Shown here: positions 1 through 64,000 of the stretch, piece by piece | How the letters are laid out: every line of letters begins with the position of its first letter | How positions within the stretch are numbered: position 1 is the first letter of the stretch | NCBI GenBank assembly: GCA_965226475.1 | Contig: CBDDDJ010000003.1 | Coordinates: 139,964 to 203,963, forward strand | Direction of reading: 5' to 3' | Length of the DNA: 64,000 nt | DNA from: Alphaproteobacteria bacterium | GTDB lineage: Bacteria > Pseudomonadota > Alphaproteobacteria > GCA-2731375 | Notes under the pieces: model-generated | Seen by the model: only the letters and a program-made list of their open reading frames with translations | The model's database searches: none | Told to the model about the DNA's origin: nothing | Program-made: the position numbers and the translations under genes

Positions 1-148
1 GGCCGGCCGACCCTGGAGAGCACGCTGCGTGAGTACGGTATTCAGCCGCGAACGCGGAATTAGCCCCTCGGTATCCCGGAACCGGGTGCCTAGGGGTCGC
101 TGGCCGGGCAGCAACGACCAACGGACGGCCGTCAGTCACTCCGGCGGA

Positions 149-1369
149 TTGACAAAGACGGAGCGATCTTTCCATTGTAGGGCAAAGTGGGAGGGTGCGA
201 TCAAGCGAGAGCCCAACAAGATACTGGTGGTCGACGACGAGCCGGATGTGGAACAGCTCGTGCGCCAACGCATGCGCCGCGAGATTCGCGGCGGACAGTA
301 TGAGTTCGTGTTCGCGCGCAACGGGATCGAAGCGCTCGCGCGATTGAGGGAGCATCAGGACATCGACATGGTCCTATCGGACATCAACATGCCCGAGATG
401 GACGGCCTAACGCTGCTCGAGCAGATCCCGGCGGTCGATCCCAATGTGCGCTCGGTGGTGGTCTCCGCCTATGGCGACATGAAGAACATCCGCACGGCGA
501 TGAACCGAGGCGCCTTCGATTTCGTCACCAAGCCGATCGATTTCGAGGATCTGCGGCTCACCATCGGCCGCACCCTGGAGCATATCGGGCTGTGGCGCTC
601 GGCCCTCGAATCCCGGGACAAGCTGGTCGCGCTGGAAAACGAGCTCGATCTGGCCAGCCGGATGCAGCAATCGATCCTGCCGACGAGCTTTCCCGAGACC
701 GCTGGCTACCGCGTCTTCGCCAGGATGGAGCCGGCGCGCGCGGTCGGCGGGGACTTTTTCGACGTGCTGCCGCTGCCCGGCGATCGCGTCGGACTCGCGG
801 TGGCCGATGTCTCGGACAAGGGCGTCCCGGCGGCGTTGTTCATGATGTCCAGCTGCACCTTGCTCAGGGGTGCCGCGATCGGTCATTCCGATCCGGGCGA
901 TATGATGCGCGAGGTCAATCATCTGCTCTGCGAGAACAACGACGCAGCGATGTTCGTCACCGTCTTCCTGGCGGTCTTCGATCCGGCCAGCGGCGAGCTC
1001 GTTTATGTCAATGGCGGGCACAATCCGCCGCTCGTTCTGCACGTCGACGGGACCGCGACGCTACTGCCGACGACCGAGGGGGTCGCCCTCGGGATCGCCC
1101 CCGATGTCGAATACGCCAAGGGGTCGGTGATCCTGTCGCCGGACGAGGCGGTGGTCTTCTACACCGACGGCGTGACCGAGGCGGAGAACCGCGACGGCGG
1201 GCAGTTCGGCCTCGACCGGCTGCGCGAGCTTTTCGCCGCCGGCCCGCCCGGCGACGCCCGCGGCGTCACCGCAGCGGTGTTCGATGCGGTACACTCGTTC
1301 GCCGACGGCGCGCCCCAGTTCGACGACATCACCTGTCTGACGTTGTGGCGCGGTAAGGGGGAGGGGTGA
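149..1369 (+). CDS. Response regulator receiver domain fused to PP2C/SpoIIE-type serine phosphatase (RsbU/RsbY-like)
   Basis: ORF 29-1369. REC motifs (ILVVDDEPD, DMVLSDINMPEMDG, TKP) are followed by a SpoIIE/PP2C block (GDFFDV, VADVSDKGVPAALFM, FYTDGVTEAEN). There is no in-frame ATG before the REC domain; an in-frame TTG at 149 is proposed as the start, and the true start is uncertain. The stop overlaps the next gene start (GTGA). Confidence 0.8.
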   Translation: MTKTERSFHCRAKWEGAIKREPNKILVVDDEPDVEQLVRQRMRREIRGGQYEFVFARNGIEALARLREHQDIDMVLSDINMPEMDGLTLLEQIPAVDPNVRSVVVSAYGDMKNIRTAMNRGAFDFVTKPIDFEDLRLTIGRTLEHIGLWRSALESRDKLVALENELDLASRMQQSILPTSFPETAGYRVFARMEPARAVGGDFFDVLPLPGDRVGLAVADVSDKGVPAALFMMSSCTLLRGAAIGHSDPGDMMREVNHLLCENNDAAMFVTVFLAVFDPASGELVYVNGGHNPPLVLHVDGTATLLPTTEGVALGIAPDVEYAKGSVILSPDEAVVFYTDGVTEAENRDGGQFGLDRLRELFAAGPPGDARGVTAAVFDAVHSFADGAPQFDDITCLTLWRGKGEG

Positions 1370-1782
1370 GCGTGGAACTGTCGCTGCGCATGGAGACGAC
1401 ACTCGACGAGCTTCCCCGCATCAACGCGGTGATCGAGGCATTCGCGCGGCGGGAGAGCTGGTCTGCCCGGCTTGAGTTTCAGATCAAGCTGGTTATCGAG
1501 GAACTGGCGATCAATGTCGTGAAGCACGGCGGCGGCGCGGGCGGGGCGGCCGAAATCGAGCTGGTTTCCGATCCGAACCGGGTGACCATCGAATTCAGCG
1601 ACGGGGGCCGCCCTTTCGATCCGTTGACCGAGAGCCCCCCGCCCGACACCAGCTCTGGGATCGAGGACCGCCCCGTCGGCGGGCTCGGCGTCCATCTCGT
1701 GCGCACCATGGTCGAGGAGGCGAGCTATCGCCGCGAAGGGGGCCGAAACCGCCTGACCATGGTCAAGCGGAGGGATGGGTGA
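1366..1782 (+). CDS. RsbW/SpoIIAB-like anti-sigma factor serine protein kinase (GHKL HATPase_c)
   Basis: 138 aa with the GHKL signature (EELAINVVKHGGG ... IEFSDGGRPFDPL). GTG start at 1366 overlaps the stop of the phosphatase gene, and its own stop overlaps the GTG of the next gene. Confidence 0.75.
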   Translation: MSVELSLRMETTLDELPRINAVIEAFARRESWSARLEFQIKLVIEELAINVVKHGGGAGGAAEIELVSDPNRVTIEFSDGGRPFDPLTESPPPDTSSGIEDRPVGGLGVHLVRTMVEEASYRREGGRNRLTMVKRRDG

Positions 1783-2951
1783 CGGGCCGGCGCGGGGTCG
1801 CCTTTCTGGTGGTGGCCTTGGGCTTGGCGACACCGGCCTTGGCCGACGCGCCCGGAGTCTCCAGCGGGCGTGTCCTGTTCGGCCAGTCCGCGGCATTCAG
1901 CGGCCCGGCCCAGGATCTCGGCCGCAACATGCGGCTCGGGATCGAGGCGGCCTTTGACGAGGCGAACGCGCGCGGCGGCCTTTTCGGCCGCCGCCTCGAG
2001 CTGTTGTCGCTGGACGATGCCTATGAGCCGGAAGCCGCGATCGCCAACACCCGCCGACTGATCTTCGAGAACGGCGTGTTCGCCCTGATCGGCGCCGTCG
2101 GCACACCGACCTCGCGCTCGGCGACGCCGATCGCCGCTTCCGCCGGCGTGCCCTATGTCGCGCCCTTCACCGGCGCCGCGTTCCTGCGCGAGGCAAGGTG
2201 GCGCAACGTGATCAATCTGCGCGCCTCCTATTTCCAGGAGACCGAAGTAATGGTCGATCGGCTGATGCGCGATCTCGGCATCGACCGCATCGCGGTGTTG
2301 TATCAGGACGATTCCTTCGGCCGCGCGGGTTATCGCGGCGTGCGGCAGGCGCTCGGCCGGCGCGATTTGAAGCCGGTGGCGACCGGCGTCTACCCGCGCA
2401 ACACCACTGCAGTCAAAACCGCCCTTCTGGACCTGCGCGCTGGCGACCCCGGCGCGGTGATCCTGGTCGGCGCCTACCAGCCGGTCGCGACGCTAATCAG
2501 TTGGGCGCGGCACATCGGGTTCGAGCCGGTATTCATCACCATCTCCTTCGTCGGCAGTAACGCCCTGGCGCGCGCGCTCGGCCCGGCCGGGGCCGGCGTC
2601 TTTGTCACCCAGGTCGTGCCTTTACCGACGGAGGACCGGCCCCCCGTCGCCGGGGCCTATCGCCGGGCGCTGGCGGCGCACGCGCCCGAAGCGCGGCCCG
2701 GTTTCGTCTCCTTCGAAGGATATCTCGCCGGACGCCTCGCCATCGTCGCGCTCGAACTGTGCGGCCAGCGGCCCGATCGGACCTGTTTTCTCGACGGTCT
2801 GAGGCGTCTGGAGGCGGTCGATCTCGACGGTTTCGAACTGCGCTACGGCGCCGCCGACAATCAGGGGTCCGAAGCGGTTTTCCTGACGGTCATCGGTGAT
2901 GACGGACGCTATCATCCGGTCGAGACGCTCCGAGACGCGCCGCGGCGATGA
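1779..2951 (+). CDS. Periplasmic ligand-binding protein, LivK/Peripla_BP_6 type (type-I PBP) with signal peptide
   Basis: GTG start. N-terminal signal peptide (VAFLVVALGLATPALADA), then PBP type-I motifs (LFGQSAAFSGPAQDLG, ALIGAVGTPTS). Translationally coupled to the downstream kinase (ATGA overlap at 2948). Confidence 0.75.
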   Translation: MTGRRGVAFLVVALGLATPALADAPGVSSGRVLFGQSAAFSGPAQDLGRNMRLGIEAAFDEANARGGLFGRRLELLSLDDAYEPEAAIANTRRLIFENGVFALIGAVGTPTSRSATPIAASAGVPYVAPFTGAAFLREARWRNVINLRASYFQETEVMVDRLMRDLGIDRIAVLYQDDSFGRAGYRGVRQALGRRDLKPVATGVYPRNTTAVKTALLDLRAGDPGAVILVGAYQPVATLISWARHIGFEPVFITISFVGSNALARALGPAGAGVFVTQVVPLPTEDRPPVAGAYRRALAAHAPEARPGFVSFEGYLAGRLAIVALELCGQRPDRTCFLDGLRRLEAVDLDGFELRYGAADNQGSEAVFLTVIGDDGRYHPVETLRDAPRR

Positions 2952-5125
2952 TCGAATTGTCCAAACGCCTGCTGCGAAGCTGCTTTCGCATCACCACGCA
3001 GCTCAATCTCGGTATTGGCGCGGCCGTCGCCTTCACCATCGTCGCCAGCCTGGTCGGTTGGATCTCCTTCGAGCGGGTCGGCGACATCCAACGTCGGGTC
3101 AACGAGGGCAGCGTTCCCGAGATCGTGGCCGCCTTCACGGTGGCGCGGCAGAGCGGCGCCCTGGTGGCCGCGGCCCCGCGCCTGACCACCGCGGCCACGC
3201 CCGGCGACCTGGCGCGCATCGCCGGCAAGATCGCCGGGGACCGCATGGCCTTCGAGGCGCAACTGACGGGGCTGGTGGAGTTGGAGCAGGACGCGGCGCG
3301 CTCGCGGCCGATCCGCCAGCGCGGCGAGGCGCTGATCGCCAGTATCGAGGCGATCGAGGCCTCGATGTCGGAGCGCTTCGAGTTGGACGCACTGCGGCAG
3401 GCGCGGCGCCAGGAGTTGGCGTCGCTTCGCGGCGAGCTGACCGGCCTTCTGGTCCCGTTGATCGACGATCAGCTGTTCTACACGATGACCGGCTACCGCA
3501 ATCTCGGCGAGGGACCGGCACCGCGCACGCGGCATTTTACGCCGGCGGAGATCAACCGCTATCGTCATCTGGCCGAGCTTCGGGCCGCCGCCACGATTGG
3601 GGCGCAGCTTCTAGCGACCGCTTTCAACGTCTCGGATGCAGCCCTGCTGGAGCCGTTGCGGGAGCGCTTCGAGGCCGCGGCGCGCGGCATCGAGCGACGC
3701 CTAGCGGCGCTCGGGACGGCGCCGGCGCGCCAGCGGCTCGGCCCGCCCTTCGCCCGGCTGATCGAGCTCGGCGCCGGGCCCAATGGAGGGTTCGGCCTGC
3801 GGGCCCGGGAGATCGCCCTCGAACGGCGGCAGCGAGACCTCCTGCAGCGCAATCGCGGCCTCGGCATCGAGCTCGTGGCGGCGGTCAAGAGTCTGGTCAG
3901 CGCCGCCCGCGCCAGCGCCGAAGCGGCCACCCGCGCCGCGGCCGAGGCCATCCTCGCCGGGCGCAATCTGCTGCTGCTGATCAGCGCCGCCAGCATCGTC
4001 AGCGCGGTGTTGATCGCCTGGTTGTTCGTCGGACGCGTGTTGTCGCGCCGCCTGGGCCGGCTTTCCGAGCGGATGCGCGGCATGGCCGAGGGCGATCTCG
4101 AAGGCGCGGTGGAGATCGCAGGGCACGACGAAGTGGCGGATATGGCGGCGGCGTTGGAGGTCTTTCGCCGCCACGCGCTCGAGGTTCAGCGGCTGAACCT
4201 GGTGGAGAAGCTGGCCGAGAAGCTGCGCGGCAAGAACGACCAGCTCGTGCAGGCGCTGGCCGAGCTGGAGCGAACGCAAGATCAGATCGTCATGCGCGAG
4301 AAGCTGGCGGCGCTTGGCGAACTCACCGCCGGAGTCGCCCACGAGATCAAGAACCCGCTCAATTTCATCAAGAATTTCTCGGAAGTCTCGGAGGAGTTGT
4401 TGCAGGAGATGTTGGCCGAGATCCAGAGGGCCACCGGCGAGGGCGACATGGAGCCGGACGAGGAAAGCCGGGAGCTGATCGAGGAGATCGGCGGCGATCT
4501 TACCGGCAACCTGAAACGCATCCACGAGCATGGCGAGCGGGCCAACCAGATCGTGCAGTCCATGCTGATGATGGGCAGCGCCTCGGGCGAGCGGCGGTCG
4601 ACCGATATCAACGCCCTGCTCTCCGAGCACGCCCGGCTCGCCTATCACAACGCGCGCGTGAGCGATCCGGCCTTCCGCCTGGACGTCGAAGAAGACTTCG
4701 ACCCCGAGCTCGGCGAATGCGAAGTCATTCCCCAGGACCTCGGACGGGTGTTCCTGAACATGGTAAGAAATGCCTGCTACGCGACTGACGAGAAGTGCCG
4801 CGCCACCGTCCGCGACCAGCCCGCCGGCGAAGCGGCGGCGGACTATGAGCCGAGGTTGCGGCTGGCGACCCGGCGCCTGACGGACCGTCTCGAAATCCGC
4901 ATTCGCGACAACGGCGGCGGCATTCCACCCGACATCATCGACAAGATATTCAATCCTTTTTTCACCACCAAGCCGACGGACCAGGGTACCGGGCTGGGCC
5001 TTTCCCTGTCGAACGACATCGTCCGCCAACATGGGGGAGATATCCGGGTCGATTCCGAGCCCGACGCGTTTACCGAAATGATCATCGAACTGCCGGCGAA
5101 CGCGGCCCACCCCCCGTCCTGCTAA
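2948..5125 (+). CDS. Sensor histidine kinase (2 TM helices, large periplasmic region, HAMP, HisKA, HATPase_c)
   Basis: 725 aa. TM1 near the N-terminus, and TM2 (LLLLISAASIVSAVLIAWLFVG) followed by HAMP. H-box (AHEIKNPLNFI) and G-boxes (DNGGGIP, GTGLGLSL). Confidence 0.85.
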   Translation: MIELSKRLLRSCFRITTQLNLGIGAAVAFTIVASLVGWISFERVGDIQRRVNEGSVPEIVAAFTVARQSGALVAAAPRLTTAATPGDLARIAGKIAGDRMAFEAQLTGLVELEQDAARSRPIRQRGEALIASIEAIEASMSERFELDALRQARRQELASLRGELTGLLVPLIDDQLFYTMTGYRNLGEGPAPRTRHFTPAEINRYRHLAELRAAATIGAQLLATAFNVSDAALLEPLRERFEAAARGIERRLAALGTAPARQRLGPPFARLIELGAGPNGGFGLRAREIALERRQRDLLQRNRGLGIELVAAVKSLVSAARASAEAATRAAAEAILAGRNLLLLISAASIVSAVLIAWLFVGRVLSRRLGRLSERMRGMAEGDLEGAVEIAGHDEVADMAAALEVFRRHALEVQRLNLVEKLAEKLRGKNDQLVQALAELERTQDQIVMREKLAALGELTAGVAHEIKNPLNFIKNFSEVSEELLQEMLAEIQRATGEGDMEPDEESRELIEEIGGDLTGNLKRIHEHGERANQIVQSMLMMGSASGERRSTDINALLSEHARLAYHNARVSDPAFRLDVEEDFDPELGECEVIPQDLGRVFLNMVRNACYATDEKCRATVRDQPAGEAAADYEPRLRLATRRLTDRLEIRIRDNGGGIPPDIIDKIFNPFFTTKPTDQGTGLGLSLSNDIVRQHGGDIRVDSEPDAFTEMIIELPANAAHPPSC

Positions 5126-5133
5126 GGATAGGT

Positions 5134-5472
5134 TCAGCCGCCCGTCTCGGTCAGCGCCTCCGCCCTGGTGCGGTGAATCTTGATGATCTTGTCGAATCCC
5201 GCCATATCGAAGACCTCCCCAATCGGTTCGGCGAGCGAGCACAAGGCGAACTTCGCGTCGCGTTTCCCGAGGTCCTTGGCGATCAACAGAATCGCTCTGA
5301 GCCCCGCGCTGCTGACGTAAGAGACGCCTTCAAGATCCATGATCACCGCGGCGTCCTCCTCGCTGATGGCGGACTTCATCGTATCCTCGAACTCGCGGGC
5401 GGTGACGCCATCGATACGGCCCTCGACCTCGGCGACCAGGGTTCCGTCTTGTCGTTCGGTTCTCACTTCCAT
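5134..5472 (-). CDS. STAS-domain anti-sigma factor antagonist (RsbV/SpoIIAA-like)
   Basis: 112 aa, SpoIIAA-like (IDGVTAREFE ... MDLEGVSYVSSAGLRAILL). Convergent with the kinase gene, with the gene ends 8 bp apart. Confidence 0.8.
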   Translation of the reverse strand: MEVRTERQDGTLVAEVEGRIDGVTAREFEDTMKSAISEEDAAVIMDLEGVSYVSSAGLRAILLIAKDLGKRDAKFALCSLAEPIGEVFDMAGFDKIIKIHRTRAEALTETGG

Positions 5473-5528
5473 CGCCGTGTCCTTTTTTTTGCTCTCCGCC
5501 CGCTTCGGCTCCGCAAGTGCTGCGGCGG

Positions 5529-5867
5529 CTACAGCGCCGCCTCGCCGGTCTCGCCGCCATGGATCCGCCGCGTGCCAACCACCTCGCAGACGGAGATCTT
5601 GCCGTCGTCGTCCTGGTTGGTGCCGGCGGCTCGGCGGATCGCCTCCATCACCGGTTCGACCAACTCGTCAGTCACCACCGCCTCGATCTTCACCATCGGC
5701 ATGAAAGCGATCCGGTATTCCGTGCCCCGGTGCATCTCGGCATGACCCATCTGCCGGTCGAACCCCTTGACCTCGCTCGCAGTCAGGTCGGTAACCCCGA
5801 CCTCGACCAGCGCCGCGTGTACTGGGTCGAGCTTGTGCGGTTTGACCACCGCCCTGATCAGCTTCAT
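5529..5867 (-). CDS. glnK: Nitrogen regulatory protein P-II
   Basis: 112 aa from MKLIRAVVKP. T-loop with conserved Tyr51 (RGTEYRIAF) and C-terminal RIHGGETGE. Immediately downstream of amtB. Confidence 0.9.
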   Translation of the reverse strand: MKLIRAVVKPHKLDPVHAALVEVGVTDLTASEVKGFDRQMGHAEMHRGTEYRIAFMPMVKIEAVVTDELVEPVMEAIRRAAGTNQDDDGKISVCEVVGTRRIHGGETGEAAL

Positions 5868-5891
5868 CAGCTTAGCGTCCTCCATGCCCGA

Positions 5892-7193
5892 TCAGAAGTC
5901 ATAACCCCTTTCGCCATGGGCAGCAAGATCGAGGCCCACCAATTCATCTTCCTCGTCGACCCTGAGACCGCCGGTCAGCGCCGCCGTGATCTTCACGATC
6001 GCGAAGGTGGCCAGGGCCGACCACGCCGCGGTGGCGAGCAGACCGACCACCTGAACGCCGAACTGCCTGGCGATCGTCATATTCTCGGCCAAGCCGTTCC
6101 CGCCCAGCGCCTCGACGGCGAGGCCGGCGACCAGCAGTGAACCAAACATGCCGCCGACGCCATGCACGGCAAAGACGTCAAGGGAGTCGTCGATCTTCCA
6201 TCGCTGCTTGACCAGTTCTGTGGCGAAGAAGCAGACCGCGCCCGCGGCCACGCCCAGGATCAAGGCGCCGACCGGGCCGATGAAGCCCGAAGCGGGCGTG
6301 ACCGTGGCGAGACCGGCGATGACGCCGGTCGCGGCGCCGACAACAGAGGTCTTGCCGAACTTGATCCACTCGGTAGCCGACCAGGTTACGGCCGCGGCCG
6401 CCGCGGCGATGTGGGTCGCGGCGATGGCCATGCCGGCGCCGCCATCGGCAGCCAGTTGACTGCCGCCGTTGAAGCCGAACCAGCCGACCCAGAGCAGCGC
6501 TGCCCCCGCCGCCGTCATGCCGGAATTGTGCGGCGGATGGATCTGATTGGGAAAGCCGCGGCGGCCGCCCACCATGACAGCGATGACAAGCGCCGATACG
6601 CCGGCGGTCGTGTGCACCACCAGGCCACCGGCGAAGTCCATGATTCCGAGCGCGCTGAGCCAACCGCCGCCCCAGATCCAATGGCAGACCGGCGCGTAGA
6701 CCACGATGAGCCACACCCCGCTCAAAATGAGCACGGCCTGGAACTTGACGCGCTCGACATAGGCGCCGACCATCAGGGCCGGGGTGATGATGGCAAAGGT
6801 CATCTGGAAAACGGCAAAAACGATCTCGGGAATCGAGCCGTTCAAAGCGTCCGGCGTCACGCCGGCGAAGAAAGCCTTGCCGAGACCGCCGATGATGCCG
6901 CCGACGCTGTCGGCAAAGGCCAGGCTGTAGCCGAGGATCAGCCAGAGCAGGCTCGCAACGCAGGTGATCGCGAAACATTGCATGATCACCGACAGCACGG
7001 CCTGGGAGCGCACCAGCCCGGCATAGAACATCGCCAGGCCCGGCAGGGTCATCAACAGGACCAGCGCGCTGGCGACGATGATCCATGCGCTGTCGCCGGC
7101 GCTGAAAGCTGCCTCCGCCGCCCAAGCCGGCTGAGGCAGGACGGAAGCTAACGGAATCGCGAAAGCTGGGCCGATAGGCCGACGCACGATCAT
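5892..7193 (-). CDS. amtB: Ammonium transporter
   Basis: Amt family motifs (DFAGGLVVHTTAGVSAL), signal peptide, and an AGGAGGGGG RBS before the ATG at 7193. The ORF-track extension to 7262 is judged to be upstream read-through. Confidence 0.9.
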   Translation of the reverse strand: MIVRRPIGPAFAIPLASVLPQPAWAAEAAFSAGDSAWIIVASALVLLMTLPGLAMFYAGLVRSQAVLSVIMQCFAITCVASLLWLILGYSLAFADSVGGIIGGLGKAFFAGVTPDALNGSIPEIVFAVFQMTFAIITPALMVGAYVERVKFQAVLILSGVWLIVVYAPVCHWIWGGGWLSALGIMDFAGGLVVHTTAGVSALVIAVMVGGRRGFPNQIHPPHNSGMTAAGAALLWVGWFGFNGGSQLAADGGAGMAIAATHIAAAAAAVTWSATEWIKFGKTSVVGAATGVIAGLATVTPASGFIGPVGALILGVAAGAVCFFATELVKQRWKIDDSLDVFAVHGVGGMFGSLLVAGLAVEALGGNGLAENMTIARQFGVQVVGLLATAAWSALATFAIVKITAALTGGLRVDEEDELVGLDLAAHGERGYDF

Positions 7194-7330
7194 CCCCCTC
7201 CTCTGACACCCGACCAGCAAATCATTTCTGGATGAACACCGCAACCCCGGTGTCGCTAACACACGATATGACCGCCGTAGGTACCATGTGATCTGTCCGG
7301 TTTAGAACGTCGCCTTCGAGGAGGGCGGCG

Positions 7331-8512
7331 ATGAAGCGGGCCGAGGTGTTGCAAGGACTACGGCAGATGAAGTTCGAGGAGATTCTGGAGCGCGCGAAGC
7401 GGCGGCGACTGAGCCAGGCGGAGGCGGCGTCGATCCTGGGGATGAGCGAGCGAACGTTCCGGCGCTGGCGGGGTCGCTTTGAGGCGGAAGGCGCGGAGGG
7501 TCTGTATGACCGCCGGCTGGGCAAGGTCTCGGGGCACCGGGTGCCGGTGGACACGGTGATGGAGGTTCTGGAGTTGTTCGACACGCGCTACTGGGACTTC
7601 ACGGCCAAGCACTTCCACGAGAAGCTGCTCGATGAGCACGGCTTCACGCGGAGCTACAACTGGGTCCGCCTGACGCTCCAGGCCCACGGGCGCAAACGTC
7701 CGGCACCGCGGCGAGGCGCGCACCGGCGCAAGCGGCCGCGCCGCGCCCTGCCCGCCATGATGCTGCACCAGGACGGCTCGACCCACCAATGGGTTCCCGG
7801 GCAGTGGTGGGACCTGATCGTCACCATGGATGACGCAACCAGCGAGATCTACTCGGCCTTCTTCGTCGACGAAGAGGGGACCATGAGCAGCTTCCGGGCC
7901 CTGGGCGAGGTGATCGAGGTCCGGGGGCTGTTCTGCTCGCTCTACGCCGACCGGGCCTCGCACTACTGGCACACGCCCGAGGCCGGCGGCAAGGTGGACA
8001 AGAACAACCCGACCCAGGTGGGCCGAGCCCTGGGCCAGCTGGGCATCGAACTGATCCCGGCCTACTCCCCCGAGGCCCGGGGGCGCTCGGAGCGCATGTT
8101 CGCGACATTGCAGAATCGCCTGCCGCAGGAACTGCGCTTGGCCGCCATCACCACGATGGCCGAGGCCAACGCGTTCCTGCGCGAGATTTATCTGCCCCGC
8201 CACAACGCCCGTTTCGCGGTGCCGGCCGAAGCCGAGGGCTCGGCCTTTGTCCCCTTCACCGGATCGCTCGACGACATCCTGTGCATCCAGGAGGACCGGA
8301 TCGTCGGCAACGACAACACGGTGCGCTACAAGCGGCTGGTGCTGCAGATCCCGGAGGATCGCCACCGCCGCCATTACGTCAAGGCATCGGTGCGGGTCCA
8401 CGAATACTCCGGCGGCACCCTGGCGGTCTTCCACGGCCCGCGCCGGCTGGCCCGATATCAGGCCGACGGCACCGTCCTCGACGAAACCAAGAACAGCAGA
8501 GCGGCCGCGTGA
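7331..8512 (+). CDS. ISNCY-family DDE transposase (N-terminal HTH + integrase core)
   Basis: 393 aa (SERTFRRWR HTH; MMLHQDGSTHQW ... LIVTMDDATSEIY ... SPEARGRSERMF). Identical to the protein at 46560-47741. Confidence 0.8.
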   Translation: MKRAEVLQGLRQMKFEEILERAKRRRLSQAEAASILGMSERTFRRWRGRFEAEGAEGLYDRRLGKVSGHRVPVDTVMEVLELFDTRYWDFTAKHFHEKLLDEHGFTRSYNWVRLTLQAHGRKRPAPRRGAHRRKRPRRALPAMMLHQDGSTHQWVPGQWWDLIVTMDDATSEIYSAFFVDEEGTMSSFRALGEVIEVRGLFCSLYADRASHYWHTPEAGGKVDKNNPTQVGRALGQLGIELIPAYSPEARGRSERMFATLQNRLPQELRLAAITTMAEANAFLREIYLPRHNARFAVPAEAEGSAFVPFTGSLDDILCIQEDRIVGNDNTVRYKRLVLQIPEDRHRRHYVKASVRVHEYSGGTLAVFHGPRRLARYQADGTVLDETKNSRAAA

Positions 8513-8534
8513 ACCGCTTCGACGCGCGCCCGGC

Positions 8535-8584
8535 CTGTGGATAAGTGGACAACCCGCCACGGCGGGTTCCCCACTTATCCACAG
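8535..8584. repeat. Perfect-arm palindrome/hairpin inside the IS right end (CTGTGGATAAGTGG ... CCACTTATCCACAG)
   Basis: 14-bp inverted arms seen directly just downstream of the transposase stop. Repeated in the other IS copies (about 9985-10035 diverged, 45131-45180, 46480-46529). Confidence 0.8.
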
Positions 8585-8672
8585 GCCCAACAACCACAAC
8601 AGAAGCGGTCAATTCATATGGTACATAAAGCGGTCAATTCGAAATGTTCTCGACACCCCGGTTGGGCCATCG

Positions 8673-10107
8673 TGTCGCTAACACACGATATGACGGTCTA
8701 TGTAAGCGGCCGCGTGAACCGGTCTATGTAACAGATGATCTGTCCGGTTTTAGATTTCCTCCAAATCTGGAGGAATCGGATGCGCCGGACGGATGCAGTT
8801 GCAGGGACTGAGATTGATGAAGTTCGAGGATGTCTAGGGACGCTGTTATCGGGGTGATTTGAGCCAGGCCGAGGCCTCGGAGATCCTGGGCATGTCGGAG
8901 CGGACGTTCCGGCGCTGGCGGGAGCGCTATGAGGCCGAGGGTGCCGAGGGTTTGTACGACCGGCGCCTTGGGCGGGTCTCGGCGCGCCGCGCGCCGGTGG
9001 ACGAGGTGATGCGGGTGCTGGAGCTGTTCGAGACGCGCTACCCGGACTTCACGGCCAAGCACTTCCACGAGAAGCTGGTCTGCGAGCATGGCTTCGGGCT
9101 GAGCTACAACTGGCTTCGCCTGAGCTTGCAGGCGCCGGCAAGATCAAGCCGGCGCCCCGGCGCGGGGCGCACCGCCGGAAGCGGCCGCGCCGACCGGTGG
9201 TGGGGATGATGCCGCACCAGGACGCCTCGAGCCACGAGTGGGTTGCGGGCCAGTGGTGGGACCTGATCGTGACCATGGACGATGCGACATCGGAGGTCTA
9301 TTCGGGCTTCTTCGTTGCCGAGGAGGGCACGATGAGCACGTTCCGCGGGCTCGGCGAGGTGATCGCCGAAAACGGGCTGTTCTGCTCGCTCTACGCCGAT
9401 CGGGCCTCGCACTACTGGCACACGCCCGAGGCAGGCGGCGGTGTGGACAAGGACAACCCGACCCAGGTCGGCCGGGCCTTGGCGCAGCTCGGCATCGAGT
9501 TGATCGCGGCCTATTCGCCGCAGGCCCGGGGCCGCTCGGAGCGCATGTTCGGGACCTTGCAGAAGCGCCTGCCCCAGGAGCTGCGCCTCGCCGGGATCGC
9601 CACCATGGCCGAGGCCAATCGCTTTCTCGAGGAGCTCTTCTGGCCGGCGCACAACGCCCGCTTCGCCCGCCCGGCCGCGGACACCGGCTCGGCCTTCGTG
9701 GCTTTTGCCGGCACGCTCGAGGACATCCTCTGCGCCCAGGAGGACCGCGTCGTCGCGGGCGACAACACCTTGCGCGACAAGCGCCGCACGCTGCAGATCC
9801 CGGCCGATCGCCACCGCCACCACTACGTCAAGGCGCAGGTCCGGGTGCACGAATATCCCGACGGCCACCTGGCCGTCCTCCACGGACCCAGGTGTCTGGC
9901 GCGCTACCGCGCCGACGGCGAAACCATCGACGATGACAGGCTCCAGGCCGCGTGACCCGCTTCGACGCGACCGACCCCGGGCCTGTGGATAAGTGGACAG
10001 CTCGGCAAAGCAGCCGACCTGACCACTTCCCCACAGGCCCAACCACCACAACAGAAGCGGTCAATTCATATGGTACATAAAGCGGTCAACTCAGTTTGTT
10101 ATCGACA
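8673..10107 (+). mobile_element. Diverged ISNCY-like element, copy 2, in tandem 17 bp after copy 1
   Basis: Same terminal architecture (TGTCGCTAACAC ... ATCGACA) and the same internal hairpin, but with divergent sequence. Confidence 0.7.
8780..9955 (+). pseudogene. ISNCY-like transposase, disrupted (early stop and frameshift)
   Basis: The ATG at 8780 reads into TAG/TGA within 25 codons. Homology resumes in ORFs 8859-9209 and 9197-9955 in different frames. Confidence 0.7.
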
Positions 10108-10183
10108 ATAAAGATGTAGGGCACGACCGGCCTTCGTCCGTCGGCGATCGTGTCCCATGGAATGGTGTAGCTGACGGAGCCTA

Positions 10184-10819
10184 TTGGCGGCCGGACCGTT
10201 CACCTCAGACCCTGACATGAAGAAGAAACCAATGGACAAAGCCAACGCGAAGCGGATGTCGGAGAAAGCTCCCGAGCATGTTGGAGACAACGTGTTCACT
10301 CCGCACAACTTCGACGACGTCGACCTAAGACAATTCCTCCGCACCTACCTTTGGGTCATCTACGTTGCCGGCTTCCGCAACGCGGTCGTGGAGAAACACT
10401 TTGATACCATCAAAGATGCGTTTCACGACTTGGACCTGGACAAAATCGTCGCCGTGACGTCGATAAACGCCGACGCGCTCCCGATCCGTAACCAACGGAA
10501 GGCGGACGCGTTCCTGCGGGGGTGCGAATTAATTCACGCCGAAGGCTGGCAAGCGTTCCAACAGCGACTGAATGTGCGCGGTCAGGCCGCACTCGCAGAG
10601 CTTCCCTGGATGGGCCCCGCGACCAAACAGCTCATGGTGCTAGTCCTTGGCATTGAGGACACGGAAAAGGCCGACATCTGGATCAAGCAGTGCGCCGATG
10701 CTTGTTCCGCGACCGTGGACCAAATAGTCAGATTCCTCAGGCGGGAATACGGACTGACCCGCCAACAGGTGGATAATTACTTGTGGCGATACTGTCGCGA
10801 CAACCAACGGTTGCCATGA
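10184..10819 (+). CDS. Hypothetical protein, putative HhH-GPD-superfamily DNA glycosylase-like (MagIII/Tag-like)
   Basis: 211-aa ORF in a distinctly lower-GC block. Helix-hairpin-helix-like motif (LPWMGPATKQLMVLVLG). The family call is tentative. Confidence 0.4.
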   Translation: MAAGPFTSDPDMKKKPMDKANAKRMSEKAPEHVGDNVFTPHNFDDVDLRQFLRTYLWVIYVAGFRNAVVEKHFDTIKDAFHDLDLDKIVAVTSINADALPIRNQRKADAFLRGCELIHAEGWQAFQQRLNVRGQAALAELPWMGPATKQLMVLVLGIEDTEKADIWIKQCADACSATVDQIVRFLRREYGLTRQQVDNYLWRYCRDNQRLP

Positions 10820-10856
10820 ATGCTTGATCGCTGCGCAGGTGGATAATTACTTGTGG
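10766..10856. repeat. Two 21-bp direct repeats CAGGTGGATAATTACTTGTGG (10766-10786 and 10836-10856)
   Basis: Exact repeat straddling the stop codon of the 211-aa ORF. Confidence 0.8.
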
Positions 10857-10984
10857 TGGCCGGTTGCTCGATCGCACTGATCAACCGGTTGATTTGGTGC
10901 TCAGTCTGACTGTCCGCCTCCAAGTCCGTCGACCGCGCGCCGCCGGCTTCACCGCCCTCGCCCGCCGGATCGACGCTGTCGGGA

Positions 10985-12033
10985 GCAATAATTTTGGCTC
11001 AATTCGTGAATTGTATGCGTCACCTTGTTACGGCGGCGGCGAGGCAGGCTCGGTCATTGGCGCCGGGGGCGAGGCCGACGAGGTGGAACCAGCTCAGGTA
11101 GTTGTCCAGATAGCGGGTGGCGATGCCGCGGCGGGGACGCAGGAAGTCCTTCAACCGGCTGTGGCGGCTGTTCACCGTCTGCACATGCAGATCGCCCCGA
11201 ACCCGTTCCCCCATCGAGCGGTTGAGTGCTTCGTGGCTCACCCCGAGCGCGGCGGCGCAAGGTGGATAGCTCGCGCCACCGTCGGAGACCAGCAGGGCGT
11301 CCTTCGCGACCACCGGGTCGAGAGCAGCCGTGAGCGCCGCCGCGTCGACCCTGGGCAGCACCGCGCTCACCGTCGGCCCGCTCCGGTCCGCCGCCATGAG
11401 AACCGGCACCTGCTCGCGCGAGAGGCCGCGCTTCTTCGCCTTGCCGCCCCGCCGCCGTGCCTTGCGTCCCAGCCCGCGCGCGCCCTTCCGGCTCTCCAGG
11501 ACGTAGGTCTCGTCCGCTTCCACGATCCCCTTGAGCACCTCCGAATCGCTCCGCGCCGCCGCCAGAAACCGGTGACGCCAGCGGAACGCCGTGCTCACCG
11601 CCACGTCGCAGCGCGCCGCCGAGGCCTTCACCGTCTCCCCCTCCGCCAGCGACGCCCCGAACGACAGCCAGCGTTCCTTGTGGTGCAGGCCCGACAGCGG
11701 CGTACCGGTCAGCGCGTTGAAGGTCCTGCCGCAGCCCTTGCACTGGTAGCGCCGCAGACCCCGCGCCATACCGCGCGAAACCGCCCCTTCGCTCGCGCAG
11801 TGCGGACAGCGCCGGGCCTCGTCCACACCAAGCTCGATCGCGGCCTTCGATGCCTCGCCTTCGCTCCGGCCCAACAGCACCGCGAGCGCCTCGTGCCGCT
11901 GCACGCGCGTCAGCCCGCGCGCCGCCGAAAGCCACACCTGGAAACCCTTGCCGTCCATGACCCAACCTCCTGACATTCCGGGCATTCTATCACAAATGCA
12001 TACGTTTCACGAATTGACCCATAATTTTAGTGC
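10985..12033 (-). mobile_element. IS1595-family insertion sequence
   Basis: Imperfect terminal IRs (core TCAATTCGTGAA.nGTATGC) at about 10985-11025 and 11995-12033 flank a 312-aa transposase. Confidence 0.7.
11020..11958 (-). CDS. IS1595-family transposase (N-terminal zinc ribbon + DDE domain)
   Basis: CPHCAS ... YQCKGCGRTF zinc ribbon, then an ISXO2-like DDE region (EADETYV ... LVSDGGASY). AGGAGG RBS before the ATG at 11958. Confidence 0.8.
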   Translation of the reverse strand: MDGKGFQVWLSAARGLTRVQRHEALAVLLGRSEGEASKAAIELGVDEARRCPHCASEGAVSRGMARGLRRYQCKGCGRTFNALTGTPLSGLHHKERWLSFGASLAEGETVKASAARCDVAVSTAFRWRHRFLAAARSDSEVLKGIVEADETYVLESRKGARGLGRKARRRGGKAKKRGLSREQVPVLMAADRSGPTVSAVLPRVDAAALTAALDPVVAKDALLVSDGGASYPPCAAALGVSHEALNRSMGERVRGDLHVQTVNSRHSRLKDFLRPRRGIATRYLDNYLSWFHLVGLAPGANDRACLAAAVTR

Positions 12034-12270
12034 TGATGCGGTTTCCGTGGACTTCGTCCTGACTTGGCCCAGTCGAGGTTCGAGGTGTCGGTGCGGCGGA
12101 CGGATGGTTTGCTCCCGTTCATTTCAACTGAACTCGTGGACACCTCCATCAACGGGCAAGTCATGCAACAAGGCCGGGCCGGTATTCGGAGAGATGCCGC
12201 ATGACGGCAGTCAGCACGACCTTAAGCGAGGGAATGCCGAGGGCTGTAGCCCGCTTCATTGGGCGAAAAC

Positions 12271-12474
12271 TCAGTCACCCGTTGGCTCGATCCCCCTTTC
12301 TTTGTCGAGGAGACGCTCGCACTGGGTAAGGACACGGAGAGCCACATCCATCGCCAGGTAGTCACCGCTACTCCGCAGTTCCTCAACGCGATCCTGGGCA
12401 ATACCTATGGCCTCTCGGCCGTAATGCTGGACCAACTCCCGTGCTGAGCGTCCGATCTCAGTCTTTGTAATCAC
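12271..12474 (-). CDS. Hypothetical small protein (67 aa)
   Basis: ORF in low-GC IS-scrap DNA with no recognisable domain. Weak support. Confidence 0.25.
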   Translation of the reverse strand: MITKTEIGRSARELVQHYGREAIGIAQDRVEELRSSGDYLAMDVALRVLTQCERLLDKERGIEPTGD

Positions 12475-12571
12475 CTGCGTTCAGCCTCGATGTCTTTTCG
12501 CAAAATATCTACACGGTGGCGAATTGCGGCAACCTGGACGCATCGGCTCAATCGAGACGCCGACCACGAAA

Positions 12572-12856
12572 TTAACCCGGCGCGCCACATCCTCGCCAAA
12601 CTTCATCCATTATCTCCTGTTGCTGCGTCAGGTCGAGAATATGCTGTTCGTACGTGGCACCGAGATCTGTCATGAGATAGTTGGTTAGGCGAGCCTTCGA
12701 TCCCGCCAATGGTTGCGTCCGGCGTGCCGCCGACTGATAGGCGCCGGCCGGTGTCGAGATCGACCGGCCGGCAAAGACCTCGTGAAAGTCAAAGCGCATG
12801 GGCTGCATCAACGAGATCGTTTCCTCGCTCACCCGTGTGTTCGTGCCGGAATACAT
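12572..12856 (-). CDS. Hypothetical small protein (94 aa)
   Basis: ORF in lower-GC DNA adjacent to the previous one, with no recognisable domain. Weak support. Confidence 0.2.
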   Translation of the reverse strand: MYSGTNTRVSEETISLMQPMRFDFHEVFAGRSISTPAGAYQSAARRTQPLAGSKARLTNYLMTDLGATYEQHILDLTQQQEIMDEVWRGCGAPG

Positions 12857-13186
12857 TTGCCACGACCGTATCCTCGACCGATGGCTGCTTGCGCCAACGA
12901 ATCAGGAGCAAATCCGCACGTGCTACGCCCCTTCTGCACCGGGCATCCGAAAGCTTGCTGGCGCCTGCCACGCGGTTTCCATGGATTGGCGCCTTCGCGC
13001 GGCCAACCAGCACGAACAGTCCGACACGCAAAATTGGGGACTTATGTGCTTTGATCTCGCAGGCCGATAGTCAGGTCGCGGCGATTGCCCGCTCATGCGG
13101 CATGGCGGTGGCAACGCGCAACGTCCGAGTGATCCTCTCCCATTGGATTGGTCCATCCTTAGGTTTGGGAATGGGGAGGATCAACG

Positions 13187-13330
13187 ATGGCAAGGAAGCG
13201 CTACAAGCCGGAGGAGATCGTCAGCCTGCTGCGGCAGGCGGAGGTTCTGCATGGCCAGGGCATGTCGATGGCGGACGCGATCGGGCAACTGGGGATCAGT
13301 GAGGTCACATTCTATCTCTATGGATGGCTC
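13187..13330 (+). pseudogene. IS3-family OrfA N-terminal fragment
   Basis: MARKRYKPEEIVSLLRQAEV ... MADAIGQLGISEVTFY matches the IS3-family OrfA HTH, then degenerates. Confidence 0.6.
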
Positions 13331-13543
13331 TCCCGTACGAGGGATGTTGATCTGAGTGACGTGGGTCGGTTGCAAACATCTATCCGGCATCACCCATAGT
13401 GGGGTGCCCAAATGGGGAATCCGCACGCACCCGCCTCTACAGCTGATAGGCCTCAGAGGCCTCGATAATAGTCAGGCTCGTGGCGCGCCGGTCCGACCTG
13501 TGCAGCTCATTTCGTTATCGTCTCGCAACCTCGTGGCGGGCCC

Positions 13544-13735
13544 TCAGCCAGCGGCGCGGTAGGCTTCGCCGCTCCGAAGCACGGCCCAGATGATCCGTGC
13601 GTTCTTGTTGGCGACGGCCACCGTGGCCCGGTTGAAGCCGCGCCGCCGGTGAAGTTTGTTGACCCAGGCGTTGAAGGGATCCGTCTTTGCTGAGGCCGTT
13701 CGAACGACGGACCTGGCGCCATGCACCAGCAGGGA
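13544..13735 (-). pseudogene. IS110-family transposase C-terminal remnant
   Basis: Minus-strand translation ends ... FNRATVAVANKNARIIWAVLRSGEAYRAAG, the typical IS110 C-terminus. No N-terminal part is present. Confidence 0.55.
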
Positions 13736-13737
13736 TC

Positions 13738-14474
13738 CTATCGCCCGGGGAGGGGGTTGAGGCCCACCCGCGTCTGCCGAAGGTAGATAGACCCGATGGT
13801 GCCGAAATTCATGACCGTGAACCCGCAACCGACGAGAAAGGCTTGGGAATAGCTGCCCGTGAGGTCGAAAATGTGGCCTCCGAGCCACCCCCCGAGTGCC
13901 ATGCCGAGCAACTCGAACATGTAGAAGGTGGCGATGCGCCAGCCGGCCTGGCTGGCCGGGAAGAGCAGCCGGATGATCAGGGGGTAGCACGGCATGATGC
14001 CCGCGAATCCCAGGCCGAACAGCAATGCGGCGACGTACAGGGCAGGCGGGCTGGTTACGATAGAAAAGACCACGAGCATGATGGCCTGACAGGCCGAACC
14101 GATGAGCAGCGTTCGCACCCCGCCGATGCGGTCGGCCAGCATGCCATAGAGAATCCGCGAGACGAAAGCCGCGGCGAACAATACGGTCAATAGTTCGGCG
14201 GCGCGTGCTCGTGGCAAACCCAGGTCGGTGCCGTGGCTGACGAGATGAACCATCGGTATCGCCATCGCCGCGCAGCAACCGATGGTCGCCAGGCACAACA
14301 GGCCCTGCACGGCATTTGCGGGCAGATCGAGAACCCGTCCAAGCACGGCGTGGCCCTCGCGGGCCCGGCCCGGGGGCGTGATGGGCGGCTTGGTGCGCAG
14401 CAGCATGGCTAGCGGCACCATGGTGCAAAGCGCGAAAACGCCGAATATCAGATAGGTCTCGCGCCAACCGTAGG
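13738..14474 (-). pseudogene. MFS transporter, C-terminal half only (truncated by IS21 insertion)
   Basis: Multi-TM MFS-like sequence whose reading frame runs straight into the IS21 terminus at 14475. The N-terminal half is not found on the other side of the IS. Confidence 0.65.
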
Positions 14475-14574
14475 TGTGTGCGGCGGTGACAAATTAGACC
14501 ACGGAAGCGGCGGGATTTGCCCGGCTGCGGGCGGAGTAAAACTCTGCCACCTGTAGCCTTCGATCCTTTTCGGG

Positions 14575-16089
14575 ATGGAAGGTGGGAGGATGTATACCGT
14601 GGACCTTTATCCACGCGTTCGGCTGGCGTGCCATGTTGATGGGCTGAGTCAGCGAGAGGCGGCGAGTCGGTTTGGCATGGCGCGAGAGACGGTGAGGAAG
14701 ATGCTCGGGCACTCGGAGCCGCCTGGCTACCGCCGCCGCCAGCCACCGAAGCGCCCGAAGCTGGACCCCTTCAGGGATATCATTGACCGTATTCTGGAAG
14801 AGGACCGAACGGTTCACTGCAAGCAGCGCCACACGGCGAAGCGGATATTCGAGCGTCTTCGCGACGAGCATGGCTTTGCGGGCAAACAGACCATCGTCAA
14901 GGATTACGTCCGGGAACGGCGCCGTCGCCAGCGTGAGATGTTCGTGCCGCTGGCGCACCCTCCGGGTCACGCTCAGGCGGACTTTGGCGAGGCGGATGCG
15001 ATCATCGCCGGCGTCAAGCGGCGGGCGCATTTTTTCGCCATGGACCTTCCCCACGGCGATGCCTGCTTCGTTGCGGCCTACCCGGCGGCGGCGACGGAGG
15101 CCTGGCTGGACGGCCACAACGGGGCCTTCGCCTTCTTCGGCGGCATTCCCCAATCGATTCTCCACGACAATGACAAGTGCCTGGTGTCGCGCATCCTGCC
15201 GGACGGCACGCGGCAACGAACGCGAGCGTTCAGCGGGCTTCAATCCCATTATCTGTTCCAGGATCGATATGGCCGCCCCGGCAAGGGCAATGATAAGGGC
15301 AAGGTGGAGGGGCTGGTCGGTTACGCCCGCCGGAACTTCATGGTTCCCATCCCCCGGTTTGCGAGCTGGGACGCCTTCAACGCTCACCTGGAACATCAAT
15401 GTCGGAGACGGGAAAGCGACGTCTTGCGCGGCCATCGCGAGACCATCGGCGAGCGGTTCGGATGCGACCGGGAGAAGCTGATGGAATTGCCGCCGGCGCC
15501 TTTCGAGGCCTGCGACAAGGAGGGCACGCGGGTCAATTCGCTCTCCCTGGTGCGCTATCGGGGCAACGACTACTCGGTGCCCGTCGCCTACGGTCACCAA
15601 GAGGTCTGGGTCCGTGGCTACGTGCACGAGGTGGTCATCGGCTGCGCCGCCGAGGTCATCGCCCGGCACCCACGCTCTTACGAACGAGAGGACCTGATCT
15701 TCGAGCCGATCCACTATCTGGCCTTGCGGGAGCGGAAGATCGGTGCCCTCGATCAAGCCGCCCCGCTGGCCGGTTGGAAGCTGCCCGAGGCGTACGCCAA
15801 CCTGCGCCGCTTGCTTGAAGCCCGCATGGGCAAGGCCGGCAAGCGGGAGTACGTGCAAGTGCTCCGTCTTCTGGAGACCTTTGCCCTTGAGGAGGTGCAC
15901 GGTGCCATCCGCGATGCCCCGCGGTTAGGCGCCATCGGCTATGATGCGGTCAAGCACCTGGTGCTGTGTCGCGTCGAGCGTCGACCCCCCCGGCTCGACT
16001 TGAACGTTTATCCCTATCTGCCGCGGGCCCAGGTGACCACCACATCCGCCGCCAGCCACATGAGCCTGCTGGGCGGAGCGGCGCCGTGA
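14575..16089 (+). CDS. istA: IS21 transposase IstA
   Basis: 504 aa with an HTH and a DDE integrase core. Overlaps istB by 4 bp. Confidence 0.9.
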   Translation: MEGGRMYTVDLYPRVRLACHVDGLSQREAASRFGMARETVRKMLGHSEPPGYRRRQPPKRPKLDPFRDIIDRILEEDRTVHCKQRHTAKRIFERLRDEHGFAGKQTIVKDYVRERRRRQREMFVPLAHPPGHAQADFGEADAIIAGVKRRAHFFAMDLPHGDACFVAAYPAAATEAWLDGHNGAFAFFGGIPQSILHDNDKCLVSRILPDGTRQRTRAFSGLQSHYLFQDRYGRPGKGNDKGKVEGLVGYARRNFMVPIPRFASWDAFNAHLEHQCRRRESDVLRGHRETIGERFGCDREKLMELPPAPFEACDKEGTRVNSLSLVRYRGNDYSVPVAYGHQEVWVRGYVHEVVIGCAAEVIARHPRSYEREDLIFEPIHYLALRERKIGALDQAAPLAGWKLPEAYANLRRLLEARMGKAGKREYVQVLRLLETFALEEVHGAIRDAPRLGAIGYDAVKHLVLCRVERRPPRLDLNVYPYLPRAQVTTTSAASHMSLLGGAAP

Positions 16090-16853
16090 GCGACACGCCG
16101 CAGGTGTTGCTGGCCCATCACCTGAAGGCCCTCAAGCTGCCGACCTTCCTCAGGGAGTACGACAAGCTGGCTCGCCAGTGTGCCAGCGAGGGCGCCGACC
16201 ACGTGCGCTACCTGCTCCGCCTGGCCGAGCTGGAACTGATCGACCGCGAGCGCCGCATGGTCGAGCGGCGAATCAGGCAAGCGAAGTTCCCGACCGTCAA
16301 GAGCTTGGACAGCTTTGACTTCAAAGCGATCGCCTCGCTCAACAAGGCGCTGGTCCTCGAGCTGGCACGATGCGAGTACATCGAGCGCCGGGAGAATGTG
16401 ATCGCTCTGGGCAATTCCGGCACCGGCAAGAGTCACATTGCGCTCGGCCTCGGCCTTGCCGCCTGCCAGAAGGGCCTGTCGGTCGGCTTTACCACCGCCG
16501 CCGCCCTGGTCCACGAGCTCATGGAGGCGCGCGATGACAGACAGCTGCTGAGGTTCCAGAAGAAGCTCGCCAACCTCAAGCTCCTCATCATCGACGAGCT
16601 GGGTTTCGTGCCGCTCTCCAAGACCGGCGCCGAGTTGCTGTTCGAGGTGTTCAGCCAGCGCTACGAGCGTGGCTCGATCCTGGTGACCTCCAACCTGCCA
16701 TTCGACGAGTGGACGGAGGTTTTCGGCTCAGAACGCCTGACGGGGGCGTTGCTGGACCGCCTGACCCACCACGTCCATATCCTGGAAATGAACGGCGAAA
16801 GCTTCCGCCTCAAGCAGAGCCGAAGAAAACAGAAACCCGCAAAAAGCGCCTGA
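16086..16853 (+). CDS. istB: IS21 helper ATPase IstB
   Basis: GTG start MSDTPQVLL, Walker A GNSGTGKSH. The ORF-track upstream extension is ignored. Confidence 0.85.
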   Translation: MSDTPQVLLAHHLKALKLPTFLREYDKLARQCASEGADHVRYLLRLAELELIDRERRMVERRIRQAKFPTVKSLDSFDFKAIASLNKALVLELARCEYIERRENVIALGNSGTGKSHIALGLGLAACQKGLSVGFTTAAALVHELMEARDDRQLLRFQKKLANLKLLIIDELGFVPLSKTGAELLFEVFSQRYERGSILVTSNLPFDEWTEVFGSERLTGALLDRLTHHVHILEMNGESFRLKQSRRKQKPAKSA

Positions 16854-17038
16854 GCGGCATCCGCTTGCCCCCGTGGGCCCACAGGCCCCTCCCACGCGCG
16901 CCGCGGCCTTTGCCTGCTGAGGGGCAGTCCACGCCGCGCGTGGGTCCCTCCCGTGGACTACGGGGACAAGCTCCTCACCGAACCAAAGTGGCCCACTTTT
17001 GCTCCGCCACATGGCCGGGTTTTACTCCGCCGTTGACA

Positions 17039-17531
17039 GTGGCGCAGGAGTTTCTCGCCGGAGAGAGCCTTCACGGGCTCTCCCGGCGCCACGACGTCTC
17101 GCGTAACTTGATCCGTGTCTGGGTGGCGAAGCTGGAAGCCGGCACCTACGACGAAGATGCCGAGGCTGCCGATCTCCTGCAGGAATACGAGGCGAAAATC
17201 GCTGCCCTCGAGCGCCTGGTCGGCCGGCAGGCGCTGGAGATCGAGTTTCTAAAAGGGGCTCTGAAAAGCGCACCCCGGCCGAGAAGCGCGACTACATCCG
17301 TGATTGCCGGCCCGATGGTCTCTCCATCGCCCAAGGATGCCGACTGATGGGCCTGCCACGCTCGACCTATTACGACGCGCCGGTGGCCACGGCCGACGAG
17401 GCCGAGATCGTCGCCCGCATCGAGGCGATCTGTGAGGAGTTCGAAGCCTACGGCTATCGCCGTGTCGGTGCCGCGCTGCGCCACCAAGGCATCATCGTCA
17501 ACAGCAAGAAGGTCCGCCGTCTGATGCGCGT
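17039..17531 (+). mobile_element. IS3-family element fragment (5'-truncated OrfA + start of OrfB); internal part of the element at 21116-22030
   Basis: Sequence and translation identical to 21285-21777 of the full copy. Cut on the left by IS21-A and on the right at 17531. Confidence 0.75.
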
Positions 17532-18083
17532 GTAGCGCACCCGGTTCCTTGGACACAAGTTTGTCTCACGCGGCGGGCCTGATTGAGATCGCGGCGTGCC
17601 ACGCCTGACGAGCTTGAGCGGGGCTCAGGTAGCCGTTCTTTTCGACGATCCACTGGGCATTGTAGAGTTCGACGAAGTCGCGGACGGCGTCCCGCAGCTC
17701 CGCGATGTTGCGGTAGATGCGACCATGGATGATCTGTTCCTTCAGCGTGCGATTGAACCGCTCGGCGACGCCGTTGGTCTGGGGCTCGGCGACGAAGGCG
17801 TAGGACGGCTGGATGCCCCAGAACTTGATCTGGTTGGTGAAGTGGTCCGACAGATACTGGGAGCCGTGATCCATCCGCAAGGCCAGCCCCCGAGCCGCGC
17901 CGGCCGCGGTCGAGCCATACAGCCCGGCAAGCCCCATGGAGATCGGCTGCAGGGCGGCGAAGCGGTCGCCGCGCTTGCAGACATGCCAGCCGACACACTC
18001 GGCGTTCCAATGCTCGACGGCGGTGAAGATCCAGCCCCAGCCGTCGTCCACCGTGAACACCCGAACGCCATCGGTGCCCCACA
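17532..18083 (-). mobile_element. Right-end fragment of an IS3/IS481-superfamily element (DDE integrase-core C-terminus), truncated by IS21-D
   Basis: Minus-strand ORF with DDE motifs (RMDHGSQY, NGVAERFNRTLKEQ). The terminal sequence ACCCGGTTCCTTGGACACA matches the IS terminus seen at 63517-63537. Confidence 0.6.
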
Positions 18084-18273
18084 TGTCAATGGCGGAGCAA
18101 AAAGGGACCACCGTGGCGGTGTAAGAAGGGACCACTTGGCGGCTGCGGGCTTGTCCCCTAGTCCATGGGAGGGCCCCGGGTGCGACGCGGCGTGCCCTCA
18201 ACAGGCCGACGCGGCGGCGCGCGCGGGAGGGACCTGTGGGCCCACGGGGTCAAGCGTGGGTTGGGTGGTCGGT

Positions 18274-19038
18274 TCAGTTCGCCGTCGGGGTTTGACGCCT
18301 GCGGCTCTGGTTGAGCCTGTAGCTCTCGCCATTCATCTCGAGGATGTTGACGTGGTGGGTGAGGCGGTCGAGGAGAGCGCCGGTGAGGCGCTCGGAGCCG
18401 AACACCTCGGTCCATTCGTCGAAGGGCAGATTGGTGGTGACCAGGGTCGAGCCCCGCTCGTAGCGTTGGCTGAACACCTCGAACAACAGCTCGGCGCCGG
18501 TCTTCGACAGCGGCACGAAGCCGAGTTCGTCGACGATCAGAAGCTTGTAGGTGGCGAGCTTCTTCTGGAACCTCAGCAGCTGCTTGTCATCGCGGGCCTC
18601 GATGAGCTCGTGGACCAGTGCGGCGGCGGTGATGAAGCCGACCGAGAGGCCCTTCTGGCAGGCCGCCAAGCCGAGACCGAGGGCGATGTGGGTCTTGCCG
18701 GTGCCGCTGTTGCCGAGCGCGATGAGGTTCTCGCGGCGCTCGATGTACTCGCAGCGGGCCAGCTCCAGGACCAGCGCCTTGTTGAGCGAGGGGATGACCT
18801 TGAAGTCGAAGCTGTCGAGGCTCTTGACCACGGGGAAGCGCGCCGCCTTGATGCGCCGCTCGACCATGCGGCGCTCGCGGTCGATCAGCTCGAGCTCGGC
18901 GAGTCTCAACAGGTAGCGGACGTGATCGACGCCTTCCGAGGCGCACTGCCGGGCGATCTTGTCGTACTCGCGCAGGAAGGTCGGCAGCTTCAGCGTCTTG
19001 AGGTGGTGGGCGAGCAGCACTTGCGGTGTGTCGGTCAT
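18274..19038 (-). CDS. istB: IS21-family IstB (copy D)
   Basis: MTDTPQVLL start overlapping the istA stop, Walker A GNSGTGKTH. Confidence 0.85.
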   Translation of the reverse strand: MTDTPQVLLAHHLKTLKLPTFLREYDKIARQCASEGVDHVRYLLRLAELELIDRERRMVERRIKAARFPVVKSLDSFDFKVIPSLNKALVLELARCEYIERRENLIALGNSGTGKTHIALGLGLAACQKGLSVGFITAAALVHELIEARDDKQLLRFQKKLATYKLLIVDELGFVPLSKTGAELLFEVFSQRYERGSTLVTTNLPFDEWTEVFGSERLTGALLDRLTHHVNILEMNGESYRLNQSRRRQTPTAN

Positions 19039-20588
19039 GCGCCGAGCCCCGACAGCAGGCTCATGTACGACTTGGCGGACGTCATCGCGACCCGGGCGCG
19101 CGGCAGATACGGATAGACGTCGAGGTTGAGCCTGGGCGGCCGCCGCTCGATGCGGCACAGTACCAGGTGCTTCACCGCATCAAAGCCGATTGCGCCGAGC
19201 CGCAGGGCGTCGCCGACCGCACCCTCGACCTCCTCGAGCCGGAAGGTCTCCAGTAGACGGAGCACCTGGACGTACTCGCGCTTGCCTGCCTTGCCCATAC
19301 GAGCTTCGAGGAGCCGCCGCAGAGTGATGAAGGCCTCGGGCAGGTCCCAGCCCGCCAATGGCGCGGCCTGGTCGAGGGCGCCGATCTTCTGCTCGATCAA
19401 GGGCAGGTAATGCAGCGGGTCGAAGATCAGGTCCTCGCTGTCGTAGGACCGGCGGTGCCGGGCGATCACCTCGGCCCCGCAGCTGATCACCACCTCATCG
19501 ACGTAGCCCCGGATGAGCACCTCACGGTGGCCGTAGGCCACGGGCACGGAATAGTCGTTGCTGCGGTAACGCACCAGCGACAGCGAACTCGCCCGTCCAG
19601 GGCGCTTATCGCAGGCATCATAGGGAGCAGGCGGCAATGGCAAGAGAACTTGACGATCCCGCTCGAGACGCTCGCCGATGGTCTCCTTGTGGCCCCGCAG
19701 CCGCGCCGCCTGGCGCCGGCGGCACTGTTCGGCGAGAGCATCGTTGAGGGCCGCGAAGCTCTCGGCACGCGGGACGGGGACCAGGAAGTTCCGCCGGATG
19801 AAGCCGACCAGTCCCTCGACCTTGCCCTTGTCGTTGCCCTTGCCCGGCCGGCCGAACCTGTCCTCGAACAGATAGTGGGACTGAAGCTCCGTGAAGACGC
19901 GCGTTCGCTGCCGCTTCCCATCGCCCAGGATCCGGGCAACCGCCAGCTTGGTGTTGTCGTACAGGATGGATCGGGGGACGCCGCCGAAGAAGGCAAACGC
20001 CGCGTTGTGGCCATCGCAGAATGCTTCGGTCGTCTCCGCCGGATAGGCCGCAACAAAGCAACCATCACTGTGGGGAAGGTCGAAGGCAAGGAAGTGGATC
20101 TTCCGTAACGCGCCGCCGATCACCGCCATCGCTTCGCCGAAGTCCGCCTGGGCGTGACCGGGGGAATGGGAGAGTGGCACGAACACCTCACGCGACCGAA
20201 GCCCCTGCTCACGAACGTAGTCCTTCACGATGGTGTAGCCGCCCGTGAAACCGTACTCGTCCCGGAGGCGGTCGAAGATGCGCTTCGCAGTGTGCCGTTG
20301 CTTGTGGTGGCTGGTCCGATCGTCTTCCAGAATCCGATCGATGATCCCCGTGAACGGACCCAGCTTCGGCCGCCGTGGCGGCTTGCCGCGGCGATACCCC
20401 GGCGGCACCGAGAACGACAGCATCTTGCGTACCGTCTTGCGGTCCAGCCCGAACACCCGCGAGGCCTCGCGGGTGCTCATTCCCTCGACACGACACGCCC
20501 GCCGAACCCGTGCGTACAACTCCACCCGATACATCCCCCCCGCCTTCCAGTCAGAGCAACCCTGACAGAAGGCTATACGCGGTCCCAT
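19035..20588 (-). CDS. istA: IS21-family IstA (copy D)
   Basis: 517 aa, homologous to IstA of copies A-C. Confidence 0.85.
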   Translation of the reverse strand: MGPRIAFCQGCSDWKAGGMYRVELYARVRRACRVEGMSTREASRVFGLDRKTVRKMLSFSVPPGYRRGKPPRRPKLGPFTGIIDRILEDDRTSHHKQRHTAKRIFDRLRDEYGFTGGYTIVKDYVREQGLRSREVFVPLSHSPGHAQADFGEAMAVIGGALRKIHFLAFDLPHSDGCFVAAYPAETTEAFCDGHNAAFAFFGGVPRSILYDNTKLAVARILGDGKRQRTRVFTELQSHYLFEDRFGRPGKGNDKGKVEGLVGFIRRNFLVPVPRAESFAALNDALAEQCRRRQAARLRGHKETIGERLERDRQVLLPLPPAPYDACDKRPGRASSLSLVRYRSNDYSVPVAYGHREVLIRGYVDEVVISCGAEVIARHRRSYDSEDLIFDPLHYLPLIEQKIGALDQAAPLAGWDLPEAFITLRRLLEARMGKAGKREYVQVLRLLETFRLEEVEGAVGDALRLGAIGFDAVKHLVLCRIERRPPRLNLDVYPYLPRARVAMTSAKSYMSLLSGLGA

Positions 20589-20652
20589 TTTGGTCCGCCG
20601 CAGCCGGATCGACCGGCCGCTTCAGTGGGGGATTATTGCGCCGCCGTTCTCA

Positions 20653-21029
20653 TTGGCGATAATCGCCTCGGCCCGTTTGGTCAGCCGCTTGTAGGCCTGG
20701 ATGGTCTGGCTCCGCCATTCCTTCTCACCGCCATCCCCATCGAGCAGGCGGACGCGGGGGAGCGAAACCGTCAGCGCTCCGAAGGTGCCGACAAGCTGCC
20801 GATGCCGGTGGCCGTTGCGATAACCCTTGGGCGCGCCGCTGCGTTGATAGCGCGCACGGCCGCCCAGCGCCGCTTGCGCTTCCTCCGCCACCACAGCCTC
20901 GATGAAGGCGCGGACGCGAAAGCGGATCGCATCCTCCAGGGGATCGAACCAATTCTCACCGGAAAATGGACTGGGCGACGTCGATGCCGTAAGATGTTTC
21001 ATGGCGTAAGCTCCTTTCGGCGGCTGCAC
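20653..21029 (-). pseudogene. IS256-family transposase N-terminal fragment (truncated by IS21-D)
   Basis: RYQRSGAPKGYRNGHRHRQLVGTFGALTVSLPRVR matches the conserved N-terminal block of IS256/mutator transposases. The C-terminal two thirds are missing. Confidence 0.6.
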
Positions 21030-21222
21030 ACCGCCTTTCTGAATGTTTTACAATCAGGAGTTTACGCCAGTTCTCCAATTTTCCACCAACCTTGCGACAC
21101 CACCCAAAAACACACTGAATCGTTTTGTGCTAGGGAATAGCGGACGGTTTACGTGGAGTGCGCCCCTGGACCCGGACAGGTGATGTATAAGGAGTTGACC
21201 GGGGACGCCGGGCTTTCAGAGG

Positions 21223-21582
21223 ATGAAAGCCATGGCAAAGCACCGCACATACAGTATCGAATTCAAGCGGCAGGTGGCGCAGGAGTTTCTCGCCGGGGAG
21301 AGCCTTCACGGGCTCTCCCGGCGCCACGACGTCTCGCGTAACTTGATCCGTGTCTGGGTGGCGAAGCTGGAAGCCGGCACCTACGACGAAGATGCCGAGG
21401 CTGCCGATCTCCTGCAGGAATACGAGGCGAAAATCGCTGCCCTCGAGCGCCTGGTCGGCCGGCAGGCGCTGGAGATCGAGTTTCTAAAAGGGGCTCTGAA
21501 AAGCGCACCCCGGCCGAGAAGCGCGACTACATCCGTGATTGCCGGCCCGATGGTCTCTCCATCGCCCAAGGATGCCGACTGA
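21223..21582 (+). CDS. IS3-family transposase OrfA (HTH + leucine zipper)
   Basis: 119 aa (MAKHRTYSIEFKRQVAQEF ... EAKIAALERL). Confidence 0.8.
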   Translation: MKAMAKHRTYSIEFKRQVAQEFLAGESLHGLSRRHDVSRNLIRVWVAKLEAGTYDEDAEAADLLQEYEAKIAALERLVGRQALEIEFLKGALKSAPRPRSATTSVIAGPMVSPSPKDAD

Positions 21583-22030
21583 TGGGCCTGCCACGCTCGA
21601 CCTATTACGACGCGCCGGTGGCCACGGCCGACGAGGCCGAGATCGTCGCCCGCATCGAGGCGATCTGTGAGGAGTTCGAAGCCTACGGCTATCGCCGTGT
21701 CGGTGCCGCGCTGCGCCACCAAGGCATCATCGTCAACAGCAAGAAGGTCCGCCGTCTGATGCGCGAACACGACCTGCAGCCCAGGCGCCGCAAGCGCTTC
21801 GTCGCCACCACTGACAACGATCATGACGGGCCGATCTTCCCCAACCTTGCCAAGGACGTCACGGCTGACGGGCCGAACCAGCTCTGGGTCGCCGACATCA
21901 CCTACGTCGCGATCGCTGTCGGCTTCGTCTATGTCGCGGTCATCCTCGATGCCGGGTCGCGCCGGGTCGTGGGCTATGCGATCAGCCGATCGATCGATGC
22001 CCGCTTCTGCCAGGCGCTCGGTATATTTGA
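21582..22030 (+). pseudogene. IS3-family OrfB, 3'-truncated
   Basis: Integrase-core N-terminal part (NQLWVADITYV). No DDE C-terminus follows. Confidence 0.65.
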
Positions 22031-23038
22031 TCGAGACATATTGGGCGGGTTCAACCGGTCGTCGCAACACGTTCAGTTTGACTGGCCTGCAAGCACTGGT
22101 CCAGAGCTTCGGCGGGAGTTCTCCATCCGAGGGTCTTGCGGGGCCGTGTATTGAGCGCGTCAGCAACAACTGCGAGTACGTCCGGACTGTGTGCGCTCAG
22201 ATCGGTTCCTTTCGGGAAGTACTGTCGAAGCAGTCCATTGGTTTTCTCGTTCGTTCCGCGTTGCCAAGGGCTGTGCGGTTCGCAGAAGTAGACGGGAAGG
22301 CCGGTTGCGATCCGCAGATCCGCATGCCTGGCCATCTCTGCTCCCTGGTCCCAGGTCAGCGAGCGGCGAAGCTGCGCTGGCAATGTCGTGATCGTCCGGG
22401 CGATGGCATCGCGAACCGCTTCAGCCCCATGACCGGCAAGCGCAGGCCCGTTCTTTACGCGCGGGACGGTGCGGTGGCCTTCCATTCGGGGAAGATGCAG
22501 CAGCATTGTGAACCGCGTGGTGCGTTCCACCAGAGTGCCGATCGCCGATCTGCCCAAGCCGATGATCAGGTCACCTTCCCAGTGTCCGGGTACGGCCCGA
22601 TCAGCTGCTTCCGCCGATCGTTCACTGATCATGATCTCAGGCGTGACGAAGGATTTGCCCCGCCGGCGGCTACGTGCCCGAGGCACGCGCAGTGCCCTTC
22701 CCGTGCGAAGGCAGGCGGTCAGCTCACGACGGAGTGCGCCGCGGCCCTGTACGTAGAGCGCCTGATAGATCGCCGCATGGCTTGATCCTCGGGCCCGTCC
22801 CCAGGATAGTCGATCCGAAGACGGTGCGCGATCTGCTCAGGACTCCAGGCCCTGGCCCATCGCCTGTGCTGCCGCGGCCCATGCCGACGACCGTTCCAGA
22901 CGACGCGTGGCCCCTCGATCACCGTTCCATCCGGTGCCGAGATCCGACCCGCAAGCCGATCCTGCACATAGCGCCGCAGCGCCTCATTCGTTGCCAGCTT
23001 GGCTGGCTTCGGCCTTTTGGCGGATCGATCAGCATGCC
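22031..23038 (-). mobile_element. IS30-family element remnant (frameshifted transposase, 5' end removed by IS21-B)
   Basis: C-terminal catalytic part 22051-22686 (HWEGDLI ... SPWQRGTNEKTNGLLRQYFPKGTDLS) and an N-terminal part 22719-23010 in another frame. Abuts the IS21-B terminus at 23039. Confidence 0.7.
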
Positions 23039-23138
23039 TGTGTGCGGCGGTGACAAATTAGACCACGGAAGCGGCGGGATTTGCCCGGCTGCGGGCGGAG
23101 TAAAACTCTGCCACCTGTAGCCTTCGATCCTTTTCGGG

Positions 23139-24653
23139 ATGGAAGGTGGGAGGATGTATACCGTGGACCTTTATTTACGCGTTCGGCTGGCGTGCCATGT
23201 TGATGGGCTGAGTCAGCGAGAGGCGGCGAGTCGGTTTGGCATGGCGCGAGAGACGGTGAGGAAGATGCTCGGGCACTCGGAGCCGCCTGGCTACCGCCGC
23301 CGCCAGCCACCGAAGCGCCCGAAGCTGGACCCCTTCAGGGATATCATTGACCGTATTCTGGAAGAGGACCGAACGGTTCACTGCAAGCAGCGCCACACGG
23401 CGAAGCGGATATTCGAGCGTCTTCGCGACGAGCATGGCTTTGCGGGCAAACAGACCATCGTCAAGGATTACGTCCGGGAACGGCGCCGTCGCCAGCGTGA
23501 GATGTTCGTGCCGCTGGCGCACCCTCCGGGTCACGCTCAGGCGGACTTTGGCGAGGCGGATGCGATCATCGCCGGCGTCAAGCGGCGGGCGCATTTTTTC
23601 GCCATGGACCTTCCCCACGGCGATGCCTGCTTCGTTGCGGCCTACCCGGCGGCGGCGACGGAGGCCTGGCTGGACGGCCACAACGGGGCCTTCGCCTTCT
23701 TCGGCGGCATTCCCCAATCGATTCTCCACGACAATGACAAGTGCCTGGTGTCGCGCATCCTGCCGGACGGCACGCGGCAACGAACGCGAGCGTTCAGCGG
23801 GCTTCAATCCCATTATCTGTTCCAGGATCGATATGGCCGCCCCGGCAAGGGCAATGATAAGGGCAAGGTGGAGGGGCTGGTCGGTTACGCCCGCCGGAAC
23901 TTCATGGTTCCCATCCCCCGGTTTGCGAGCTGGGACGCCTTCAACGCTCACCTGGAACATCAATGTCGGAGACGGGAAAGCGACGTCTTGCGCGGCCATC
24001 GCGAGACCATCGGCGAGCGGTTCGGATGCGACCGGGAGAAGCTGATGGAATTGCCGCCGGCGCCTTTCGAGGCCTGCGACAAGGAGGGCACGCGGGTCAA
24101 TTCGCTCTCCCTGGTGCGCTATCGGGGCAACGACTACTCGGTGCCCGTCGCCTACGGTCACCAAGAGGTCTGGGTCCGTGGCTACGTGCACGAGGTGGTC
24201 ATCGGCTGCGCCGCCGAGGTCATCGCCCGGCACCCACGCTCTTACGAACGAGAGGACCTGATCTTCGAGCCGATCCACTATCTGGCCTTGCGGGAGCGGA
24301 AGATCGGTGCCCTCGATCAAGCCGCCCCGCTGGCCGGTTGGAAGCTGCCCGAGGCGTACGCCAACCTGCGCCGCTTGCTTGAAGCCCGCATGGGCAAGGC
24401 CGGCAAGCGGGAGTACGTGCAAGTGCTCCGTCTTCTGGAGACCTTTGCCCTTGAGGAGGTGCACGGTGCCATCCGCGATGCCCCGCGGTTAGGCGCCATC
24501 GGCTATGATGCGGTCAAGCACCTGGTGCTGTGTCGCGTCGAGCGTCGACCCCCCCGGCTCGACTTGAACGTTTATCCCTATCTGCCGCGGGCCCAGGTGA
24601 CCACCACATCCGCCGCCAGCCACATGAGCCTGCTGGGCGGAGCGGCGCCGTGA
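23139..24653 (+). CDS. istA: IS21 transposase IstA
   Basis: 504 aa, identical to copy A except L13 for P13. Confidence 0.9.
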   Translation: MEGGRMYTVDLYLRVRLACHVDGLSQREAASRFGMARETVRKMLGHSEPPGYRRRQPPKRPKLDPFRDIIDRILEEDRTVHCKQRHTAKRIFERLRDEHGFAGKQTIVKDYVRERRRRQREMFVPLAHPPGHAQADFGEADAIIAGVKRRAHFFAMDLPHGDACFVAAYPAAATEAWLDGHNGAFAFFGGIPQSILHDNDKCLVSRILPDGTRQRTRAFSGLQSHYLFQDRYGRPGKGNDKGKVEGLVGYARRNFMVPIPRFASWDAFNAHLEHQCRRRESDVLRGHRETIGERFGCDREKLMELPPAPFEACDKEGTRVNSLSLVRYRGNDYSVPVAYGHQEVWVRGYVHEVVIGCAAEVIARHPRSYEREDLIFEPIHYLALRERKIGALDQAAPLAGWKLPEAYANLRRLLEARMGKAGKREYVQVLRLLETFALEEVHGAIRDAPRLGAIGYDAVKHLVLCRVERRPPRLDLNVYPYLPRAQVTTTSAASHMSLLGGAAP

Positions 24654-25417
24654 GCGACACGCCGCAGGTGTTGCTGGCCCATCACCTGAAGGCCCTCAAG
24701 CTGCCGACCTTCCTCAGGGAGTACGACAAGCTGGCTCGCCAGTGTGCCAGCGAGGGCGCCGACCACGTGCGCTACCTGCTCCGCCTGGCCGAGCTGGAAC
24801 TGATCGACCGCGAGCGCCGCATGGTCGAGCGGCGAATCAGGCAAGCGAAGTTCCCGACCGTCAAGAGCTTGGACAGCTTTGACTTCAAAGCGATCGCCTC
24901 GCTCAACAAGGCGCTGGTCCTCGAGCTGGCACGATGCGAGTACATCGAGCGCCGGGAGAATGTGATCGCTCTGGGCAATTCCGGCACCGGCAAGAGTCAC
25001 ATTGCGCTCGGCCTCGGCCTTGCCGCCTGCCAGAAGGGCCTGTCGGTCGGCTTTACCACCGCCGCCGCCCTGGTCCACGAGCTCATGGAGGCGCGCGATG
25101 ACAGACAGCTGCTGAGGTTCCAGAAGAAGCTCGCCAACCTCAAGCTCCTCATCATCGACGAGCTGGGTTTCGTGCCGCTCTCCAAGACCGGCGCCGAGTT
25201 GCTGTTCGAGGTGTTCAGCCAGCGCTACGAGCGTGGCTCGATCCTGGTGACCTCCAACCTGCCATTCGACGAGTGGACGGAGGTTTTCGGCTCAGAACGC
25301 CTGACGGGGGCGTTGCTGGACCGCCTGACCCACCACGTCCATATCCTGGAAATGAACGGCGAAAGCTTCCGCCTCAAGCAGAGCCGAAGAAAACAGAAAC
25401 CCGCAAAAAGCGCCTGA
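24650..25417 (+). CDS. istB: IS21 helper ATPase IstB
   Basis: Identical to copy A. Confidence 0.85.
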   Translation: MSDTPQVLLAHHLKALKLPTFLREYDKLARQCASEGADHVRYLLRLAELELIDRERRMVERRIRQAKFPTVKSLDSFDFKAIASLNKALVLELARCEYIERRENVIALGNSGTGKSHIALGLGLAACQKGLSVGFTTAAALVHELMEARDDRQLLRFQKKLANLKLLIIDELGFVPLSKTGAELLFEVFSQRYERGSILVTSNLPFDEWTEVFGSERLTGALLDRLTHHVHILEMNGESFRLKQSRRKQKPAKSA

Positions 25418-25602
25418 GCGGCATCCGCTTGCCCCCGTGGGCCCACAGGCCCCTCCCACGCGCGCCGCGGCCTTTGCCTGCTGAGGGGCAGTCCACGCCG
25501 CGCGTGGGTCCCTCCCGTGGACTACGGGGACAAGCTCCTCACCGAACCAAAGTGGCCCACTTTTGCTCCGCCACATGGCCGGGTTTTACTCCGCCGTTGA
25601 CA

Positions 25603-26164
25603 CCTCGAACAGCAACTCGGCGCCGGTCTTGGAGAGCGGCACGAAACCCAGCTCGTCGATGATGAGGAGCTTGAGGTTGGCGAGCTTCTTCTGGAACCTC
25701 AGCAGCTGTCTGTCATCGCGCGCCTCCATGAGCTCGTGGACCAGGGCGGCGGCGGTGGTAAAGCCGACCGACAGGCCCTTCTGGCAGGCGGCAAGGCCGA
25801 GGCCGAGCGCAATGTGACTCTTGCCGGTGCCGGAATTGCCCAGAGCGATCACATTCTCCCGGCGCTCGATGTACTCGCATCGTGCCAGCTCGAGGACCAG
25901 CGCCTTGTTGAGCGAGGCGATCGCTTTGAAGTCAAAGCTGTCCAAGCTCTTGACGGTCGGGAACTTCGCTTGCCTGATTCGCCGCTCGACCATGCGGCGC
26001 TCGCGGTCGATCAGTTCCAGCTCGGCCAGGCGGAGCAGGTAGCGCACGTGGTCGGCGCCCTCGCTGGCACACTGGCGAGCCAGCTTGTCGTACTCCCTGA
26101 GGAAGGTCGGCAGCTTGAGGGCCTTCAGGTGATGGGCCAGCAACACCTGCGGCGTGTCGCTCAC
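25603..26164 (-). pseudogene. istB: IstB truncated at about codon 187 (copy C); the 232-aa ORF 25586-26284 is the same truncated istB with an artefactual 45-aa N-terminal extension
   Basis: Identical to IstB up to LLFEV, then reads into the terminus of copy B (STAE stop). Confidence 0.75.
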
Positions 26165-27675
26165 GGCGCCGCTCCGCCCAGCAGGCTCATGTGGCTGGCG
26201 GCGGATGTGGTGGTCACCTGGGCCCGCGGCAGATAGGGATAAACGTTCAAGTCGAGCCGGGGGGGTCGACGCTCGACGCGACACAGCACCAGGTGCTTGA
26301 CCGCATCATAGCCGATGGCGCCTAACCGCGGGGCATCGCGGATGGCACCGTGCACCTCCTCAAGGGCAAAGGTCTCCAGAAGACGGAGCACTTGCACGTA
26401 CTCCCGCTTGCCGGCCTTGCCCATGCGGGCTTCAAGCAAGCGGCGCAGGTTGGCGTACGCCTCGGGCAGCTTCCAACCGGCCAGCGGGGCGGCTTGATCG
26501 AGGGCACCGATCTTCCGCTCCCGCAAGGCCAGATAGTGGATCGGCTCGAAGATCAGGTCCTCTCGTTCGTAAGAGCGTGGGTGCCGGGCGATGACCTCGG
26601 CGGCGCAGCCGATGACCACCTCGTGCACGTAGCCACGGACCCAGACCTCTTGGTGACCGTAGGCGACGGGCACCGAGTAGTCGTTGCCCCGATAGCGCAC
26701 CAGGGAGAGCGAATTGACCCGCGTGCCCTCCTTGTCGCAGGCCTCGAAAGGCGCCGGCGGCAATTCCATCAGCTTCTCCCGGTCGCATCCGAACCGCTCG
26801 CCGATGGTCTCGCGATGGCCGCGCAAGACGTCGCTTTCCCGTCTCCGACATTGATGTTCCAGGTGAGCGTTGAAGGCGTCCCAGCTCGCAAACCGGGGGA
26901 TGGGAACCATGAAGTTCCGGCGGGCGTAACCGACCAGCCCCTCCACCTTGCCCTTATCATTGCCCTTGCCGGGGCGGCCATATCGATCCTGGAACAGATA
27001 ATGGGATTGAAGCCCGCTGAACGCTCGCGTTCGTTGCCGCGTGCCGTCCGGCAGGATGCGCGACACCAGGCACTTGTCATTGTCGTGGAGAATCGATTGG
27101 GGAATGCCGCCGAAGAAGGCGAAGGCCCCGTTGTGGCCGTCCAGCCAGGCCTCCGTCGCCGCCGCCGGGTAGGCCGCAACGAAGCAGGCATCGCCGTGGG
27201 GAAGGTCCATGGCGAAAAAATGCGCCCGCCGCTTGACGCCGGCGATGATCGCATCCGCCTCGCCAAAGTCCGCCTGAGCGTGACCCGGAGGGTGCGCCAG
27301 CGGCACGAACATCTCACGCTGGCGACGGCGCCGTTCCCGGACGTAATCCTTGACGATGGTCTGTTTGCCCGCAAAGCCATGCTCGTCGCGAAGACGCTCG
27401 AATATCCGCTTCGCCGTGTGGCGCTGCTTGCAGTGAACCGTTCGGTCCTCTTCCAGAATACGGTCAATGATATCCCTGAAGGGGTCCAGCTTCGGGCGCT
27501 TCGGTGGCTGGCGGCGGCGGTAGCCAGGCGGCTCCGAGTGCCCGAGCATCTTCCTCACCGTCTCTCGCGCCATGCCAAACCGACTCGCCGCCTCTCGCTG
27601 ACTCAGCCCATCAACATGGCACGCCAGCCGAACGCGTAAATAAAGGTCCACGGTATACATCCTCCCACCTTCCAT
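26161..27675 (-). CDS. istA: IS21 transposase IstA
   Basis: 504 aa, identical to copy B. Confidence 0.9.
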   Translation of the reverse strand: MEGGRMYTVDLYLRVRLACHVDGLSQREAASRFGMARETVRKMLGHSEPPGYRRRQPPKRPKLDPFRDIIDRILEEDRTVHCKQRHTAKRIFERLRDEHGFAGKQTIVKDYVRERRRRQREMFVPLAHPPGHAQADFGEADAIIAGVKRRAHFFAMDLPHGDACFVAAYPAAATEAWLDGHNGAFAFFGGIPQSILHDNDKCLVSRILPDGTRQRTRAFSGLQSHYLFQDRYGRPGKGNDKGKVEGLVGYARRNFMVPIPRFASWDAFNAHLEHQCRRRESDVLRGHRETIGERFGCDREKLMELPPAPFEACDKEGTRVNSLSLVRYRGNDYSVPVAYGHQEVWVRGYVHEVVIGCAAEVIARHPRSYEREDLIFEPIHYLALRERKIGALDQAAPLAGWKLPEAYANLRRLLEARMGKAGKREYVQVLRLLETFALEEVHGAIRDAPRLGAIGYDAVKHLVLCRVERRPPRLDLNVYPYLPRAQVTTTSAASHMSLLGGAAP

Positions 27676-27760
27676 CCCGAAAAGGATCGAAGGCTACAGG
27701 TGGCAGAGTTTTACTCCGCCCGCAGCCGGGCAAATCCCGCCGCTTCCGTGGTCTAATTTG

Positions 27761-28246
27761 TCACCGCCGCACACATATCAGTCGTTGCGCCCGGCGCGGA
27801 TGAATACCTAGCTGCCGCAGCATCGGCAGCCAGTCGCCGTGCCGCACCTGGCGCTTGGCATTCGCCAAGAGTAGCCCTAGCCGTTCAACGTCGCCAGTAT
27901 GATCGGCCTCAATGATCTTCGCAACCACCTCAGGGAACGAATGCGCTTCACGCTTCAGGTCGCCGATCAACCGGCTCGCTTCGTCGAAGGTGACGGGCCG
28001 TGCTGTCCTGGCGATCAGTGCCGCAACCGTTCGTTTCTGTCGTGGCGTTGCTTCGTCCATGGGGTGCCAGTTGGTGAAGGTCGTGAGTGCGGCGGACCGG
28101 TCCCTTTCCCTCGGAAATGCGACACTTGCGACGGCATTCCCGAGGGTTGGGCTTTTCGCCAGCTGTGCCAGCCGGAGCCAGGCCATCGCTTGGGCGGGCT
28201 GCGCAGCGGCCTTGTGGCCCTGCCATCGCTCGCAGCCTCGGAGCAC
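27761..28246 (-). CDS. Hypothetical protein of the integrative element (161 aa)
   Basis: ORF with plausible codon usage. Its 3' end reads into the IS21-C terminus, so the C-terminus may be truncated. Confidence 0.4.
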   Translation of the reverse strand: MLRGCERWQGHKAAAQPAQAMAWLRLAQLAKSPTLGNAVASVAFPRERDRSAALTTFTNWHPMDEATPRQKRTVAALIARTARPVTFDEASRLIGDLKREAHSFPEVVAKIIEADHTGDVERLGLLLANAKRQVRHGDWLPMLRQLGIHPRRAQRLICVRR

Positions 28247-28493
28247 ATCGCCGACTGGCCGTCAGCGCCTTCGCCGGTCTCCGCCGCCGTCGATCAAATC
28301 CCAGGTGCTCCCCGGTCTCCTCCAACGGCTCAGCCTCGGGCCGCGGTCTTGAAGGTCCCTCCCCGGTACCGCGAAATTGCCGTTGCGCCCCGGGTGCCAA
28401 TCGCTAAAATGCCGGTCTGCATTGACTGGCGTTCTAACGCAAAGCGTCCAACGCAACGGCGGGCGGCTCTATCGGGGCCGCCCGTTCCGCCTT

Positions 28494-28694
28494 TTAGGCC
28501 GCCGCCGCTTCGCCCGTGGCGCGTGGGCGGCCAGACAGCCATTGCTCAATTTCGGATGCCGGCCAGCGCACGGCGCGTGGGCCGACCTTGATGGGCTCGG
28601 GGAATTCGCCGCAGCGCATCAATCGATAGATGGTGGAGCGAGCGATTCCGCAGCGGGCCTCGACTTCCTCGCGGCGCATCAGCCGGTCGATCAT
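28494..28694 (-). CDS. alpA: AlpA-family phage/ICE transcriptional regulator (excisionase-like HTH)
   Basis: 66 aa (RREEVEARCGIARSTIYRLMRCGEFPEPIKVGPRAVRWPASEIEQW). Confidence 0.8.
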   Translation of the reverse strand: MIDRLMRREEVEARCGIARSTIYRLMRCGEFPEPIKVGPRAVRWPASEIEQWLSGRPRATGEAAAA

Positions 28695-28788
28695 GGCATC
28701 CTCCCGTTGATCTGCCCAGAGGATGCCGCAAACGCCCGGAAGCGCTAAGCAGAATACCGGGCAAAAACGCGCCCCGGTTTTTCCCGTG

Positions 28789-29253
28789 TCAGTCTATGCC
28801 GGCAGTGCGCAGGACGCCGCGCAACGTGTCCTTGTCGATGTCGGCCGCTTGGGCGAGTAACCCAACTGCTTCATGGCGCTGGTAGCCCTGCCGCTTCAGG
28901 CTTCCGAACATGTCGACGATCGCTTTGTCCCGCCATGCCGTGCTCGGGCGGCCGGTCGCCTTGGGCGGGGCCCCAGCGGCCAGTGCTTCCTCCGCGGCGG
29001 TCCGCAACGCCTCCCGCGCGGCCGGCTTTAGCGTCTCCCGCTCAGCGGCGAGGCGGATCAGCTGGTGATATGCAGCCTCCCGGCCTCGGGTGGGCCAGCG
29101 GGACTCGTGCACGATCCCGGAGAGCCACCGGATCATCCACGCTTGTTGATCGGGATCATCGGGCCAAAAGAACGAATCACCAGGGCGCTCGTATGATCGA
29201 CGGGCGATGTCTAGTCCCTCGCGGAGCCGCTCGGCCATGTTGCGATCACGCAT
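28789..29253 (-). CDS. Hypothetical protein (154 aa), overlaps the integrase 3' end by 8 bp
   Basis: ORF co-directional with int and alpA, with no recognisable domain. Confidence 0.45.
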   Translation of the reverse strand: MRDRNMAERLREGLDIARRSYERPGDSFFWPDDPDQQAWMIRWLSGIVHESRWPTRGREAAYHQLIRLAAERETLKPAAREALRTAAEEALAAGAPPKATGRPSTAWRDKAIVDMFGSLKRQGYQRHEAVGLLAQAADIDKDTLRGVLRTAGID

Positions 29254-30427
29254 GAAGCTTCACCACCTCGGCGCCGGCGGTCCCGGTCACGAACCGCGCC
29301 CATTCCTCCATCAGCGCGCGACGGCGCTCGAACAGGTCGGACCGCGCATAGGCCTGCTCGACGGCGCTGCCGACCGCATGGGCAAGGGCCAGCTCCATGA
29401 CGGAATGTGGTGCGGCGGTGGTTTCCGCCGCCCAATCCCGGAATGCGCTTCGGAATCCGTGGGCCGTCGCCCGGTCGGCGAGCCCACAATCGCGCAGGAT
29501 CTTAGTCAAAGCCATGTCGCTCAATGGACGGCCGTGCTTGCGAGGCGACGGGAAGATCAGGTCATCATCGCCCCGTAGTGGCGCGGCTTCATGCAGCGCG
29601 GCCACGGCCGCATCGCTCAAAGGGACGCGGTGCTCGACGCCGCCTTTTATGCGCTCCGCCGGGATGCGCCACTCGCGCGCCTCAAGGTCGATTTCCGCCC
29701 ATGTCGCGCCGCGCGCCTCGCCCGACCGGGCGGCGGTCAGAACGAGGAAGCGCAGGCACGCCTTCGCGGCCATGCTTGCCGGCGATGCTTCGACCGTTTC
29801 GAGCGCGGCCGGAACCTCAGCATAGGGCAGGGCGCGGAAATGTGCCTTGACGCGCGGCATGGGCGGAAGCGCGCCGTCGATCGCTTCGCCCGCGACGTTG
29901 CCCCCGACATAGCCATGAGCCTGCCCCCATTTCAGGACGGTGCGGATACGCTGGCGAACGCGCCGGGCGGTTTCCGGTTTCGCGGCCCAGATCGGCGTCA
30001 GAATCCCCAGCACGTCCCGCCGCTCGATACGGTCGAGGGGCATCTTGCCGATGGTCGGGAAGGCATAGGTGCGCAGGGTGTTGATCCATTGCGCTGTATG
30101 CTTGCCGTTCCGCCAGCGGCCGAGATTTAGGGCATGCACCCTTTCCGCCGCCTCGGCGAAGGTCGGCATCTTCGCCCGGCGCTTTTCGGCCAGGGGGTCG
30201 CGCCCTTCCGCCACCGCCAGCCGGTGCGCGTCCGCAAGCTGGCGAGCCTTGGCGAGCGTCACGGCCGGATAGCCGCCGAGGCCGATATCGCGGCGGCGGC
30301 CGTCGATCACGATCCGCAAGATCCAGCCTTTCGAGCCGCCCTTCGCGATGCGCAGATACAGGCCGCGCCCGTCGTTGTGCATGCCCGATTCGGAGAGTGC
30401 TTTCGCCTTCGCTGCCGTGAGCGCCAT
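29246..30427 (-). CDS. int: Tyrosine site-specific integrase, P4-type (N-terminal DUF4102-like arm-binding + phage_integrase catalytic domain)
   Basis: 393 aa with the catalytic region (HGFRSAFRDWAAE ... LAHAVGSAVEQAYARSD). The gene start faces the 3' end of tRNA-Ser. Confidence 0.85.
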   Translation of the reverse strand: MALTAAKAKALSESGMHNDGRGLYLRIAKGGSKGWILRIVIDGRRRDIGLGGYPAVTLAKARQLADAHRLAVAEGRDPLAEKRRAKMPTFAEAAERVHALNLGRWRNGKHTAQWINTLRTYAFPTIGKMPLDRIERRDVLGILTPIWAAKPETARRVRQRIRTVLKWGQAHGYVGGNVAGEAIDGALPPMPRVKAHFRALPYAEVPAALETVEASPASMAAKACLRFLVLTAARSGEARGATWAEIDLEAREWRIPAERIKGGVEHRVPLSDAAVAALHEAAPLRGDDDLIFPSPRKHGRPLSDMALTKILRDCGLADRATAHGFRSAFRDWAAETTAAPHSVMELALAHAVGSAVEQAYARSDLFERRRALMEEWARFVTGTAGAEVVKLHA

Positions 30428-30569
30428 ATCCCTTGCCCATCATTTTGCCCATCACGATAGGCGGGAATATACGGCATTCTGCGGGCACAAGCAACACAAC
30501 GTGAAAACATAAAAGCCTTAGTTGCCAGTGGTTTAGTAGGTATGTTCGGGAACATCAGGGAAGGGGTGG

Positions 30570-30659
30570 TGGCGGAGGGGGTGGGATTCGAACCCACGGT
30601 ACACTCACGTGTACAACGGTTTTCGAGACCGCCCCGTTCGACCACTCCGGCACCCCTCC
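30570..30659 (-). tRNA. tRNA-Ser (anticodon CGA)
   Basis: 90-nt cloverleaf folded by eye: acceptor GGAGGGG/CCCCTCC, anticodon loop CUCGAAA, long variable arm, T-loop GGTTCGAATCC, encoded CCA. Confidence 0.85.
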
Positions 30660-30757
30660 GCGAGGCGCCGCGACGGCGGGACGGCCCGCCCTCGCGACCG
30701 CGTCCTTATAAAGAGGCGACGGGCGGTTTCGCAACCCTAGTCCGCTGGAGCGGTGTT

Positions 30758-31570
30758 TCAGGCGGCGCGTCCGTCGCCCATCAGCAGGGCGCTATCTTCG
30801 ATGGTCTCGAGCAGGGTGAAATCGGTGCCACGAACCCATTCCGGCCGGGGCTCGTCCACCCGGCGGGCCCGGTTGGCGCAGGTGTTGTAGCAGAGGTAGG
30901 CCTGCCAGCGGTTCTCGGCCGAGAGGTTGTGGGCGGAGGCGTGCATCAGGTTGCAGTCGAAAACGACGGCGTCGCCCGGCTGGCCGGTGATCGCCACGGG
31001 GGGCCCCAGGCGGCGGATACGCTCCCGCATTTCCTCCCTCGGCACCGCCCAGAGGCCATAGGAGGTCGAGGCATCGAAGAACGGCTCGCGCCGGCCGTCG
31101 ACGTGGGAGCCCGGCAGCAGGTAGAGGCAGCCGTTTAGCTCCGTCGAGGGGTCCAGCATCACCATGACGGTGGTCATGTCCGGCGCATCGATACCGTCCA
31201 GGCGCCAATAGCCATAGTCCTGGTGCCAGGGCCAGACCGAACCGTCGATCGCCGCCTTCAGGTTCATCTTGGTGTGATGGACGTAGAGCGCCTCGTCCGC
31301 CAGCACCTGCTTGGCGACGTCGAGGGTGCGGGGCAGGCGTACCATTGAGTGGAGCGCCGGCGAGGCCGTGGCGCCGTCCGCGCCATGCATGTGCATGATC
31401 GCCTTGGGCGGGCCATCGTCGGCCTCGCGTTTAATCGCGTCGCAGCGGATGTCGGCCACCCGTTCGATCTCCGATCTCACCACCGCCACCTCGGCGGGCG
31501 AGAACAGGCCGGGGAGCTCGAGGAAGCCGTCCCGCCGGTAGGCGTCGCGCCGTGTCTGGTCGAGCCGCAT
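30758..31570 (-). CDS. Phytanoyl-CoA dioxygenase (PhyH) family Fe(II)/2-oxoglutarate oxygenase
   Basis: Start taken at MRLDQTRRDAYRRDGFLELPGLF. The ORF-track N-terminal extension is judged spurious. HxD ... H facial triad context (WHQDYGYW ... LLPGSHV). Confidence 0.7.
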   Translation of the reverse strand: MRLDQTRRDAYRRDGFLELPGLFSPAEVAVVRSEIERVADIRCDAIKREADDGPPKAIMHMHGADGATASPALHSMVRLPRTLDVAKQVLADEALYVHHTKMNLKAAIDGSVWPWHQDYGYWRLDGIDAPDMTTVMVMLDPSTELNGCLYLLPGSHVDGRREPFFDASTSYGLWAVPREEMRERIRRLGPPVAITGQPGDAVVFDCNLMHASAHNLSAENRWQAYLCYNTCANRARRVDEPRPEWVRGTDFTLLETIEDSALLMGDGRAA

Positions 31571-31667
31571 CTTTCCACGCTCCTCGTCTCTATCGGGTCT
31601 TTCGTCAGGTCGCCCGTCGCCTATTATACAGCCTCCATCGTCGCCGGGAATCCTTGGGAGAGAGCGT

Positions 31668-34001
31668 ATGCGGGCCGGAATTGGAGAGAGCCGACCGAGG
31701 AAGGAGGACGCGCGCCATCTGGCCGGGCGCGGCCGCTTCGTCGGCGACGTCAAGATGGCGGGCCTGCGCGAGGTCGCCTTCGTCCGCAGCCCGCTGGCGC
31801 ACGCCCGCATTCGCGGCGTGAGCGCGCCCGAGGGCCGCGAGGACGAGGTCTTCACGAGCGCCGACATGACCGATGCCCAGCCGATGCGGGCGGAATCCTG
31901 GATCCCCGGCTTCAATGCGGCCGACTATCACGCGCTGGCCAGCGGCAAGGTCCGTTTCGTCGGCCAGATCGTGGCCATGTGCCTCGGCGACACCCGGGCC
32001 GAGGCGGAGGACCTGGCGCAGGAGGTCTTCCTCGACCTGGAGGAGCTGCCGGCGGTGCCGGACATGGACACGGCCCTGGCCGAGGGGGCGCCGCTGGTGC
32101 ACGACGAATGGGGCCACAACGTCATGATCGCCACGGCCATCGAGGGCGACATGAACGCCGTCGCCGCCGAGGCGGCGCACGTGATCGAGCGGCGCATCCG
32201 CCTGAACCGCCAGTGCATGGCGCCGATGGAAGGCAAGGGGGCGCTGGCCTATTTCGATACCGTGCGCGACCAGCTGATCGTCCAGACCTCGACCCAGACG
32301 CCGCACGTGGTGCGCAAGGGCCTGGCGCTCTGCCTCGGCTGGTCGGAGGCGCGGGTCCGTGTCATCGCCCCCGACGTCGGCGGCGGCTTCGGCTTCAAGG
32401 CGGCGATGCAGCCGGAGGAGCTGGCGATCGCCTGGCTGGCCACCAGGCTGGACCATCCCGTGCGCTGGACCGAGGACCGGCGCGAACACCTGACGGCGGC
32501 CGCCAACTGCCGCGAACATGCCTATGACGTGAAGCTCTACGCGGCCGGGGACGGGCGGCTTCTGGGCCTGGACGTCGCCATCGACGTCGATGCCGGCGCC
32601 TATTCGATCTGGCCCTTCCACGGCGGCTTCGAGGCGGCGCAGGCTGGCGCCAGCTTTCCCGGACCCTACGCGATGGCGGCCTACAACTGTCGGACCCGGA
32701 CGGTCGCCACCAATAAGCCGCCCCTTCAGCCCTACCGGGGCGTCTCGCGCACCGGCATCTGCTTCGCGCTGGAGCTCACCATCGACGCGCTGGCCCGCGA
32801 ACTCGGGCGCGAGCCACACAAATTGCGCCAGGCGAGCCTGCCGCCGGCCGATGCGATGCCCTACACCAACATCATGGGCAAGCTGTTCGATTCGGGCGAC
32901 TATCCCGAAAGCCTGCGCCGTGCCGTCGCGGCGATAGACCTCGACGGCGTGCGCCGCCGCCAGGCGGCGGGCGAGGGCGACGGGCGGCTGATCGGCCTCG
33001 GCCTCGCCACCTATGTCGAGCAGACGGCGCACGGCACCAAGGTCTTCGCTGGCGCCGGCATCGAGGTGTTGCCCGGTTACGAGCAGGCCCGCGCCCGGTT
33101 GGCCCCCGACGGATCACTCGAACTGGAGATCGGCGTGCAGAGCCACGGCCAGGGCATGGAAACCACGATGGCCCAGGTCGCCAGCGAGGTGCTCGGTATC
33201 GACACCGAGCTGGTGCGCGTGCGCCACGGAGATACCGGCGAGACGCCGTTCTCCACCGGCACCTACGCCTCGCGCTCCATGGTGATGGCCGGCGGCGCCG
33301 TCGGCCGGGCCTGCGAGATGCTGGCGGAACGCATCGCCGAGGTGGCCGCGCACCTTATGCAGTGTTCGCCCGACGAGGTGACGGTCGCCGACGGCGTCGC
33401 GCGTGGGCCAGGCGCCGAGACCCGCTTCGCCGAGGCGGCCAACGCCGTCTACGCCCGGCCCGACCAGATCCCGGAGGCGGTGGTGGCCAAGGGACTGGAA
33501 GCGCTCGGTACCTACAAGACGACCTACGACCACGGTGCCTTCAGCTATGCGACGCACGCGGTGGTGGTCTCGGTCGATCCCGAGATCGGCGACGTCAAAA
33601 TCCTCGACTACGCCATCGCCGAGGATTGCGGCACTCGGGTCAACCCCATGATCGTCGAGGGCCAGACCATCGGTGGCGCCGCGCAAGGCATCGGCACCGC
33701 GCTCCTGGAGGAAGTGCCGTTCGACGCGCAAGGCCAGCCGCTGGCCTCGACGCTCGCCGACTACCTGATGCCGGGCGCCACCGAGGTGCCTGCCTTCCGT
33801 ATCGAGCACATGGAAAGCCCCTCGCCCTTCACCGCCTTCGGCATCAAGGGGGTCGGCGAAGGGGGCGCCATCGCCCCGCCGGCCGCGATCGCCAACGCCA
33901 TCAACGATGCGCTCCGCGACACCGGCGCCGAAGTGCTGGAGACACCGATGACGCCGCGCCGGGTTTGGCAGGCGATCAAACGCGCGGGAGAGAGATCATG
34001 A
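31668..34001 (+). CDS. Xanthine dehydrogenase/CoxL-family molybdopterin-binding large subunit (non-CODH type)
   Basis: 777 aa. The active-site loop reads PYRGVSRTG (an AYRGAGR-type loop), not the VAYRCSFR loop of form-I CO dehydrogenase. Confidence 0.85.
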   Translation: MRAGIGESRPRKEDARHLAGRGRFVGDVKMAGLREVAFVRSPLAHARIRGVSAPEGREDEVFTSADMTDAQPMRAESWIPGFNAADYHALASGKVRFVGQIVAMCLGDTRAEAEDLAQEVFLDLEELPAVPDMDTALAEGAPLVHDEWGHNVMIATAIEGDMNAVAAEAAHVIERRIRLNRQCMAPMEGKGALAYFDTVRDQLIVQTSTQTPHVVRKGLALCLGWSEARVRVIAPDVGGGFGFKAAMQPEELAIAWLATRLDHPVRWTEDRREHLTAAANCREHAYDVKLYAAGDGRLLGLDVAIDVDAGAYSIWPFHGGFEAAQAGASFPGPYAMAAYNCRTRTVATNKPPLQPYRGVSRTGICFALELTIDALARELGREPHKLRQASLPPADAMPYTNIMGKLFDSGDYPESLRRAVAAIDLDGVRRRQAAGEGDGRLIGLGLATYVEQTAHGTKVFAGAGIEVLPGYEQARARLAPDGSLELEIGVQSHGQGMETTMAQVASEVLGIDTELVRVRHGDTGETPFSTGTYASRSMVMAGGAVGRACEMLAERIAEVAAHLMQCSPDEVTVADGVARGPGAETRFAEAANAVYARPDQIPEAVVAKGLEALGTYKTTYDHGAFSYATHAVVVSVDPEIGDVKILDYAIAEDCGTRVNPMIVEGQTIGGAAQGIGTALLEEVPFDAQGQPLASTLADYLMPGATEVPAFRIEHMESPSPFTAFGIKGVGEGGAIAPPAAIANAINDALRDTGAEVLETPMTPRRVWQAIKRAGERS

Positions 34002-34804
34002 AGGCGGGCGATTTCGAGTACCGCCGCGCGGGCCAGGTGGCCGAGGCGACGGCATCGCTCGCCGAGGCCGGCTTCGACGGCAAGGCGATCGGCGGCGGCC
34101 AGTCGCTCATGCCGATGATGAACCTGCGCCTGGCCCAGCCGACGGTGCTGGTCGATGTCTCGGGCATCGATGCGCTGCGGCATGTGACGGCGGTCGATGG
34201 CGGCGTCAGGATCGGCGCCGGGATCACCCACGCGGGAATCGAGGATGGCGCGGTGCCGGGCCGCTTGGGCCAAATCATGGCCGCCGTCGCCGCCGACATC
34301 GCCTACCGCGCGGTTCGCAACCGGGGCACCGTCGGCGGCAGCCTGGTGCATGCCGACCCCGCCGCCGACTGGCCCTCCGCCCTGCTGGCGCTCGGCGCCG
34401 AGGTCGCCATCGCCGGGCCGGGCGGCGGCCGGACGCTCTCCTTGGAAGAGTTCCAGCAGGGCGCCTTCTGGGTGGCGTTGGAGCCGGAGGAAATCGTCGA
34501 GGCGGTAACGCTGCCCGAACCCGGCCCGGCCGCCCGCTGGGCTTACAAGAAATACTGTCGCAAGCCGGGTGAGTTCGCCGAGGCAATCGCCGCCGTGCTG
34601 CACGATCCGGGCGGAGGGACGCGGGTCGTCGTCGGCGCCACCTCTTCGGCGCCCAGGTTGTTGGCGGACGGCGCCGGGCTGATCGGCGCCGACCTCGCCC
34701 GCTGCCGCCAGGTGGTGGCCGAAGCCGAGCCCGGGCTCGACGATTACGAGTTGCAACTGCATAGCGTGATGCTGTACCGCGCGTGCAAGGAGGTGGGCGC
34801 ATGA
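33998..34804 (+). CDS. Molybdenum hydroxylase FAD-binding (medium) subunit, CoxM-like
   Basis: ATGA overlap with the large subunit. MKAGDFEYRRAGQVAEA ... GGGQSLMPMMNLRLAQP. Confidence 0.8.
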   Translation: MKAGDFEYRRAGQVAEATASLAEAGFDGKAIGGGQSLMPMMNLRLAQPTVLVDVSGIDALRHVTAVDGGVRIGAGITHAGIEDGAVPGRLGQIMAAVAADIAYRAVRNRGTVGGSLVHADPAADWPSALLALGAEVAIAGPGGGRTLSLEEFQQGAFWVALEPEEIVEAVTLPEPGPAARWAYKKYCRKPGEFAEAIAAVLHDPGGGTRVVVGATSSAPRLLADGAGLIGADLARCRQVVAEAEPGLDDYELQLHSVMLYRACKEVGA

Positions 34805-35265
34805 GCCGGGTCACGCTGACGGTCAACGGCCGCGAGATCATCAAGGAGGTCGCCGACCGTACCCACTTGGGCGATTTTCTGCGCGAGGAACTGGGCCTCA
34901 CCGGCACGCATCTGGCCTGCGAGCACGGCGTCTGCGGTGCCTGCAACGTGCTGCTGGACGGCGAACCCATGCGCGCCTGCCTGCAACTGACGGCGGCCTG
35001 CGCCGGCGCGGCGATCACCACCATTGAAGGCCACGGCGAGGATGCCCTGATGGCCGAGCTCCGCGCCGCCTTCACGAAGCACCACGGCCTCCAGTGCGGC
35101 TACTGCACGCCCGGCATGCTGGCGACGGCCCGCGACATCGTCCTCCGCCTCCCCGACGCGGACGAAGCCCGCATTCGCCTCGAACTCGCCGGCAACCTCT
35201 GCCGCTGCACGGGTTACGCGGGGATCGTCAAGGCGATCGGGCAGGTGCTCGCGGATCGGCGCTGA
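34801..35265 (+). CDS. Molybdenum hydroxylase [2Fe-2S] small subunit, CoxS-like
   Basis: Cys motifs (CEHGVCGACNV ... CGYCTPGM ... CRCTGY). Overlaps both neighbouring genes. Confidence 0.85.
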   Translation: MSRVTLTVNGREIIKEVADRTHLGDFLREELGLTGTHLACEHGVCGACNVLLDGEPMRACLQLTAACAGAAITTIEGHGEDALMAELRAAFTKHHGLQCGYCTPGMLATARDIVLRLPDADEARIRLELAGNLCRCTGYAGIVKAIGQVLADRR

Positions 35266-35831
35266 TGGAGATCGCGCAGAGCTTCACGGTCGCCCATGCT
35301 CCGGCGCGGGTCTGGGCCTTCCTCGGCGATCCGCATGCCGTCGCCGCTTGCCTCGCCGGCGCCCAGGTAACGCGGGTCGACGAGGACGGCGCACTCGCGG
35401 GCAGCATGACCGTGCGCTTCGGCCCGATCCAGGCGAGCTTCGCCGGCAAGGGGAAACTGGAACGCGACGATTCGGCCATGACCGGACGTATCGAAGGGCA
35501 GGGCCTGGACCAGCGCAGCCGCTCCCAGTGTAAGGGTAGAATCGACTATGCCGTCACCACGGCAGACGGCGGCGCGACGGTACACCTGAAGGTCGACTAC
35601 ACGCTCGCCGGTTCGCTGGCGCAGTTCGGCCGGGGCGGACTGGTGAACGACCTGGCCCAGCGACTGACCCAGGACTTCGCCACGGCCCTAGAAGCCGCCC
35701 TCGACACCGAGGCACCGCCGGCCGATGAAGCATCGCCGCCGCGCGAGGCGCTGGATGCCGGCGGTCTCGTCGGCGGCATCCTCTGGCAACGGATCAAGGA
35801 CTTCTTCGCTCGCCTGTTTGGCCGCGGTTGA
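35265..35831 (+). CDS. CoxG-like SRPBCC protein
   Basis: MEIAQSFTVAHAPARVWAFLGDP. Start overlaps the small-subunit stop. Confidence 0.7.
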   Translation: MEIAQSFTVAHAPARVWAFLGDPHAVAACLAGAQVTRVDEDGALAGSMTVRFGPIQASFAGKGKLERDDSAMTGRIEGQGLDQRSRSQCKGRIDYAVTTADGGATVHLKVDYTLAGSLAQFGRGGLVNDLAQRLTQDFATALEAALDTEAPPADEASPPREALDAGGLVGGILWQRIKDFFARLFGRG

Positions 35832-35835
35832 CGCG

Positions 35836-36480
35836 TTACGTACGTCCCCAATCTGTCGATAGCCGATGGTCGAAATTGCGTTGCCAGATCGGCGCGACGG
35901 TCGGGTGGGCCGCGACACGGTGAGTCAATGATTCGCAGAGGGGCAGGCCGTGGCCGGCGCCGTGCCAGGCGAGCAGCATGGCGAGGTAGACATCGACCAG
36001 GGTCATCGCTTCGCCGAGCAGGAAGGCGCCGGGTTCGAGGTTGTCTTCGATCAAACGGAGGCCGGCGGTCATGCGCGCCGTGGCGGCCTCGGAGATGGCC
36101 GGGGCGCTGGCGGGATCGGTGGTGAAGCGTTCGGGGTAGCCGACGCGGATCTCGGCCTCGTAGATGTTGGTGGCGAGGAAGACCATCCAGCGCATGAAGA
36201 CGCCATGCGCCGAGGTTCCAGGCGGAGGCGCCAGCTTCTTCTCGGGGTGACAGGCGGCGAGATGGATCAAGATCGCCGCCGTCTCGGTCATGAAAGTGCC
36301 GTCGGGCAGGATCAAGACCGGCACCTGTCCCCAGGGATTGATCTCGCGGAACGACTCGGGCAGCGGATTGCCGGGGCGCGAGTCCAGCCGGACCAGTTCG
36401 AACGGCGCCTCGACCAGCGTCAACGCCGCCTCGACGACGAAGCCGCCGGAGCCGTCGCGGTTGTAGAGCTTGTAGGTCAT
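35836..36480 (-). CDS. Glutathione S-transferase
   Basis: 214 aa with a GST N-terminal thioredoxin-like fold and a C-terminal helical domain. Confidence 0.75.
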   Translation of the reverse strand: MTYKLYNRDGSGGFVVEAALTLVEAPFELVRLDSRPGNPLPESFREINPWGQVPVLILPDGTFMTETAAILIHLAACHPEKKLAPPPGTSAHGVFMRWMVFLATNIYEAEIRVGYPERFTTDPASAPAISEAATARMTAGLRLIEDNLEPGAFLLGEAMTLVDVYLAMLLAWHGAGHGLPLCESLTHRVAAHPTVAPIWQRNFDHRLSTDWGRT

Positions 36481-36488
36481 TCCGAGCG

Positions 36489-38573
36489 CTAAAGCTCGAT
36501 CACGATGTTCCCATAATCGTCCAGCCTGGCCGTGGCGCCCGGCGGGATCACCGTGGTGCTGTCGTATTCCTCGACGATGGCCGGGCCCGGCAGCACCTCG
36601 GCCAAGTCGGCGCGGGCGAGGATGGGGGTGTCCAACCAGCCGTGCTCGGGGCCGAAATAGGCCTCGCGGCTGCCGCCGCCCGAGTCGTACTCGGTGCCGG
36701 CATCGATCCGGTCGGGGACGCGCGCGCGGTCGGGCAGGCCCTGGCCGACGACCTGGACGTTGACCAGTTCCACCGGCTCCTCCGGGCCGGCGCGGTGGCC
36801 ATAGGTCGTCTCGTGCTCCTGGCCGAAGGCTTCGTCCATGGCGGCGACGGCGGCGGCGTCGATTCTACCGTTGGCGACCGGCACCGTCAGCTCGTAGATC
36901 TGGCCCTTGTAGTGCATGTTGGCGGCGCGGCGGATCCGCATCTGGTCCGCCCGGAAGCCGTCGGCGGCGAGCTGCGCGCGGGCCTCGTCGGCCATCGCCT
37001 CCCAGACCTCGTTCAGCTCCGCCGGGTCGGCGTCGTTCAGCATGCGGCGGAAGGTGCGGGAGTAGTGATGCTCCACGTCGGCATACAACAGGCCGAAGGA
37101 GGAGAAGAGGCCGGCCGAGGGCGGCACCACGATCCGCTTCATCGACAGGGCCTCCGCCATGCCGGCGGCGAAGACCGGGCCGTTGCCGCCGAAGGCGAAG
37201 AGGGTGTATTCGCGGGGATCGCGCCCGCGTTCGCTGGAGACGGCCTTGATCGCCCGGATCATGTTGGAGCCGGCGATCAGGTGCGCGCCGTGTGCCGCCC
37301 GGGCCAGTTCCAGCCCCATGGGCTCGGCCACGCGCTCCTGGAAGACGCGGCGGGCCTTTTCCGCGTTCAGCTTCACGGCACCGCCGACCAGATGGCCGGG
37401 GTTGATGTAGCCGAGGATCAGATTGGCGTCCGTGATCGTCGGATCCTCGCCGCCAATGTCGTAGCAGACGGGGCCCGGTTCGGCGCCGGCACTCTCGGGC
37501 CCGATCTGCAGGCTTCCGCCGGCGTCGATCCAGCACTTGGAGCCGCCGCCGGCGCCGACCTCGGCCAAGTCGATCGCCGGGATCTTCAGTATGTAGCCCG
37601 CGCCCGTCAGCAGGCGGGAGCCCATCATGATGCCGCCGCCTACCTGGTATTCCTGGCTGCGCGTGACCTCGCCGCCCTCGATCAGCGCCGCCTTGGCCGT
37701 GGTGCCACCCATGTCGAGGGTGATGACGTCGGAAAGTCCCATCTTCTCGGCCAAGGCCTGGGAGCCTACGACGCCGCCGGCGGGCCCGCTCTCGATGATG
37801 TTGGCCGGCAGGCGGGCCGCGACCTCGGAGGTCGTCAGGCCGCCGTTCGACTGCATCAACAACAGCGGCGAGGTGATCGAGACGTCGTTCAGGTCGGCGC
37901 GCAGCTGGTTCAAATACCGCGCCACCACCGGCAGGATGTAGGCGTTGATGACCGTGGTCGAGGTCCGCTCGTATTCCTTGATCTCCGGCAGCACGTCGAA
38001 GCTGATGCAGCTCGGCAGGTCGGGCGCCTTGCGCGCCAGGATCTCCTTCAGCATTTGTTCGTGCGTCGGATTGGCGAAGGAATTCAGCAGGCAGACGGCG
38101 ATCGCCTCCACCCCTTCCGCCAGCAGCCGGTCGATGGCGGCCTCCGCGTCGGCCGGATCCAGCGCCTTCAGCACCTCGCCGTCGACCGAGACCCGCTCGT
38201 CGACGACATGGCGCAAATAGCGCTCGACCAGCGGCGGCGGCTTCTCCCAATGCAGGTCGTAGAGCCGGGGCATGCGCAGGTTGCGGATCTCCAGCACGTC
38301 GCGGAAGCCCTTGGTGGTGATGAGACCGGTGAGGGCGCCTTTATGTTCCAGGATCGCGTTGGAGGCGACGGTGGTGCCGTGGCGGATCTCCTCCACGTCG
38401 TCGCCCGAAAGCCCGGTTTCGGCGAAGACGTCTTGCAGACCCTCGGCGATGGCGTGGGCATAGTTGCCGACGCTGGAGGAGACTTTCTTCGTGTGCAGCT
38501 GGCCGTCGGGGGCGAGAAAGACGATGTCGGTGAAGGTGCCGCCGATGTCGACACCGACGCGAAATTCCGTCAT
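36489..38573 (-). CDS. Hydantoinase A / N-methylhydantoinase A / oxoprolinase subunit (HyuA family, ASKHA ATPase)
   Basis: 694 aa (MTEFRVGVDIGGTFTDIV). Confidence 0.85.
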   Translation of the reverse strand: MTEFRVGVDIGGTFTDIVFLAPDGQLHTKKVSSSVGNYAHAIAEGLQDVFAETGLSGDDVEEIRHGTTVASNAILEHKGALTGLITTKGFRDVLEIRNLRMPRLYDLHWEKPPPLVERYLRHVVDERVSVDGEVLKALDPADAEAAIDRLLAEGVEAIAVCLLNSFANPTHEQMLKEILARKAPDLPSCISFDVLPEIKEYERTSTTVINAYILPVVARYLNQLRADLNDVSITSPLLLMQSNGGLTTSEVAARLPANIIESGPAGGVVGSQALAEKMGLSDVITLDMGGTTAKAALIEGGEVTRSQEYQVGGGIMMGSRLLTGAGYILKIPAIDLAEVGAGGGSKCWIDAGGSLQIGPESAGAEPGPVCYDIGGEDPTITDANLILGYINPGHLVGGAVKLNAEKARRVFQERVAEPMGLELARAAHGAHLIAGSNMIRAIKAVSSERGRDPREYTLFAFGGNGPVFAAGMAEALSMKRIVVPPSAGLFSSFGLLYADVEHHYSRTFRRMLNDADPAELNEVWEAMADEARAQLAADGFRADQMRIRRAANMHYKGQIYELTVPVANGRIDAAAVAAMDEAFGQEHETTYGHRAGPEEPVELVNVQVVGQGLPDRARVPDRIDAGTEYDSGGGSREAYFGPEHGWLDTPILARADLAEVLPGPAIVEEYDSTTVIPPGATARLDDYGNIVIEL

Positions 38574-38616
38574 GGCGTGCTTGTTCCTCGTCTACGGGAT
38601 AGGGGGGATGTCGGGC

Positions 38617-40416
38617 CTATTCGGCCGCGATGTCGTAGGTGGGATCGTTCCAAACGGTGGTGGGGAGCGGCGCGTCACCGCGCGCCGCGACAATGGACCG
38701 GCGTCGCTCGGTCGTTGCCGCCTCGTCGATACCGCCGGCCGCGAGGTCGACGACGACGCCATAGTCGGCGAACGCCTTTTCCGGGCTCAGCAATTCGTTG
38801 CGGACATCGCGTAGCACGGCGCTCGCATCGCGCGTCAGCGGGTCGCCCCAGCCGCCGCCGCCCGGCCATTCGAGGCGATAGAGGTCGTCGCGGCGGAGTA
38901 CGGCCGTGGCCTTGCCCGGCAGTTCGCGCGTCGTGCCCGCGCGGGTCAGGCGGCTGGACGACGGCTGGCCGGTGACGCCACCATGCAAGCCGTAAGGGCG
39001 GAACTTCTGACGGTCGGAGCGAACCTGCAACTGCCCCTCCTCCTCCAGGAAGTGATATTCCCGGTAGTAGGGATCGCCGCCCCGGCAGCGCCCGGCGCCG
39101 GCCCGGTCGGGCAGCAGCTCGTAGGCCGGGATGCGCAGGGGATATTCCGCCTCCACCACCTCGACCGATTGCGCGGCGAGGTTGGCGAAGAGGCTGGAGT
39201 TGGCCGAGAGCCCGTCGGCCCAGGGCCGCCCGCCCCAGGCGCCGCAGCAGGCGTCGTGAAAGACGTAGGGCACGGCCCGCTCCTCGCGCCGGCCGCCAAT
39301 GGCGACGACGCAGACGCCGCCGTCGCTCGCCGCGCCGACCTTGTCGGGTACCATCATCGCCAGGGCGCCGAAGGTGCAGTCCATCATGCGGAAGCCGGTG
39401 ACGCCGCGCATGGCGCAGGCGCCGGGCATTACCACGGATGTGACGGTGCCGGGCGGCGTGGTGACGTCAATCGGCCGGAACATGCCCTCGTTGTTGGGAA
39501 TGTCCGCCGGCAGGATGGAGCGGACGGCGGTGTAGGTCGCCGCGGCGCTGAAGGAATGGGTCGTGTTGATCGCCGCCTTCACCTGGGCCGACGAGCCGGT
39601 CCAGTCGGCCATGATGCCGTCGCCCGATTTGGTGATGGTGAGGAACAGGCGGACGGGCGTCTCCAGGTCGACGCCGTCGTCGTCGATCCAGTCCTCGAAA
39701 CTCCAGGTGCCGTCGGGCAGTTCCGAAATCGCCGCGCGGGTCATGCGCTCGGCATGGTCGACGAGTTCCCTCATGTAGCGTTTTGCCGGCTCGGCGCCGA
39801 AACGCCCGATCAGTTCCAGGAACTGGCGCTCGGCGATATGGCAGGCGGAGAGTTGGGCGCGGAGATCGCCGAACAGCGTCACCGGCATCCGCACGTTTTT
39901 CTCGATCATCTGGAAGAGGGATTCGTTGCGCTCCCCCTTCTCGTACAGCTTCAAGGGCGGGATGCGGAGGCCTTCCTGGAAGATTTCGTTCGAATCCGCC
40001 GCCATCGAGCCCGGCACCCGGCCGCCGATATCGGCCTGGTGACAGGTCGTCGCGGCGAAGGCGATCCGCGTGCCAGCGTGGAAGATCGGCTTGAAGGCGA
40101 AGATGTCGGGCAGGTGCATGCCGCCGTCGAAGGGATCGTTCATGACGACGACATCGCCTTCGTGCAGGTCGCCGTCGAAATCCCGCAGCACCGACTTGAC
40201 CGCCTCGGGCACCGAGCCCAGATGGCCCGGCAGGGTCAGGCCCTGGGCGACGACCGTGCCCGCCGCGTCGGTGAGCGCGGTCGAATAGTCCATGGTGTCG
40301 CGCAGGATCGGCGAATAGGCGACGCGGCAGATCGTCAGCGCCATCTCGTCGGCGATGGCGAAGGCGGAATTCTTGAACAGCTCGAAGGCGATCGGGTCGA
40401 AGTCTCGGTTACGCAT
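38617..40416 (-). CDS. Hydantoinase B / oxoprolinase subunit (HyuB family), paralog 1
   Basis: Start at MRNRDFDPIAFELFKNS. The upstream 52 codons of the ORF track are judged spurious. Confidence 0.85.
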   Translation of the reverse strand: MRNRDFDPIAFELFKNSAFAIADEMALTICRVAYSPILRDTMDYSTALTDAAGTVVAQGLTLPGHLGSVPEAVKSVLRDFDGDLHEGDVVVMNDPFDGGMHLPDIFAFKPIFHAGTRIAFAATTCHQADIGGRVPGSMAADSNEIFQEGLRIPPLKLYEKGERNESLFQMIEKNVRMPVTLFGDLRAQLSACHIAERQFLELIGRFGAEPAKRYMRELVDHAERMTRAAISELPDGTWSFEDWIDDDGVDLETPVRLFLTITKSGDGIMADWTGSSAQVKAAINTTHSFSAAATYTAVRSILPADIPNNEGMFRPIDVTTPPGTVTSVVMPGACAMRGVTGFRMMDCTFGALAMMVPDKVGAASDGGVCVVAIGGRREERAVPYVFHDACCGAWGGRPWADGLSANSSLFANLAAQSVEVVEAEYPLRIPAYELLPDRAGAGRCRGGDPYYREYHFLEEEGQLQVRSDRQKFRPYGLHGGVTGQPSSSRLTRAGTTRELPGKATAVLRRDDLYRLEWPGGGGWGDPLTRDASAVLRDVRNELLSPEKAFADYGVVVDLAAGGIDEAATTERRRSIVAARGDAPLPTTVWNDPTYDIAAE

Positions 40417-40426
40417 GCGCGATCCC

Positions 40427-42223
40427 TTACTCCGCCGCCTGGGCCCGCACCGGGTCGGCCCAGTTGATCGCCGCCGCCTCGCCGTCCGGTCGGGCGGCGC
40501 GCATCTCTTGGCGGAGCTGGGCGGTCGCCGCCTCGTCGACCCGCCAGGCGTCGAGATCCAGAATGACGCCATAGTCGGCCCGCGCGCGCTCGACGCTCAG
40601 GAACTCGTTGCGGACGTCCTTCTGCACGGCCGCCGGCTCCCGCTCCAACGGGTCGCCCCAGCCGCCGCCGCCCGCCAGCTCGTGGCGGAAGACGGTGCCG
40701 CGCGTGATATCCATGGTGAGCTTCGAGGGCAGCAGCTCGTTTTCCCCGTCCGGGTTCATGAAGTTGAGCGAGGGCTGGCCCGCGCCGCCGCCATAGAGGC
40801 CATAGGGCCGGAAGCGCCGTCGGTCGGAGCGGACCTGGAAGATGCCTTCCTCCTCCAGGAATTCGTAATCGCGGCGATAGGGGACGCCGCCCCGGTATTT
40901 GCCGATGCCGGCGCGGTCGGGAATGAATTCGTAGGAGCCGATCCTCAGTGGGTTCTCCGCCTCCGTCACCTCGACCGACTGAGAGGCCATGTTGGCGAAT
41001 ATGTTGGAATTGCCTTCGAGCCCATCCGCCCACGGCCGGCCGCCCCAGGTGCCGCAGGTGAAGTCTACATAGATGAAGGGATTGCGGTCTTCATCATAGC
41101 CACCCACCGAGACGCCGGTGTTGCCGCCGTCGGAGGCCGCGCAGACCCGGTCCGGCACCATCATGGCAAGCGCCCCGAAGGCGCAGTCGACCATGCGGAA
41201 GCCGGTCAGGCCGCGCGCCGCGCAGGCCGCCGGCAGCACGCCGTTGGCGATGGTACCGGGCGGTGCCGTCACCTCGATGACCCGGAAGACGCCCTCGTTG
41301 TTGGGAATGCCGTCGGGCAGGATCGAGCGGATGGCGGTGTAGCTCGCGGCCTTGGTGAAGGAAAGCGTGTTGTTGATCGCCCCCTTCACCTGTTCCGAGG
41401 TGCCTGTCCAGTCGACTTTCATCGAGTCGCCCTGCTTCTCCATGGTGACGAAGAGGCGAATGGGTTTGTCGAGATCGATGCCGTCGTCGTCGATCCAGTC
41501 CTCGAAACTCCAGGTGCCGTCGGGCAGGTCGGAAATCGCCGCCCGGGTCAGCCGCTCGGCATAGTCGATGACCTCGGCCATGTAGAGTTTCACCGTGTCC
41601 TTGCCGTAGCGCTCGATCAGCTCCATGAACTGGCGCTCGGCGATGGTGCAGGCCGAGAGCTGGGCGCGGAGGTCGCCGAAGACCTTCACCGGCACGCGGA
41701 CGTTCTTCTCGATCATGGCGAAGATGGTCTCGTTGCGCTTGCCCGCCTCGAACAGCTTCAAGGGCGGAATGCGCAGGCCTTCCTGGTAGATTTCGGTGGA
41801 GTCGGCGGCGTTGGAGCCGGCGACGCGACCGCCGACGTCCGTGTGGTGGCAGATCGTCGCGGCGAAGGCGACGCGCTCGCCTTCGTAAAAGAGCGGCTGG
41901 AAGACGAAGATATCGGGCAGGTGCATGCCGCCATCGAAGGGATCGTTCATGATGAACATGTCGCCTTCGTTAATGTCGTTCGCGAACCGGTCCACGATCA
42001 CCGCCAGTGCCGTCGGGATCGAACCCAGGTGGCCTGGCAGGGTCAGGCCTTGCGCCACCAGATTGCCGTCGGCGTCGGCGAAGGCGGTGGAGAAGTCCAT
42101 GTTGTCGCGCAGCACGCTCGAATAGGTCGTGCGGCAGATGGTCAACGCCATCTCGTCGGCGATCGAAAAGATCGAGTTCTTGAAGAGCTCGAAGGCGATC
42201 GGATCCTGGATCTCGGTCATCGT
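40427..42223 (-). CDS. Hydantoinase B family protein, paralog 2 (tandem)
   Basis: Start at MTEIQDPIAFELFKNS. About 60% identical to paralog 1. Confidence 0.85.
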   Translation of the reverse strand, partial: TMTEIQDPIAFELFKNSIFSIADEMALTICRTTYSSVLRDNMDFSTAFADADGNLVAQGLTLPGHLGSIPTALAVIVDRFANDINEGDMFIMNDPFDGGMHLPDIFVFQPLFYEGERVAFAATICHHTDVGGRVAGSNAADSTEIYQEGLRIPPLKLFEAGKRNETIFAMIEKNVRVPVKVFGDLRAQLSACTIAERQFMELIERYGKDTVKLYMAEVIDYAERLTRAAISDLPDGTWSFEDWIDDDGIDLDKPIRLFVTMEKQGDSMKVDWTGTSEQVKGAINNTLSFTKAASYTAIRSILPDGIPNNEGVFRVIEVTAPPGTIANGVLPAACAARGLTGFRMVDCAFGALAMMVPDRVCAASDGGNTGVSVGGYDEDRNPFIYVDFTCGTWGGRPWADGLEGNSNIFANMASQSVEVTEAENPLRIGSYEFIPDRAGIGKYRGGVPYRRDYEFLEEEGIFQVRSDRRRFRPYGLYGGGAGQPSLNFMNPDGENELLPSKLTMDITRGTVFRHELAGGGGWGDPLEREPAAVQKDVRNEFLSVERARADYGVILDLDAWRVDEAATAQLRQEMRAARPDGEAAAINWADPVRAQAAE

Positions 42224-42431
42224 TGGCTTGTCCCGCTTGGTTGGGCCGCGACGCGTGGCCGGAGGGAGCATAGCGGGATGGGGCGCATGCGTCGAGACTG
42301 GGCGCGCGTGACTTCCGTCGAGGCCATTTCTCGACCAGCTTATCGGATTGCCGCTTGAGGCCCGACTAGCTACCCTGGGTGGCCGGATCCGGAACGCGTC
42401 TGGACGATGCCGGCCCGGAGGGGCGAGAGAG

Positions 42432-43718
42432 ATGGCCGAAGCCGCTTATCACAAGATGCGTAGGGACGTCGTGCCGGCGCCGGCGGGATGTCCGGTCGAT
42501 CACGCCTTCTCGCCGTTCTCGGACGCCTATCTGGAAAACCCTTATAGCGTGCTGGAAGAGCTTCGCGGCACTTCGCCCACCTTCTATTCGGCGGAACTCG
42601 GCTATCTGGTCTTGACGCGCATGGAGGATGTCGCCGAGGTATTTCGCAACCCCGACCTCTTTGCCTCCGAGAACGTTCAAGATCCGGTCTTGCCGCTCTG
42701 CGCCGCGGCTGCCGAGATCCTGGCGGCGCCCGACTACAACCCCATCGCCGTCCTCTCCAATCGCCCGCGCCCCGACCACACCCGAATCCGAAAGCACGCG
42801 CACGCCGGTTTTTCGAGCCGACGGATGGGCCTCCTCGAGCCTTTTATCCGCCGGCGTTGCGAACCCCTCGTCGATGCGATGCTTGCGCGTGGCGCGCCGG
42901 CGGAATTCCTCGGCGCCGTCGGATTTCCCCTTCCCGGCGAGACGATCTTCCGCTTGCTCGGTTTTTCGCAATCCGACGACGCGCGGCTCAAGGAGTGGAC
43001 CACCTCTCGCCTGACCTTCACCTGGGGCAAGGCGAGCGACGACGAGCAGGTCGATATCGCGCGGAAGGTGCTCGCCTACTGGCGATATTGCGTTTCCTTC
43101 GTGAAGGCCCGGCGGGCGGAACCGGCCGACGACTTCACCTCGGAACTGTTGGCCGTCCACGACGCCGATTCCGAGGAACTCGGTTTGAGGGAGGTCGAGT
43201 CGATCGTCTACGGCCTTTCCGTCGCGGGCCACGAAATCGTCACCAACTACCTGAGCAACGCGCTGATCACCCTGCTCGCCAATCGCAAGCATTGGGACGA
43301 ACTTCGCGCCGATCCGGAACTTATTCCCAACGCTCTGGAGGAGGTGCTCCGCTTCAACTCGCCTCAGACGAGCTGGCGGCGTCTCGCCACCCGGGATTGC
43401 CAGCTGGCGGGCTACGAAATACCCGCCGGCACCCAGATCTTCCTGTCGCTCGCCTCGGCAAATCACGACGAGGCGCAATTCCAGGACCCGGGCACCTTCG
43501 ATATGCACAGAACGAACGCCCGGGCGCATATTTCATTCGGCCGCGGCATCCATTTTTGTCTCGGCAACAGGCTGGCGATCCTGGAAGCGATCATCACGCT
43601 CGAAACGCTGATCGAGCGCGTTCCTTCCCTCGCTCTCGTCGCGGACCGGGAACCCGGTTACATCCCCAATTTCACTTTCCGGGGCCCCAAGGAATTGTGG
43701 CTGACGTGGTCTGACTGA
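42432..43718 (+). CDS. Cytochrome P450 monooxygenase
   Basis: Heme-binding loop FGRGIHFCLG. Divergent from the hydantoinase genes across a 209-bp gap. Confidence 0.85.
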   Translation: MAEAAYHKMRRDVVPAPAGCPVDHAFSPFSDAYLENPYSVLEELRGTSPTFYSAELGYLVLTRMEDVAEVFRNPDLFASENVQDPVLPLCAAAAEILAAPDYNPIAVLSNRPRPDHTRIRKHAHAGFSSRRMGLLEPFIRRRCEPLVDAMLARGAPAEFLGAVGFPLPGETIFRLLGFSQSDDARLKEWTTSRLTFTWGKASDDEQVDIARKVLAYWRYCVSFVKARRAEPADDFTSELLAVHDADSEELGLREVESIVYGLSVAGHEIVTNYLSNALITLLANRKHWDELRADPELIPNALEEVLRFNSPQTSWRRLATRDCQLAGYEIPAGTQIFLSLASANHDEAQFQDPGTFDMHRTNARAHISFGRGIHFCLGNRLAILEAIITLETLIERVPSLALVADREPGYIPNFTFRGPKELWLTWSD

Positions 43719-43743
43719 TTGTCGCACCCGGGGCGCGTCCGGG

Positions 43744-44571
43744 TTATGACACTGGCGCTTGGCGGCCGGGGACGCGGTCGTTGAAGCCGGGCGGCCGGCG
43801 AAAATGATGCTCGCTCGCCTGTTCGAAGGCATGCGCCAGGCGCAGCAGCGTGGCCTCGTCGCCGGCCTTGGCATGCGGCATCAGGCCGATCGGCAGGGCG
43901 TCGGCGGTGAAGCCGCAGGGTAGCGAATTCGCCGCCAGTCCCAGCAGATTGCCGATCCGGGTGTTGCGGGCATAGAGCCGGTCCCAGGCCTCGTAGCCCT
44001 CCGGCGACCGGTCGACCTCGGCCAGCGGCCGGGCGGGCCCCGGCGTTGTCGGGGCGATCACGGCATCGATGTCGGCGAGGCACCGGGCGGCGGCCTCCGC
44101 CAACTCTTCCCGCGCGCGCAGGGCCCGGAGATAGTCGACCGCCGTCGCCTCGCGGGCGCGCCTGGCGCGGAATTCATGGGTGGCGCCATAGGCTTGGCCG
44201 ATGTCGTCGAAGCGTTCGGTGAGCGCCAGATGGCCCTCGACGATGCTGATCAGGCCGCCTGGATTGATTTCGGGCGCCCGCTCCGCCTCCGGGAAATCCA
44301 GCCGCTCGATCCGGGCGCCCTGTCTCTCGAAGACGGCTACGGCGCCGCGCACCGCCGCCTCGATCCCCGGCGTCAGGTCGCGCCAGAAGATCCCGCCCGG
44401 AACCGCGAGACGCAGGTCCCGAACTTCGCTCATGGGTATTTCGGCATGGCCGTATCGTATCTGTTCGCGGGCCAACCGGAACAAACGACAAAATTTATGG
44501 ACATGGCGATCAGATCGAGCCCGAACGACCCGTTGATGTGGTCGTTTCTGGGCAACAAGGGCATTGCCCAT
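43744..44571 (-). pseudogene. Amidase-signature-family protein, C-terminal part only
   Basis: Matches the C-terminal region of AS-family amidases. The Gly/Ser-rich signature is absent. Confidence 0.5.
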
Positions 44572-44838
44572 GGCATTCTTCGGGATTTTGAAAGCGGCAT
44601 CGCATGTTTGGAGGAAGCTTGCCGCTTCCCGGCCGCGTCCTTCATCCCCTTCACGATGCTCGCGGCACTGTACGCGCTCGCCGACCGGATCGCGGAGGAT
44701 GAAAAGTCGCTGGACCAGGCGCGTCGCCTCGAACCGGGCCTGTCACCGAATCATATGCGGGAATATTACGGTACGGCCGACCGACAATCTTTCGAGATCT
44801 ATTTCGAGGGCTTCGACAAGGCCGGCCTGACGGGTTGA
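44440..44838 (+). pseudogene. C-terminal fragment of a TPR-containing regulator-like protein
   Basis: ORF 44176-44838 has TPR-like C-terminal helices and no credible N-terminus. Lies in a lower-GC decayed zone. Confidence 0.35.
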
Positions 44839-45044
44839 CCGCTACGGGGACCGCCGTTTCCCCGCCTGAAACCGTTTCGCCGTCACGCCGGCGAACGTCG
44901 ATCGCGTCCCGGCGAGATGTGGCTCATCGGGAAAGCGGCGCGACGCAACCTGTCGGGCCGACGGCGGCGCCAGCCCGCCGCGCGACGATCATCCTTCCTT
45001 CCCCGCGCCTTGACCGGGAGCCGGCGTCGTTTCCTCGGAATGTG

Positions 45045-45060
45045 CGAGCCCGCCTTCCGT
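45045..45060. repeat. 16-bp direct repeat GCCTTCCGTGCCCGGC flanking the tandem ISNCY pair (second copy at 47812-47827)
   Basis: Exact 16-mer immediately outside both outer IS ends. The 6 bp between the two copies (CCCGGC) is the tail of the same 16-mer. Confidence 0.8.
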
Positions 45061-46410
45061 GCCCGGCTGTCGAGAACATTTCGAATTGACCGCTTTATGT
45101 ACCATATGAATTGACCGCTTCTGTTGTGGTTGTTGGGCCTGTGGATAAGTGGGGAACCCGCCGTGGCGGGTTGTCCACTTATCCACAGGCCGGGCGCGCG
45201 TCGAAGCGGTTCACTTGGCCGCTCTGCTGTTCTTGGTTTCGTCGAGGACGGTGCCGTCGGCCTGATATCGGGCCAGCCGGCGCGGGCCGTGGAAGACCGC
45301 CAGGGTGCCGCCGGAGTATTCGTGGACCCGCACCGATGCCTTGACGTAATGGCGGCGGTGGCGATCCTCCGGGATCTGCAGCACCAGCCGCTTGTAGCGC
45401 ACCGTGTTGTCGTTGCCGACGATCCGGTCCTCCTGGATGCACAGGATGTCGTCGAGCGATCCGGTGAAGGGGACAAAGGCCGAGCCCTCGGCTTCGGCCG
45501 GCACCGCGAAACGGGCGTTGTGGCGGGGCAGATAAATCTCGCGCAGGAACGCGTTGGCCTCGGCCATCGTGGTGATGGCGGCCAAGCGCAGTTCCTGCGG
45601 CAGGCGATTCTGCAATGTCGCGAACATGCGCTCCGAGCGCCCCCGGGCCTCGGGGGAGTAGGCCGGGATCAGTTCGATGCCCAGCTGGCCCAGGGCTCGG
45701 CCCACCTGGGTCGGGTTGTTCTTGTCCACCTTGCCGCCGGCCTCGGGCGTGTGCCAGTAGTGCGAGGCCCGGTCGGCGTAGAGCGAGCAGAACAGCCCCC
45801 GGACCTCGATCACCTCGCCCAGGGCCCGGAAGCTGCTCATGGTCCCCTCTTCGTCGACGAAGAAGGCCGAGTAGATCTCGCTGGTTGCGTCATCCATGGT
45901 GACGATCAGGTCCCACCACTGCCCGGGAACCCATTGGTGGGTCGAGCCGTCCTGGTGCAGCATCATGGCGGGCAGGGCGCGGCGCGGCCGCTTGCGCCGG
46001 TGCGCGCCTCGCCGCGGTGCCGGACGTTTGCGCCCGTGGGCCTGGAGCGTCAGGCGGACCCAGTTGTAGCTCCGCGTGAAGCCGTGCTCATCGAGCAGCT
46101 TCTCGTGGAAGTGCTTGGCCGTGAAGTCCCAGTAGCGCGTGTCGAACAACTCCAGAACCTCCATCACCGTGTCCACCGGCACCCGGTGCCCCGAGACCTT
46201 GCCCAGCCGGCGGTCATACAGACCCTCCGCGCCTTCCGCCTCAAAGCGACCCCGTTCGCTCGCTCATCCCCAGGATCGACGCCGCCTCCGCCTGGCTCAG
46301 TCGCCGCCGCTTCGCGCGCTCCAGAATCTCCTCGAACTTCATCTGCCGTAGGCAACACCTCGGCCCGTCGCCGCCCTCCTCGAAGGCGACGTTCTAAACC
46401 GGACAGATCA
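45061..46410 (-). mobile_element. ISNCY-like element, copy 3 (decayed: internal deletions, left end missing)
   Basis: Right end and hairpin are intact. The transposase gene has two small deletions relative to copy 4, and the terminal 45 bp of the left end are absent. Confidence 0.75.
45211..46381 (-). pseudogene. ISNCY transposase pseudogene (frameshifted by deletions)
   Basis: ORF 45211-46182 is identical to transposase residues 71-393. The N-terminal part is out of frame. Confidence 0.75.
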
Positions 46411-46416
46411 CCCGGC

Positions 46417-47811
46417 TGTCGAGAACATTTCGAATTGACCGCTTTATGTACCATATGAATTGACCGCTTCTGTTGTGGTTGTTGGGCCTGTGGATAAGTG
46501 GGGAACCCGCCGTGGCGGGTTGTCCACTTATCCACAGGCCGGGCGCGCGTCGAAGCGGTTCACGCGGCCGCTCTGCTGTTCTTGGTTTCGTCGAGGACGG
46601 TGCCGTCGGCCTGATATCGGGCCAGCCGGCGCGGGCCGTGGAAGACCGCCAGGGTGCCGCCGGAGTATTCGTGGACCCGCACCGATGCCTTGACGTAATG
46701 GCGGCGGTGGCGATCCTCCGGGATCTGCAGCACCAGCCGCTTGTAGCGCACCGTGTTGTCGTTGCCGACGATCCGGTCCTCCTGGATGCACAGGATGTCG
46801 TCGAGCGATCCGGTGAAGGGGACAAAGGCCGAGCCCTCGGCTTCGGCCGGCACCGCGAAACGGGCGTTGTGGCGGGGCAGATAAATCTCGCGCAGGAACG
46901 CGTTGGCCTCGGCCATCGTGGTGATGGCGGCCAAGCGCAGTTCCTGCGGCAGGCGATTCTGCAATGTCGCGAACATGCGCTCCGAGCGCCCCCGGGCCTC
47001 GGGGGAGTAGGCCGGGATCAGTTCGATGCCCAGCTGGCCCAGGGCTCGGCCCACCTGGGTCGGGTTGTTCTTGTCCACCTTGCCGCCGGCCTCGGGCGTG
47101 TGCCAGTAGTGCGAGGCCCGGTCGGCGTAGAGCGAGCAGAACAGCCCCCGGACCTCGATCACCTCGCCCAGGGCCCGGAAGCTGCTCATGGTCCCCTCTT
47201 CGTCGACGAAGAAGGCCGAGTAGATCTCGCTGGTTGCGTCATCCATGGTGACGATCAGGTCCCACCACTGCCCGGGAACCCATTGGTGGGTCGAGCCGTC
47301 CTGGTGCAGCATCATGGCGGGCAGGGCGCGGCGCGGCCGCTTGCGCCGGTGCGCGCCTCGCCGCGGTGCCGGACGTTTGCGCCCGTGGGCCTGGAGCGTC
47401 AGGCGGACCCAGTTGTAGCTCCGCGTGAAGCCGTGCTCATCGAGCAGCTTCTCGTGGAAGTGCTTGGCCGTGAAGTCCCAGTAGCGCGTGTCGAACAACT
47501 CCAGAACCTCCATCACCGTGTCCACCGGCACCCGGTGCCCCGAGACCTTGCCCAGCCGGCGGTCATACAGACCCTCCGCGCCTTCCGCCTCAAAGCGACC
47601 CCGCCAGCGCCGGAACGTTCGCTCGCTCATCCCCAGGATCGACGCCGCCTCCGCCTGGCTCAGTCGCCGCCGCTTCGCGCGCTCCAGAATCTCCTCGAAC
47701 TTCATCTGCCGTAGTCCTTGCAACACCTCGGCCCGCTTCATCGCCGCCCTCCTCGAAGGCGACGTTCTAAACCGGACAGATCACATGGTACCTACGGCGA
47801 TCATATCGTGT
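46417..47811 (-). mobile_element. ISNCY-family element, copy 4 (intact), 6 bp from copy 3
   Basis: Same termini as copy 1. Confidence 0.8.
46560..47741 (-). CDS. ISNCY-family DDE transposase
   Basis: 393 aa, identical to 7331-8512. Confidence 0.8.
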   Translation of the reverse strand: MKRAEVLQGLRQMKFEEILERAKRRRLSQAEAASILGMSERTFRRWRGRFEAEGAEGLYDRRLGKVSGHRVPVDTVMEVLELFDTRYWDFTAKHFHEKLLDEHGFTRSYNWVRLTLQAHGRKRPAPRRGAHRRKRPRRALPAMMLHQDGSTHQWVPGQWWDLIVTMDDATSEIYSAFFVDEEGTMSSFRALGEVIEVRGLFCSLYADRASHYWHTPEAGGKVDKNNPTQVGRALGQLGIELIPAYSPEARGRSERMFATLQNRLPQELRLAAITTMAEANAFLREIYLPRHNARFAVPAEAEGSAFVPFTGSLDDILCIQEDRIVGNDNTVRYKRLVLQIPEDRHRRHYVKASVRVHEYSGGTLAVFHGPRRLARYQADGTVLDETKNSRAAA

Positions 47812-48037
47812 GTTAGCGACAGCCTTCCGTGCCCGGCTTGCCCGCGTCGCGCACGTCGACTAGAATTTTCCCGACGCTCGGTGTTGGCGGGTGTCGTCGG
47901 CACAGTCGCTTAACGTGAAATGCCTAAACACGAGATTCGTGCCCTAGCTGCCCAAAGTAATTCGCCGGAATGAATATCCGGCACCAAAGCGCAAACGGCG
48001 GTTGGCGGTTGACGGGTCGGAATGCACGGAGGATACC

Positions 48038-49228
48038 ATGCGAAAATCTTTGACAATCGTTGCCGCGACGGGGTTGGTGCTGTTCGGCGCTTCCCTGGTG
48101 CAAGCGCAAAAATTCGACGACGTTCTAATGATAGGCGCCTATGAACCGATGAGCGGGCCCGGCGCCGCGCTCGGGATCGGCGCCTCGCGCGGCGTCGGCC
48201 TAGCGATCGACGCCTGGAACGCCAAGGGCGGTCTCAAGGTCAAGGGCAAGTCCTACGAAATCAAATACACGGTCTACGACCACAAGTACTCGGCCGAGCT
48301 GGCCGTCGAGGTCGCCAACAAGCTCGTGTTCGACGACAAGATCAAGATCCTGATCACCAATTCGGGCTCGGGACCGACGATCGCGGCGACCGAGGCCGTG
48401 CTGGAGAAGAACAAGATCTTCAATACGACCACGGGCTGGAACCCGAAGGCGATCGGGGCGGACAAGACCTATACCTACAGGGTCTGGGGCACCGGCAACG
48501 AGTTCGGCGCGAGCTTCCTCAAGTGGTGGGTAAAGAACTTCCCCGACAAGAAGAAGATCGCGATCTTCGAGGGCGCGACGTCGGCCGGCATGGCCTCGGG
48601 CGCGCTGATGAAGGTGCACGCGGAGGCCCTCGGCTTCGAAGTCGTGCACGAGGACTACACCGACGAGACGGCGTCCGACTTCTACGCGCCGATAACCGCA
48701 ATGCTGGCCGCGGATCCGGACTTGATCGAAATGTCTGCGACGCGTCCGGGTCACGAAGGCCTGATCGTCAAACAGCTGCACGAACTCGGCTATCAGGGCA
48801 CCATCGTCAGCGCCGGCACCAACCCCGACGAAACGCTGAAGATCGCCGGCGCCGAGGCCATGGAGGGAATGTATCTGTTGCAGTCGATCTCCTACGAGTC
48901 ACCCGACGTCTCGGCAGAACAGAAGGCCTACGCCAAGAAGTACCAGGAGAAGTACAACGAGAAGTTCGTCACCTTCCACAGCGAGAAGATGCACGACGCG
49001 GCGAACGGCGTGTTCGGCGCAATCGAAGCCTGCCAGTGCCTCGATCCGACGGAGCTACGGGACTTCTTCGTGAACTACAGCTGGAAGACCCTGTCGGGCC
49101 AGATGACGGCCTGGGGCGGGGAAGTGACCTACGGCATCAAGCGTCAGATGATCCACTCCCTGCCCATCAATGTCTTCAAGGGCGGCAAGATCCTCACCAT
49201 CGCCTTCGGCATGCCCGAAGTACCGTAA
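48038..49228 (+). CDS. ABC transporter substrate-binding protein, branched-chain amino acid/amide (LivK-type) family
   Basis: Start at MRKSLTIVAATGLVLFGASLVQA (signal peptide). Peripla_BP_6-like. GC is lower than its surroundings. Confidence 0.8.
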   Translation: MRKSLTIVAATGLVLFGASLVQAQKFDDVLMIGAYEPMSGPGAALGIGASRGVGLAIDAWNAKGGLKVKGKSYEIKYTVYDHKYSAELAVEVANKLVFDDKIKILITNSGSGPTIAATEAVLEKNKIFNTTTGWNPKAIGADKTYTYRVWGTGNEFGASFLKWWVKNFPDKKKIAIFEGATSAGMASGALMKVHAEALGFEVVHEDYTDETASDFYAPITAMLAADPDLIEMSATRPGHEGLIVKQLHELGYQGTIVSAGTNPDETLKIAGAEAMEGMYLLQSISYESPDVSAEQKAYAKKYQEKYNEKFVTFHSEKMHDAANGVFGAIEACQCLDPTELRDFFVNYSWKTLSGQMTAWGGEVTYGIKRQMIHSLPINVFKGGKILTIAFGMPEVP

Positions 49229-49373
49229 GGCGTATATCGTAAAGCGGCGCGGGCGTGTCCGTGGCCGGCCCGTATGTGGGCGCCGGCACGCGGGCGGGTC
49301 CGCGTCGTATCTTCCTCGCCCGGCGCACCTATCGGCTTAGAGCTTCGATGCGCGACGCGCGCAAGAGGGCCCG

Positions 49374-50300
49374 ATGAACACGCTGCTTTTCCTACAGACC
49401 CTGCTCAACGCGCTGATGCTGTCCGGGCTCTACGTCATGACCGCGACGGGTCTCAGCCTCGTCCTCGGCGTCCTGCACATCATTAATTTCGCCCATGGCG
49501 CCTTCCTCATGTTAGGCGCCTATCTGGTCTGGATTCTGGTCGATAAGGAGACCACGGCGATCGAATCGATTCCCGAATGGCTGCGCGTCATCGACCTGCC
49601 CTATCCCGTCGCCGCCGTGGTCGCGGTGATCGTCATCGGCGCGCTCGGCGCGCTCGTCAACCGGGTCCTCTATCAGCGCTTCTGGGGCAAGGTGCTGCCA
49701 TGCCTGATCGTCGCGGTCGGCCTTACCCAGGTGATGCAGCAGGGTGCCTTCGTCACCTTCGGTATCCACACCAAGAGCGTGCCGACCTACTTCGAGGGGC
49801 TGGTGGAGATCTTCGGCGCCCGCTTCCCGCTAGAGCGGCTGATGATCATCGTCGTCGCCGTCGCGCTGACTACGGGCCTCCTGCTGTTGCTGCGCTACAC
49901 CAAGTCGGGGCTGGCGATGCGCGCCGTCGCGCAAGACAGTGACGCGGCCGCCGTATCGGGCGTGAACATTCCGCGCACGGCGACGATCGCCATGTTCGTC
50001 GGCTGCGGCATGGCCGCCGCCGCCGCCGCCGCAATCGCCCCCGTATTCACCGTCCACGCCTATATGGCCGAGGGCTACCTGATCAAGGCGTTCATGGTCA
50101 TCATCCTGGGCGGCATGGGCAACATTCCGGGCGCCATTTGGGCGGGCATTCTGGTCGGCTTCATCGACGCCTTCGGCAACGTCTTTTTCGGCTATTTCAC
50201 CCAGATTATCCTGCTCGTCCTGGTCATCGCCGTGATCATCGTCCGACCGACCGGCCTGTTCAGCGGCATCGTGTTCGACGTCTTCACGAGGGATGAATGA
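49374..50300 (+). CDS. ABC transporter permease (LivH-like)
   Basis: 308 aa, multi-TM. Confidence 0.8.
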   Translation: MNTLLFLQTLLNALMLSGLYVMTATGLSLVLGVLHIINFAHGAFLMLGAYLVWILVDKETTAIESIPEWLRVIDLPYPVAAVVAVIVIGALGALVNRVLYQRFWGKVLPCLIVAVGLTQVMQQGAFVTFGIHTKSVPTYFEGLVEIFGARFPLERLMIIVVAVALTTGLLLLLRYTKSGLAMRAVAQDSDAAAVSGVNIPRTATIAMFVGCGMAAAAAAAIAPVFTVHAYMAEGYLIKAFMVIILGGMGNIPGAIWAGILVGFIDAFGNVFFGYFTQIILLVLVIAVIIVRPTGLFSGIVFDVFTRDE

Positions 50301-51322
50301 GCCCCTACGGCACGGAGACGGCGTCGAGGCCAGCCTGGCGGTGGCTCGCGGGCGGGGCTTTCTTCGCCTTTTTCCTCACCCTGCCGATTTGGTTCCAGCA
50401 GGAATACTACCTCCATGCCCTGGTCAATATCTTCATCCATTCGATGGTGGCGCTGGGGTTGCGGCTGCTGTGGCGAACCGGGCTGGTGTCGTTCGGAACC
50501 GCCGGCTTCATCGCTATCGGTGGCTACGTCGCCGGCATGCTCTCGCGCGATGTCGGCATCGGCTTCTGGCTCTCGCTGCCCATGGGCGGTCTTGCCGCCG
50601 CCCTCTTCGCGACCATCCTCGGCATTCCAATCCTGCGGCTCAAAAGTTCCTACTTCTTCCTGATCTCTTGGGCCACGGGCGAGATCATCCGACTGTCCTT
50701 CCTCTACCTCTTCACCCCGGTGTTCGGCGGCTGGCAAGGATTTCGCAAGATCCCGCTGCCCGAAGCCATCGTCCTGCCGGGACTCTGGAACATCGATTTT
50801 TCCCAGAAGGTGCATTGGTACTACCTGGCGTTTTTCCTGCTCTCCCTGACCGTGCTCATCACGACCCGGATCGACTACAGCCGGATCGGCAAGACGATCG
50901 GGGCCCTGAGCGACGCGCCGGACCTCTGCGAGTCGGTTGGCGTTCCGACGATGCATTACCGGGTCTTCGCCTTCGCCACGGCCTGCTTCTTCGCCGGCGT
51001 CGCCGGCGCGGTCTACGGCTCTTTCAACACATTCCTGCACCCGGAAAGCTTCACGATCATCCAATCGATCGAGACGGTATCCTTCGTCATCATCGGCGGC
51101 GCAACGACCGTCTGGGGCCCAATCCTGGGCGTCTTCGTGGTCAAGGGTATCGCCATGGCCGTGCGCGGGCTCGGTGCCTACGAAATCATCTTATCCGGCC
51201 TGATGATGATCCTGGTCATGATCTTCGTTCCCGAGGGATTGTCGGGCTTGCCGAGGCGGATCAAACGCTATCTCGGCCGGCGCCGGGTGGCGGGTCAGAT
51301 GGTGGTGGACCATGGCGACTGA
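50297..51322 (+). CDS. ABC transporter permease (LivM-like)
   Basis: 341 aa. Overlaps the neighbouring genes. Confidence 0.8.
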   Translation: MSPYGTETASRPAWRWLAGGAFFAFFLTLPIWFQQEYYLHALVNIFIHSMVALGLRLLWRTGLVSFGTAGFIAIGGYVAGMLSRDVGIGFWLSLPMGGLAAALFATILGIPILRLKSSYFFLISWATGEIIRLSFLYLFTPVFGGWQGFRKIPLPEAIVLPGLWNIDFSQKVHWYYLAFFLLSLTVLITTRIDYSRIGKTIGALSDAPDLCESVGVPTMHYRVFAFATACFFAGVAGAVYGSFNTFLHPESFTIIQSIETVSFVIIGGATTVWGPILGVFVVKGIAMAVRGLGAYEIILSGLMMILVMIFVPEGLSGLPRRIKRYLGRRRVAGQMVVDHGD

Positions 51323-52076
51323 CCCACTGTTGGAGACCCGGGGGCTGGTCAAGCGGTTCGGCGGCGTCGCCGCGATCGACGGCCTCGACTTCCAGATCCA
51401 GGAGGGTGAAATTCTCGGCGTCATCGGACCGAACGGTTCCGGCAAGACCACGTTGTTCAACGTCGTCACCGGCTTTTTGAAGGCGAACGGCGGCGATGTC
51501 CTCTTCCACGGCGAACGCGTCACGAACTTGGCGCCACACAGGATCGCGAAGCGCGGGATCATCCGCACGTTTCAGTTGAACCTGTTGTTCCGCTCGCTGT
51601 CGGTGATCGAGAACGTGCGCTTCGCCTACCATCTGCAGCGCCAGGGCAACGTATTCGGCGCCTTTCTGCATACCCCCTTCGTAAGCCGCGAGGAAAGAGA
51701 CATCACGGCCCGCGCTGAACAGGTGCTAGAGGCGACGGGCATGACCGATCGCCGCGACCAATTGGCGGGGCAGCTCTCCTATGGCTGGCAGAAGACCCTG
51801 ACGCTGGCGATCGGCCTGGCGTCGCGGCCCAATCTGCTGCTGCTGGACGAGCCGCTGACCGGCATCTCGCCGAGCCGGGTGGAGGCGATTGCCGGCCTGG
51901 TCACCCAGGCGCGGCAATCCGGTATGACCATCTGCATGATCGAACACAACGTCAATTTGCTGATGGACCTCTGCGACCGGATCGTGGCCTTGAACTTCGG
52001 CCGCAAGATGGCCGACGGAAAACCCGACGAGGTGACGCGGGACAAGGTCGTCATCGAATCTTATCTCGGAGCCTGA
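51312..52076 (+). CDS. ABC transporter ATP-binding protein (LivG-like)
   Basis: Walker A GPNGSGKTT, signature LSYGWQK. Confidence 0.85.
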   Translation: MATDPLLETRGLVKRFGGVAAIDGLDFQIQEGEILGVIGPNGSGKTTLFNVVTGFLKANGGDVLFHGERVTNLAPHRIAKRGIIRTFQLNLLFRSLSVIENVRFAYHLQRQGNVFGAFLHTPFVSREERDITARAEQVLEATGMTDRRDQLAGQLSYGWQKTLTLAIGLASRPNLLLLDEPLTGISPSRVEAIAGLVTQARQSGMTICMIEHNVNLLMDLCDRIVALNFGRKMADGKPDEVTRDKVVIESYLGA

Positions 52077-52079
52077 GCG

Positions 52080-52784
52080 GTGCTGAGCATCAAGGGCCTC
52101 TCCGTGCACTACGGCATTTTCCAGGCCATCCACGATCTCGACATGGAGGTCGGGGAAGGCCAGACCGTCAGCCTGCTCGGCGCCAACGGGTCGGGTAAGA
52201 GCACGATCCTGAAGGCCGTCTCTGGCCTAAAGCAGCCGACGGCCGGCGAGATCAGCTTCGAGGGAAAGCGCATCGACGGCGACAAGCCGGAACACATCGT
52301 CCGCCTGGGGATCGGCAGCGTCATGGAAGGCCGCCGCCTGTTTCCCTACATGAGCGTGCTGGAGAATTTGAAAATGGGCGCCTTCGCGCGCCGCGACAAG
52401 GACGGCATCCAGGCCGATCTGGAGCACATGTTCGAGCTTTTTCCGATTCTCAGGGAGAAGGCCAAGGACCGGGCCGGCCTGCTTAGCGGCGGGCAGCAGG
52501 AGATGGTCGCCGTTGCCCGAGGCCTGATGGCGCGACCGAAGCTCCTGGTCATGGACGAGCCCTGCCAGGGCCTGAGCCCGATCATGGTCAAGGAAATCGC
52601 CAGCATCATCCGTGAGATCCACGGCGACGGCATGACCATCCTCCTGGTCGAGCACAACGTGTCCATCGCGCTCGGCGTCGCCGATAAGGTCTATATCCTG
52701 CAGAATGGCACGATCCGCTATGAGGGCAACCCGAACGACTTCACGGAGGACGAGTTCGTGCAAAAGGTCTATCTGGCCGGATAG
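52080..52784 (+). CDS. ABC transporter ATP-binding protein (LivF-like)
   Basis: GTG start, Walker A GANGSGKST, signature LSGGQQEM. Confidence 0.85.
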   Translation: MLSIKGLSVHYGIFQAIHDLDMEVGEGQTVSLLGANGSGKSTILKAVSGLKQPTAGEISFEGKRIDGDKPEHIVRLGIGSVMEGRRLFPYMSVLENLKMGAFARRDKDGIQADLEHMFELFPILREKAKDRAGLLSGGQQEMVAVARGLMARPKLLVMDEPCQGLSPIMVKEIASIIREIHGDGMTILLVEHNVSIALGVADKVYILQNGTIRYEGNPNDFTEDEFVQKVYLAG

Positions 52785-52840
52785 CTCGGGGCGGCACCCG
52801 CGTTGACGTCGGCCGGGGGTTCGGCACCGCGAGCCCTCTC

Positions 52841-54256
52841 TCACCCCGCCCAAAGCCGCTTGGCCATCACCCCCACCCGTGTCTCAATCGCCTCGGCGGC
52901 GTCCAGGATCAGGTCCTCGCGGAAGCGGCGGCCGACGAGCTGGACGCCAATGGGGAGGCCGTCGTTGTGGTTGACGGGGACGATTCCCGCCGGCAGGCCG
53001 AGGAAGTTCATGGCGTAGCTGTAGAGGGCGCTGCCGAGGACTTCCTTGACGCCGTCGGGGCCTTGCGCGTCGCGGTCCCAGGTGAAGATCGGGTTGGGCA
53101 GGAACGGGGTCAGGACCAGGGGATAGTCCTGGAGGAACAGGCTCCAGGCGCGGGAGAAGCGGTTGCGGTCGGCCATGGCGCGGATCAGCTCGTCGCCCTC
53201 GAACGGCGCGAAATAGTCGTAATAGCCATCGAAGATTTGCACGACGGTGTCGCTGCCGTATTTGCGGACATCCGCGTCCATCAGCACCTTGGCCTCGCCG
53301 AAGAGGCAGCGCGCGCCGGCGATCGCCGCCTCGCGCAGCAGCGGCGGTTCCACCTCCTCGACGACATAGCCCGCGTCGGCGAGCGCCTCGCGCGCGGTAT
53401 CGAGGGCCGCCTCGACCGCCGGATGCAGGTCGAACTCGAAGGTGTTCTTGGTGAAGGCGACCGGAATTGGCCCCTCCAGCGCCGGGCCGTCGAAGGGCAT
53501 CTCCACCATCCAGGGATCGCGGGCGTCGTAGCGGATGAGCGATTGCATGCCGAGGCGCACGTCGCGGACCTCGCGCGCGATGACGCCCTGGACGCTCATG
53601 ATCTGGGCCAGCAGGCCGCGCTCGGCGGGGGCGGAAGGGTTGTAGGCCGGCGTGCGGCCCAGGCCCGGCTTCACCGTCGCGACGCCGCAGGCGTAACTCG
53701 GAAAGCGGAGCGAGCCGCCGATATCGTTGCCGTGGCCGAGCGCGCCGATGCCCGCCGCCACCGGCGCCGACGCGCCACCCGAAGAACCACCCGCCGAGGC
53801 CTCCGTGTTCCACGGATTGTGAGTCCGCCCGTGAAGTTCGTTCACCGTGGTGCCGCGAAAGGAGAATTCGGGCGTGTTGGTGCGGCCGATGACGATCGCG
53901 CCCGCCGCCTTCAAGTTGGCCACCACCGGCGCGTCGTCGGGCGCGATGACGTCCTTGAAGGCGGTGACGCCGTTGGGTGTCGCGCGGCCCTTCTGGTCGA
54001 CATTCTCCTTGATGGTGACCGGTACGCCGTGCAGCGGGCCGATCGGGCCGCTTCGGGCCTGGGTCTCGTCGTGCGATGCGGCTTCCGCCAAAGCCGCCTC
54101 GCTCAGATCGTCGACCACGGCGTTGAGGTGGCCGTTCACCTCGGCCATGCGTTCGACCGCGCCGGTGACGGCCTCCGTGCTGGTGATTTCCTTTTCGGCG
54201 ATGGCCTGAGCCAGTTCGGTCGCGCTCCACTGCCACGGGGGTCGGGGGTCGGTCAT
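52841..54256 (-). CDS. Amidase (amidase-signature family)
   Basis: 471 aa with an AS signature region (GGSSGGASAPVAAGIGALGHGNDIGGSLRFPS). Confidence 0.85.
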   Translation of the reverse strand: MTDPRPPWQWSATELAQAIAEKEITSTEAVTGAVERMAEVNGHLNAVVDDLSEAALAEAASHDETQARSGPIGPLHGVPVTIKENVDQKGRATPNGVTAFKDVIAPDDAPVVANLKAAGAIVIGRTNTPEFSFRGTTVNELHGRTHNPWNTEASAGGSSGGASAPVAAGIGALGHGNDIGGSLRFPSYACGVATVKPGLGRTPAYNPSAPAERGLLAQIMSVQGVIAREVRDVRLGMQSLIRYDARDPWMVEMPFDGPALEGPIPVAFTKNTFEFDLHPAVEAALDTAREALADAGYVVEEVEPPLLREAAIAGARCLFGEAKVLMDADVRKYGSDTVVQIFDGYYDYFAPFEGDELIRAMADRNRFSRAWSLFLQDYPLVLTPFLPNPIFTWDRDAQGPDGVKEVLGSALYSYAMNFLGLPAGIVPVNHNDGLPIGVQLVGRRFREDLILDAAEAIETRVGVMAKRLWAG

Positions 54257-54290
54257 GTCGACATCTCCGGTTGTCGGTTGCCGACAACGA

Positions 54291-55574
54291 CTATCGGCGC
54301 GAATGCCGCGATTGGGAAGTCCGGGAGAGCCGGCCGGAAGCCACGACCGCCAGGATCGAGGCCACGGCGAAGACGGCGGCGAGCAGGAAGACGAAGCCCG
54401 GCTCGCCGATGTCCCGGACCCAGCCGAAGACGGGTGGCGCGAGTGAGATGCCGAGGGAATAGCCGACGAAGACGAAGCCGAAGACCTTGCCGACGGACTC
54501 GGGCGGGATGATTGCCTTCAGTTGGAGATCGCGCGCCGGGAGGGCGGCGCCCAAGCCGATGCCGACAATCGTCATGACGGCGACGATGACAATATCGTCG
54601 AGCCGGAACATGGCTGGCAGCACGACGGCGAGGGCCGCGAGCAGGAGCGCGCCCGCGATCGTCATCATATGATTGTGGTAGCGGTCGACAACGAAGCCCG
54701 CAACCGCGATGCCGATGACCACGCCGAACAGATGACCGGTGAGCGCCAGGTTCGCCGCATCGAGGCTCAGGCCGTGCAGATCGATCAGGCTGGCGGCGGT
54801 GAACGCCAGCAGCCCGCCGCTGGACATGCCGTAGAAGACGAAGAAGGCGAGGAACAGCAGGATCGGCGGGCTCGCCAGGATCTCGAGTTCGTCGACGAGA
54901 CGGGCGCCATTACCGGCCTCCGCGCGCTCGCCGGTCTCGTCGCCGTCCGAACAGTCGAGCAGCCGCTGTCGCAGGAGCATGACGACGACGACCAGCAGCC
55001 CGACCAGCCCCAGGACCATCATGGCCTGGCGCCAGTCCATCCATTGGATCATGGCGAGAATCGTGACGGGGGCGCAGGCGCAGCCCAGGAAGCCGGAAAA
55101 GGTGTGGACGGCGGAAGTGCGCCCGAGGCGCTTCGCGCCGATCTTCTTCGACAGGATGGCGTGGTCGGCCGGATGGAAGACGCTGTTGCCGATCCCGGCG
55201 AGCACCGAGAGCAACAGCAGTATCCCGAACCTGTCCGAGAAGCCGATCAGCAGGATCGCCGCCGAATTCAGGCCCAGGCCGAGGACGAGAACATGGCTCG
55301 GACCGCGCCGGTCGACCAGAACGCCGACCGGGGCCTGCAGGACGCCGCCGAGCAGCGCATAGGCTGTCACCGCCAAGCCCAGTTCGGCATAACTGACGGA
55401 GAATTCCTGCTTCAGGATCGGAAACAGCGGCGGCAGCAGAAGGGCATGGAAGTGACTGAGAAAATGGCCGGCGCCGATCAGGCCGACCACGGCGACTTCG
55501 CCGGCCCGGCCGCCGGCCGCTCCCTCGTCTTGGTTGTGTCCCGGTCCGCGCTTCCACCACGACGTCGCCATCAA
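54291..55574 (-). CDS. MFS transporter
   Basis: 427 aa, 12-TM pattern. Confidence 0.75.
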   Translation of the reverse strand: MMATSWWKRGPGHNQDEGAAGGRAGEVAVVGLIGAGHFLSHFHALLLPPLFPILKQEFSVSYAELGLAVTAYALLGGVLQAPVGVLVDRRGPSHVLVLGLGLNSAAILLIGFSDRFGILLLLSVLAGIGNSVFHPADHAILSKKIGAKRLGRTSAVHTFSGFLGCACAPVTILAMIQWMDWRQAMMVLGLVGLLVVVVMLLRQRLLDCSDGDETGERAEAGNGARLVDELEILASPPILLFLAFFVFYGMSSGGLLAFTAASLIDLHGLSLDAANLALTGHLFGVVIGIAVAGFVVDRYHNHMMTIAGALLLAALAVVLPAMFRLDDIVIVAVMTIVGIGLGAALPARDLQLKAIIPPESVGKVFGFVFVGYSLGISLAPPVFGWVRDIGEPGFVFLLAAVFAVASILAVVASGRLSRTSQSRHSRR

Positions 55575-55685
55575 TCCGTGATTGCAGAGGTGTTGACTGA
55601 AATTTGGCCGTATTGAAAGCGCTAATTCAGGACTGTCGGGTCACGCCAGTTCGCGCGACGAGGTCGCGTTTGGGTCGGTATGGAG

Positions 55686-56624
55686 TCAGAATTCGATGAC
55701 CAATCTTCCCCGCGCGCCGCCTGCCTCCAGGCGGGCGTGGGCTTCGCCGGCACGCTCCGGTGGCACGGTATCGGCGACGCGCAAGGTGACGGCGCCATCC
55801 TCCACCTGCTGGCGGAGGCGGTCGAGCATTTCATACTCGCCGTCGTAGGTGCGCACAAAGGTCTGGGTGAAGCGGATTCCGCGCTCGCCCGTGCCCTGGT
55901 AGCCGCGCACCGACGTGAAGGCGCCGCCGTCGCGGACCGCCGGAATCACCAGTTCGTTCTGCACCGCGCCGTCGGCGAGGCCGTCGACGCCGTCTGGGAA
56001 AAGCGCGCGAATCCGCTGGGCGACATCATTGCCCCGCTCGACCACGATTTCGGCGCCGAGGGCGGCGACCAGCGATTCATCGGCCTCCGAGGCATCGGCG
56101 ATCACGGTCAGCCTCTCGGTCTTGGCGAGCTGGATGACATAGCCGCCGTAGGCGCCCGCCGCGCCGGTGACGGCGAGGCTTTGGCCGGGGACGAGAGCAA
56201 GCAGGTCCAGCGACTGGCGCGCCGTCAGCCCGTTCATCGGCAGGGTGCAGGCCTCGACATGGCTGGTGCCGGCGGGGGCGGGGACCACCGCGCGGGCCGC
56301 CAGCACGATCTGTTCGCGGTAGGCGCCGTGGCTCGCCTTCGGCGACACCAAGGCCATCACCCGGTCGCCGAGCTTGACGCCCGTGGTGACGCCGTCGCCC
56401 ACCTGGTCGACGATCCCGGCCGCGTCCATGCCCGGTATGTAGGGCGGCGGGTCGGCCTTCTGCTGCTCGGCCCGGCTGCCGTTCCGCGCCATCGTGTCGG
56501 TCGGGTTCACCGCCGCCGCGTACACCCTGAGGCGCACCTGGCCGGGGCCGGCGTGAACCTCGGGCAGGTCGACGACCTCGAGAACCCCGGGACCGCCGTG
56601 GGTCATCAGTCCAACCGCGCGCAT
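55686..56624 (-). CDS. Zn-independent medium-chain dehydrogenase/reductase, NADPH:quinone oxidoreductase-like
   Basis: 312 aa ([17 protein letters not shown] Rossmann motif). Confidence 0.75.
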
Positions 56625-56642
56625 GGGAGATCCTTTCCTCTC

Positions 56643-57878
56643 TCAGCGTTCGACGTTGGCGCCGCGCAGCGGCACGCCGAACTCCCGGTGGCAGATTTCG
56701 GCGAGCTTGGCGACGCCGTCGCGGATCGCCGCCTCGGAGGGGTTGGCGAAGCAGAGGCGGAGGCGGCTACGCCCGTAGTCAGGGTCGCTCACCCACTCGG
56801 CGCCGGGGTTGAGGCTGACGCCGGCGCCGGCCGCCGCCTGGGCGAGCTTCGTGGTGTCGACCTCGTCGGGAAGCTTGATCCAGAGCACGATGCCGCCCTT
56901 CGGCATGGCGAACTCGGCCGTGGTGCCGAATTCGGCTTCCAGCGCCTCCACCATGACGGCGAGCTTCGCTTGCAGGCCCCGGGTCAGGTCGTCGCAGTGC
57001 GCGTCGAAATGCGCCGGGGCATATTCCGCCAGGATCATCTGGGCCAGCGCCCCCGTGCCGCCGTCGGTCTTCAGCGGCAAGATCCGGCGCATGAGTTCCC
57101 AGTCCGCCACCAGATAACCGACGCGCAAGGCCGGCGCGATCGACTTCGAGAAGGAGCCGCAATAGACCACGTGGTTGCCCTCGTCGAGGGCGCGGATCGT
57201 CGGCGGCCGCTCCCCCTCCCAAAGCAAGTCGGCGTAGCAATCGTCCTCGAAGATCAGGACCTGGTGGCGGGGCGCGATCTCCAGCATCTCCAGCCGGCGC
57301 TCCCGGCTCATCACCGTGCCGGTCGGGTTCTGCACGGTCGGGATGGTGTAAACGTATTTCGGCTTGACGCCCCGGGCCGCGAGATCGGCGAGGGTCGCGT
57401 CCAGCGCGTCCATCCGCATGCCGCCCTCGTCGAGTGGTACGCCGACGACGTTCACGTCGCGCTTCTTCAGCCGCGCGAGCTTGCCGCCATAGGTTTCCTT
57501 CTCGATCAGGATCGTATCGCCCGGCGCCAGCAGCGCGTCGCCCACGAGCTCGAGCGACTGGGTGGAGCCGGAGGTGATCAGGATCTCGTCGGCCTCGCAC
57601 GCCATGCCGGTGCGGCGCTTCAGCGCGTCGGCGACGACTTGGCGCAGCGGCCGGTAGCCCTGCGGCCCGCTCTCCAGGTTGTAGGTCGCGAGCGTCGAAC
57701 CCTCGCGCGCCAGCACGGCGGCCGCGGCCTGGATCAACCCCTCGACGGGTACATGTTCGCCGTCGACATGGCCGCCGACGAAGTTGTGCTCGGGAAAGCC
57801 GCCCCAGGCCTGCGCCGCGGGCGGCAGGTCGTCGCGGAGCACGCTTGCGTAGTCGAACGGCATGATCGGTCCTGTCAT
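56643..57878 (-). CDS. PLP-dependent aminotransferase, class I/II
   Basis: 411 aa, with the fold-type-I lysine region (SFSKSIAPALRVGY). Confidence 0.8.
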   Translation of the reverse strand: MTGPIMPFDYASVLRDDLPPAAQAWGGFPEHNFVGGHVDGEHVPVEGLIQAAAAVLAREGSTLATYNLESGPQGYRPLRQVVADALKRRTGMACEADEILITSGSTQSLELVGDALLAPGDTILIEKETYGGKLARLKKRDVNVVGVPLDEGGMRMDALDATLADLAARGVKPKYVYTIPTVQNPTGTVMSRERRLEMLEIAPRHQVLIFEDDCYADLLWEGERPPTIRALDEGNHVVYCGSFSKSIAPALRVGYLVADWELMRRILPLKTDGGTGALAQMILAEYAPAHFDAHCDDLTRGLQAKLAVMVEALEAEFGTTAEFAMPKGGIVLWIKLPDEVDTTKLAQAAAGAGVSLNPGAEWVSDPDYGRSRLRLCFANPSEAAIRDGVAKLAEICHREFGVPLRGANVER

Positions 57879-57953
57879 TCGTGTGATCGAGGGAAGGTGG
57901 GCGTCACTATACGGGCGCGAGCGGGCCCCGAACCAGCCTCCCGCGCTGGAGAG

Positions 57954-59516
57954 TCAGTGGACCTGCTCTTCGCGGCCCGCCCAATAGGGCTTGCGCAGCT
58001 CCGTCTTCAGGATCTTGCCGGCGCCGGAGAGCGGCAGGGGCTCGTCGTGGAAATCGATGCTCCGGGGGCATTTGAAGCCGGCGATATGCCGGTGGCAGTG
58101 GGCGATGATCTCCTCCGCGCTCGCCACCTCGCCCGCCTTCAGGCGGACGATGGCGTGGACCCGCTCGCCCCATTTGTCGTCCGGCACGCCGATGACGGCG
58201 CACTCGGCGATGGCGGCGTGCAGGTGCACCGCGCTTTCGACCTCGGCTGAATAGACGTTCTCGCCGCCCGAGACGATCATGTCCTTCACCCGGTCGACGA
58301 TGTAGACGTAGCCCCGCGCGTCCATCCAGGCGCCGTCGCCCGAATGCATCCAGCCATTCCGCAGCGCCGCCGTCGTCTCCTCCGGCTTGTTCCAGTAGCC
58401 CAGCATCACGTTGGGGCCGCGCACGCGCAGCTCGCCGACGGTGCCCGGGGGGACCTTCCGGCCGTCCGCGTCGACGATCTCGACCTCGATGTCCACCACC
58501 GGCCTGCCGCAGGACTTGAACAGCCCCGCCTCCAGGGCCTCGCCCCGGTGGGCGTGCGGGCCGTTCGTGGTCACCACCGGCGCGCATTCTGTCTGGCCGT
58601 AGGCGTGGGTGAACTCGCACGCCGGCAGCACCTCGATCGCACGGCGGATCACCGCCTCCGGCATGGGCGAGGCGCCGTAAAAGAGGTGCTTCAGGCTGGA
58701 GAGATCGTGCTGGGGAAGCGCCGGGTGGTTCACCATCATGTTGACCATGGTCGGCACCAGAAGCGTATGGGAAACACCGTGCGTCTCGATCGCCTTCATC
58801 ACCGCCACCGGCTCGAATCCGGGAATGAAGATGTGCCGGCCAGCGACCATGGTGACGCCGAAGATCGTCAGCCCGTCGGCGATGTGGAACATCGGCGGCG
58901 CATGCAGGTAGCGCATGCCCTCGGACAAACCGAGGGCCGGTATGGAGTGGAGCGCGTTGGCGACCAGGTTGCGATGGCTCAACATCACCCCCTTGGAGAC
59001 GCCCGTCGTGCCGCCGGTGTAGTAGATCGCGGCGAGGTCGTCGTAGCCCTTGACCCGATCCTCGGCCGGGCCCGAGCCCGCGATCAGCGCCTCGTGGTCG
59101 AGCATGCCGTCGGGCGCCGGGCCGTCGCCCATGTAGACGAGATGGCGCAGCGCCGGCAGCCGCTTGGCGATCGCGAGCGCGACCTCGGCGAACGTGTCGT
59201 CGACGAACAGGACTTGCGAGCCCGAGTCGCTCAGCCAGTACTCGATCTCCGGCGCCGCCAGGCGGGTGTTGATCGGCACGAAGACGCAGCCCGCCCATGG
59301 CATGGCGTGGCTGAATTCGAAGTAACGGTCACTATTGAGCGCCAGTATCGCCGTCCTATCGCCCTCGGCCAGCCCCAGTTCGCCCCGCAGCGCACCCGCC
59401 AGCCGGGCGACGCGCGCGCCGCATTCGTTCCAGGTGCGCGTCCGCGCGCCGTCGATGGTGGCGATCTCCTCGCCGGCGATGGTCATCGCGCGCTTGAGCG
59501 TGGTCGTCAGATGCAT
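57954..59516 (-). CDS. AMP-dependent synthetase/ligase (acyl-CoA ligase)
   Basis: Start at MHLTTTLKRAM. AMP-binding motif YTGGTTGVSKGV. Confidence 0.8.
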   Translation of the reverse strand: MHLTTTLKRAMTIAGEEIATIDGARTRTWNECGARVARLAGALRGELGLAEGDRTAILALNSDRYFEFSHAMPWAGCVFVPINTRLAAPEIEYWLSDSGSQVLFVDDTFAEVALAIAKRLPALRHLVYMGDGPAPDGMLDHEALIAGSGPAEDRVKGYDDLAAIYYTGGTTGVSKGVMLSHRNLVANALHSIPALGLSEGMRYLHAPPMFHIADGLTIFGVTMVAGRHIFIPGFEPVAVMKAIETHGVSHTLLVPTMVNMMVNHPALPQHDLSSLKHLFYGASPMPEAVIRRAIEVLPACEFTHAYGQTECAPVVTTNGPHAHRGEALEAGLFKSCGRPVVDIEVEIVDADGRKVPPGTVGELRVRGPNVMLGYWNKPEETTAALRNGWMHSGDGAWMDARGYVYIVDRVKDMIVSGGENVYSAEVESAVHLHAAIAECAVIGVPDDKWGERVHAIVRLKAGEVASAEEIIAHCHRHIAGFKCPRSIDFHDEPLPLSGAGKILKTELRKPYWAGREEQVH

Positions 59517-59676
59517 GGCCGCCTCGCCTCCTTCTCTCGGGTCGAGGAATAGCAAAAATCGGAGTGCGCGACAGCAGACGCCGGAGGAGACCGGCGCCGG
59601 CCCGGTTCCCCGCCGGCCGGCCCCGGGCTATGATCCGCCCCGGTCGACGGGACCGAGGCGAGGGGGAGGGCATGCC

Positions 59677-60555
59677 ATGTTCAAAGTCGGTGAGTTCGAG
59701 CTGCGGCGGGTGATCGAGAACGAGTATCCCTTCGTCGAGGCCTCGACCTTCATGCCCGACTCGACGGCCGAGATGATCGCGGCCAATGCCGACTGGCTCT
59801 ATCCCCGCTACATGCAGCCGGGCGGCGACATGTGCATCTTTTCCTTCCAGTCCTATGTGCTCAAGACGCCCAAGCACACCATCCTGGTCGACACCTGCGT
59901 CGGCAACGACAAGCCCAGGCCGGCGCGGCCAATGTGGGACATGATGAACGGCCCCTTCCTCGCCGATCTCGCCACCGCCGGCGTGCAGCCCGAGGACGTC
60001 GACTACGTCATGTGCACGCACCTGCACGTCGACCACTGCGGCTGGAACACCCGGCTGGTCGACGGCCGCTGGGTGCCGACCTTCCCCAACGCGAAATACA
60101 TCTTCGCCAAGAAGGAGCACGACTTCTGGGAGGCCCGCCACCGCGAGGGCACGGTGGGCAAGGTGCCGAACGTCTATGACGACAGCGTGCTGCCGGTGGT
60201 CGAGGCGGGCCAGGCGGTGCTGGTCGAGTGGGACCACGAGTTCGATCACGGCATCTGGCTGGAGCCGGCGCCGGGGCATACCGACGGCAACATCGTCATC
60301 AACCTGGAATCGGCCGGCGAGAAAGCCGTGTTGAGCGGAGACGTGGTGCACCACCCGATCCAGCTGGTGAAGCCCGAATGGTCGAGCCGCGCCTGCGAGG
60401 ATCCCGTGCTCTCGGGCCTGACGCGCCGCGCGCTGCTGGAGAAGCACGCCGACACCGGCACGCTCTTTTGCCCGGCCCACTTCGCCTCGCCGACCATCGG
60501 CGACGTCGTCTCCAAGGGCGACGCCTTCGCCTACCAACTGCACGAGTACGGGTAG
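59677..60555 (+). CDS. MBL-fold metallo-hydrolase (AHL-lactonase-like)
   Basis: HxHxDH motif (CTHLHVDHCGW) and downstream His/Asp ligands. Confidence 0.75.
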   Translation: MFKVGEFELRRVIENEYPFVEASTFMPDSTAEMIAANADWLYPRYMQPGGDMCIFSFQSYVLKTPKHTILVDTCVGNDKPRPARPMWDMMNGPFLADLATAGVQPEDVDYVMCTHLHVDHCGWNTRLVDGRWVPTFPNAKYIFAKKEHDFWEARHREGTVGKVPNVYDDSVLPVVEAGQAVLVEWDHEFDHGIWLEPAPGHTDGNIVINLESAGEKAVLSGDVVHHPIQLVKPEWSSRACEDPVLSGLTRRALLEKHADTGTLFCPAHFASPTIGDVVSKGDAFAYQLHEYG

Positions 60556-60776
60556 CGGGTTGCCCCGGCGACTGAAAAACAATCCACGGTTTCGCCGAGA
60601 GGCTCCGTTTCAGCCCTCGATACCGCTGCCCCCGCCATCAAGGCGTCGGGGGCGGGCGGAGCAGTCGGACGGGTTATGCGGTGAAGAGCGGGACCATTTC
60701 GGCTGTTGGGGAATGGTCCCCGTCGGCCGAGATTGCGAGTTACATTCGGGTGTAGACGCGAATCGCTGGTAAGGAC

Positions 60777-61130
60777 TTACTGATGTACCGCCCGTGGTGG
60801 CAGGTCGTGGCCGAGGCGGAAGGCGAACTCGCCCTCGATCGCCGGCATCTGTGCGGGGACGAGGGGGAGAAGGGCCGGGCTTTCGTGGTGGTAGGGCGCC
60901 AGCACCGGTGCCGAACCCGGCTCCGAGGTGCCGAGAATACGCCGCGCCTCCCGGCTGGTGGAGCCGACCTTGAAGCCGACGGCGGGCATGCCCAGGAGGC
61001 GCATCACCTCGTCCTGGACCTGTATAGGCCGCTTCGGTGGTCTCCGGCTCGGTGATGTCCTCCCCGGAGACCACGGTGCCGGTCGCGCGTGCCCGCGCGA
61101 GACGCCTCGCCGTCTCGCCCGTGGGCCAGG
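60777..61130 (-). pseudogene. 2-keto-4-pentenoate hydratase (MhpD/TodJ)-family gene remnant
   Basis: Short minus-strand ORFs resemble the central region of MhpD-family hydratases (GFKVGSTSREARRILG ... PAIEGEFAFRLGHDLP). Frames are broken on both sides. Confidence 0.4.
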
Positions 61131-61133
61131 TCG

Positions 61134-63506
61134 TTACATGGAATACCGGCCGTAGATCGACAGTTCCGCCGCCTCGAACTCGACCTCGTTGCCCATCTCC
61201 GGATCGAACATGAAGTCGCCGGGCTTGGCGTCGGAGCGGAGCATCTTGCCCTCCGGCCCGCGCGGCAGGTCGTTGGTCGGCCCGTACTCGGCCTCCAGCG
61301 CCTTCACCTCGTCGTCGGTGAGCTTGGTGATCGAGCAGGGCGCGCCCTTCATGTGCGGGATGCCCTGTTCGCGGTCCAGCAACTTCGGATCGTCATCCGT
61401 GGTGAGCAAGGCATCGCAGAAGTCCCACATGCCCGACATGTTCTCCAGGCCCTGGCGCGATTCCGGTTTCCACCAGCCGTGCGGCACCCGGACCAGGCCC
61501 TTCGGCATGGAGGAGCGGACGAAGACCCGGCCCAGCATCTGGCCGACCTCGGTCGCGACGCGGACCCACTGGCCCTCGGCGATGTCCATGTCCTTAGCGT
61601 CCTGGACGTTCAGGAAGAACGTCGGGTCCTGGGCGCGGGCCCGAAGCTCAGGTACGTGACGATGGCCGGAGCGGAAGAACTCGTCGTCGGGCATGCCGAT
61701 GAAGAGGCTCAAGGGATAGGTCTCGCAGGGTTCCGCCGCTTCGCGGTAGTAGGGCAGGGGATCGAAGCCCAGATCCTCCAAGGTCGAGGAATAGAGTTCG
61801 ACCTTGCCGGACGGCGTGGCGAAGCCGGTCTCGAGATACTTCCGCTCCGCGTCGTTCGGCGTGCCGCCCTTGTTCAGGTTCGGCGGCCGGCCGCTCGCCA
61901 CCGCGTCGGCCCAGGTCCCGCCGCTCGGCTCCATCCGGTAGTCCAGCATCTCTTCCGCCGTGGCCCAGGGGAAGGCGTCGGCCAGATCCATGCGCCTGGC
62001 CAGTTCGTGCCAGAAGGTGACGATGTGACGGCATTCGCCCGGCGGCTCCATCGCCTTATCGGAGATGCCGGCGTGCATGCTGGGGCGCTCCAGCCAGGAA
62101 TCGCCCGGCAGGATGTAATCGGAGATCTGCGCCGTCGGGCTCATGTTGTGTTCGTAGGTGACGATGAGATCCTGGTTCATCATCGCCTCGTAGACCCGCT
62201 TGGTATTGGCGAAGGCCATAAGCGTGTTGTTGGCGATCGAGAACAGCGCCTTCACCGGATAGGGGTCGCCCTCGACCATCGCCTTGAAGACGGCCATGGG
62301 GTTGGCCATGTAGCAGCCGCTGACCAGGTTGGCGTGGCGGATACCCCAGACCTTCTCGCATCCGTCCTCGAACGCCTGCATGCCGCGGTAGGTGAAGACC
62401 GGGAACTCGTCCGCGCCCAGCTGTTTCGCCTTCTGCGCGTCCGACAGCAGGTCGTGGCGCTCCAGTTCCGAATCGGAGCGCACGGCCGGGCTGAAGCCGA
62501 CGAAGGTGTCGCCGCCCTTGACGTCCAGGTTGCCGGTGATGGCGCGCAGGATCGCCTGTAGGCGGATGCCGGAGGTCGAGGAGACCTGCTGGTCGGTGAT
62601 CGGCGTCCAGGGGATGCAGGCGGGCGCGGTCGTCGCGTACATGCGCGCGCTCTCGGCGATCAGCTCCGCATCGACGCCGGTGATCTCGGCGACGCGGCCG
62701 AGCGGATATTCGGCGACGCGCTCGCGGAGTTCGGCCCAGCCGACGGTCCAGTCGCGCACGAAGTCCTTGTCGTAGAACTCCTCGTTGATGATGACGTTCA
62801 GCCAGCCGAGCAGCAGCGCCGTGTCGGTGCCGGCGCGGACCGGCAGCCACATGTCGGCCGCCTCCGCGTTCTCGCTGCGGCGCGGGTCCATCACGATCAG
62901 CTTGGCGCCGTTCGCCTAGGCCATGCGAATCGCCTTGTATTCCATGGTCCAGCTATGGCGGCGCGGGTCGTGGCCGATCAGCACGATGCACTTGGAATTG
63001 AGGATATCGCCCCGGGGGAACCAGCCGTAGACATAGCGGTTCACCGCCGCCGTGTTGCCGGCGCAGTAGGCGACGCCGCTAATCCAGTTGGGCGTGCCGA
63101 CGTGGTTCATGAAGCGCCGGCCGAGCCCGCTGTCGTTGATGCCGGTGGCATTGGACTGCGCCACGGCGAACGCCTCGGGCCCGTGCTTGTCGATGACCGC
63201 CTTCAGCTTTTCGGCGATCTCGTCCATCGCCTGGTCCCAGCTCACCTGCTCCCACTGGCCGTCGCCACGCTCGCCGATCCGCTTCAAGGGATGCAGGATC
63301 CGGTCGGGATGGGCGAAATGCTTCGGCGCGAAGGCGCCCTTCATGCACAGCACGTCCTTGAAGATCGGATGATCGCGCGTCTGTACCTTGACGGCGCGGC
63401 CGTCCACGACCTTGACCGCGATCGGGCAGAAACCGTCGCAACTGGAGCAGACGACCTGCTTCGTGATTGTGGTCTGGTCGCTCGTGGGCTGGGCTTGAAT
63501 ATTCAT
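61134..63506 (-). pseudogene. Molybdopterin oxidoreductase (DMSO-reductase superfamily, N-terminal 4Fe-4S Cys cluster) interrupted by an in-frame TAG
   Basis: N-terminal ORF 62916-63506 (VCSSCDGFCPI ... KAIRMA) and C-terminal ORF 61134-62894 are in the same frame, separated by a TAG codon (reverse complement of 62916-62918) in the stretch IRMA*ANGAKLIVMDPR. Confidence 0.7.
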
Positions 63507-63509
63507 CGA

Positions 63510-64000
63510 GGTGAGTCGGACCCGATTTCCTTGGACACAGAATTGGCTTAATCGAAGTGTCCAAGGAGGACCGGAACATGGCCGATAATTTTGAGAAGAA
63601 AGTTGCTGTTGATGGGCCTGTGGTAAATGCGGGCGAGCTTGGCTCGTCCACGTTTTCCCCAGGCCAGGCTTTGCCGGCAGGCCCGCTGGGACTTGGCCAG
63701 CGATGGACGGTGGCGCGCAAGCGTGAGGTCGTTCCGCGGCTTTTGCGTGACGAGCCGGTGCAACTTCTGTCGCGCCAGTTGGGCGTAGAGATCTTCCGGC
63801 TCGAGCAGTGGCGTGAGAAAGCGATCGGCGGGATCGACGCCTCGCTCAAGCAACGCAAGGGCGATCCGGTGCAGGCGGAACTGGATAGCGCCATGAAGCG
63901 GATCGGAGAGTTGACCATGCAGGTGGAACTGCTGGAGGCCAAGACGGAGACCTTCGGCCCTTTGGGGCGGCGGAGGTCGCGGCGATGAGTGCCGCCACCT
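63510..64000 (+). mobile_element. IS3-family (two-ORF) element, left end and OrfA; it continues beyond the window
   Basis: Terminus TGAGTCGGACCCGATTTCCTTGGACACAG is related to the end at 17536-17560. OrfA stop overlaps the ATG of the next ORF at 63984. Confidence 0.6.
63578..63988 (+). CDS. IS3-family transposase OrfA (HTH + leucine zipper)
   Basis: MADNFEKK ... RWTVARKREVV ... LSRQLGVEIFRLEQW ... ELTMQVELLEAK. Confidence 0.65.
   Translation: MADNFEKKVAVDGPVVNAGELGSSTFSPGQALPAGPLGLGQRWTVARKREVVPRLLRDEPVQLLSRQLGVEIFRLEQWREKAIGGIDASLKQRKGDPVQAELDSAMKRIGELTMQVELLEAKTETFGPLGRRRSRR

Follow-up and report, generated by a model that had tools for sequence, protein, structure and literature searches.

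The genes at positions 29-5472 of the 64-kb window (the whole stretch of alphaproteobacterial DNA that was analysed) form a real, conserved five-gene signalling cassette. We consider it fairly probable (about 0.6) that this cassette is horizontally mobile, that it joins a two-component input dependent on a binding protein to a partner switch of the RsbU/V/W type, and that its output is something other than a dedicated sigma factor encoded nearby. An earlier sequence-only reading had described a REC-PP2C phosphatase, an RsbW-like kinase, a periplasmic binding protein and a sensor kinase in one operon next to a STAS gene, and its domain predictions for all five genes were confirmed by the Pfam scan.

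All five open reading frames are present in the window, at 29..1369, 1366..1782, 1779..2951 and 2948..5125 on the plus strand and at 5134..5472 on the minus strand. The three 4-bp overlaps proposed to link the four plus-strand genes can be read directly in the sequence (GTGA at 1366-1369, GTGA at 1779-1782 and ATGA at 2948-2951), and identical overlaps are called in the orthologous loci L004, L005 and L007. Directly upstream of the operon on the source contig are a second binding-protein gene, an sCache gene and an MFS gene. The MFS gene ends at position 63 and is separated from the phosphatase gene by an intergenic leader (64..199, plus strand), defined from the source-contig annotation, the sequence itself and an alignment of ortholog leaders, with a Shine-Dalgarno-like GGGAGGG at 189-195. 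A scan of positions 1-7600 returned no sigma-70 promoters, and its terminator predictions were at the level found in shuffled sequence.

The first gene (200..1369, plus strand) encodes a REC-PP2C response-regulator phosphatase, as judged from Pfam, homolog lengths, invariant residues and a comparison of starts. Pfam finds Response_reg (88.8 bits, aa 65-178) and SpoIIE/PP2C (173 bits, aa 250-439, profile positions 1-189 of 192); on the DNA the receiver extends over roughly nt 221-562 and is followed by a helical linker and the PP2C domain at about nt 776-1345. The reading frame that is open from GTG 29 would give a protein of 446 aa, which is too long because the homologs have 380-389 aa. Where the homologs have their ATG start the window has ATC (200-202), and the next in-frame start is GTG 227. 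Comparison with the homologs indicates that translation likely begins at ATC 200 or GTG 227 and not at GTG 29. The predicted phospho-acceptor of the receiver is Asp118 (446-aa numbering, codon 380-382), and the receiver residues D/D/D/S/K (DD, D, S, K) are invariant across the orthologs. In 25 sequences the metal-binding Asp residues of the PP2C motifs GGDFFD, ADVSDKG, YTDG and FDDIT do not vary. The best NCBIfam matches of the receiver are the receivers of AtoC, GlrR, ZraR, NtrX and NtrC, if two RssB-type models and one model of a c-di-GMP phosphodiesterase regulator are set aside. A mechanism for the linker in REC-PPM proteins has been described (PMC12143880).

The second gene (1366..1782, plus strand) encodes an RsbW/SpoIIAB-type GHKL serine kinase of 136-138 aa that matches HATPase_c_2 with 85.9 bits against a cut-off of 27.4. 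Its N box (E, N), G1 box (DxG) and G2 box (GGxG) are invariant in 27 orthologs, the residues being E44, N48, D77, G79, G103, G104 and G106. The ENA gene caller places the start at GTG 1372 (136 aa) instead of GTG 1366, and the packing of the genes is tight with either start. The fifth gene (5134..5472, minus strand) encodes a single-domain STAS protein of the RsbV/SpoIIAA type, identified by Pfam (STAS, 75.6 bits), by the NCBIfam anti-sigma-factor antagonist model TIGR00377 (78.6 bits, cut-off 53.45) and by ortholog alignment. Ser54 (codon 5311-5313) is predicted to accept the phosphate; it lies in the motif Y-I/V-S-S-A-G-L, which is invariant in 26 orthologs. Profile searches thus find a GHKL kinase and a STAS protein where both had been proposed. 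Judged from the catalytic and phospho-acceptor motifs, which are invariant across 25-27 orthologs, the partner-switch triad of PP2C phosphatase, GHKL serine kinase and STAS protein is complete, as the sequence-only reading had claimed.

The third gene (1779..2951, plus strand) encodes a LivK/HAAT-type solute-binding protein, as indicated by Pfam (Peripla_BP_6, 195.5 bits), conservation and its best PDB match (4KV7, E 6e-70). An N-terminal signal peptide (MTGRRGVAFLVVALGLATPALA, followed by D) marks it as secreted. The ligand amino and carboxylate groups in LivK are contacted by residues that we take to be Glu226 and Tyr202, which align with Ser256 and Ala232 of the window protein; the pocket is therefore probably not a canonical amino-acid site. 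A search of the literature for ligand information found no text on structures 4KV7 or 3LOP.

The fourth gene (2948..5125, plus strand) encodes a classical sensor histidine kinase with two transmembrane segments, assigned from Pfam, NCBIfam, a profile search against the PDB and structure prediction. It contains HAMP (30.8 bits), HisKA (39.8 bits) and HATPase_c (80.5 bits) domains at nt 4025-4171, 4313-4579 and 4733-5098, preceded by a periplasmic domain at about nt 3071-3949. Pfam and NCBIfam found no receiver or HPt domain, and the expected classical HAMP kinase is accordingly non-hybrid. A single-sequence search of the PDB with the sensor region gave nothing useful, and a profile built from 28 sequences matched TorS (3O1H, E 5e-5 over 267 of 277 residues; 3I9Y, E 6e-5). 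An AF2 model of the sensor (pLDDT 88.4) was compared with known structures by Foldseek, and the best six matches were all TorS (TM 0.72/0.81). With the NCBIfam TorS model TIGR02956 the score is 151 bits (cut-off 676), and Pfam PF21689 is under its cut-off for the window protein (19.7 vs 27 bits), this family being precomputed for several homologs. The periplasmic domain, as modelled, is TorS-like and of the double four-helix-bundle type. The kinase core gives its best NCBIfam matches to AtoS, ZraS and NtrB types; together with the AtoC/GlrR/ZraR/NtrX/NtrC-type receiver this suggests a cognate pair.

It had been suggested that the co-encoded binding protein loads the kinase. This idea gains independent support, since the sensor is TorS-like and TorS is controlled by TorT; TorS is the textbook kinase that depends on a binding protein (PMC8050422). 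The binding protein of the cassette is a Peripla_BP_6/LivK-type protein and not a TorT-type Peripla_BP_1 protein, so its docking mode would be an analogy and not a homology. The binding protein is proposed to be the ligand-sensing subunit of the kinase.

The order of the four plus-strand genes (REC-PP2C, RsbW-like kinase, binding protein, histidine kinase) is kept in 28 loci from eight phyla, and a STAS gene is present in 26 of these in three arrangements. The phosphatase and the RsbW-like kinase are separate reading frames in all orthologous loci as well as in the window, where a stop codon and the 4-bp overlap separate them. The binding protein (53-87% identical across phyla) and the REC-PP2C protein (53-71% across the eight phyla) are the best conserved proteins of the cassette. 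In L001, a strain variant, the STAS gene is apparently a pseudogene and the remaining cassette is intact. The hosts are mostly metagenome-assembled genomes with names pointing to sponge symbionts; the Spongiisociaceae host belongs by taxonomy to the Acidimicrobiia. Horizontal transfer of the cassette is indicated by the sequence comparisons because similarity does not follow taxonomy. SpoIIE, STAS and anti-sigma components go unmentioned in two sponge-genomics papers (PMC11706023 and PMC8163846). Literature searches turned up no account of this wiring, in agreement with the suggestion that the architecture is uncharacterised.

From these features the following mechanism is inferred. The secreted LivK-type protein would capture a small periplasmic ligand, plausibly a nitrogen compound, and would dock on the TorS-like double four-helix-bundle sensor as TorT docks on TorS. 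Docking would shift the kinase/phosphatase balance of the HAMP-HisKA-HATPase kinase, a phosphoryl group would pass to Asp118 of the REC-PP2C protein, and the helical linker would switch the PP2C domain on or off. The PP2C domain would dephosphorylate Ser54 of the STAS protein, and the 136-aa RsbW-like kinase would rephosphorylate it with ATP. The phosphorylation state would set whether STAS is bound to the RsbW-like kinase or free and hence which third partner is engaged. The cassette occurs in eight phyla without a sigma gene, so the third partner would be either a product of a neighbouring gene or a component conserved in all of these bacteria. The evidence at hand favours as candidate the ammonium uptake and nitrogen-assimilation machinery (Amt, P-II), because the STAS gene is co-oriented and probably co-transcribed with amt (and the P-II gene) and because Amt, GlnE, GlnD and GSIII recur nearby.

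No sigma gene was detected in the 64-kb window by tblastn with RpoE, SigB, SigF and FliA, and none is annotated on the source contig within 8 kb 5' of the window. The absence of a sigma gene noted previously therefore extends beyond the window. The cassette is not consistently placed beside a sigB-like gene either: 27 of the 28 loci have no sigma gene within 10 kb, and the one in L023 is of the primary type with regions 1.1 to 4. The L023 gene was rejected as support for a conventional system because of its primary type and because genes for an Amt and a cation-efflux protein, together with an unannotated 120-aa ORF, lie between it and the cassette.

One alternative, which deserves consideration but is unlikely, is an anti-sigma system of the conventional kind whose target is encoded elsewhere. 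According to this explanation the RsbW-like kinase sequesters an alternative or primary sigma factor, dephosphorylated STAS frees it, and the proximity of amt is incidental or reflects co-regulation. The kinase has the size typical of SpoIIAB and RsbW (136-144 aa), it matches HATPase_c_2, and it weakly matches the RsbW and RsbA anti-sigma models, but the NCBIfam RsbW score is far under the cut-off (27 vs 145 bits). There are also precedents for partner switches with unlinked sigma targets: HsbR-HsbA reportedly acts on RpoS and on FlgM/sigma-28, and Shewanella CrsR and Chlamydia RsbW are further partner switches that act on unlinked sigma factors. However, besides the lack of a linked sigma gene, every recipient of a cassette exchanged among eight phyla (53-71% identity) would have to supply a compatible sigma factor, which is implausible for a lineage-specific alternative sigma factor, though possible for a primary one.

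The STAS gene is convergent with the kinase gene, their stop codons being 8 bp apart, and it lies 56 bp downstream of, and on the same strand as, a gene for a P-II (GlnK-like) protein (5529..5885, minus strand; Pfam P-II, 73.8 bits; T-loop read in the translation). The real start of the P-II protein is likely at Met7 (nt 5867); its Tyr51 is conserved, and the residue in line with GlnB Tyr46 is a His. The string begins with amt (5892..7193, minus strand), a "type A" ammonium transporter gene identified by Pfam (Ammonium_transp, 363.8 bits), the source-contig gene call and lineage comparison; an orthologous arrangement of these genes is found in L007. The convergence of the STAS gene thus stands as described in the sequence-only reading, but it is not a free-standing gene: it is the last of an amt/P-II/STAS string whose linkage recurs across phyla. 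An IS copy (7251..8662), found by repeat search and sequence reading and with an identical inverted copy at 46410-47821, comes to within about 58 bp of the amt start on its upstream side and may take the place of the native promoter. There is no evidence for NtrC/sigma-54 control near amt, as sigma-54-like elements were not above chance (53 matches vs 62 expected) and the match nearest amt (7241-7255) lacks the GG.

Linkage to amt is enriched among the cassette loci. An Amt gene lies within 10 kb in 12 of the 28 cassette loci vs none of 50 control loci (Fisher p = 7e-7, a value without correction for common descent or for the joint transfer of a larger block) and in 16 of the 28 it is absent; among the neighbouring families Ammonium_transp ranks first, with 10 of the 250 flanking ORFs. 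The Amt genes comprise two main lineages that share about 30% identity, together with more divergent members, and they occur in at least five arrangements. In the window and in L004, L005, L007, L009, L017, L020, L033, L088 and L089 the STAS gene stands beside amt in the same orientation. The gap between the two genes is 42-89 bp in six loci and 400 bp in L020, and no terminators are predicted in the window; the gene layout suggests that STAS is probably co-transcribed with amt (and P-II). Other nitrogen genes also occur, GlnE divergent and adjacent in L025 and L029, GlnD near the cassette in L005 and L006, and GSIII near it in L002 and L007. The closest homologs of the type-B Amt (at least 82% identical and probably one lineage) adjoin the cassette, and those about 75% identical occur without it, so an obligate Amt-cassette module was rejected. 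The Amt link is statistical and not obligate, and it suggests that the cassette may be linked to nitrogen uptake.

It is also conceivable, though distinctly doubtful, that the STAS protein is itself the effector, as HsbA and SypA are, and that it controls the ammonium transporter by direct action, in the manner of a GlnK switched by phosphorylation. One of its phospho-forms would bind Amt to gate uptake, and the RsbW-like kinase and REC-PP2C phosphatase would do no more than place and remove the mark. Regulation by STAS domains is known for SLC26/SulP transporters, and proteins consisting of STAS alone can act as effectors. The STAS gene holds the usual place of GlnK beside amt, this adjacency is seen with two Amt lineages, and eight such loci (L004, L005, L009, L017, L020, L033, L088 and L089) have no P-II gene within 10 kb. 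However, most cassette loci have no adjacent Amt, a literature search found no precedent for a STAS-Amt interaction, and in the window a normal P-II gene stands between amt and STAS.

It is very improbable that the binding protein serves ordinary transport or is an orphan, in either case without a signalling role, and that the kinase senses another cue directly through its periplasmic domain. Most Peripla_BP_6 proteins are ABC-transporter subunits, and the table of binding-protein-dependent sensor kinases in a review has no Peripla_BP_6 partner (PMC8050422). However, the gene is directly 5' of the kinase gene in 28 of 28 loci, with the 4-bp overlap in the window and the three orthologous loci named above, no Liv-type permease/ATPase (LivHMGF-type) genes accompany it on the source contig or in the flanks of the orthologous loci, and the sensor fold of the kinase is one that has been solved in complex with a binding protein. 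Chance juxtaposition of genes in an IS-scrambled region, without a functional unit, has practically no probability, for although IS copies are unusually abundant in the window and one abuts amt, it is refuted by the conserved synteny of the five genes across eight phyla with unrelated flanks.

Several known systems resemble parts of the cassette. In the RsbK-RsbY-RsbV-RsbW-sigmaB system of B. cereus, a histidine kinase likewise phosphorylates a REC-PP2C protein (RsbY) that dephosphorylates an RsbV-type STAS protein, and an RsbW-type kinase counter-phosphorylates it. RsbK is a hybrid kinase, cytoplasmic or in the membrane, that carries a receiver of its own and has no known binding-protein partner, and its module is in the sigB operon and controls sigma-B. 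The kinase of the cassette, in contrast, is non-hybrid, TorS-like and putatively binding-protein-dependent, with no sigB nearby. The HptB-HsbR-HsbA system of Pseudomonas, CrsR-CrsA of Shewanella and SypE-SypA of Vibrio fischeri are Gram-negative, are fed by a phosphorelay through a receiver, use the STAS phosphorylation state as output, and are encoded in operons without a sigma gene. HsbR, CrsR and SypE have the receiver, PP2C and kinase in one polypeptide, whereas the cassette has PP2C and kinase on separate, translationally coupled genes. The input of HsbR is the HPt protein HptB, whereas the cassette has no HPt protein and carries its input kinase and binding protein in the same operon. 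RsbK-RsbY, previously named as the closest logic, is thus a valid analogue but not the sole closest one, HptB-HsbR-HsbA being at least as close for the sigma-less Gram-negative case.

TorT-TorS of E. coli and Vibrio parahaemolyticus has the same sensor fold and a co-encoded periplasmic binding protein as the likely ligand receptor. TorT is a Peripla_BP_1 protein that binds TMAO, and TorS, a hybrid that includes a receiver and an HPt domain, signals to the OmpR-type TorR, whereas the cassette has a Peripla_BP_6 protein, a non-hybrid kinase and a REC-PP2C phosphatase as regulator. GlnK-AmtB also has a gene for a small, reversibly modified cytoplasmic regulator beside amt. GlnK is a P-II trimer that is uridylylated or adenylylated, whereas STAS has an unrelated fold and would be modified on serine, and contact between STAS and Amt is hypothetical. 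RbaY of the RbaV-RbaW-RbaY system of Rhodobacter capsulatus is not known to have a receiver domain, and we know of no kinase/binding-protein input or amt linkage reported for this system. Like the cassette it is an alphaproteobacterial RsbV/W/U-like module without an adjacent sigma factor (PMC3999984).

Partner switches and two-component systems are each well understood, and the cassette is a compact, self-contained test case for their joint wiring and for the targets of sigma-less partner switches. It has a defined extracellular receptor (the binding protein and the TorS-like kinase), a defined intracellular switch and a few candidate outputs (Amt, P-II) among its neighbours. A real Amt link would mean that ammonium uptake has a second post-translational control route besides P-II. 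More speculatively, and with even less confidence than is given to the STAS protein as effector, the module might serve symbionts of many phyla, with the highly conserved binding protein as their sensor for a single nitrogen compound that is extracellular and possibly comes from the host, and with the phosphorylation state of STAS, as a serine-phosphorylated GlnK analogue, directly gating the ammonium transporter. If true, a STAS-gated Amt would be the first partner switch with a transporter and not transcription as its output. Close copies are spread over eight phyla, in genomes whose names suggest sponge symbionts, and their similarity is not in line with taxonomy. The cassette may therefore be an adaptation to life in the sponge host that its bearers share through transfer; ammonium and other nitrogenous wastes are a major currency of that habitat.

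The five ORFs and three 4-bp overlaps claimed in the sequence-only reading were found in the six-frame ORF list and by direct reading of the sequence. The plus strand carries the genes for REC-PP2C (29..1369), the RsbW-like kinase (1366..1782), the binding protein (1779..2951) and the sensor kinase (2948..5125), which overlap at GTGA (1366), GTGA (1779) and ATGA (2948), and the minus strand carries the STAS gene (5134..5472). The domain assignments were borne out by Pfam: Response_reg (88.8 bits) and SpoIIE/PP2C (173 bits) in the first gene, HATPase_c_2 (85.9 bits) in the second, Peripla_BP_6 (195.5 bits) in the third, HAMP, HisKA and HATPase_c in the fourth, and STAS (75.6 bits). The STAS protein scores above the cut-off of NCBIfam TIGR00377, 'anti-sigma factor antagonist', and the similarities of the small kinase to RsbW and RsbA lie far under the NCBIfam cut-offs. 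The feature is real and conserved, and its first interpretation is essentially correct.

The start of the first gene needs revision. Homologs have 380-389 aa, and the ATG start codon of orthologs (loci L004, L005 and L009) corresponds to ATC at window 200-202 and to ATA in the 88%-identical locus L007; the 446-aa ORF from GTG 29 is therefore an over-extension. A conserved GGGAG (Shine-Dalgarno) precedes both the ATC (window 189-229 region) and the ATA (L007 about 7960-8010). Either a near-cognate start would be used, or translation would begin at GTG 227 and clip the first receiver strand. The second gene may start at GTG 1366 or GTG 1372. At the other end of the operon, the stop codons of the sensor kinase and STAS genes are convergent and 8 bp apart (window 5125-5134) with no terminator-like structure, and orthologous loci have a gap of 1-83 bp. 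Overlap of the two transcripts at the 3' end is probable and could lead to antisense or transcriptional interference.

By their motifs, the cassette proteins look functional. The receiver acid pocket, the phospho-acceptor Asp118 (446-aa ORF numbering), the Ser/Thr and the Lys are invariant in an alignment of 25 REC-PP2C sequences, as are the PP2C metal-binding aspartates. The RsbW-like kinase keeps the N box (E, N), G1 (DxG) and G2 (GGxG) in 27 sequences. The STAS motif Y-I/V-S-S-A-G-L is invariant in 26 sequences, so the phospho-acceptor is predicted at Ser54. The top NCBIfam scores of the sensor kinase core are to AtoS, ZraS and NtrB-type kinases, and those of the receiver are to the AtoC, GlrR, ZraR, NtrX and NtrC receivers, setting aside two RssB-type models and one c-di-GMP phosphodiesterase regulator model. 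Such matching of kinase and receiver types is the pattern that a cognate pair would show.

REC-PP2C relatives number in the thousands, with identity of at least 67% throughout the best 120. When one genome per GTDB species was scanned, orthologs were found at 53-71% identity, with the window's own organism represented by a MAG at 98%. The hosts are Alphaproteobacteria, Gammaproteobacteria, Latescibacterota, Chloroflexota (Dehalococcoidia), Acidobacteriota, Actinomycetota (Acidimicrobiia, including Ca. Poriferisodalis and Ca. Spongiisociaceae), Ca. Binatia, Gemmatimonadota and Thermodesulfobacteriota. Identity of the window REC-PP2C reaches 71% in Latescibacterota and 58-60% in other Alphaproteobacteria (Paracoccaceae), and because similarity departs from taxonomy in this way, horizontal transfer is the simplest reading. 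Relatives below about 48% identity, from Bacteroidota and others, have no binding protein and no kinase and thus belong to different systems. Taxon names among the hosts mean 'sponge companion', the Poriferisodalaceae are described as a sponge-symbiotic lineage (PMC11706023), and the MAG labels COS, RHO and CAR agree with the sponge species of PMC8163846; these names and labels indicate that the hosts are probable sponge symbionts. Genes of the GPP34 (Golgi phosphoprotein 3) family, which is reported to be associated with sponge symbiosis (PMC11706023), lie at most 5 kb from the cassette in four loci.

The order REC-PP2C, RsbW, binding protein, sensor kinase was found by tblastn synteny in 28 loci, and 26 of the 28 have a STAS gene, in three arrangements. 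It is convergent after the sensor kinase in Alphaproteobacteria, Latescibacterota, Binatia, Paracoccaceae, some Gammaproteobacteria and Thermodesulfobacteriota; it is the first gene, on the same strand, in Dehalococcoidia, Acidimicrobiia and Acidobacteriota; and it forms with RsbW a unit apart from the other three genes in Gemmatimonadota and Ca. Azophilus. STAS stays with the cassette despite rearrangement, good evidence for its role as the cognate substrate. Two tandem STAS genes occur in Gammaproteobacteria MAGs (L026 15032-15900, and L027), and a STAS-RsbW segment is duplicated in a Latescibacterota locus (L010 9368-15236); the doubled genes are reminiscent of systems with two antagonists. 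In L001, a contig elsewhere 99-100% identical, STAS is frameshifted by a 10-bp tandem duplication, GATCACCGCG (13340-14000, corresponding to window about 5118-5540), and in place of the 3' end of the gene there is a fragment of about 230 bp resembling an IS5-type transposase. Barring an assembly artefact, the STAS gene of that strain is probably a pseudogene.

The sensor kinase input was proposed to be loaded by the co-encoded binding protein, and the TorS-like character of the kinase's periplasmic domain (aa 42-334) supports this. TIGR02956 (TorS) scores 151 bits, one stretch covering the periplasmic region's second half and continuing through HAMP. A single-sequence PDB search with the sensor domain gave no useful match. 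A profile of 28 orthologs matched the TorS sensor structures 3O1H and 3I9Y end to end (E about 5e-5), the remaining matches being coiled-coil noise. An AF2 model of kinase residues 39-345 (23 homologs) is all-helical, with pLDDT 88.4 and pTM 0.75, and its best six Foldseek matches in the PDB are all TorS sensor domains (TM 0.72 query-normalised, 0.81 target-normalised), with PilJ and McpS far behind. TorS is controlled by a docked binding protein, TorT (PMC8050422); the sensor-kinase table of that review lists no kinase with a Peripla_BP_6 partner. The cassette binding protein is predicted to be secreted, and its gene overlaps that of the kinase. It resembles LivK-family structures (4KV7, E 6e-70), and there are no Liv-type permease genes near the cassette on the source contig or in the flanks of the cassette loci. 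LivK Glu226 and Tyr202, which we take to bind the amino and carboxylate groups of the ligand, align with Ser256 and Ala232, making a canonical amino-acid site unlikely.

An exact match to the binding-protein sequence is present on four ENA metagenome contigs, among them a contig of 9.06 Mb. Upstream of REC-PP2C lie a second Peripla_BP_6 gene, whose product is 33% identical to that of the cassette, a gene for a free-standing sCache_3_2 protein of 245 aa and an MFS transporter gene ending at window 63 (L002, which includes the region directly 5' of the window, 4991-8285; L007 4448-7784). This set is absent from other phyla and may serve this lineage as an accessory unit for sensing or uptake. 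Farther upstream are IS66 and IS1595 transposases and a type III glutamine synthetase gene. The window is itself very IS-dense. A 2176-nt element, whose 504-aa product has a Mu-transposase C-terminal domain, is present in three identical copies (14475-16650, 23039-25214 and 25600-27775), and a 1412-nt element in two full copies (7251-8662 and 46410-47821) and a partial one (45062-46254). One 1412-nt copy ends about 58 bp upstream of the start of the ammonium transporter gene (amt) and may have displaced its promoter.

Taken together, the parts support a chain in which ligand captured by the binding protein would act on the TorS-like kinase, which would pass a phosphoryl group to Asp118 of REC-PP2C; the PP2C activity would then be directed at STAS-Ser54-P, opposed by the RsbW-like kinase. 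Control of PPM phosphatases by receivers through helical or coiled-coil linkers has been proposed to be general (PMC12143880), and the 70-residue helical segment between REC and PP2C fits this proposal.

What lies beyond STAS is suggested by its neighbours. In the window amt, the P-II gene and STAS are all on the minus strand, with STAS 56 bp downstream of the P-II gene and no terminator predicted between the three. This amt linkage is a point that the sequence-only reading missed. The order amt then P-II (5529-7193) is the reverse of the usual glnK-amtB order, and the P-II protein keeps Tyr51 with a low family score (73.8 bits). In a Pfam census, run as two halves, of the 250 ORFs lying up to 5 kb from the 28 cassette loci, Ammonium_transp was the commonest neighbour family in both (7 and 3 members). 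By search with Amt queries, an Amt gene is present in 12/28 cassette loci (574 kb) and in 0/50 control loci from the same search without the cassette (863 kb; Fisher p = 7e-7, without phylogenetic correction). There are two main Amt lineages that share only about 30% identity: type A (window, L007, L017a, L020 and L023) and type B (L004, L005, L009, L015, L017b and L033). The Amt of L028 is 23-28% identical to all others and fits neither. Both types are found directly beside STAS on the same strand. Among the arrangements are an amt>STAS pair that converges on the kinase, a single-strand amt>STAS>REC-PP2C string and RsbW>STAS>amt. The type-B cases lack a P-II gene within 10 kb, so STAS holds the usual place of GlnK there. 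Other nitrogen genes are GlnE, immediately upstream in both Paracoccaceae loci, GlnD in L005 and L006, and type III glutamine synthetase in L002 and L007.

In the reverse direction, type-B Amt homologs at least 82% identical adjoin STAS and the cassette (L088 and L089, which with L005 are probably a single lineage), and homologs of about 75% identity (L090 and L091) are not beside a cassette. An obligate link is ruled out by the latter and by the 16/28 cassette loci with no Amt nearby. In two Dehalococcoidia loci the type-B Amt lies in or next to a circularly-permuted-ATP-grasp/Alpha-E/transglutaminase operon downstream of the cassette (L015 15170-19094 and L017 15455-19268; a similar stretch is at L091 10676-13991); we know of no role assigned to this gene set. 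Window 31668-42271 encodes a xanthine-dehydrogenase-like molybdoenzyme, one hydantoinase A and two hydantoinase B/oxoprolinase proteins, functions of nitrogen-heterocycle or amide catabolism, which fits loosely with a nitrogen-scavenging lifestyle.

The more conventional output of a partner switch, a linked sigma factor, had been reported as missing, and this holds. The source-contig annotation has none for about 8 kb on either side, and tblastn with RpoE, SigB, SigF and FliA, approximate queries in a tolerant screen, gave no match in the whole 64-kb window. Sigma70 is absent from the census families with at least two members in either half. The alternative that homologous loci always lie by a sigB-like gene failed: by the tblastn screen, L023 is the one cassette locus with a sigma gene. 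That gene has regions 1.1, 1.2, 2, 3 and 4 and is thus of the primary type, with an Amt gene, a cation-efflux gene and an unannotated 120-aa ORF between it and the cassette. Spread over eight phyla makes a lineage-specific alternative sigma factor implausible as the target, which should be either carried along or universal. On present evidence Amt and the P-II/nitrogen-assimilation machinery are the best candidates for the output, with a serious rival in an unlinked sigma factor, which may be the primary one.

The cassette shares the logic of a partner switch with two-component input with B. cereus RsbK-RsbY and Pseudomonas HptB-HsbR-HsbA. Unlike both, it has a non-hybrid TorS-like kinase with its own Peripla_BP_6 protein in the operon, phosphatase and kinase as separate genes, no linked sigma factor or HPt protein, and a STAS gene tied to amt. 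Membership of the TorS/TorT systems is ruled out by the different binding-protein family, the lack of receiver or HPt domains and the lack of TorR. A full-text literature search found no paper on such wiring and none tying STAS-only proteins to ammonium transporters. The modules are familiar; what is new is their wiring, their spread across phyla, probably among sponge symbionts, and the repeated linkage of amt with STAS, all of which are directly testable.

Follow-up and report, generated by a model that had tools for sequence, protein, structure and literature searches.

The amtB–PII–STAS gene string of this alphaproteobacterial contig and the operon that faces it are best read, on gene order and protein families, as one conserved seven-gene unit. 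The linkage is conserved across phyla and is seen with two unrelated Amt families. The features concerned lie in a window of 64,000 nucleotides, the whole stretch of DNA that was analysed, and are as follows:

29..1369, plus strand: response-regulator (RR) receiver fused to a PP2C (SpoIIE) phosphatase (Pfam Response_reg 3e-25, SpoIIE 9e-51)
1366..1782, plus strand: RsbW-like serine kinase, an anti-sigma-type HATPase of 138 aa (Pfam HATPase_c_2 3e-24)
1779..2951, plus strand: LivK-type periplasmic solute-binding protein, SBP (Pfam Peripla_BP_6 3e-57)
2948..5125, plus strand: HAMP histidine kinase, HK, with a TorS-like periplasmic sensor region (Pfam HAMP, HisKA, HATPase_c)
5134..5472, minus strand: single-domain STAS protein, RsbV/SpoIIAA type (Pfam STAS 3e-21, 75.6 bits)
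5473..5528, minus strand: PII–STAS spacer, 56 nt; A8 tract at 5490-5483, SD-like motif AAGGA ahead of the ATG
5529..5867, minus strand: divergent PII protein, 112 aa (Pfam P-II, PF00543, 1.3e-20, 74 bits, cut-off 25)
5868..5891, minus strand: amtB–PII spacer, 24 nt by direct reading
5892..7193, minus strand: amtB, ammonium channel, 433 aa (Pfam Ammonium_transp 1e-108)
7205..7250, minus strand: conserved block of about 45 nt upstream of amtB, candidate promoter or operator, CCGGGGTTGCGGTGTTCATCCAGAAATGATTTGCTGGTCGGGTGTC
7331..8512, plus strand: IS481-like transposase just upstream of the amtB leader (Pfam HTH_28, HTH_29, LZ_Tnp_IS481)

An earlier note had described amtB (7193-5892), a gene labelled glnK (5867-5529) and a STAS gene (5472-5134) as a co-directional string with gaps of 24 and 56 nt, opposite an operon encoding a LivK-type binding protein. 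Open reading frames and Pfam domains confirmed the order and direction of the genes, both gap sizes were verified by direct reading, and the binding protein was recognized by its Peripla_BP_6 domain (3e-57) and by its best PDB match, 4kv7 ('probable Leu/Ile/Val-binding protein', 6e-70).

The start of amtB was placed at the ATG at position 7193, which has GGAGG just 5' of it. The longest open reading frame extends to 7262, and the 433-aa form is the one picked by gene callers in relatives. The product scores 408 bits against NCBIfam TIGR00836 (cut-off 343), and equivalents of the channel residues D160, H168 and H318 were read in the translation (DFAGGLVVH, FAVHGVGG). On domain score and channel residues, it is predicted to be an ammonium transporter. 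Its clade is the AmtB-type one that accompanies the K58M PII, and it shares 72-78% identity with AmtB proteins from STAS-linked clusters of other Alphaproteobacteria and of Chloroflexi-type contigs. STAS-linked Amt proteins in general resemble ordinary transporters: the twin-His pair is present, Ammonium_transp is the only domain, lengths are normal (433-464 aa), and there is neither a special regulatory extension nor a fused transducer.

The label glnK did not survive closer inspection. The best PDB matches of the PII protein are GlnB, GlnZ and GlnK (about 1e-31 to 1e-27), and its scores lie below the cut-offs of the NCBIfam GlnB/GlnK equivalogs (113.1 bits versus 202 for PRK10858, 112.7 versus 181 for PRK10665). 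Alignment to PDB 1hwu revealed the substitutions F11H, G37D, K40M, Y46H and K58M, with Q39, R47 and the uridylylation site Y51 retained. In PII proteins, K58 and Q39 belong to the 2-oxoglutarate/Mg-ATP site, while R47 in the T-loop is the AmtB plug and is needed for AmtB docking (PMC3198391). Methionine stands in place of K58 in 17 of 17 members of the subfamily (FMPMV invariant, alignment A3), in which R47 and Y51 are invariant as well. The K58M exchange removes the 2-oxoglutarate lysine, and a PII of this type is probably 2-oxoglutarate-blind. The window protein has the B-loop GTNQDDDGKIS (canonical TGxxGDGKIF) and the C-loop RIHGGE, where the second Arg of RxR is His; Chloroflexi-type members have lost Q39, the B-loop and the C-loop, whereas the window protein keeps Q39. 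Cyanobacterial-type phosphorylation at residue 49 was considered and rejected, since the window has T49 but relatives have M, R or A.

The STAS protein scores 78.6 bits against TIGR00377 (cut-off 53.45), and its profile matches the structures of TM1442 (5e-17) and SpoIIAA (1e-15). Ser55, invariant in 37 sequences (alignment A1), aligns with SpoIIAA Ser58 in a DSSG motif and is the predicted phospho-site. A cognate RsbW-type kinase (1366-1782) and a receiver-SpoIIE phosphatase (29-1369) are encoded nearby, and the pairing of STAS with RsbW/PP2C is kept in 36 of 80 genome loci. The kinase gene overlaps both of its neighbours by 4 nt, and its translation contains an N-box (EELAINVVKHG), a G1 box (DGGRPFD) and a G2 box (GGLGVHLV). 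The nearest NCBIfam model of the phosphatase is the Pseudomonas RssB type, with a score far under the cut-off; its start codon is uncertain, and relatives are 380-446 aa long. The LivK-type binding protein shows weak UrtA similarity, and its gene adjoins and overlaps that of the histidine kinase. The kinase matches TorS_sensor_domain weakly (6e-4, 19.7 bits versus a cut-off of 27) and the NCBIfam TorS equivalog partially (151 bits versus 676). The HK and STAS genes are convergent, their stop codons 8 nt apart. Gene tables reaching 10 kb to either side in five strains contain no sigma-factor Pfam family, nor do the collinear clusters; the genome may still encode a sigma factor or another target at a distance.

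The spacer between PII and STAS lacks a terminator consensus, as the earlier note had supposed, and a promoter consensus as well. The A8 tract named in the note is present upstream of the STAS ATG, and the spacer folds only weakly (-14.7 kcal/mol), with no U-run. The A8 tract varies even among near-identical strains (AAGATTAAGG in locus L001, AAGTCAAAGG in L002). Across positions 4900-7700, a consensus scan gave no promoter-like site and two terminator-like matches, both within amtB, and a search for riboswitches or leader RNAs gave no Rfam match at E ≤ 1. The equivalent gaps in ten related loci measure 36-89 nt, each with an SD-like motif, and none of the relatives' spacers contains a hairpin followed by a U-run. 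The short gaps, the SD-like motifs and the lack of a hairpin-plus-U-run in ten loci make the proposed co-transcription of amtB, PII and STAS plausible. Read-through from amtB–PII is the most likely source of the STAS transcript, in which case STAS dose would follow channel dose. A STAS promoter internal to the PII gene may also exist, beyond the reach of consensus scans.

Upstream of amtB, the block of about 45 nt is conserved in the window, L002, L003, L005 and L100 and is duplicated in L004. By eye, it gave no convincing match to a sigma-70, sigma-54 or ECF consensus, and no promoter class was assigned to it. A sigma-54 -24/-12 element was not found within two mismatches in window positions 5100-7400. 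A sigma-54 regular expression run over 11 upstream regions had no match near amtB and none upstream in ten relatives; its one match, in L007, falls where the coding sequence begins rather than upstream of it. Distant relatives carry sigma-70-like CTTGnC-N17-CTATnn boxes upstream of amtB. The earlier note had expected STAS, if co-transcribed, to be produced under nitrogen limitation and had pointed to relatives as the place to look for sigma-54 sites. Since no sigma-54 promoter lies upstream of amtB, in the window or in the ten relatives, induction by nitrogen limitation finds no sequence support.

These observations bear on the possibility that the genes are coupled by transcription alone. Nitrogen limitation would then induce STAS together with amtB–glnK by way of NtrC/sigma-54, and the extra antagonist would titrate RsbW and free a distant sigma factor with no contact to AmtB or PII. 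The short 56-nt gap with its SD-like motif, free of terminator or promoter consensus and matched by similar gaps in relatives, fits such a scheme, and amtB–glnK operons are classically Ntr-induced. Against it stand the missing -24/-12 element near amtB, the sigma-70-like boxes of relatives, a non-canonical PII (K58M, failing the GlnK equivalog) and the lack of a sigma gene within ±10 kb. Moreover, the same STAS subfamily also follows glnE or another Amt family, and in some operons rsbW overlaps amt, so that co-induction alone is insufficient as an explanation. We regard this reading as distinctly unlikely; the evidence points instead to a link at the protein level, in which Amt, PII and GlnE would be partners or targets.

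The IS481-like transposase is outside the system and marks its boundary. Insertions of other IS families occupy this site upstream of amtB in other strains, and in five strains the insertions all end about 150 nt upstream of amtB, leaving the 45-nt block intact. IS elements are dense in the window and lie on the flanks of the block formed by amtB–PII–STAS and the facing operon.

Conservation of synteny in relatives, on which the earlier note had staked its proposal, was found: the string is conserved in Alphaproteobacteria, and all seven genes are collinear in Chloroflexi-type contigs. PII-linked loci were found by exact-protein look-ups, while a PII-anchored metagenome scan yielded no confirmed loci. 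Longest-ORF gene calls on high-GC loci produced antisense artefacts (cluster c3, for example, is the antisense of STAS), and the synteny therefore rests on tblastn and called-gene tables. AmtB–PII–STAS occurs with the convergent module in L001-L005 and L098-L102, and without a facing module in L007, L014, L022, L050, L057 and L081-84, Alphaproteobacteria among them. In the Chloroflexi-type contigs L086-L092 all seven genes are collinear (Amt–PII–STAS–RR-PP2C–RsbW–SBP–HK); the look-ups led to these loci from three PII clusters, one of them named Chloroflexi, and the genes that flank them differ. L105 has STAS and all four module genes beside a decayed PII, with no amtB, and the short contig L104 has STAS and HK only, again beside a decayed PII and with no amtB. 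In Gammaproteobacteria and Binatia, STAS genes of the same subfamily are directly preceded by a second Amt family (the "marine subtype"), with a convergent module in L034, L094 and L109 and a collinear one in L153. The marine-subtype gene often stands in the order RsbW–Amt–STAS–STAS, with an rsbW/amt overlap of TAATG. In four further loci (L006, L008, L048 and L111), glnE precedes a STAS gene of this subfamily. Genes of 149-159 aa upstream of the marine-subtype Amt (L094, L096) were considered as hidden RsbW proteins and rejected, having no Pfam match at E ≤ 1. By their record names, many of the source genomes seem to be MAGs of marine origin, in part associated with sponges.

In the species-dereplicated genome set, an Amt-family gene lies immediately upstream of this STAS subfamily in 22 of 80 loci. 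Among informative metagenome loci, Amt was upstream in 5/17 for this subfamily versus 0/28 for generic STAS (Fisher p = 0.005; p = 0.0004 with the genome set pooled in), and none of the 28 generic loci had Amt, PII or GlnE adjoining. Of the 36 species-level genomes that carry STAS and the module, 30 have STAS with no adjacent Amt; STAS must thus have its own promoter there, and the link is facultative or acts in trans. If the adjacency were meaningless, STAS would belong to the facing operon only, and rearrangement in an IS-rich genome would have placed amtB–PII beside it. The density of IS elements in the window, their presence beside the block and the lack of an adjacent Amt in most module genomes agree with this. 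However, the linkage turns up again, with two Amt families and between varied flanks, in Alphaproteobacteria, Chloroflexi-type contigs, Gammaproteobacteria and Binatia; generic STAS controls show none of it, and the block is intact in five strains while the flanking IS families differ. Chance adjacency is largely refuted by this conserved synteny and strikes us as extremely improbable. The seven-gene unit appears to move horizontally as a block.

Altogether, we propose that the conserved unit couples an Amt channel and a specialised PII to a partner-switch phosphorelay that likely gates AmtB–PII or GlnE, an explanation to which we give slightly less than an even chance. On sensing a nitrogen compound outside the cell, the LivK-type binding protein would signal to the HAMP kinase, and this kinase would set the activity of the PP2C phosphatase by phosphorylating its receiver. 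The RsbW-like kinase would phosphorylate STAS at Ser55 and the phosphatase would take the phosphate off; unphosphorylated STAS would capture RsbW. The partner released or engaged by the switch would most likely be the AmtB–PII complex, or GlnE in other genomes, so that ammonium uptake and assimilation would be gated post-translationally by which alternative nitrogen sources are available. No sigma gene lies nearby and Amt, PII and GlnE are the only recurrent extra neighbours, which makes them the most likely target as judged from gene neighbourhood. Counting against the proposal are the 30 of 36 module genomes with no adjacent Amt, the loci L104 and L105 with a decayed PII and no amtB, the chance of a distant sigma factor or of a STAS promoter inside the PII gene, and the resemblance of the STAS-linked Amt proteins to ordinary transporters. 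The nitrogen-source sensing circuit suggested by the earlier note is retained in part: synteny supports a functional tie of STAS to amtB–PII and to the facing operon, and induction by nitrogen limitation has no support from the sequence.

A further step would be to see the partner switch as a second layer of nitrogen control, parallel to or replacing GlnD/PII. It would directly gate the channels of two Amt families and the GS adenylyltransferase, STAS would fill the genomic and functional slot of GlnK in PII-less operons, and the 2-oxoglutarate-blind K58M PII, where present, would serve as adaptor. Taken as a whole, this extension is possible but doubtful.

The unit resembles the Bacillus RsbU/RsbV/RsbW and SpoIIE/SpoIIAA/SpoIIAB systems in its STAS antagonist with a phospho-serine, its RsbW-type HATPase kinase and its PP2C phosphatase. 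Unlike them, the window cluster has no sigma gene and its recurrent neighbours are Amt, PII and GlnE; its phosphatase, moreover, carries a two-component receiver that would be fed by an SBP-dependent histidine kinase. Receiver-PP2C switches include HsbR/HsbA and RssB/RssC of Pseudomonas, CrsR/CrsA of Shewanella, SypE/SypA of Vibrio and the IcfG cluster of Synechocystis, and their outputs are not necessarily sigma factors. As in those systems, a response-regulator receiver would control a PP2C acting on STAS, whereas the window kinase is a separate 138-aa protein, not fused, and the input is a LivK-type binding protein with a HAMP kinase. In the literature searched, we found no report of one of these systems adjoining an ammonium channel, PII or GlnE, and no searched paper linked Amt/PII to partner switching. 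The SBP gene is translationally coupled to that of the histidine kinase, whose periplasmic region is weakly TorS-like; in TorT/TorS-type sensing, a histidine kinase receives its signal from a periplasmic binding protein. In contrast to TorT/TorS, the binding protein is of LivK/Peripla_BP_6 type, the kinase is not hybrid, and the TorS-domain match is under curated thresholds. The window also shares with amtB–glnK operons the pairing of an Amt gene with a PII gene whose T-loop R47 and Y51 are kept, but it departs from them in the PII substitutions K58M, F11H, G37D, K40M and Y46H, in equivalog scores below cut-off, in a STAS gene appended as the third gene and in the lack of a sigma-54 promoter.

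Amt and PII might also be the input of the switch. The channel and PII would sequester STAS or RsbW at the membrane and in that way report the flux of ammonium; this signal would join that of SBP–HK, and the output target would be encoded elsewhere. The same neighbourhood evidence serves this reading as serves our preferred one, and sequestration at the membrane by AmtB–GlnK, as with DraG and TnrA, is an established mechanism. Residues R47 and Y51, needed for AmtB docking, are retained in PII (PMC3198391). Amt proteins have been repurposed as receptors in known cases: Ks-Amt5 and Sd-Amt1 are Amt-like ammonium receptors with a fused transducer (PMC5764959, PMC11152129), and, as here, an Amt module is tied to a cytoplasmic signalling device. 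Yet the signalling proteins here are separate genes, and the receptor N1/N2 signature, QX6EX15NX2D[FT]X54-60TX2[ST] (PMC11152129), is absent from STAS-linked Amt proteins; the marine subtype reads C-E-N-L-Y against Q-E-N-D-[FT], and the motif is missing from window AmtB. STAS-linked Amt proteins were thus rejected as N1/N2 receptors. The module, in addition, already has a dedicated sensor (SBP and HK), and no alternative output gene is conserved nearby. An input role for Amt and PII is in our view unlikely.

In the current view, GlnK/PII, which reads 2-oxoglutarate and ATP, does nearly all of the gating of ammonium uptake in bacteria. In the cross-phylum unit described here, Amt channels stand together with a partner switch based on serine phosphorylation and with a sensor of extracellular solutes, and its PII is sometimes one that lacks the 2-oxoglutarate lysine and sometimes missing altogether. 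If functional, the unit would place nitrogen uptake under external nitrogen-source sensing rather than internal 2-oxoglutarate, would give an orphan class of partner-switching systems a concrete output other than a sigma factor, and would define a K58M PII subfamily with a testable new role. Many of the source genomes seem, by their record names, to be marine, where ammonium handling is ecologically central.

The STAS gene lies with amtB and a PII gene in one co-directional string that faces a four-gene operon, referred to here as the module:

7193-5892, minus strand: amtB, 433 aa (Pfam Ammonium_transp, 1e-108)
5867-5529, minus strand: PII gene, 112 aa (Pfam P-II, 1e-20)
5472-5134, minus strand: STAS gene, 112 aa (Pfam STAS, 3e-21)
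29-1369, plus strand: receiver-PP2C phosphatase (RR-PP2C) gene
1366-1782, plus strand: RsbW-like HATPase gene
1779-2951, plus strand: LivK-type binding protein (SBP) gene
2948-5125, plus strand: HAMP histidine kinase (HK) gene

Open reading frames, Pfam matches and direct reading confirmed the string proposed in the earlier note, with gaps of 24 nt (amtB-PII) and 56 nt (PII-STAS). The PII-STAS spacer contains an A8 tract (5490-5483) and an AAGGA motif before the STAS ATG, folds weakly and has no U-run. A consensus scan of positions 4900-7700 detected no sigma-70-like promoter and only two terminator-like matches, both within amtB and not above chance; the earlier claim that no convincing terminator separates PII from STAS stands. 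An Rfam search of the same positions gave zero matches. Successive module genes overlap by 4 nt each. The stop codons of the convergent HK and STAS genes are 8 nt apart (5125-5134; ~35-220 nt in other lineages), with no terminator-like site on either strand there, so that the two operon transcripts would run into each other and antisense or transcriptional interference could arise.

A STAS profile search of species-dereplicated genomes yielded 80 loci, which were sorted by tblastn with the seven window proteins. The earlier note had looked to synteny, and the amtB-PII-STAS string indeed recurs in relatives: with the convergent module in L001-L005, and without it in five loci from more distant Alphaproteobacteria (L007, L014, L022, L050, L057). 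Thirty of the 80 loci (Gammaproteobacteria, Binatia, Bryobacterales, Nitrospinota and others) have STAS and the convergent module and lack Amt. Twelve of the 80 carry a distant Amt (30-34% identity) directly upstream of STAS, which Pfam and NCBIfam identify as a genuine 'marine subtype' Amt (TIGR03644). Rariloculaceae-type Gammaproteobacteria show the order RsbW-Amt-STAS-STAS, in which the rsbW stop overlaps the amt start (TAATG). Other arrangements were also seen. In three gammaproteobacterial loci without Amt (L013, 9491-9805; L025; L049), a small DUF2007 gene (1e-16, 'putative prokaryotic signal transducing protein') follows trpB-trpA just upstream of STAS. Directly downstream of the string in L014, 10377-12782 encodes an 801-aa protein of unusual architecture, an SBP_bac_3 solute-binding domain plus an autotransporter beta-domain. 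L112 (7001-8266) carries three STAS genes in tandem, with 53, 43 and 39% identity to the query, ahead of a convergent HK-SBP-RsbW-RR-PP2C module.

Across ten loci PII and STAS lie 36-89 nt apart, which makes read-through from PII into STAS plausible; stand-alone STAS genes in other genomes must carry their own promoter. No sigma-54 -24/-12 match was found near amtB in the window or its relatives, and distant relatives carry, on direct reading, CTTGnC-N17-CTATnn boxes, as is typical for sigma-70 promoters of Alphaproteobacteria. Induction under nitrogen limitation, as suggested earlier, is thus not supported by the sequence, though it may still take place. Pure co-induction of the string, the reading of the earlier note, we consider unlikely.

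The exact window STAS is present on many contigs. The seven-gene block is intact in five strains, flanked by Transposase_mut, IS481-like or DDE_Tnp_1 elements or by none, and upstream insertions always end ~150 nt before amtB; in L102 all seven proteins are identical to those of the window. Among these strains of the same species (L098-L102), different IS families occupy the same spot. A ~45-nt block upstream of amtB (7250-7205; GGGGTTGCCGTGTCGATCC...) is conserved in the window clade; it is tandemly duplicated in L004 (~8100-8230). In L001, unrelated sequence replaces the amtB 5' end (8190-8363), which may disrupt the gene at its N-terminal end. IS density across the window is very high, with a 393-aa IS481-like transposase in two full copies (7331-8512, 46560-47741) and partial copies (8859-9955, 45211-46182), and a 504-aa transposase-like ORF three times (14575-16089, 23139-24653, 26161-27675). 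Regions 36489-40572 and 48002-54256 hold candidate nitrogen-compound catabolism and uptake genes, judged by N-terminal appearance: a hydantoinase/oxoprolinase-like pair, a complete LivK-HMGF-type ABC transporter and an amidase-like gene.

Compared to GlnB/GlnK, the window PII carries F11H, G37D, K40M, Y46H, L56M and K58M and an altered B-loop. Across an alignment of 17 subfamily members, the FMPMV stretch with K58M does not vary, nor do R47 and Y51; in Chloroflexi-type members Q39, the GDGKIF B-loop and the C-loop are lost as well. With K58M invariant and a score of 113 bits, below the equivalog cut-offs of both GlnB (202) and GlnK (181), the 'glnK' label does not hold. K58 forms a hydrogen bond with 2-oxoglutarate and, in the ADP state, a pair with Q39, and R47 plugs the Amt pore (PMC3198391). 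Given these roles, we infer that the K58M PII would still dock on AmtB and would no longer read 2-oxoglutarate.

Exact-protein look-ups of PII homologues gave further contexts. Amt-PII-STAS is followed by unrelated genes in P0137 and L081-84, and in two IS-ridden contigs Amt-PII is followed by transposases, without STAS. In L086-L092 all seven genes are collinear on one strand (Amt-PII-STAS-RR-PP2C-RsbW-SBP-HK), an order common to three distinct PII clusters (P0166, P0170, P0150) with different flanking genes; one of these clusters is labelled Chloroflexi by NCBI. Identities to the window proteins are 72-74% (AmtB), ~73% (SBP) and 64-69% (RR-PP2C). Because such values are high for different phyla, the seven-gene unit appears to move horizontally as a block.

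A metagenome scan with the same profile separated subfamily STAS (at least 48% identity) from generic STAS (33-47%). Marine-subtype Amt lies upstream of STAS in 5/17 informative subfamily loci, one of them (L153) a collinear Amt-STAS-RR-PP2C-RsbW-SBP-HK cluster; glnE lies there in one further locus, and two more (L104, L105) hold a PII remnant. In none of the 28 informative generic loci does STAS adjoin Amt, PII or GlnE; most adjoin RsbW and/or PP2C genes. The difference is significant (Fisher p = 0.005; p = 0.0004 with the genome set pooled), and meaningless adjacency seems very improbable. Directly upstream of subfamily STAS, glnE occurs in L006, L008 and L048 (Pfam GlnE 8e-116) and also in L111, with gaps of 106-153 nt, and the L006 and L008 STAS are among the closest relatives of the window STAS. 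In all four loci glnE, the gene for GS adenylyltransferase, is co-directional with STAS (L006, 6857-9892). Amt and GlnE are the two classical PII targets; the subfamily therefore repeatedly adjoins both. In L105 (6072-6578) and L104, a decayed, frameshifted K58M-type PII remnant (KAVIRPHRL...SFDRQ...) lies ~480 nt upstream of STAS, with no amtB at either locus and a threonine-dehydratase-like gene upstream on the opposite strand, which suggests that an ancestral amtB-PII-STAS string eroded while STAS and the module were kept.

Judged from their sequences, the switch components look competent. The window STAS satisfies the superfamily model for anti-sigma antagonists, and its Ser55, which is invariant, corresponds in the alignment to SpoIIAA Ser58. 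N, G1 and G2 boxes can be read in the translated RsbW-like protein. The HK has a TorS-like sensor region (weak match) beside the SBP gene, whose product has as best structural relative 4kv7, an uncharacterised Leu/Ile/Val-type binding protein. No sigma-factor gene lies within ±10 kb of the block or in the collinear clusters. In canonical partner-switching operons the target sigma gene adjoins rsbW, whereas here amt takes that place, with a start/stop overlap. SBP and HK would already provide the input; the module would be missing an output, and Amt (two families), K58M PII and GlnE are the only recurrent extra genes. For these reasons we tentatively favor a STAS/RsbW switch that acts on AmtB-PII and, in other genomes, on GlnE. 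Alternatively, Amt/PII could be an ammonium input sequestering STAS or RsbW, much as AmtB-GlnK sequesters DraG or TnrA. None of the STAS-linked Amt proteins bears the Amt-receptor signature known from the literature, which weakens this sensor reading; we regard an input role as doubtful.

Full-text literature searches found no description linking STAS, anti-sigma antagonists or partner switching to ammonium transporters, amtB, glnK or PII, and neither STAS nor anti-sigma proteins come up in one Amt-focused review and one Amt-focused research article. Relative to the literature searched, the linkage is thus new, in a system built from known parts. The functional link and nitrogen theme of the earlier note are retained, without its co-induction under nitrogen limitation and its glnK. 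Targeting of AmtB-PII would provide an orphan class of partner switches with a non-sigma output that can be tested, and the K58M proteins define a PII subfamily.

Follow-up and report, generated by a model that had tools for sequence, protein, structure and literature searches.

A tRNA-Ser(CGA)-associated interval rich in insertion sequences in an alphaproteobacterium: a probable composite of a satellite-like stub and a chromosomal insertion sequence nest

Does a long run of mobile DNA that starts at a tRNA gene and its integrase represent one genomic island? The question is raised by positions 7251–30659 of the alphaproteobacterial DNA analysed here, a stretch of 64,000 nucleotides hereafter called the window. 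A sequence-only reading had described this interval as a single 23-kb island anchored at tRNA-Ser(CGA), the cargo of which had been replaced in situ by insertion sequences (ISs). We propose, with a probability of roughly 70%, that the interval instead consists of two unrelated pieces joined via a copy of the IS21-family element IS21-A, namely a satellite-like stub at 27776–30569 and an IS nest on the amtB side at 7251–25602.

The tRNA-Ser(CGA) site and the satellite-like stub

The tRNA-Ser(CGA) gene lies at 30570–30659 on the minus strand (ARAGORN; Rfam RF00005, 57.3 bits). Its last 21 nt, CGAATCCCACCCCCTCCGCCA (30570–30590), constitute the attL core as defined by the 23-bp direct repeat of the relative L166, and this core is unchanged in L001, L165, and L168. 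The 142 bp between the tRNA 3′ end and the start of the integrase gene (30428–30569) have a GC content of 49.3%, compared to 65.9% for the whole window. The order read from the letters alone, with tRNA-Ser followed by a low-GC spacer, a P4-type integrase reading away from the tRNA, a hypothetical gene, and AlpA, was found to be correct. In the relatives L001, L165, and L166, synteny with the window extends to the final base of the tRNA and divergence begins directly after it, and in L001 and L165 the integrase is missing at the tRNA-Ser site, homology stopping at the last tRNA base. These three breaks at the tRNA end support the earlier assignment of a standard tRNA-integrated island end, and the right end of the interval is a genuine tRNA-integrated element. 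The attR had not been located in the window, and the searches agreed: the T-arm 18-mer, with up to three mismatches over the 64-kb window, matched only the tRNA itself; blastn-short returned no match above chance; and, with as many as six mismatches allowed, matches to the 21-nt att core were rarer than in shuffled sequence.

The stub spans approximately 2.8 kb and comprises int, a gene for a 154-aa protein, alpA, and one cut open reading frame (ORF), all on the minus strand. The intact integrase (29246–30427; 393 aa), transcribed away from the tRNA, contains the Pfam domains Arm-DNA-bind_3 (PF13356, 75 bits), Phage_int_M (PF22022, 90.5 bits), and Phage_integrase (PF00589, 78.8 bits), corresponding to the Arm-DNA-bind_3, SAM-like central, and catalytic domains by which P4-like integrases are recognized. 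The R...HxxR...Y motifs are readable in its sequence, and its score against NCBIfam PRK09692 is 178 bits, under the cut-off of 434. The 154-aa gene (28789–29253) overlaps the end of int, and its product has no match in Pfam, PHROGs, NCBIfam, or PDB. The AlpA-family regulator (28494–28694; 66 aa) scores 68.6 bits with PF05930, for which the gathering score is 21. The ORF at 27776–28246, the 3′ end of which was removed by IS21-A copy 3, is the final trace of the element's own gene content; it gave only a marginal PHROG match (E 7.6e-4) and no relative among viral contigs.

L166 is a conspecific strain whose chromosomal flank is 99–100% identical to the window and which carries an 11.2-kb element at the same tRNA. 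The att repeat of this element, CGAATCCCAC[C/T]CCCTCCGCCAAT, occurs at approximately 3093–3115 and 14328–14350 in L166 coordinates (22 of 23 positions; E 5e-6). The genes of the element encode an integrase, the 154-aa protein, AlpA, a replication initiator, TerL, HNH, a putative capsid, an S78 protease, and a portal, and the assignments of TerL, HNH, the S78 protease, and the portal are clear. The putative capsid has a weak match to PF05065 (E 1e-3), an AlphaFold model with a pLDDT of 45, and more than 1,200 metagenome homologues at E ≤ 1e-20. An IS5 element stands after the replication gene, and the portal gene is the last one, with attR directly after it. Neither tail nor holin genes were found between the att repeats, and terS, the head–tail adaptor, and the connector were not identified in the element. 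Because of its bounding att repeat, its gene set, and its lack of tail genes, the L166 element looks like a capsid-forming PICI (cfPICI). The same structure was observed, at 99.96% identity, in L167 from an independent sample.

When the window and L166 were compared per 200 nt, identity was 0.99–1.00 in the flank, fell to approximately 59% exactly from the spacer at 30428–30569, and was 0.59–0.81 in int and 0.89–0.94 in the 154-aa gene. At the protein level, the integrase is 78% identical to that of L166 over its full length, the 154-aa protein 88%, and AlpA 48%. DNA homology stops at 28716, and the window beyond this position is unalignable to L166. Of a sister allele of the L166 element, the window retains no more than the first 2.8 kb; IS21 cuts the element at 27775, and int and alpA alone are left of the cfPICI core set. 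The window allele may once have carried a capsid module, though, because of the divergence from L166 past the 154-aa gene, this module is not established as the lost cargo of the window.

The insertion sequence array on the amtB side

The stretch at 7251–27775 contains 14 IS copies or fragments, assigned to IS21 (four), IS3 (four), ISNCY/IS1202 (two), IS30, IS256, IS110, and IS1595, in agreement with the initial count of at least 12 and the description of the region as IS-saturated. The IS pieces amount to 17.4 kb of the 23.3 kb of the whole interval (75%), compared to approximately 8% of the other 40.7 kb of the window.

On the amtB side, ISNCY-A1 (7251–8662, plus strand), an intact IS1202-family element with a 393-aa transposase, is located upstream of amtB, 57 bp from its start codon (7193). 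It was inserted cleanly between 6-bp copies of CCCCGG at 7245–7250 and 8663–8668, a target duplication, and empty sites are present in L170, L171, and L174. ISNCY-B (8680–10107, plus strand), of the same family and 78% identical to ISNCY-A1, has a frameshifted transposase and is an old insertion common to L170 and L175. The ISNCY/IS1202 transposase model (ISNCY_2) scored 349 bits (cut-off, 250), and the inverted repeats measure approximately 50 bp. Direct-repeat length is specific to each subgroup of this family, but the direct repeats here are unequal, A1 having 6 bp and the A2–A3 pair 16 bp. A 214-aa ORF of low GC content (58%) at 10175–10816 on the plus strand is not IS-derived and matches no family. 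The IS1595-family element (10987–12026, minus strand; 321-aa transposase, NCBIfam 166 bits) is 97.8% identical to the IS located after attR in L166, with different flanks. An IS3-family orfA scrap (13187–13399, plus strand), a 70-aa ORF without an NCBIfam match, was assigned by reading the sequence; an exact match to this protein came from ctg125884 alone, a 9.06-Mb metagenome contig 99.4–99.9% identical to the window, whose source sample contains at least five related strains. The last 57 codons of an IS110-family transposase (13544–13735, minus strand) and the C-terminal half of an MFS transporter gene (13738–14474, minus strand; PF07690) follow, the latter cut by IS21-A copy 1.

IS21-A copy 1 (14475–17038, plus strand) is complete, and its flanks, the MFS scrap and an IS3-X fragment, are mutually unrelated. 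This internal fragment of IS3-X (17039–17530, plus strand) abuts IS21-A copy 1 and is 99.8% identical to 21274–21765. Next to it, an rve-core transposase fragment (17531–18074, minus strand), cut by IS21-B, is presumably what was first read as an IS481-like element; the piece itself is there, but its best match is to IS3 (94 bits) rather than IS481 (65 bits), and a complete IS3 in L173 matches it at 95% identity. IS21-B (18075–20652, minus strand; 76% identical to IS21-A) retains intact istA and istB, and its exact IstB was found in 433 index blocks, with seven copies in one 249-kb contig. Between IS21-B and IS21-A copy 2 lie an N-terminal IS256-family fragment (20653–21047, minus strand; NCBIfam IS256, 25.7 bits), the equivalent ORF of which carries PF00872 in L187; the 5′ part of IS3-X copy 2, with orfA and the start of orfB (approximately 21150–21985, the start being approximate, plus strand; transpos_IS3, 162 bits); and a frameshifted IS30-family remnant (approximately 21986–23038, minus strand; transpos_IS30, 203 bits), of which L172 has a full copy at 97.7% identity and which IS21-A copy 2 truncates on the 5′ side. 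IS21-A copy 2 (23039–25602, plus strand) is complete. Its right end abuts the truncation point of the inverted copy 3 (25603–27775, minus strand), which retains positions 1–2176 of the 2564-bp IS, so that the left ends of both point outward and that of copy 3 cuts the ORF at 27776–28246.

IstA and IstB scored 283 and 280 bits, respectively, and the IS21 ends, TGT...ACA, are conserved. However, none of the four IS21 copies has a target-site duplication, which in this family would measure 4–8 bp, suggesting that their flanks were joined by recombination rather than by simple insertion. Two complete IS21-A copies in direct orientation around the 6-kb segment at 17039–23038 might also be read as a composite transposon that was relocated in one piece to the side of the stub. 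We regard this as highly improbable: the outer flanks lack a target-site duplication, the cargo is IS debris only, and the unit adjoins the same MFS scrap in ctg125884, and hence has kept its place in both genomes.

Arrangement in relatives and origin of the interval

In ctg125884, window positions 1–23384, with amtB and the IS array, and 23039–38694, with the IS21 pair, the stub, and the tRNA, are 1.055 Mb apart. For this contig, L168 matches the window from 38694 to 23039 at 99.89% and then continues into different low-GC DNA, and L173 and L187 match 1–8640 at 99.9% and 10627–23384 at 99.4%. The two IS21-A copies in ctg125884 are separated by 1,055,267 bp and inverted relative to each other, which is exactly what one inversion requires. 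A single inversion across inverted IS21 copies, or a misjoin at that point, accounts for the difference between the window and ctg125884. Furthermore, 11 related amtB loci carry differing IS sets upstream, with neither a tRNA-Ser nor the window integrase within 8–10 kb, and the amtB-proximal array begins at the ISNCY-B insertion common to strains without a nearby tRNA-Ser. Because the halves are 1.055 Mb apart in ctg125884 and amtB loci bear other arrays with no tRNA-Ser nearby, the IS array is a chromosomal IS nest and not replaced island cargo.

One tRNA-Ser island of approximately 23 kb reaching amtB, with its cargo overwritten in place and its attR destroyed by one IS, would agree with the contiguity of the stretch in the window, with the 75% IS content, and with the conserved sequence at both edges (98–99% identity among relatives up to 7250 and 99–100% from 30600 onward). 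However, the intact sister element is only 11.2 kb long with attR directly after the portal gene, a near-identical contig parts the halves, the oldest member of the array, ISNCY-B, is common to strains without a nearby tRNA-Ser, the IS21 copies lack target-site duplications, and no link to the island was found for the gene scraps of the array, the MFS transporter and the low-GC ORF. An attR much nearer to the integrase, which the sequence-only reading itself had named as evidence against a single island, occurs in L166, though not in the window. We consider one island of this extent quite unlikely.

An assembly misjoin inside the 2.56-kb IS21-A repeat, in either the window or ctg125884, must also be weighed; if it lay in the window, the 23-kb 'island' would be contiguous in no cell. 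The only junction that ctg125884 does not confirm is the path from 17039–23038 through IS21-A copy 2 to copy 3, IS21-A copies 2 and 3 agree at all of 2176 nt (100% identity), with 99.9% identity for copy 1, and the ctg125884 sample is a mixture of related strains. SNPs inside the IS21-A copies were uninformative. However, all other junctions recur in ctg125884 at 99.4–99.9%, and long reads normally span a 2.6-kb repeat. In addition, the two sequences differ by clean IS gains and losses, with ISNCY-B present or absent and an extra IS3 at 10627–10644, indicating that they belong to different strains and that a real inversion is plausible. A misjoin is thus possible but unlikely.

Three things are directly observed, namely how the interval is built up, a whole sister element bounded by its att repeat in L166, and the different order of the segments in the near-identical ctg125884. 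Considering these results, the following course of events may account for the locus. The nest upstream of amtB would have been built by serial IS-into-IS insertion and then by IS21-mediated deletions. IS21-A would have inserted into the satellite just past alpA, and this copy would have undergone homologous recombination with an IS21-A in the opposite orientation that bordered the amtB array 1.055 Mb away, so that the intervening segment was inverted, with IS21-A copy 2 (23039–25602) as the proposed crossover site. The inversion would have set the stub beside the array and left the rest of the element, including attR if extant, approximately 1 Mb away. The stub would then be immobilised, since its intact integrase has no partner site. 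Both the reality and the direction of the inversion are what we infer from the two arrangements, and that of the window could be the older one.

The stub may, on a tentative view that we hold at somewhat less than even odds, be an IS21-immobilised allele of an undescribed alphaproteobacterial family of capsid-forming satellites, approximately 11 kb long and specific to tRNA-Ser(CGA). If so, the window records one IS-mediated megabase inversion that parted a satellite integrase from its attR. A tRNA gene with an integrase and extensive mobile DNA beside it does not in itself delimit a single island. The true element in this case measures approximately 11 kb, and what remains is an IS nest separate from it that IS-mediated rearrangement, or an assembly join, brought alongside. 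In annotation, island boundaries in IS-expanded genomes should be called with relatives for comparison and with long reads in support. The locus is ordinary genome decay in an IS-overrun bacterium, and the best lead lies in the relatives rather than the window, namely a small satellite-like element at tRNA-Ser(CGA), apparently with its own putative capsid, in an uncultured alphaproteobacterial lineage.

Comparison with known systems

The stub resembles islands of the P4/CP4-57 type in the three-domain architecture of its integrase, in the presence of AlpA, in integration at a tRNA 3′ end with the tRNA regenerated, and in the position of int beside attL, reading away. It differs in lacking attR, a primase or replicase, and cargo, and in a PRK09692 score far under the cut-off. 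Furthermore, the classic P4/CP4-57 layout has divergent genes, whereas int, the 154-aa gene, and alpA of the window are co-directional.

A second comparison is with the cfPICIs of de Sousa et al. (2023; PMC10085698). For assignment to the cfPICIs, nine or more of 11 core components are expected: int, regulator, pri-rep, terS, terL, HNH, capsid, protease, portal, adaptor, and connector. The L166 element is similar in its integrase, AlpA, replication initiator, TerL, HNH, head protease, portal, and putative HK97-type capsid, in its small size and att-bounded form, and in being without tail or holin genes. It is dissimilar in having the portal gene last and an IS5 after the replication gene, with TerS, adaptor, and connector not identified; the window, in the genome of an uncultured alphaproteobacterium, retains int and alpA alone.

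Nests of ISs and large inversions are features of IS-expanded genomes such as those of Bordetella pertussis (IS481), Yersinia pestis (IS100), and Shigella. The locus shares with them nested IS families, lost duplications, truncated neighbours, and what may be a megabase inversion between inverted copies of one IS; nothing fundamental sets it apart other than an inversion endpoint that would lie inside a satellite-like element, parting the integrase from attR. As in cryptic prophages and satellite remnants, an integrase and a regulator are kept beside a tRNA while the structural genes are gone, though the loss here apparently came about through IS21 insertion and rearrangement rather than gradual deletion.

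The tRNA-Ser(CGA) site and its integrase stub

The tRNA-Ser(CGA) gene (30570–30659, minus strand) is followed on its 3′ side by a 142-bp spacer of 49% GC, compared with 66% for the window, and by three minus-strand genes transcribed away from the tRNA. These encode an integrase of 393 aa with Arm-DNA-bind_3, Phage_int_M and Phage_integrase domains, a 154-aa protein whose ORF overlaps the end of the integrase gene, and an AlpA regulator of 66 aa (PF05930, 68.6 bits). The last ORF of this stub (27776–30569) runs from 28246 down to 27776, where an IS21 end truncates it. The tRNA, low-GC spacer, integrase, hypothetical gene and AlpA listed in the sequence-only reading were all found, and its view of the right end as a tRNA integration site was borne out by relatives, in which homology or identity breaks directly past the tRNA. 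The 154-aa protein and the truncated ORF were searched against Pfam, PHROGs, NCBIfam and PDB; the former obtained no function and the latter a single, marginal PHROG match (E 7.6e-4). An intact form of the truncated ORF was absent from the viral contigs searched.

The neighbourhood of PhyH and tRNA-Ser(CGA) is common to four related assemblies. At loci L001 and L165 (PhyH 75–80% identical in amino acids), homology to the window ends at the last tRNA base, no integrase lies 3′ of the tRNA, and the downstream DNA also differs between the two. At L163 and L166, the chromosomal flank is 99–100% identical to the window, and identity falls to ~59–81% directly past the tRNA. tRNA-Ser(CGA) is thus a hot spot, where strains of one species carry different alleles. 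A genome scan with the PhyH neighbour gene returned one relative (L001, 75% aa), a metagenome scan returned none above 49%, and exact-protein look-ups of the 385-aa PhyH ORF, the integrase and AmtB matched no record, the start codons being different or the alleles unrecorded. Farther into the flank, a molybdopterin xanthine-dehydrogenase-type gene is intact in the window (31668–34001), and its homologue in L001 carries an IS21-like element (6623–9081). Two tandem Hydantoinase_B paralogues with 74% nucleotide identity adjoin Hydantoinase_A (38617–42271), a layout kept in L163.

The stub integrase is intact, aligning over its full length with the catalytic motifs present. The earlier failure to locate attR in the window was confirmed: searches with the T-arm 18-mer, by blastn-short and with the 21-nt att core gave no match above chance, and there is no second copy of the tRNA 3′ end elsewhere in the 64 kb. 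Given the lack of attR, the stub is predicted to be unable to excise despite its integrase.

The IS array upstream of amtB

Self-BLAST, six-frame reading and NCBIfam together place 14 IS copies or fragments between 7251 and 27775, namely three copies of IS21-A (14475–17038, 23039–25602 and 25603–27775; 99.9–100% identical, one truncated), one of IS21-B (18075–20652; 76% related to IS21-A), two ISNCY (IS1202-family) elements, one IS1595, one frameshifted IS30, four IS3-family pieces, an N-terminal scrap of IS256 and a C-terminal scrap of IS110. IS-derived DNA makes up 17.4 of 23.3 kb (75%) of the interval versus ~8% of the rest of the window. The claimed saturation by at least 12 copies or fragments thus holds, as does the family list apart from its ‘IS481-like’ element, an rve fragment scoring highest against IS3. 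What is left apart from the ISs is half of an MFS transporter gene, two low-GC stretches in which no genes are recognisable, and the integrase stub of 2.8 kb. An ORF of 214 aa and low GC (58%) at 10175–10816, without function in Pfam, PHROGs, NCBIfam or PDB, is intact in the window and interrupted by an IS3 element in the related contig ctg125884.

The left flank (1–7250) is 98–99% identical to many related contigs, all of which differ from the window in the IS set upstream of amtB, and none of which has tRNA-Ser or this integrase within 8–10 kb of amtB. The sequence upstream of amtB is uninterrupted in L171 and L174; in L170 and L175, ISNCY-B occupies the position that it has in the window. 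The window additionally contains ISNCY-A1, which is flanked by a 6-bp duplication and lies 57 bp ahead of the amtB start codon. These comparisons indicate that the array belongs to the amtB region and not to a tRNA island.

ISNCY insertions in several strains hit the same few bases ~57–75 bp upstream of the amtB start (window 7245–8679; L170, L173 and L175), as B in L170 and L175, as A1 plus B in the window and as a single A/B recombinant in ctg125884. This recurrence may point to a preferred target or to an influence on amtB expression. Elsewhere in the window, a minus-strand tandem ISNCY-A pair (45062–47821) comprises A2 (46410–47821) and A3 (45062–46411, without the first ~37 bp of the left end). 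A 16-bp direct repeat, GCCGGGCACGGAAGGC, borders this pair, and A1 (99.8% identical) has only its 6-bp duplication; two lengths for one IS are odd, since direct-repeat length in the IS1202-family literature is subgroup-specific (5–6, 15–17 or 27–28 bp). An inversion between A1 and the inverted A2/A3 pair (45–48 kb) was rejected, as both sites retain matching flanking repeats. A 56-nt palindrome just downstream of the ISNCY transposase gene (8532–8587, 45136–45191 and 46485–46540) has arms containing TGTGGATAA / TTATCCACA, the DnaA-box consensus. Beside the pair, an amidase gene with only its C-terminal half (Pfam positions 233–445) and a short TPR-like ORF (43744–44838) looks like another IS-associated truncation.

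A proposed megabase inversion between IS21-A copies

The decisive comparison was with ctg125884, a 9.06-Mb contig of ENA sample ERZ28763718. Its segment at 6.81–6.83 Mb matches window 1–8640 at 99.9% and 10627–23384 at 99.4%, spanning amtB, the whole array, IS21-A copy 1, the 6 kb at 17039–23038 and the start of copy 2. Its segment at 5.76–5.78 Mb matches window 38694–23039 at 99.89%, spanning core genes, the tRNA, the stub and IS21-A copies 3 and 2. The sequence-only reading had the cargo of one 23-kb tRNA island overwritten in place by ISs. Integration at the tRNA end stands, but replacement of the cargo is not supported: with the array and the stub at separate places in ctg125884, and with ISNCY-B shared by related amtB loci that have no tRNA-Ser within 8–10 kb, overwriting has a low probability.

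The two IS21-A copies in ctg125884 are mutually inverted and 1,055,267 bp apart, and recombination between them yields the window order exactly. Considering these results, we propose the following as the most likely scenario. A satellite-like element of the 11-kb class would have integrated at tRNA-Ser(CGA), IS21-A would then have inserted just past alpA, and inversion between that copy and one on the border of the amtB IS nest would have placed the stub beside the nest and moved the remainder of the element away. No target-site duplication was found at any of the four IS21 copies in either arrangement, which shows that each has been involved in recombination or deletion. Typing of SNPs in the IS21-A copies gave no information on the direction of the inversion, and the window arrangement may be the older of the two. 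One of the two assemblies may instead be misjoined within the 2.56-kb IS21-A repeat; all junctions except the path through copy 2 are confirmed by the independent assembly. Copies 2 and 3 (23039–27775) form a perfect 2176-bp inverted repeat 385 nt apart, also present in ctg125884 (L168), of a potentially unstable and assembly-error-prone type.

Past copy 2 at 5.76–5.78 Mb, ctg125884 has unrelated low-GC DNA (L168 15660–20201) with a methyltransferase-endonuclease gene, perhaps part of the original element's cargo. The gene (L168 17852–19372) fuses an N6/N4 DNA methyltransferase with an Mrr/NA-iREase-like endonuclease domain in DNA of 57.6% GC.

Each fetched 20-kb locus of the lineage contains several transposase genes, and the exact IstB of IS21-B occurs in 433 index blocks, seven times in a single 249-kb contig. 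When plasmids were searched with IS21-A and ISNCY-A, matches were distant or absent. Another IS3-family element starts at 63511–64000, 93% identical to 4835–5324 of L173, a locus in ctg125884, and exits the right end of the window. In a genome-wide IS expansion such as that of this lineage, an IS nest of this density and an IS-mediated inversion of megabase size are both to be expected. The finding correctly describes ordinary decay.

An intact sister element at the same tRNA

In the conspecific strain L166, the tRNA 3′ end (its final 21 nt and 2 nt more, CGAATCCCACCCCCTCCGCCAAT) is repeated 11.2 kb downstream with agreement at 22/23 positions (E 5e-6), the repeat with its variable position being CGAATCCCAC[C/T]CCCTCCGCCA. 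The enclosed DNA carries int, the 154-aa gene and alpA, then a second 154-aa gene, an HTH_36 replication initiator, an IS5 insertion, and TerL with an HNH endonuclease. These are followed by a 430-aa protein whose N-terminal helix is long and whose match to Phage_capsid is weak, by an S78 prohead protease, and by three small genes and a portal; tail and lysis genes are absent. The integrase, 154-aa protein and AlpA are 78%, 88% and 48% identical to those of the window, respectively. The structure is repeated at 99.96% identity in L167, from an independent sample. The DNA homology of the window to L166 stops at 28716, the window retaining no more than the initial 2.8 kb of its own allele, and for that reason we only infer its lost cargo.

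Directly past attR, L166 carries IS1595 and IS256 followed by split ORFs of a serine recombinase (14532–18498), and ISs therefore build up at this tRNA site also outside the element proper. This IS1595 is the same IS as at window 10987–12026, but was rejected as a shared landmark because the flanks differ.

Capsid-forming PICIs are defined by an integrase, an AlpA-type regulator, a replication gene, terL, HNH, capsid, protease and portal, tails and holins being forbidden (PMC10085698). The AlphaFold model of the 430-aa protein (pLDDT 45) was too poor for a fold search. The cfPICI-like satellite family in the relatives is the only moderately new element here; the L166 gene set, with a putative capsid and with TerS, adaptor and connector not identified, appears to fit the published definition of capsid-forming PICIs.

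Follow-up and report, generated by a model that had tools for sequence, protein, structure and literature searches.

The window, a 64,000-nucleotide stretch of alphaproteobacterial DNA, contains a hyu operon of four genes on the reverse strand, in the order hyuB-hyuB′-hyuA-gst. HyuB (beta, hereafter B; 40427..42220, 597 aa) and HyuB′ (beta′, hereafter B′; 38617..40416, 599 aa) each match the Pfam profile Hydantoinase_B over its full length (1-519 of 519; E 4e-170 and 3e-169, respectively), and HyuA (alpha, hereafter A; 36489..38573, 694 aa), an ASKHA-type ATP-binding subunit, comprises the domains Hydant_A_N, Hydantoinase_A and Hydant_A_C. The operon's final gene (35836..36480) encodes a glutathione S-transferase (GST) family protein of 214 aa with GST_N and GST_C_2 domains. 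The intergenic gaps measure 10, 43 and 8 nt, and hyuA is preceded by a GAGGAA ribosome-binding site. No gamma-subunit gene was found at the locus, and the operon leaves no room for additional genes; Pfam domains and gene positions thus bear out the first-pass annotation, which had described one A, two B and no gamma on a single strand. The start of the upstream hyuB, formerly placed at 42223, is corrected to 42220 (MTEIQDPIAFELFKNS...), and hyuB′ begins with the ATG at 40416 (MRNRDFDPIAFELFKNS..., 599 aa), matching the homologues P0121 and P0122. A longer hyuB′ open reading frame reaching back to 40572 was set aside, as it would overlap the 3′ part of hyuB. The earlier description of three genes is also extended by gst, which starts 8 nt past the hyuA stop and forms the fourth member of the unit.

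The operon is flanked by a divergent cytochrome P450 gene (42432..43718, forward strand; Pfam p450) and by convergent CoxL/CoxM/CoxS/CoxG-type molybdenum hydroxylase genes (31668..35831, forward strand; Pfam Ald_Xan_dh_C, MoCoBD_1/2, FAD_binding_5, Fer2/Fer2_2 and COXG), of which coxG is the immediate neighbour. The interval 42221..42431, from which hyuB and the P450 gene are divergently oriented, is the presumed promoter region on the basis of gene positions only, since the single sigma-70-like site detected in a promoter and terminator scan of 35000-44000 lies outside it, at 36862-36890. IS elements are abundant around the locus. The same four genes are present, at 99-100% identity, on four other public assemblies (L001-L004).

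By its predicted proteins, the locus is a member of the ATP-dependent hydantoinase/oxoprolinase/lactamase family, and two of its three hyu products are canonical. B is 71-92% identical to thousands of proteins of a large and uniform family, differs at only 4 of 249 family-conserved columns and contains the metal tetrad D42/H100/D103/H125. A contains all three ASKHA ATP motifs (DxGGTxTD, DxGGT and GxxPGP), with DIGGTFTD at 9, DMGGT at 287 and GAEPGP at 363, and is nearly unaltered (1 of 228 family-conserved columns changed). In all 80 sampled species-representative loci of the same subfamily, a single B gene is followed by A. About 30 of 72 canonical loci also contain the TRAP transporter DctPQM, in place of which the window subclade has GST; a GST gene likewise lies 3′ of hyuA in L005, another lineage with B′, and in the single-B relative L006.

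The second HyuB protein sets this operon apart. BLASTP aligns B and B′ at 65% identity over 593 residues, slightly above the approximately 60% first reported, and their genes are 72% identical overall at the nucleotide level. When 5.8 billion proteins were searched with a profile, B′ was recovered in only three lineages, represented by the window, L005 and L009, with bit scores of 1252-1309 compared to 1036 for the next-best protein. A strict B′ DNA motif had no matches in JGI metagenome contigs, a relaxed motif matched only a 46%-identical subfamily there, and PLSDB plasmids yielded no new B′ (best match 46% identical). In all three lineages B′ is encoded between canonical B and canonical A on the same strand. 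The B-B′-A order is kept in L005, where, as in the window, the hyuB′ start codon lies 10-12 nt past the hyuB stop, and in L009, where the two genes are about 900 nt apart, with a toxin-antitoxin pair between them. The B′ proteins of the three lineages are 67-84% identical to one another and share ten signature states, all ten of which are present in 7 B′ sequences but at most one (0-1/10) in 258 canonical sequences. The closest relative, L006 (B 90% identical), has a single B and lacks B′. As B′ was lost or never gained in nearly all relatives, including L006, it is dispensable for the canonical function. The composition was initially called unusual, which agrees both with the invariable single-B arrangement of the sampled loci and with the family literature, where no two-B scheme was found.

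Phylogenetically, the B′ sequences group in a small clade that is sister to the canonical B family as a whole (neighbour-joining bootstrap 96-100%; 96% for B′ monophyly and 100% for the canonical clade excluding B′), although trees inferred by neighbour joining only may be affected by long-branch attraction toward the outgroup. The B′ clade accordingly appears to be no younger than the canonical-family radiation. A recent tandem duplication was rejected because B′ branches outside the entire canonical clade, and B′ contains few states specific to the neighbouring canonical subclades (0 of 6 in the window, 3 of 63 in L009). The initial description as tandem, diverged paralogs therefore holds for the adjacency and divergence of the two genes but not for a local duplication, B′ being an old sister lineage. 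Gene conversion between B and B′ was considered and is unsupported; identical runs extend over only 48-49 nt, at invariant motifs in a GC3-biased genome. The view that the ten signature states are wholly derived or convergent was partly withdrawn. A32/S32, I36 and P134 also occur in outgroup subfamilies (L093-L095, a Paracoccus versutus plasmid gene and CapB), and Q126 together with M137 was found in one outgroup case; several of the ten states are therefore probably ancestral.

The B′ reading frame is full length in the three lineages, with no frameshifts or stops. The metal tetrad of the window protein (D43/H101/D104/H126) is preserved as Asp-His-Asp-His in all B′ sequences, including P0122 and P0123, so that the metal-binding residues singled out for checking by the first-pass annotation are conserved in both B and B′. 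Mutation of tetrad residues renders the caprolactamase subunit CapB inactive (PMC8453981). Between the window and L005, B′ has a dN/dS of 0.22, compared to 0.10 (B) and 0.14 (A). The AlphaFold model of B′ (pLDDT 77, pTM 0.80) adopts a HyuB-like fold that matches the HyuB-fold chains 9h03, 6yra_B, 5l9w_A and 5m45_A (TM 0.77-0.84); its active-site loops 128-148 and 392-414 are modelled with low confidence. Inactivation of one paralog, which would have marked a decaying duplicate, was not what we found, given the intact tetrad and the dN/dS of B′; judged from its sequence, B′ is not decaying. One could nevertheless regard B′ as a redundant duplicate without a distinct role that is heading for loss, considering that L006 and all 80 sampled species representatives lack it, the IS-rich surroundings, and an amino-acid identity between the window and L005 that is lower for B′ (84%) than for B (92%). 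This reading is very improbable and largely refuted by the persistence of undisrupted, full-length genes with all ligands in lineages sharing only 67-84% identity, by a dN/dS far below 1 and by the apparent age of the clade.

Changes shared by all B′ at otherwise conserved columns cluster at or beside the predicted substrate pocket. The window B′ is altered at 31 of 249 family-conserved columns (31-35 in B′ overall), compared to a mean of 1.7 and a maximum of 7 in the canonical family. Fifteen columns with a conservation of 97% or more among canonical sequences are altered in every B′ of all three lineages, and 7 of these 15 lie at or adjoin pocket or ligand positions, against a background of 35 of 249 (P=0.0017); pocket and interface positions were transferred from the 4.0 A structure of CapB, which is only about 30% identical. 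Direct pocket positions altered are N137 (CapB Y136), L338 (T336) and N367 (A365), and the pocket substitutions N137M, N367V, L338V, F387A, G369V and H126Q leave a less polar lining. Residue 137 corresponds in the alignment to Tyr136 of CapB, the sole residue proposed as acid/base (PMC8453981), and position 126 adjoins the ligand H125. N137M might thus abolish the canonical chemistry, and B′ could be a non-catalytic pseudo-enzyme that keeps fold and metal for stability and modulates or scaffolds the A-B complex without turnover. The extent of change in near-invariant columns, its clustering at the active site and a selection about twofold more relaxed on B′ than on B are consistent with such a role, and because CapB metal-site mutants are less thermostable (PMC8453981), the tetrad could be retained for folding alone. 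However, the four ligands and the pocket residues D39, L61, G63, F341 and N404 are strictly kept in three B′ lineages that are as little as 67% identical, and the B′-specific pocket states, conserved among these lineages, resemble a defined new binding site rather than a dead one. M137 and Q126 are, moreover, present in a separate HyuB subfamily of three members (46% identity). Immediately upstream of one of them (L094) lies a partial hyuA with 56% identity to A; both states are therefore probably compatible with activity. On balance, a pseudo-enzyme seems improbable.

In this family, ATP-dependent activation of a cyclic amide is the task of alpha (HyuA); the activated intermediate then travels through a tunnel to the metal site of beta (HyuB), at which ring opening takes place. 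The tetramer has the arrangement A-B-B-A, with a pair of beta subunits at its core. We hypothesize that B′ is a working alternative catalytic subunit on the same alpha, probably in mixed A-B-B′-A tetramers, and give this interpretation an even chance. A normal alpha and a normal beta are joined here by a beta′ from an old and very rare sister lineage. Beta′ keeps all four metal ligands as well as the segments through which a caprolactamase beta touches alpha and its fellow beta, and it would depend on the same alpha as beta. Few parts of B′ have diverged less than the beta-beta interface region (130-175; absolute divergence 0.290 compared to 0.385 overall), whose excess divergence of 1.43 is about average (1.49 protein-wide). 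Conservation of this contact region, together with the 10-nt spacing of the two genes within the operon, makes the mixed A-B-B′-A arrangement seem the most likely one.

An assembly into two isozymes, A2B2 and A2B′2, which share one pool of A, never mix and differ in specificity, is possible but doubtful. The evidence for function of B′ and for an altered pocket (dN/dS, signature states and pocket changes) would serve it equally well, the separation of B and B′ in L009 implies that tight co-translation is not required, and S139A, A134P and N137M fall in the CapB beta-beta interface segment and could bias pairing. Against it, the little-diverged segment 130-175 presents no obvious bar to mixing, and the B′ start codon closely follows the B stop in the window and in L005. 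It is quite improbable that B′ is served by an ATPase subunit encoded elsewhere, or by none, its adjacency to hyuA being incidental. HyuB-only tandem pairs without an adjacent HyuA do exist (e.g., 544 + 551 aa; L006-L008), and the excess divergence of B′ peaks in the N-terminal helix (ratio 2.19), an alpha-contacting element in CapB, so that binding to alpha could be altered; yet B′ lies between B and A in 3 of 3 independent lineages, and a second hyuA was not found within 10 kb in L001, L005 or L009.

From these features we infer how B′ may assemble, that it is probably catalytically competent and what kind of substrate it could accept. A mixed complex would combine two different hydrolytic sites with one kind of ATPase subunit and could accept an additional substrate or intermediate of more hydrophobic character. 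An obligate asymmetric A-B-B′-A complex, in which a single type of ATP-dependent activating subunit supplies two metal sites of different chemistry, is a tentative and rather unlikely extension; if true, it could catalyze two different ring-opening or group-transfer steps on one pathway, e.g., one on a substrate and one on a hydroxylated or bicyclic derivative of it. The CoxLMS-type molybdenum hydroxylase that adjoins the hyu operon in the window and L005 could make a lactam by hydroxylating beside a ring nitrogen, but this link is not general, as the hydroxylase is missing in L009, the third lineage with B′, and also in L006. Only in the window lineage does a P450 gene adjoin the unit.

The large, poorly characterised hydantoinase/oxoprolinase/ketone-carboxylase family is of biotechnological interest for the hydrolysis of lactams and nylon monomers and for ATP-driven carboxylation. 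A conserved alpha-beta-beta′ gene set would be the fourth subunit scheme in this family. It would also represent a natural experiment in which the same alpha works with two betas that differ mainly around the pocket, marking residues 126, 137, 338, 367, 369, 387, 388 and 391 of the metal subunit as candidates for setting specificity. The practical value is limited, as the B′ class is very rare (three uncultured lineages).

The family literature describes only alpha-beta, alpha-beta-gamma and alpha-alpha′-beta-gamma-epsilon compositions (PMC5214803, PMC8453981), and searches for two-HyuB enzymes, hyuB1/hyuB2 and HyuB paralogs returned nothing relevant; the pair can therefore not be placed in a known two-B enzyme class, an outcome that the first-pass annotation had considered. 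Caprolactamase (CapAB), acetone carboxylase (Acx) and acetophenone carboxylase (Apc) are all reported to be A-B-B-A complexes built around a beta2 core (PMC8453981). Closest is the hydantoinase type, in which a two-gene cluster gives rise to an (alpha-beta)2 enzyme (PMC5214803) and which provides the best PDB and NCBIfam matches of the window proteins, with similar subunit sizes (694 and about 598 aa here) and likewise no gamma. CapAB of Pseudomonas jessenii (PDB 6YRA) and N-methylhydantoinase have the same domains (ASKHA HyuA and Asp-His-Asp-His HyuB), and capBA shows the same B-then-A order. However, the CapAB type has two hyu genes, whereas the window has three (B, B′ and A) in one operon, including a second, divergent beta, and CapB is only about 30% identical to B and B′. 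Scores against the NCBIfam equivalogs for CapAB, NF050156/NF050157 (A 560.5, B 307.6 and B′ 298.8 bits), all fall far below the curated cut-off of 1000, and the vicinal Cys410-Cys411 of CapB is absent, the aligned residues being N406/I407 in B and S/L in B′. JGI labels homologues as 'N-methylhydantoinase B', but the solved NMHase (7hk5/9h03) is a fused protein of 1288 aa that is only about 32% identical. IaaCE (2-oxoindoleacetate hydrolase), a HyuAB-type enzyme of the anaerobic indoleacetate pathway with a proposed role in ATP-dependent opening of an N-heterocyclic lactam (PMC8453981), is similar by description but consists of two subunits only, compared to three hyu genes here.

The carboxylases are more distant. 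Acx, an (alpha-beta-gamma)2 enzyme (PDB 5M45, 5SVB), shares the two core folds with the window proteins and has an equivalent metal site, Glu89/His150/Asp153/His175 (PMC8453981). It requires gamma, which is absent here, its metal subunit has 776 aa and Glu as first ligand, whereas B and B′ have 597 and 599 aa and Asp, and 5m45_A matches with only E 1.8e-16. Apc is the only characterised member with a core subunit present as two diverged paralogs that split their tasks (PMC5214803, PMC8453981). Its similarity to the window proteins is low (E 1.9e-44, 21% identity at fold level), with NCBIfam equivalog scores of 306, 232 and 132-167 bits for ApcC, ApcA and ApcD against cut-offs of 1250-1500, and it needs gamma and epsilon, both absent at the window locus, which has one hyuA only. 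While Apc doubles the ATP-binding alpha, the window locus doubles the metal-binding beta.

The window is GC-rich (approximately 66%) and contains, between 35.8 and 42.2 kb, four head-to-tail minus-strand ORFs with high GC3. These encode a HyuB protein (B; 40427-42220, 597 aa), a second, divergent HyuB (B'; 38617-40416, 599 aa), HyuA (A; 36489-38573, 694 aa) and a glutathione S-transferase (GST) family protein (35836-36480). Both HyuB proteins are covered by full-length Pfam Hydantoinase_B domains, and HyuA contains Hydant_A_N, Hydantoinase_A and Hydant_A_C domains along with three ASKHA ATP motifs (DIGGTFTD, DMGGT and GAEPGP). The genes are separated by only 10, 43 and 8 nt and hyuA is preceded by a GAGGAA ribosome-binding site, indicating that they form a single operon. 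No gamma-type gene was identified at the locus, which has no space for one. The gene set reported in the first-pass annotation (one A and two B, gamma absent) is thus borne out; its coordinates and identity figure were slightly corrected, with B and B' sharing 65% identity across 593 residues.

The canonical B family is very large and uniform, comprising thousands of proteins with 71-92% identity to B. For this family, B and A homologues were mapped at 80 loci from species-representative genomes, most of them alpha-, beta- and gammaproteobacterial MAGs. All 80 contain a single B, directly followed by A wherever a same-subfamily hyuA was detected (loci without one are mostly on short or truncated contigs), and a second B of the same subfamily was found at none of them. 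Close relatives of B' are limited to the proteins P0121 (99% identity), P0124 (96%, over the 67% of B' spanned by this partial sequence) and P0122 (84%); all others share at most 67%. When a B' profile built from three lineages was compared with 5.8 billion proteins, members scored 1252-1309 bits and the next protein 1036. A strict B' DNA motif had no matches in JGI metagenome contigs, and PLSDB plasmids contained no B' match above 46% identity.

B' was seen in three lineages only, namely the window organism (five assemblies, including L001-L004), L005 and L009-L011, all of which share the order canonical B, B', A. L005 proteins are 92% (B), 84% (B') and 91% (A) identical to those of the window, and GST and molybdenum hydroxylase neighbours are likewise present. 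L009-L011 carry a PIN/Phd toxin-antitoxin pair between B and B' (PIN/PhdYeFM, inserted at 6352-7058 on the minus strand in L009), and L009 additionally contains a 75-aa ORF between B' and A. The closest single-B relative, L006 (B 90% identical), has the order B-A-GST, with just 103 nt between B and A and no recognisable B' sequence. With its three genes (beta, beta', alpha), the locus represents a real variant of a known enzyme family, one that is both conserved and very rare, and no comparable two-B locus was found in the literature searched. A different kind of two-B locus occurs in L006, L007, L008 and L012, which carry tandem short HyuB-only genes of 544 and 551 aa (e.g. L006 15499-18785, minus strand) without an adjacent HyuA. 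The two products share 63% identity (33% with B), and both contain the D-H-D-H tetrad; such loci may indicate that HyuB heterodimers are more general.

An origin of B' as a recent copy of the neighbouring B was rejected, as B' carries almost none of the states specific to the subclade of that neighbour (0 of 6 in the window, 3 of 63 in L009). Neighbour-joining trees (100 bootstraps) were built with four outgroups, consisting of three sequences of a 46%-identical HyuB subfamily and CapB, the beta subunit of caprolactamase CapAB (6YRA), and also in an unrooted version. The B' lineages were monophyletic in 96 of 100 bootstraps, and the canonical family was monophyletic with B' outside in 100 of 100, a placement that derives from distance trees and might be subject to long-branch attraction. 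A32, I36 and P134 of B' also occur in outgroup subfamilies, and Q126 and M137 in one subfamily, which undercuts the first impression of these states as B' innovations and fits a basal position of B'. The A proteins of the window and L009 are mutual nearest relatives outside their own subclade, weakly suggesting that the three-gene unit may be of common origin and was then lost many times. S139A, within the segment forming the beta-beta interface in CapB, occurs in the B and B' proteins of the window and of L005 alike, and is lacking in the single-B sister L006 and in 97% or more of the family. Identical runs of 48-49 nt are further shared by B and B' at two invariant motifs; co-adaptation or micro gene conversion could account for both features.

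None of the B' ORFs is disrupted. Comparison of the window with L005 gives dN/dS values of 0.22 (B'), 0.10 (B) and 0.14 (A); B' is under purifying selection, relaxed approximately twofold. The selection, age and intactness of B' contradict its interpretation as a decaying duplicate, the lowest ranked of the alternatives, which is largely excluded. Every B' retains the metal tetrad, whose caprolactamase equivalents D41, H99, D102 and H124 are essential, mutants being inactive (PMC8453981); a role as a non-catalytic partner ranks second among the alternatives. For the AlphaFold model of B' (pLDDT 77, pTM 0.80, with low confidence in the active-site loops), all matches with significant E-values are HyuB-fold chains (9h03, 6yra_B, 5l9w_A and 5m45_A; TM 0.77-0.84).

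Across 249 reference columns, each at least 97% conserved among 79 canonical B proteins, 26-35 are altered in B', compared with four in the window B, none in the L006 B, and a mean of 1.7 (maximum 7) in leave-one-out comparisons within the family. Fifteen of these columns are altered in all three B' lineages, ten of them to an identical new residue. This ten-state signature is all-or-none, with 10/10 states in B' and 0-1 in 258 canonical sequences. Changes (B numbering) were placed by aligning B with CapB and using the pocket residues published for CapB (PMC8453981). Three of the 15 are direct pocket positions: N137M, aligned with Tyr136 of CapB, which has been proposed as the acid/base residue (PMC8453981), L338V (CapB Thr336) and N367V (CapB Ala365). 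The altered columns N40, H126, G369 and F387 adjoin pocket or ligand residues, so that 7 of 15 are at or near the pocket or ligands, compared with a background of 35 among 249 columns (P=0.0017, hypergeometric). Less conserved pocket positions are also altered in B' (T388C/S, T391A and M411L). Overall, the predicted B' pocket is less polar, with an unchanged metal site.

HyuA is effectively unchanged (1 of 228 conserved columns altered), and the excess divergence of B' peaks (ratio 2.19) in the N-terminal helix, which in CapB touches alpha. Pairing of B' with a different ATPase, or with none, ranks third among the alternatives. Residues 130-175, the beta-beta interface segment in CapB, have an excess divergence close to the average (ratio 1.43 vs 1.49 overall). 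The foremost alternative is that B and B' form isozymes, as strictly separate A2B2 and A2B'2 complexes. The best-supported reading, drawn from sequence comparison, is that B' would act as a further functional catalytic subunit, differing in its pocket and sharing the same alpha.

The hyu operon is flanked by a divergent P450 gene upstream and a convergent CoxL/M/S/G-type molybdenum hydroxylase downstream. Together with the GST and an amidase, these neighbours hint at breakdown of N-heterocycles or lactams. Of these genes, the single-B relative shares only the GST, and the hydroxylase is absent from L009. The nearest NCBIfam model is caprolactamase, yet the hyu proteins score far below its cut-offs. 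In L005, an IS21 element interrupts CoxL of the adjoining hydroxylase (17065-21800), and the window amidase gene is a truncated C-terminal fragment (43744-44433, minus strand) adjoining an ISNCY transposase (45211-46182, minus strand). At canonical loci, a TRAP transporter (DctP/Q/M) is located downstream on the opposite strand near approximately 30 of 72 B-A pairs, and a D-serine-dehydratase-like PLP enzyme at seven, suggesting that the canonical substrate bears a carboxylate.

IS elements are abundant in the left half of the window. Three copies of an IS21-family element (14575-16853 and 23139-25417, plus strand; 25586-27675, minus strand), equated by their shared ORF lengths and codon composition, each encode IstA-like (504 aa) and IstB (295 aa) proteins, and a fourth, diverged IS21 lies at 18274-20588 (minus strand). 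tRNA-Ser(cga) (30570-30659, minus strand) directly adjoins a phage-type integrase gene (29246-30427, minus strand), a classic integrated-island boundary; the IS-rich stretch lies towards the integrase, and the hyu cluster lies across the boundary. Two HTH-type (IS481/IS630-like) transposase ORFs of 393 aa (46560-47741, minus strand; 7331-8512, plus strand) are probably copies of one gene, given their identical Pfam matches and scores. A molybdopterin oxidoreductase gene (61134-63506, minus strand) is split by one in-frame TAG (62916-62918), where the frame reads MA, the stop and then ANGAKLIVMDPR. This is probably a nonsense mutation or sequencing error; a selenocysteine codon was rejected, as the codon is TAG and not TGA.

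In this enzyme family, alpha uses ATP to activate a cyclic amide and the intermediate reaches beta's metal site through a tunnel; the enzyme is a tetramer arranged A-B-B-A around a core of two beta subunits (PMC8453981, PMC5214803). The same alpha would serve the metal sites of both B and B'. Given a conserved beta-beta contact region and co-transcription of the genes, we infer that mixed A-B-B'-A tetramers would be the likeliest assembly. The functional claim is a sequence-based inference, and B' comes only from three lineages, all of them uncultured. Known gene sets of the family comprise alpha-beta, alpha-beta-gamma (acetone carboxylase) and alpha-alpha'-beta-gamma-epsilon (acetophenone carboxylase) (PMC5214803). 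All of these have a single beta, whereas the unit described here doubles beta and lacks gamma.
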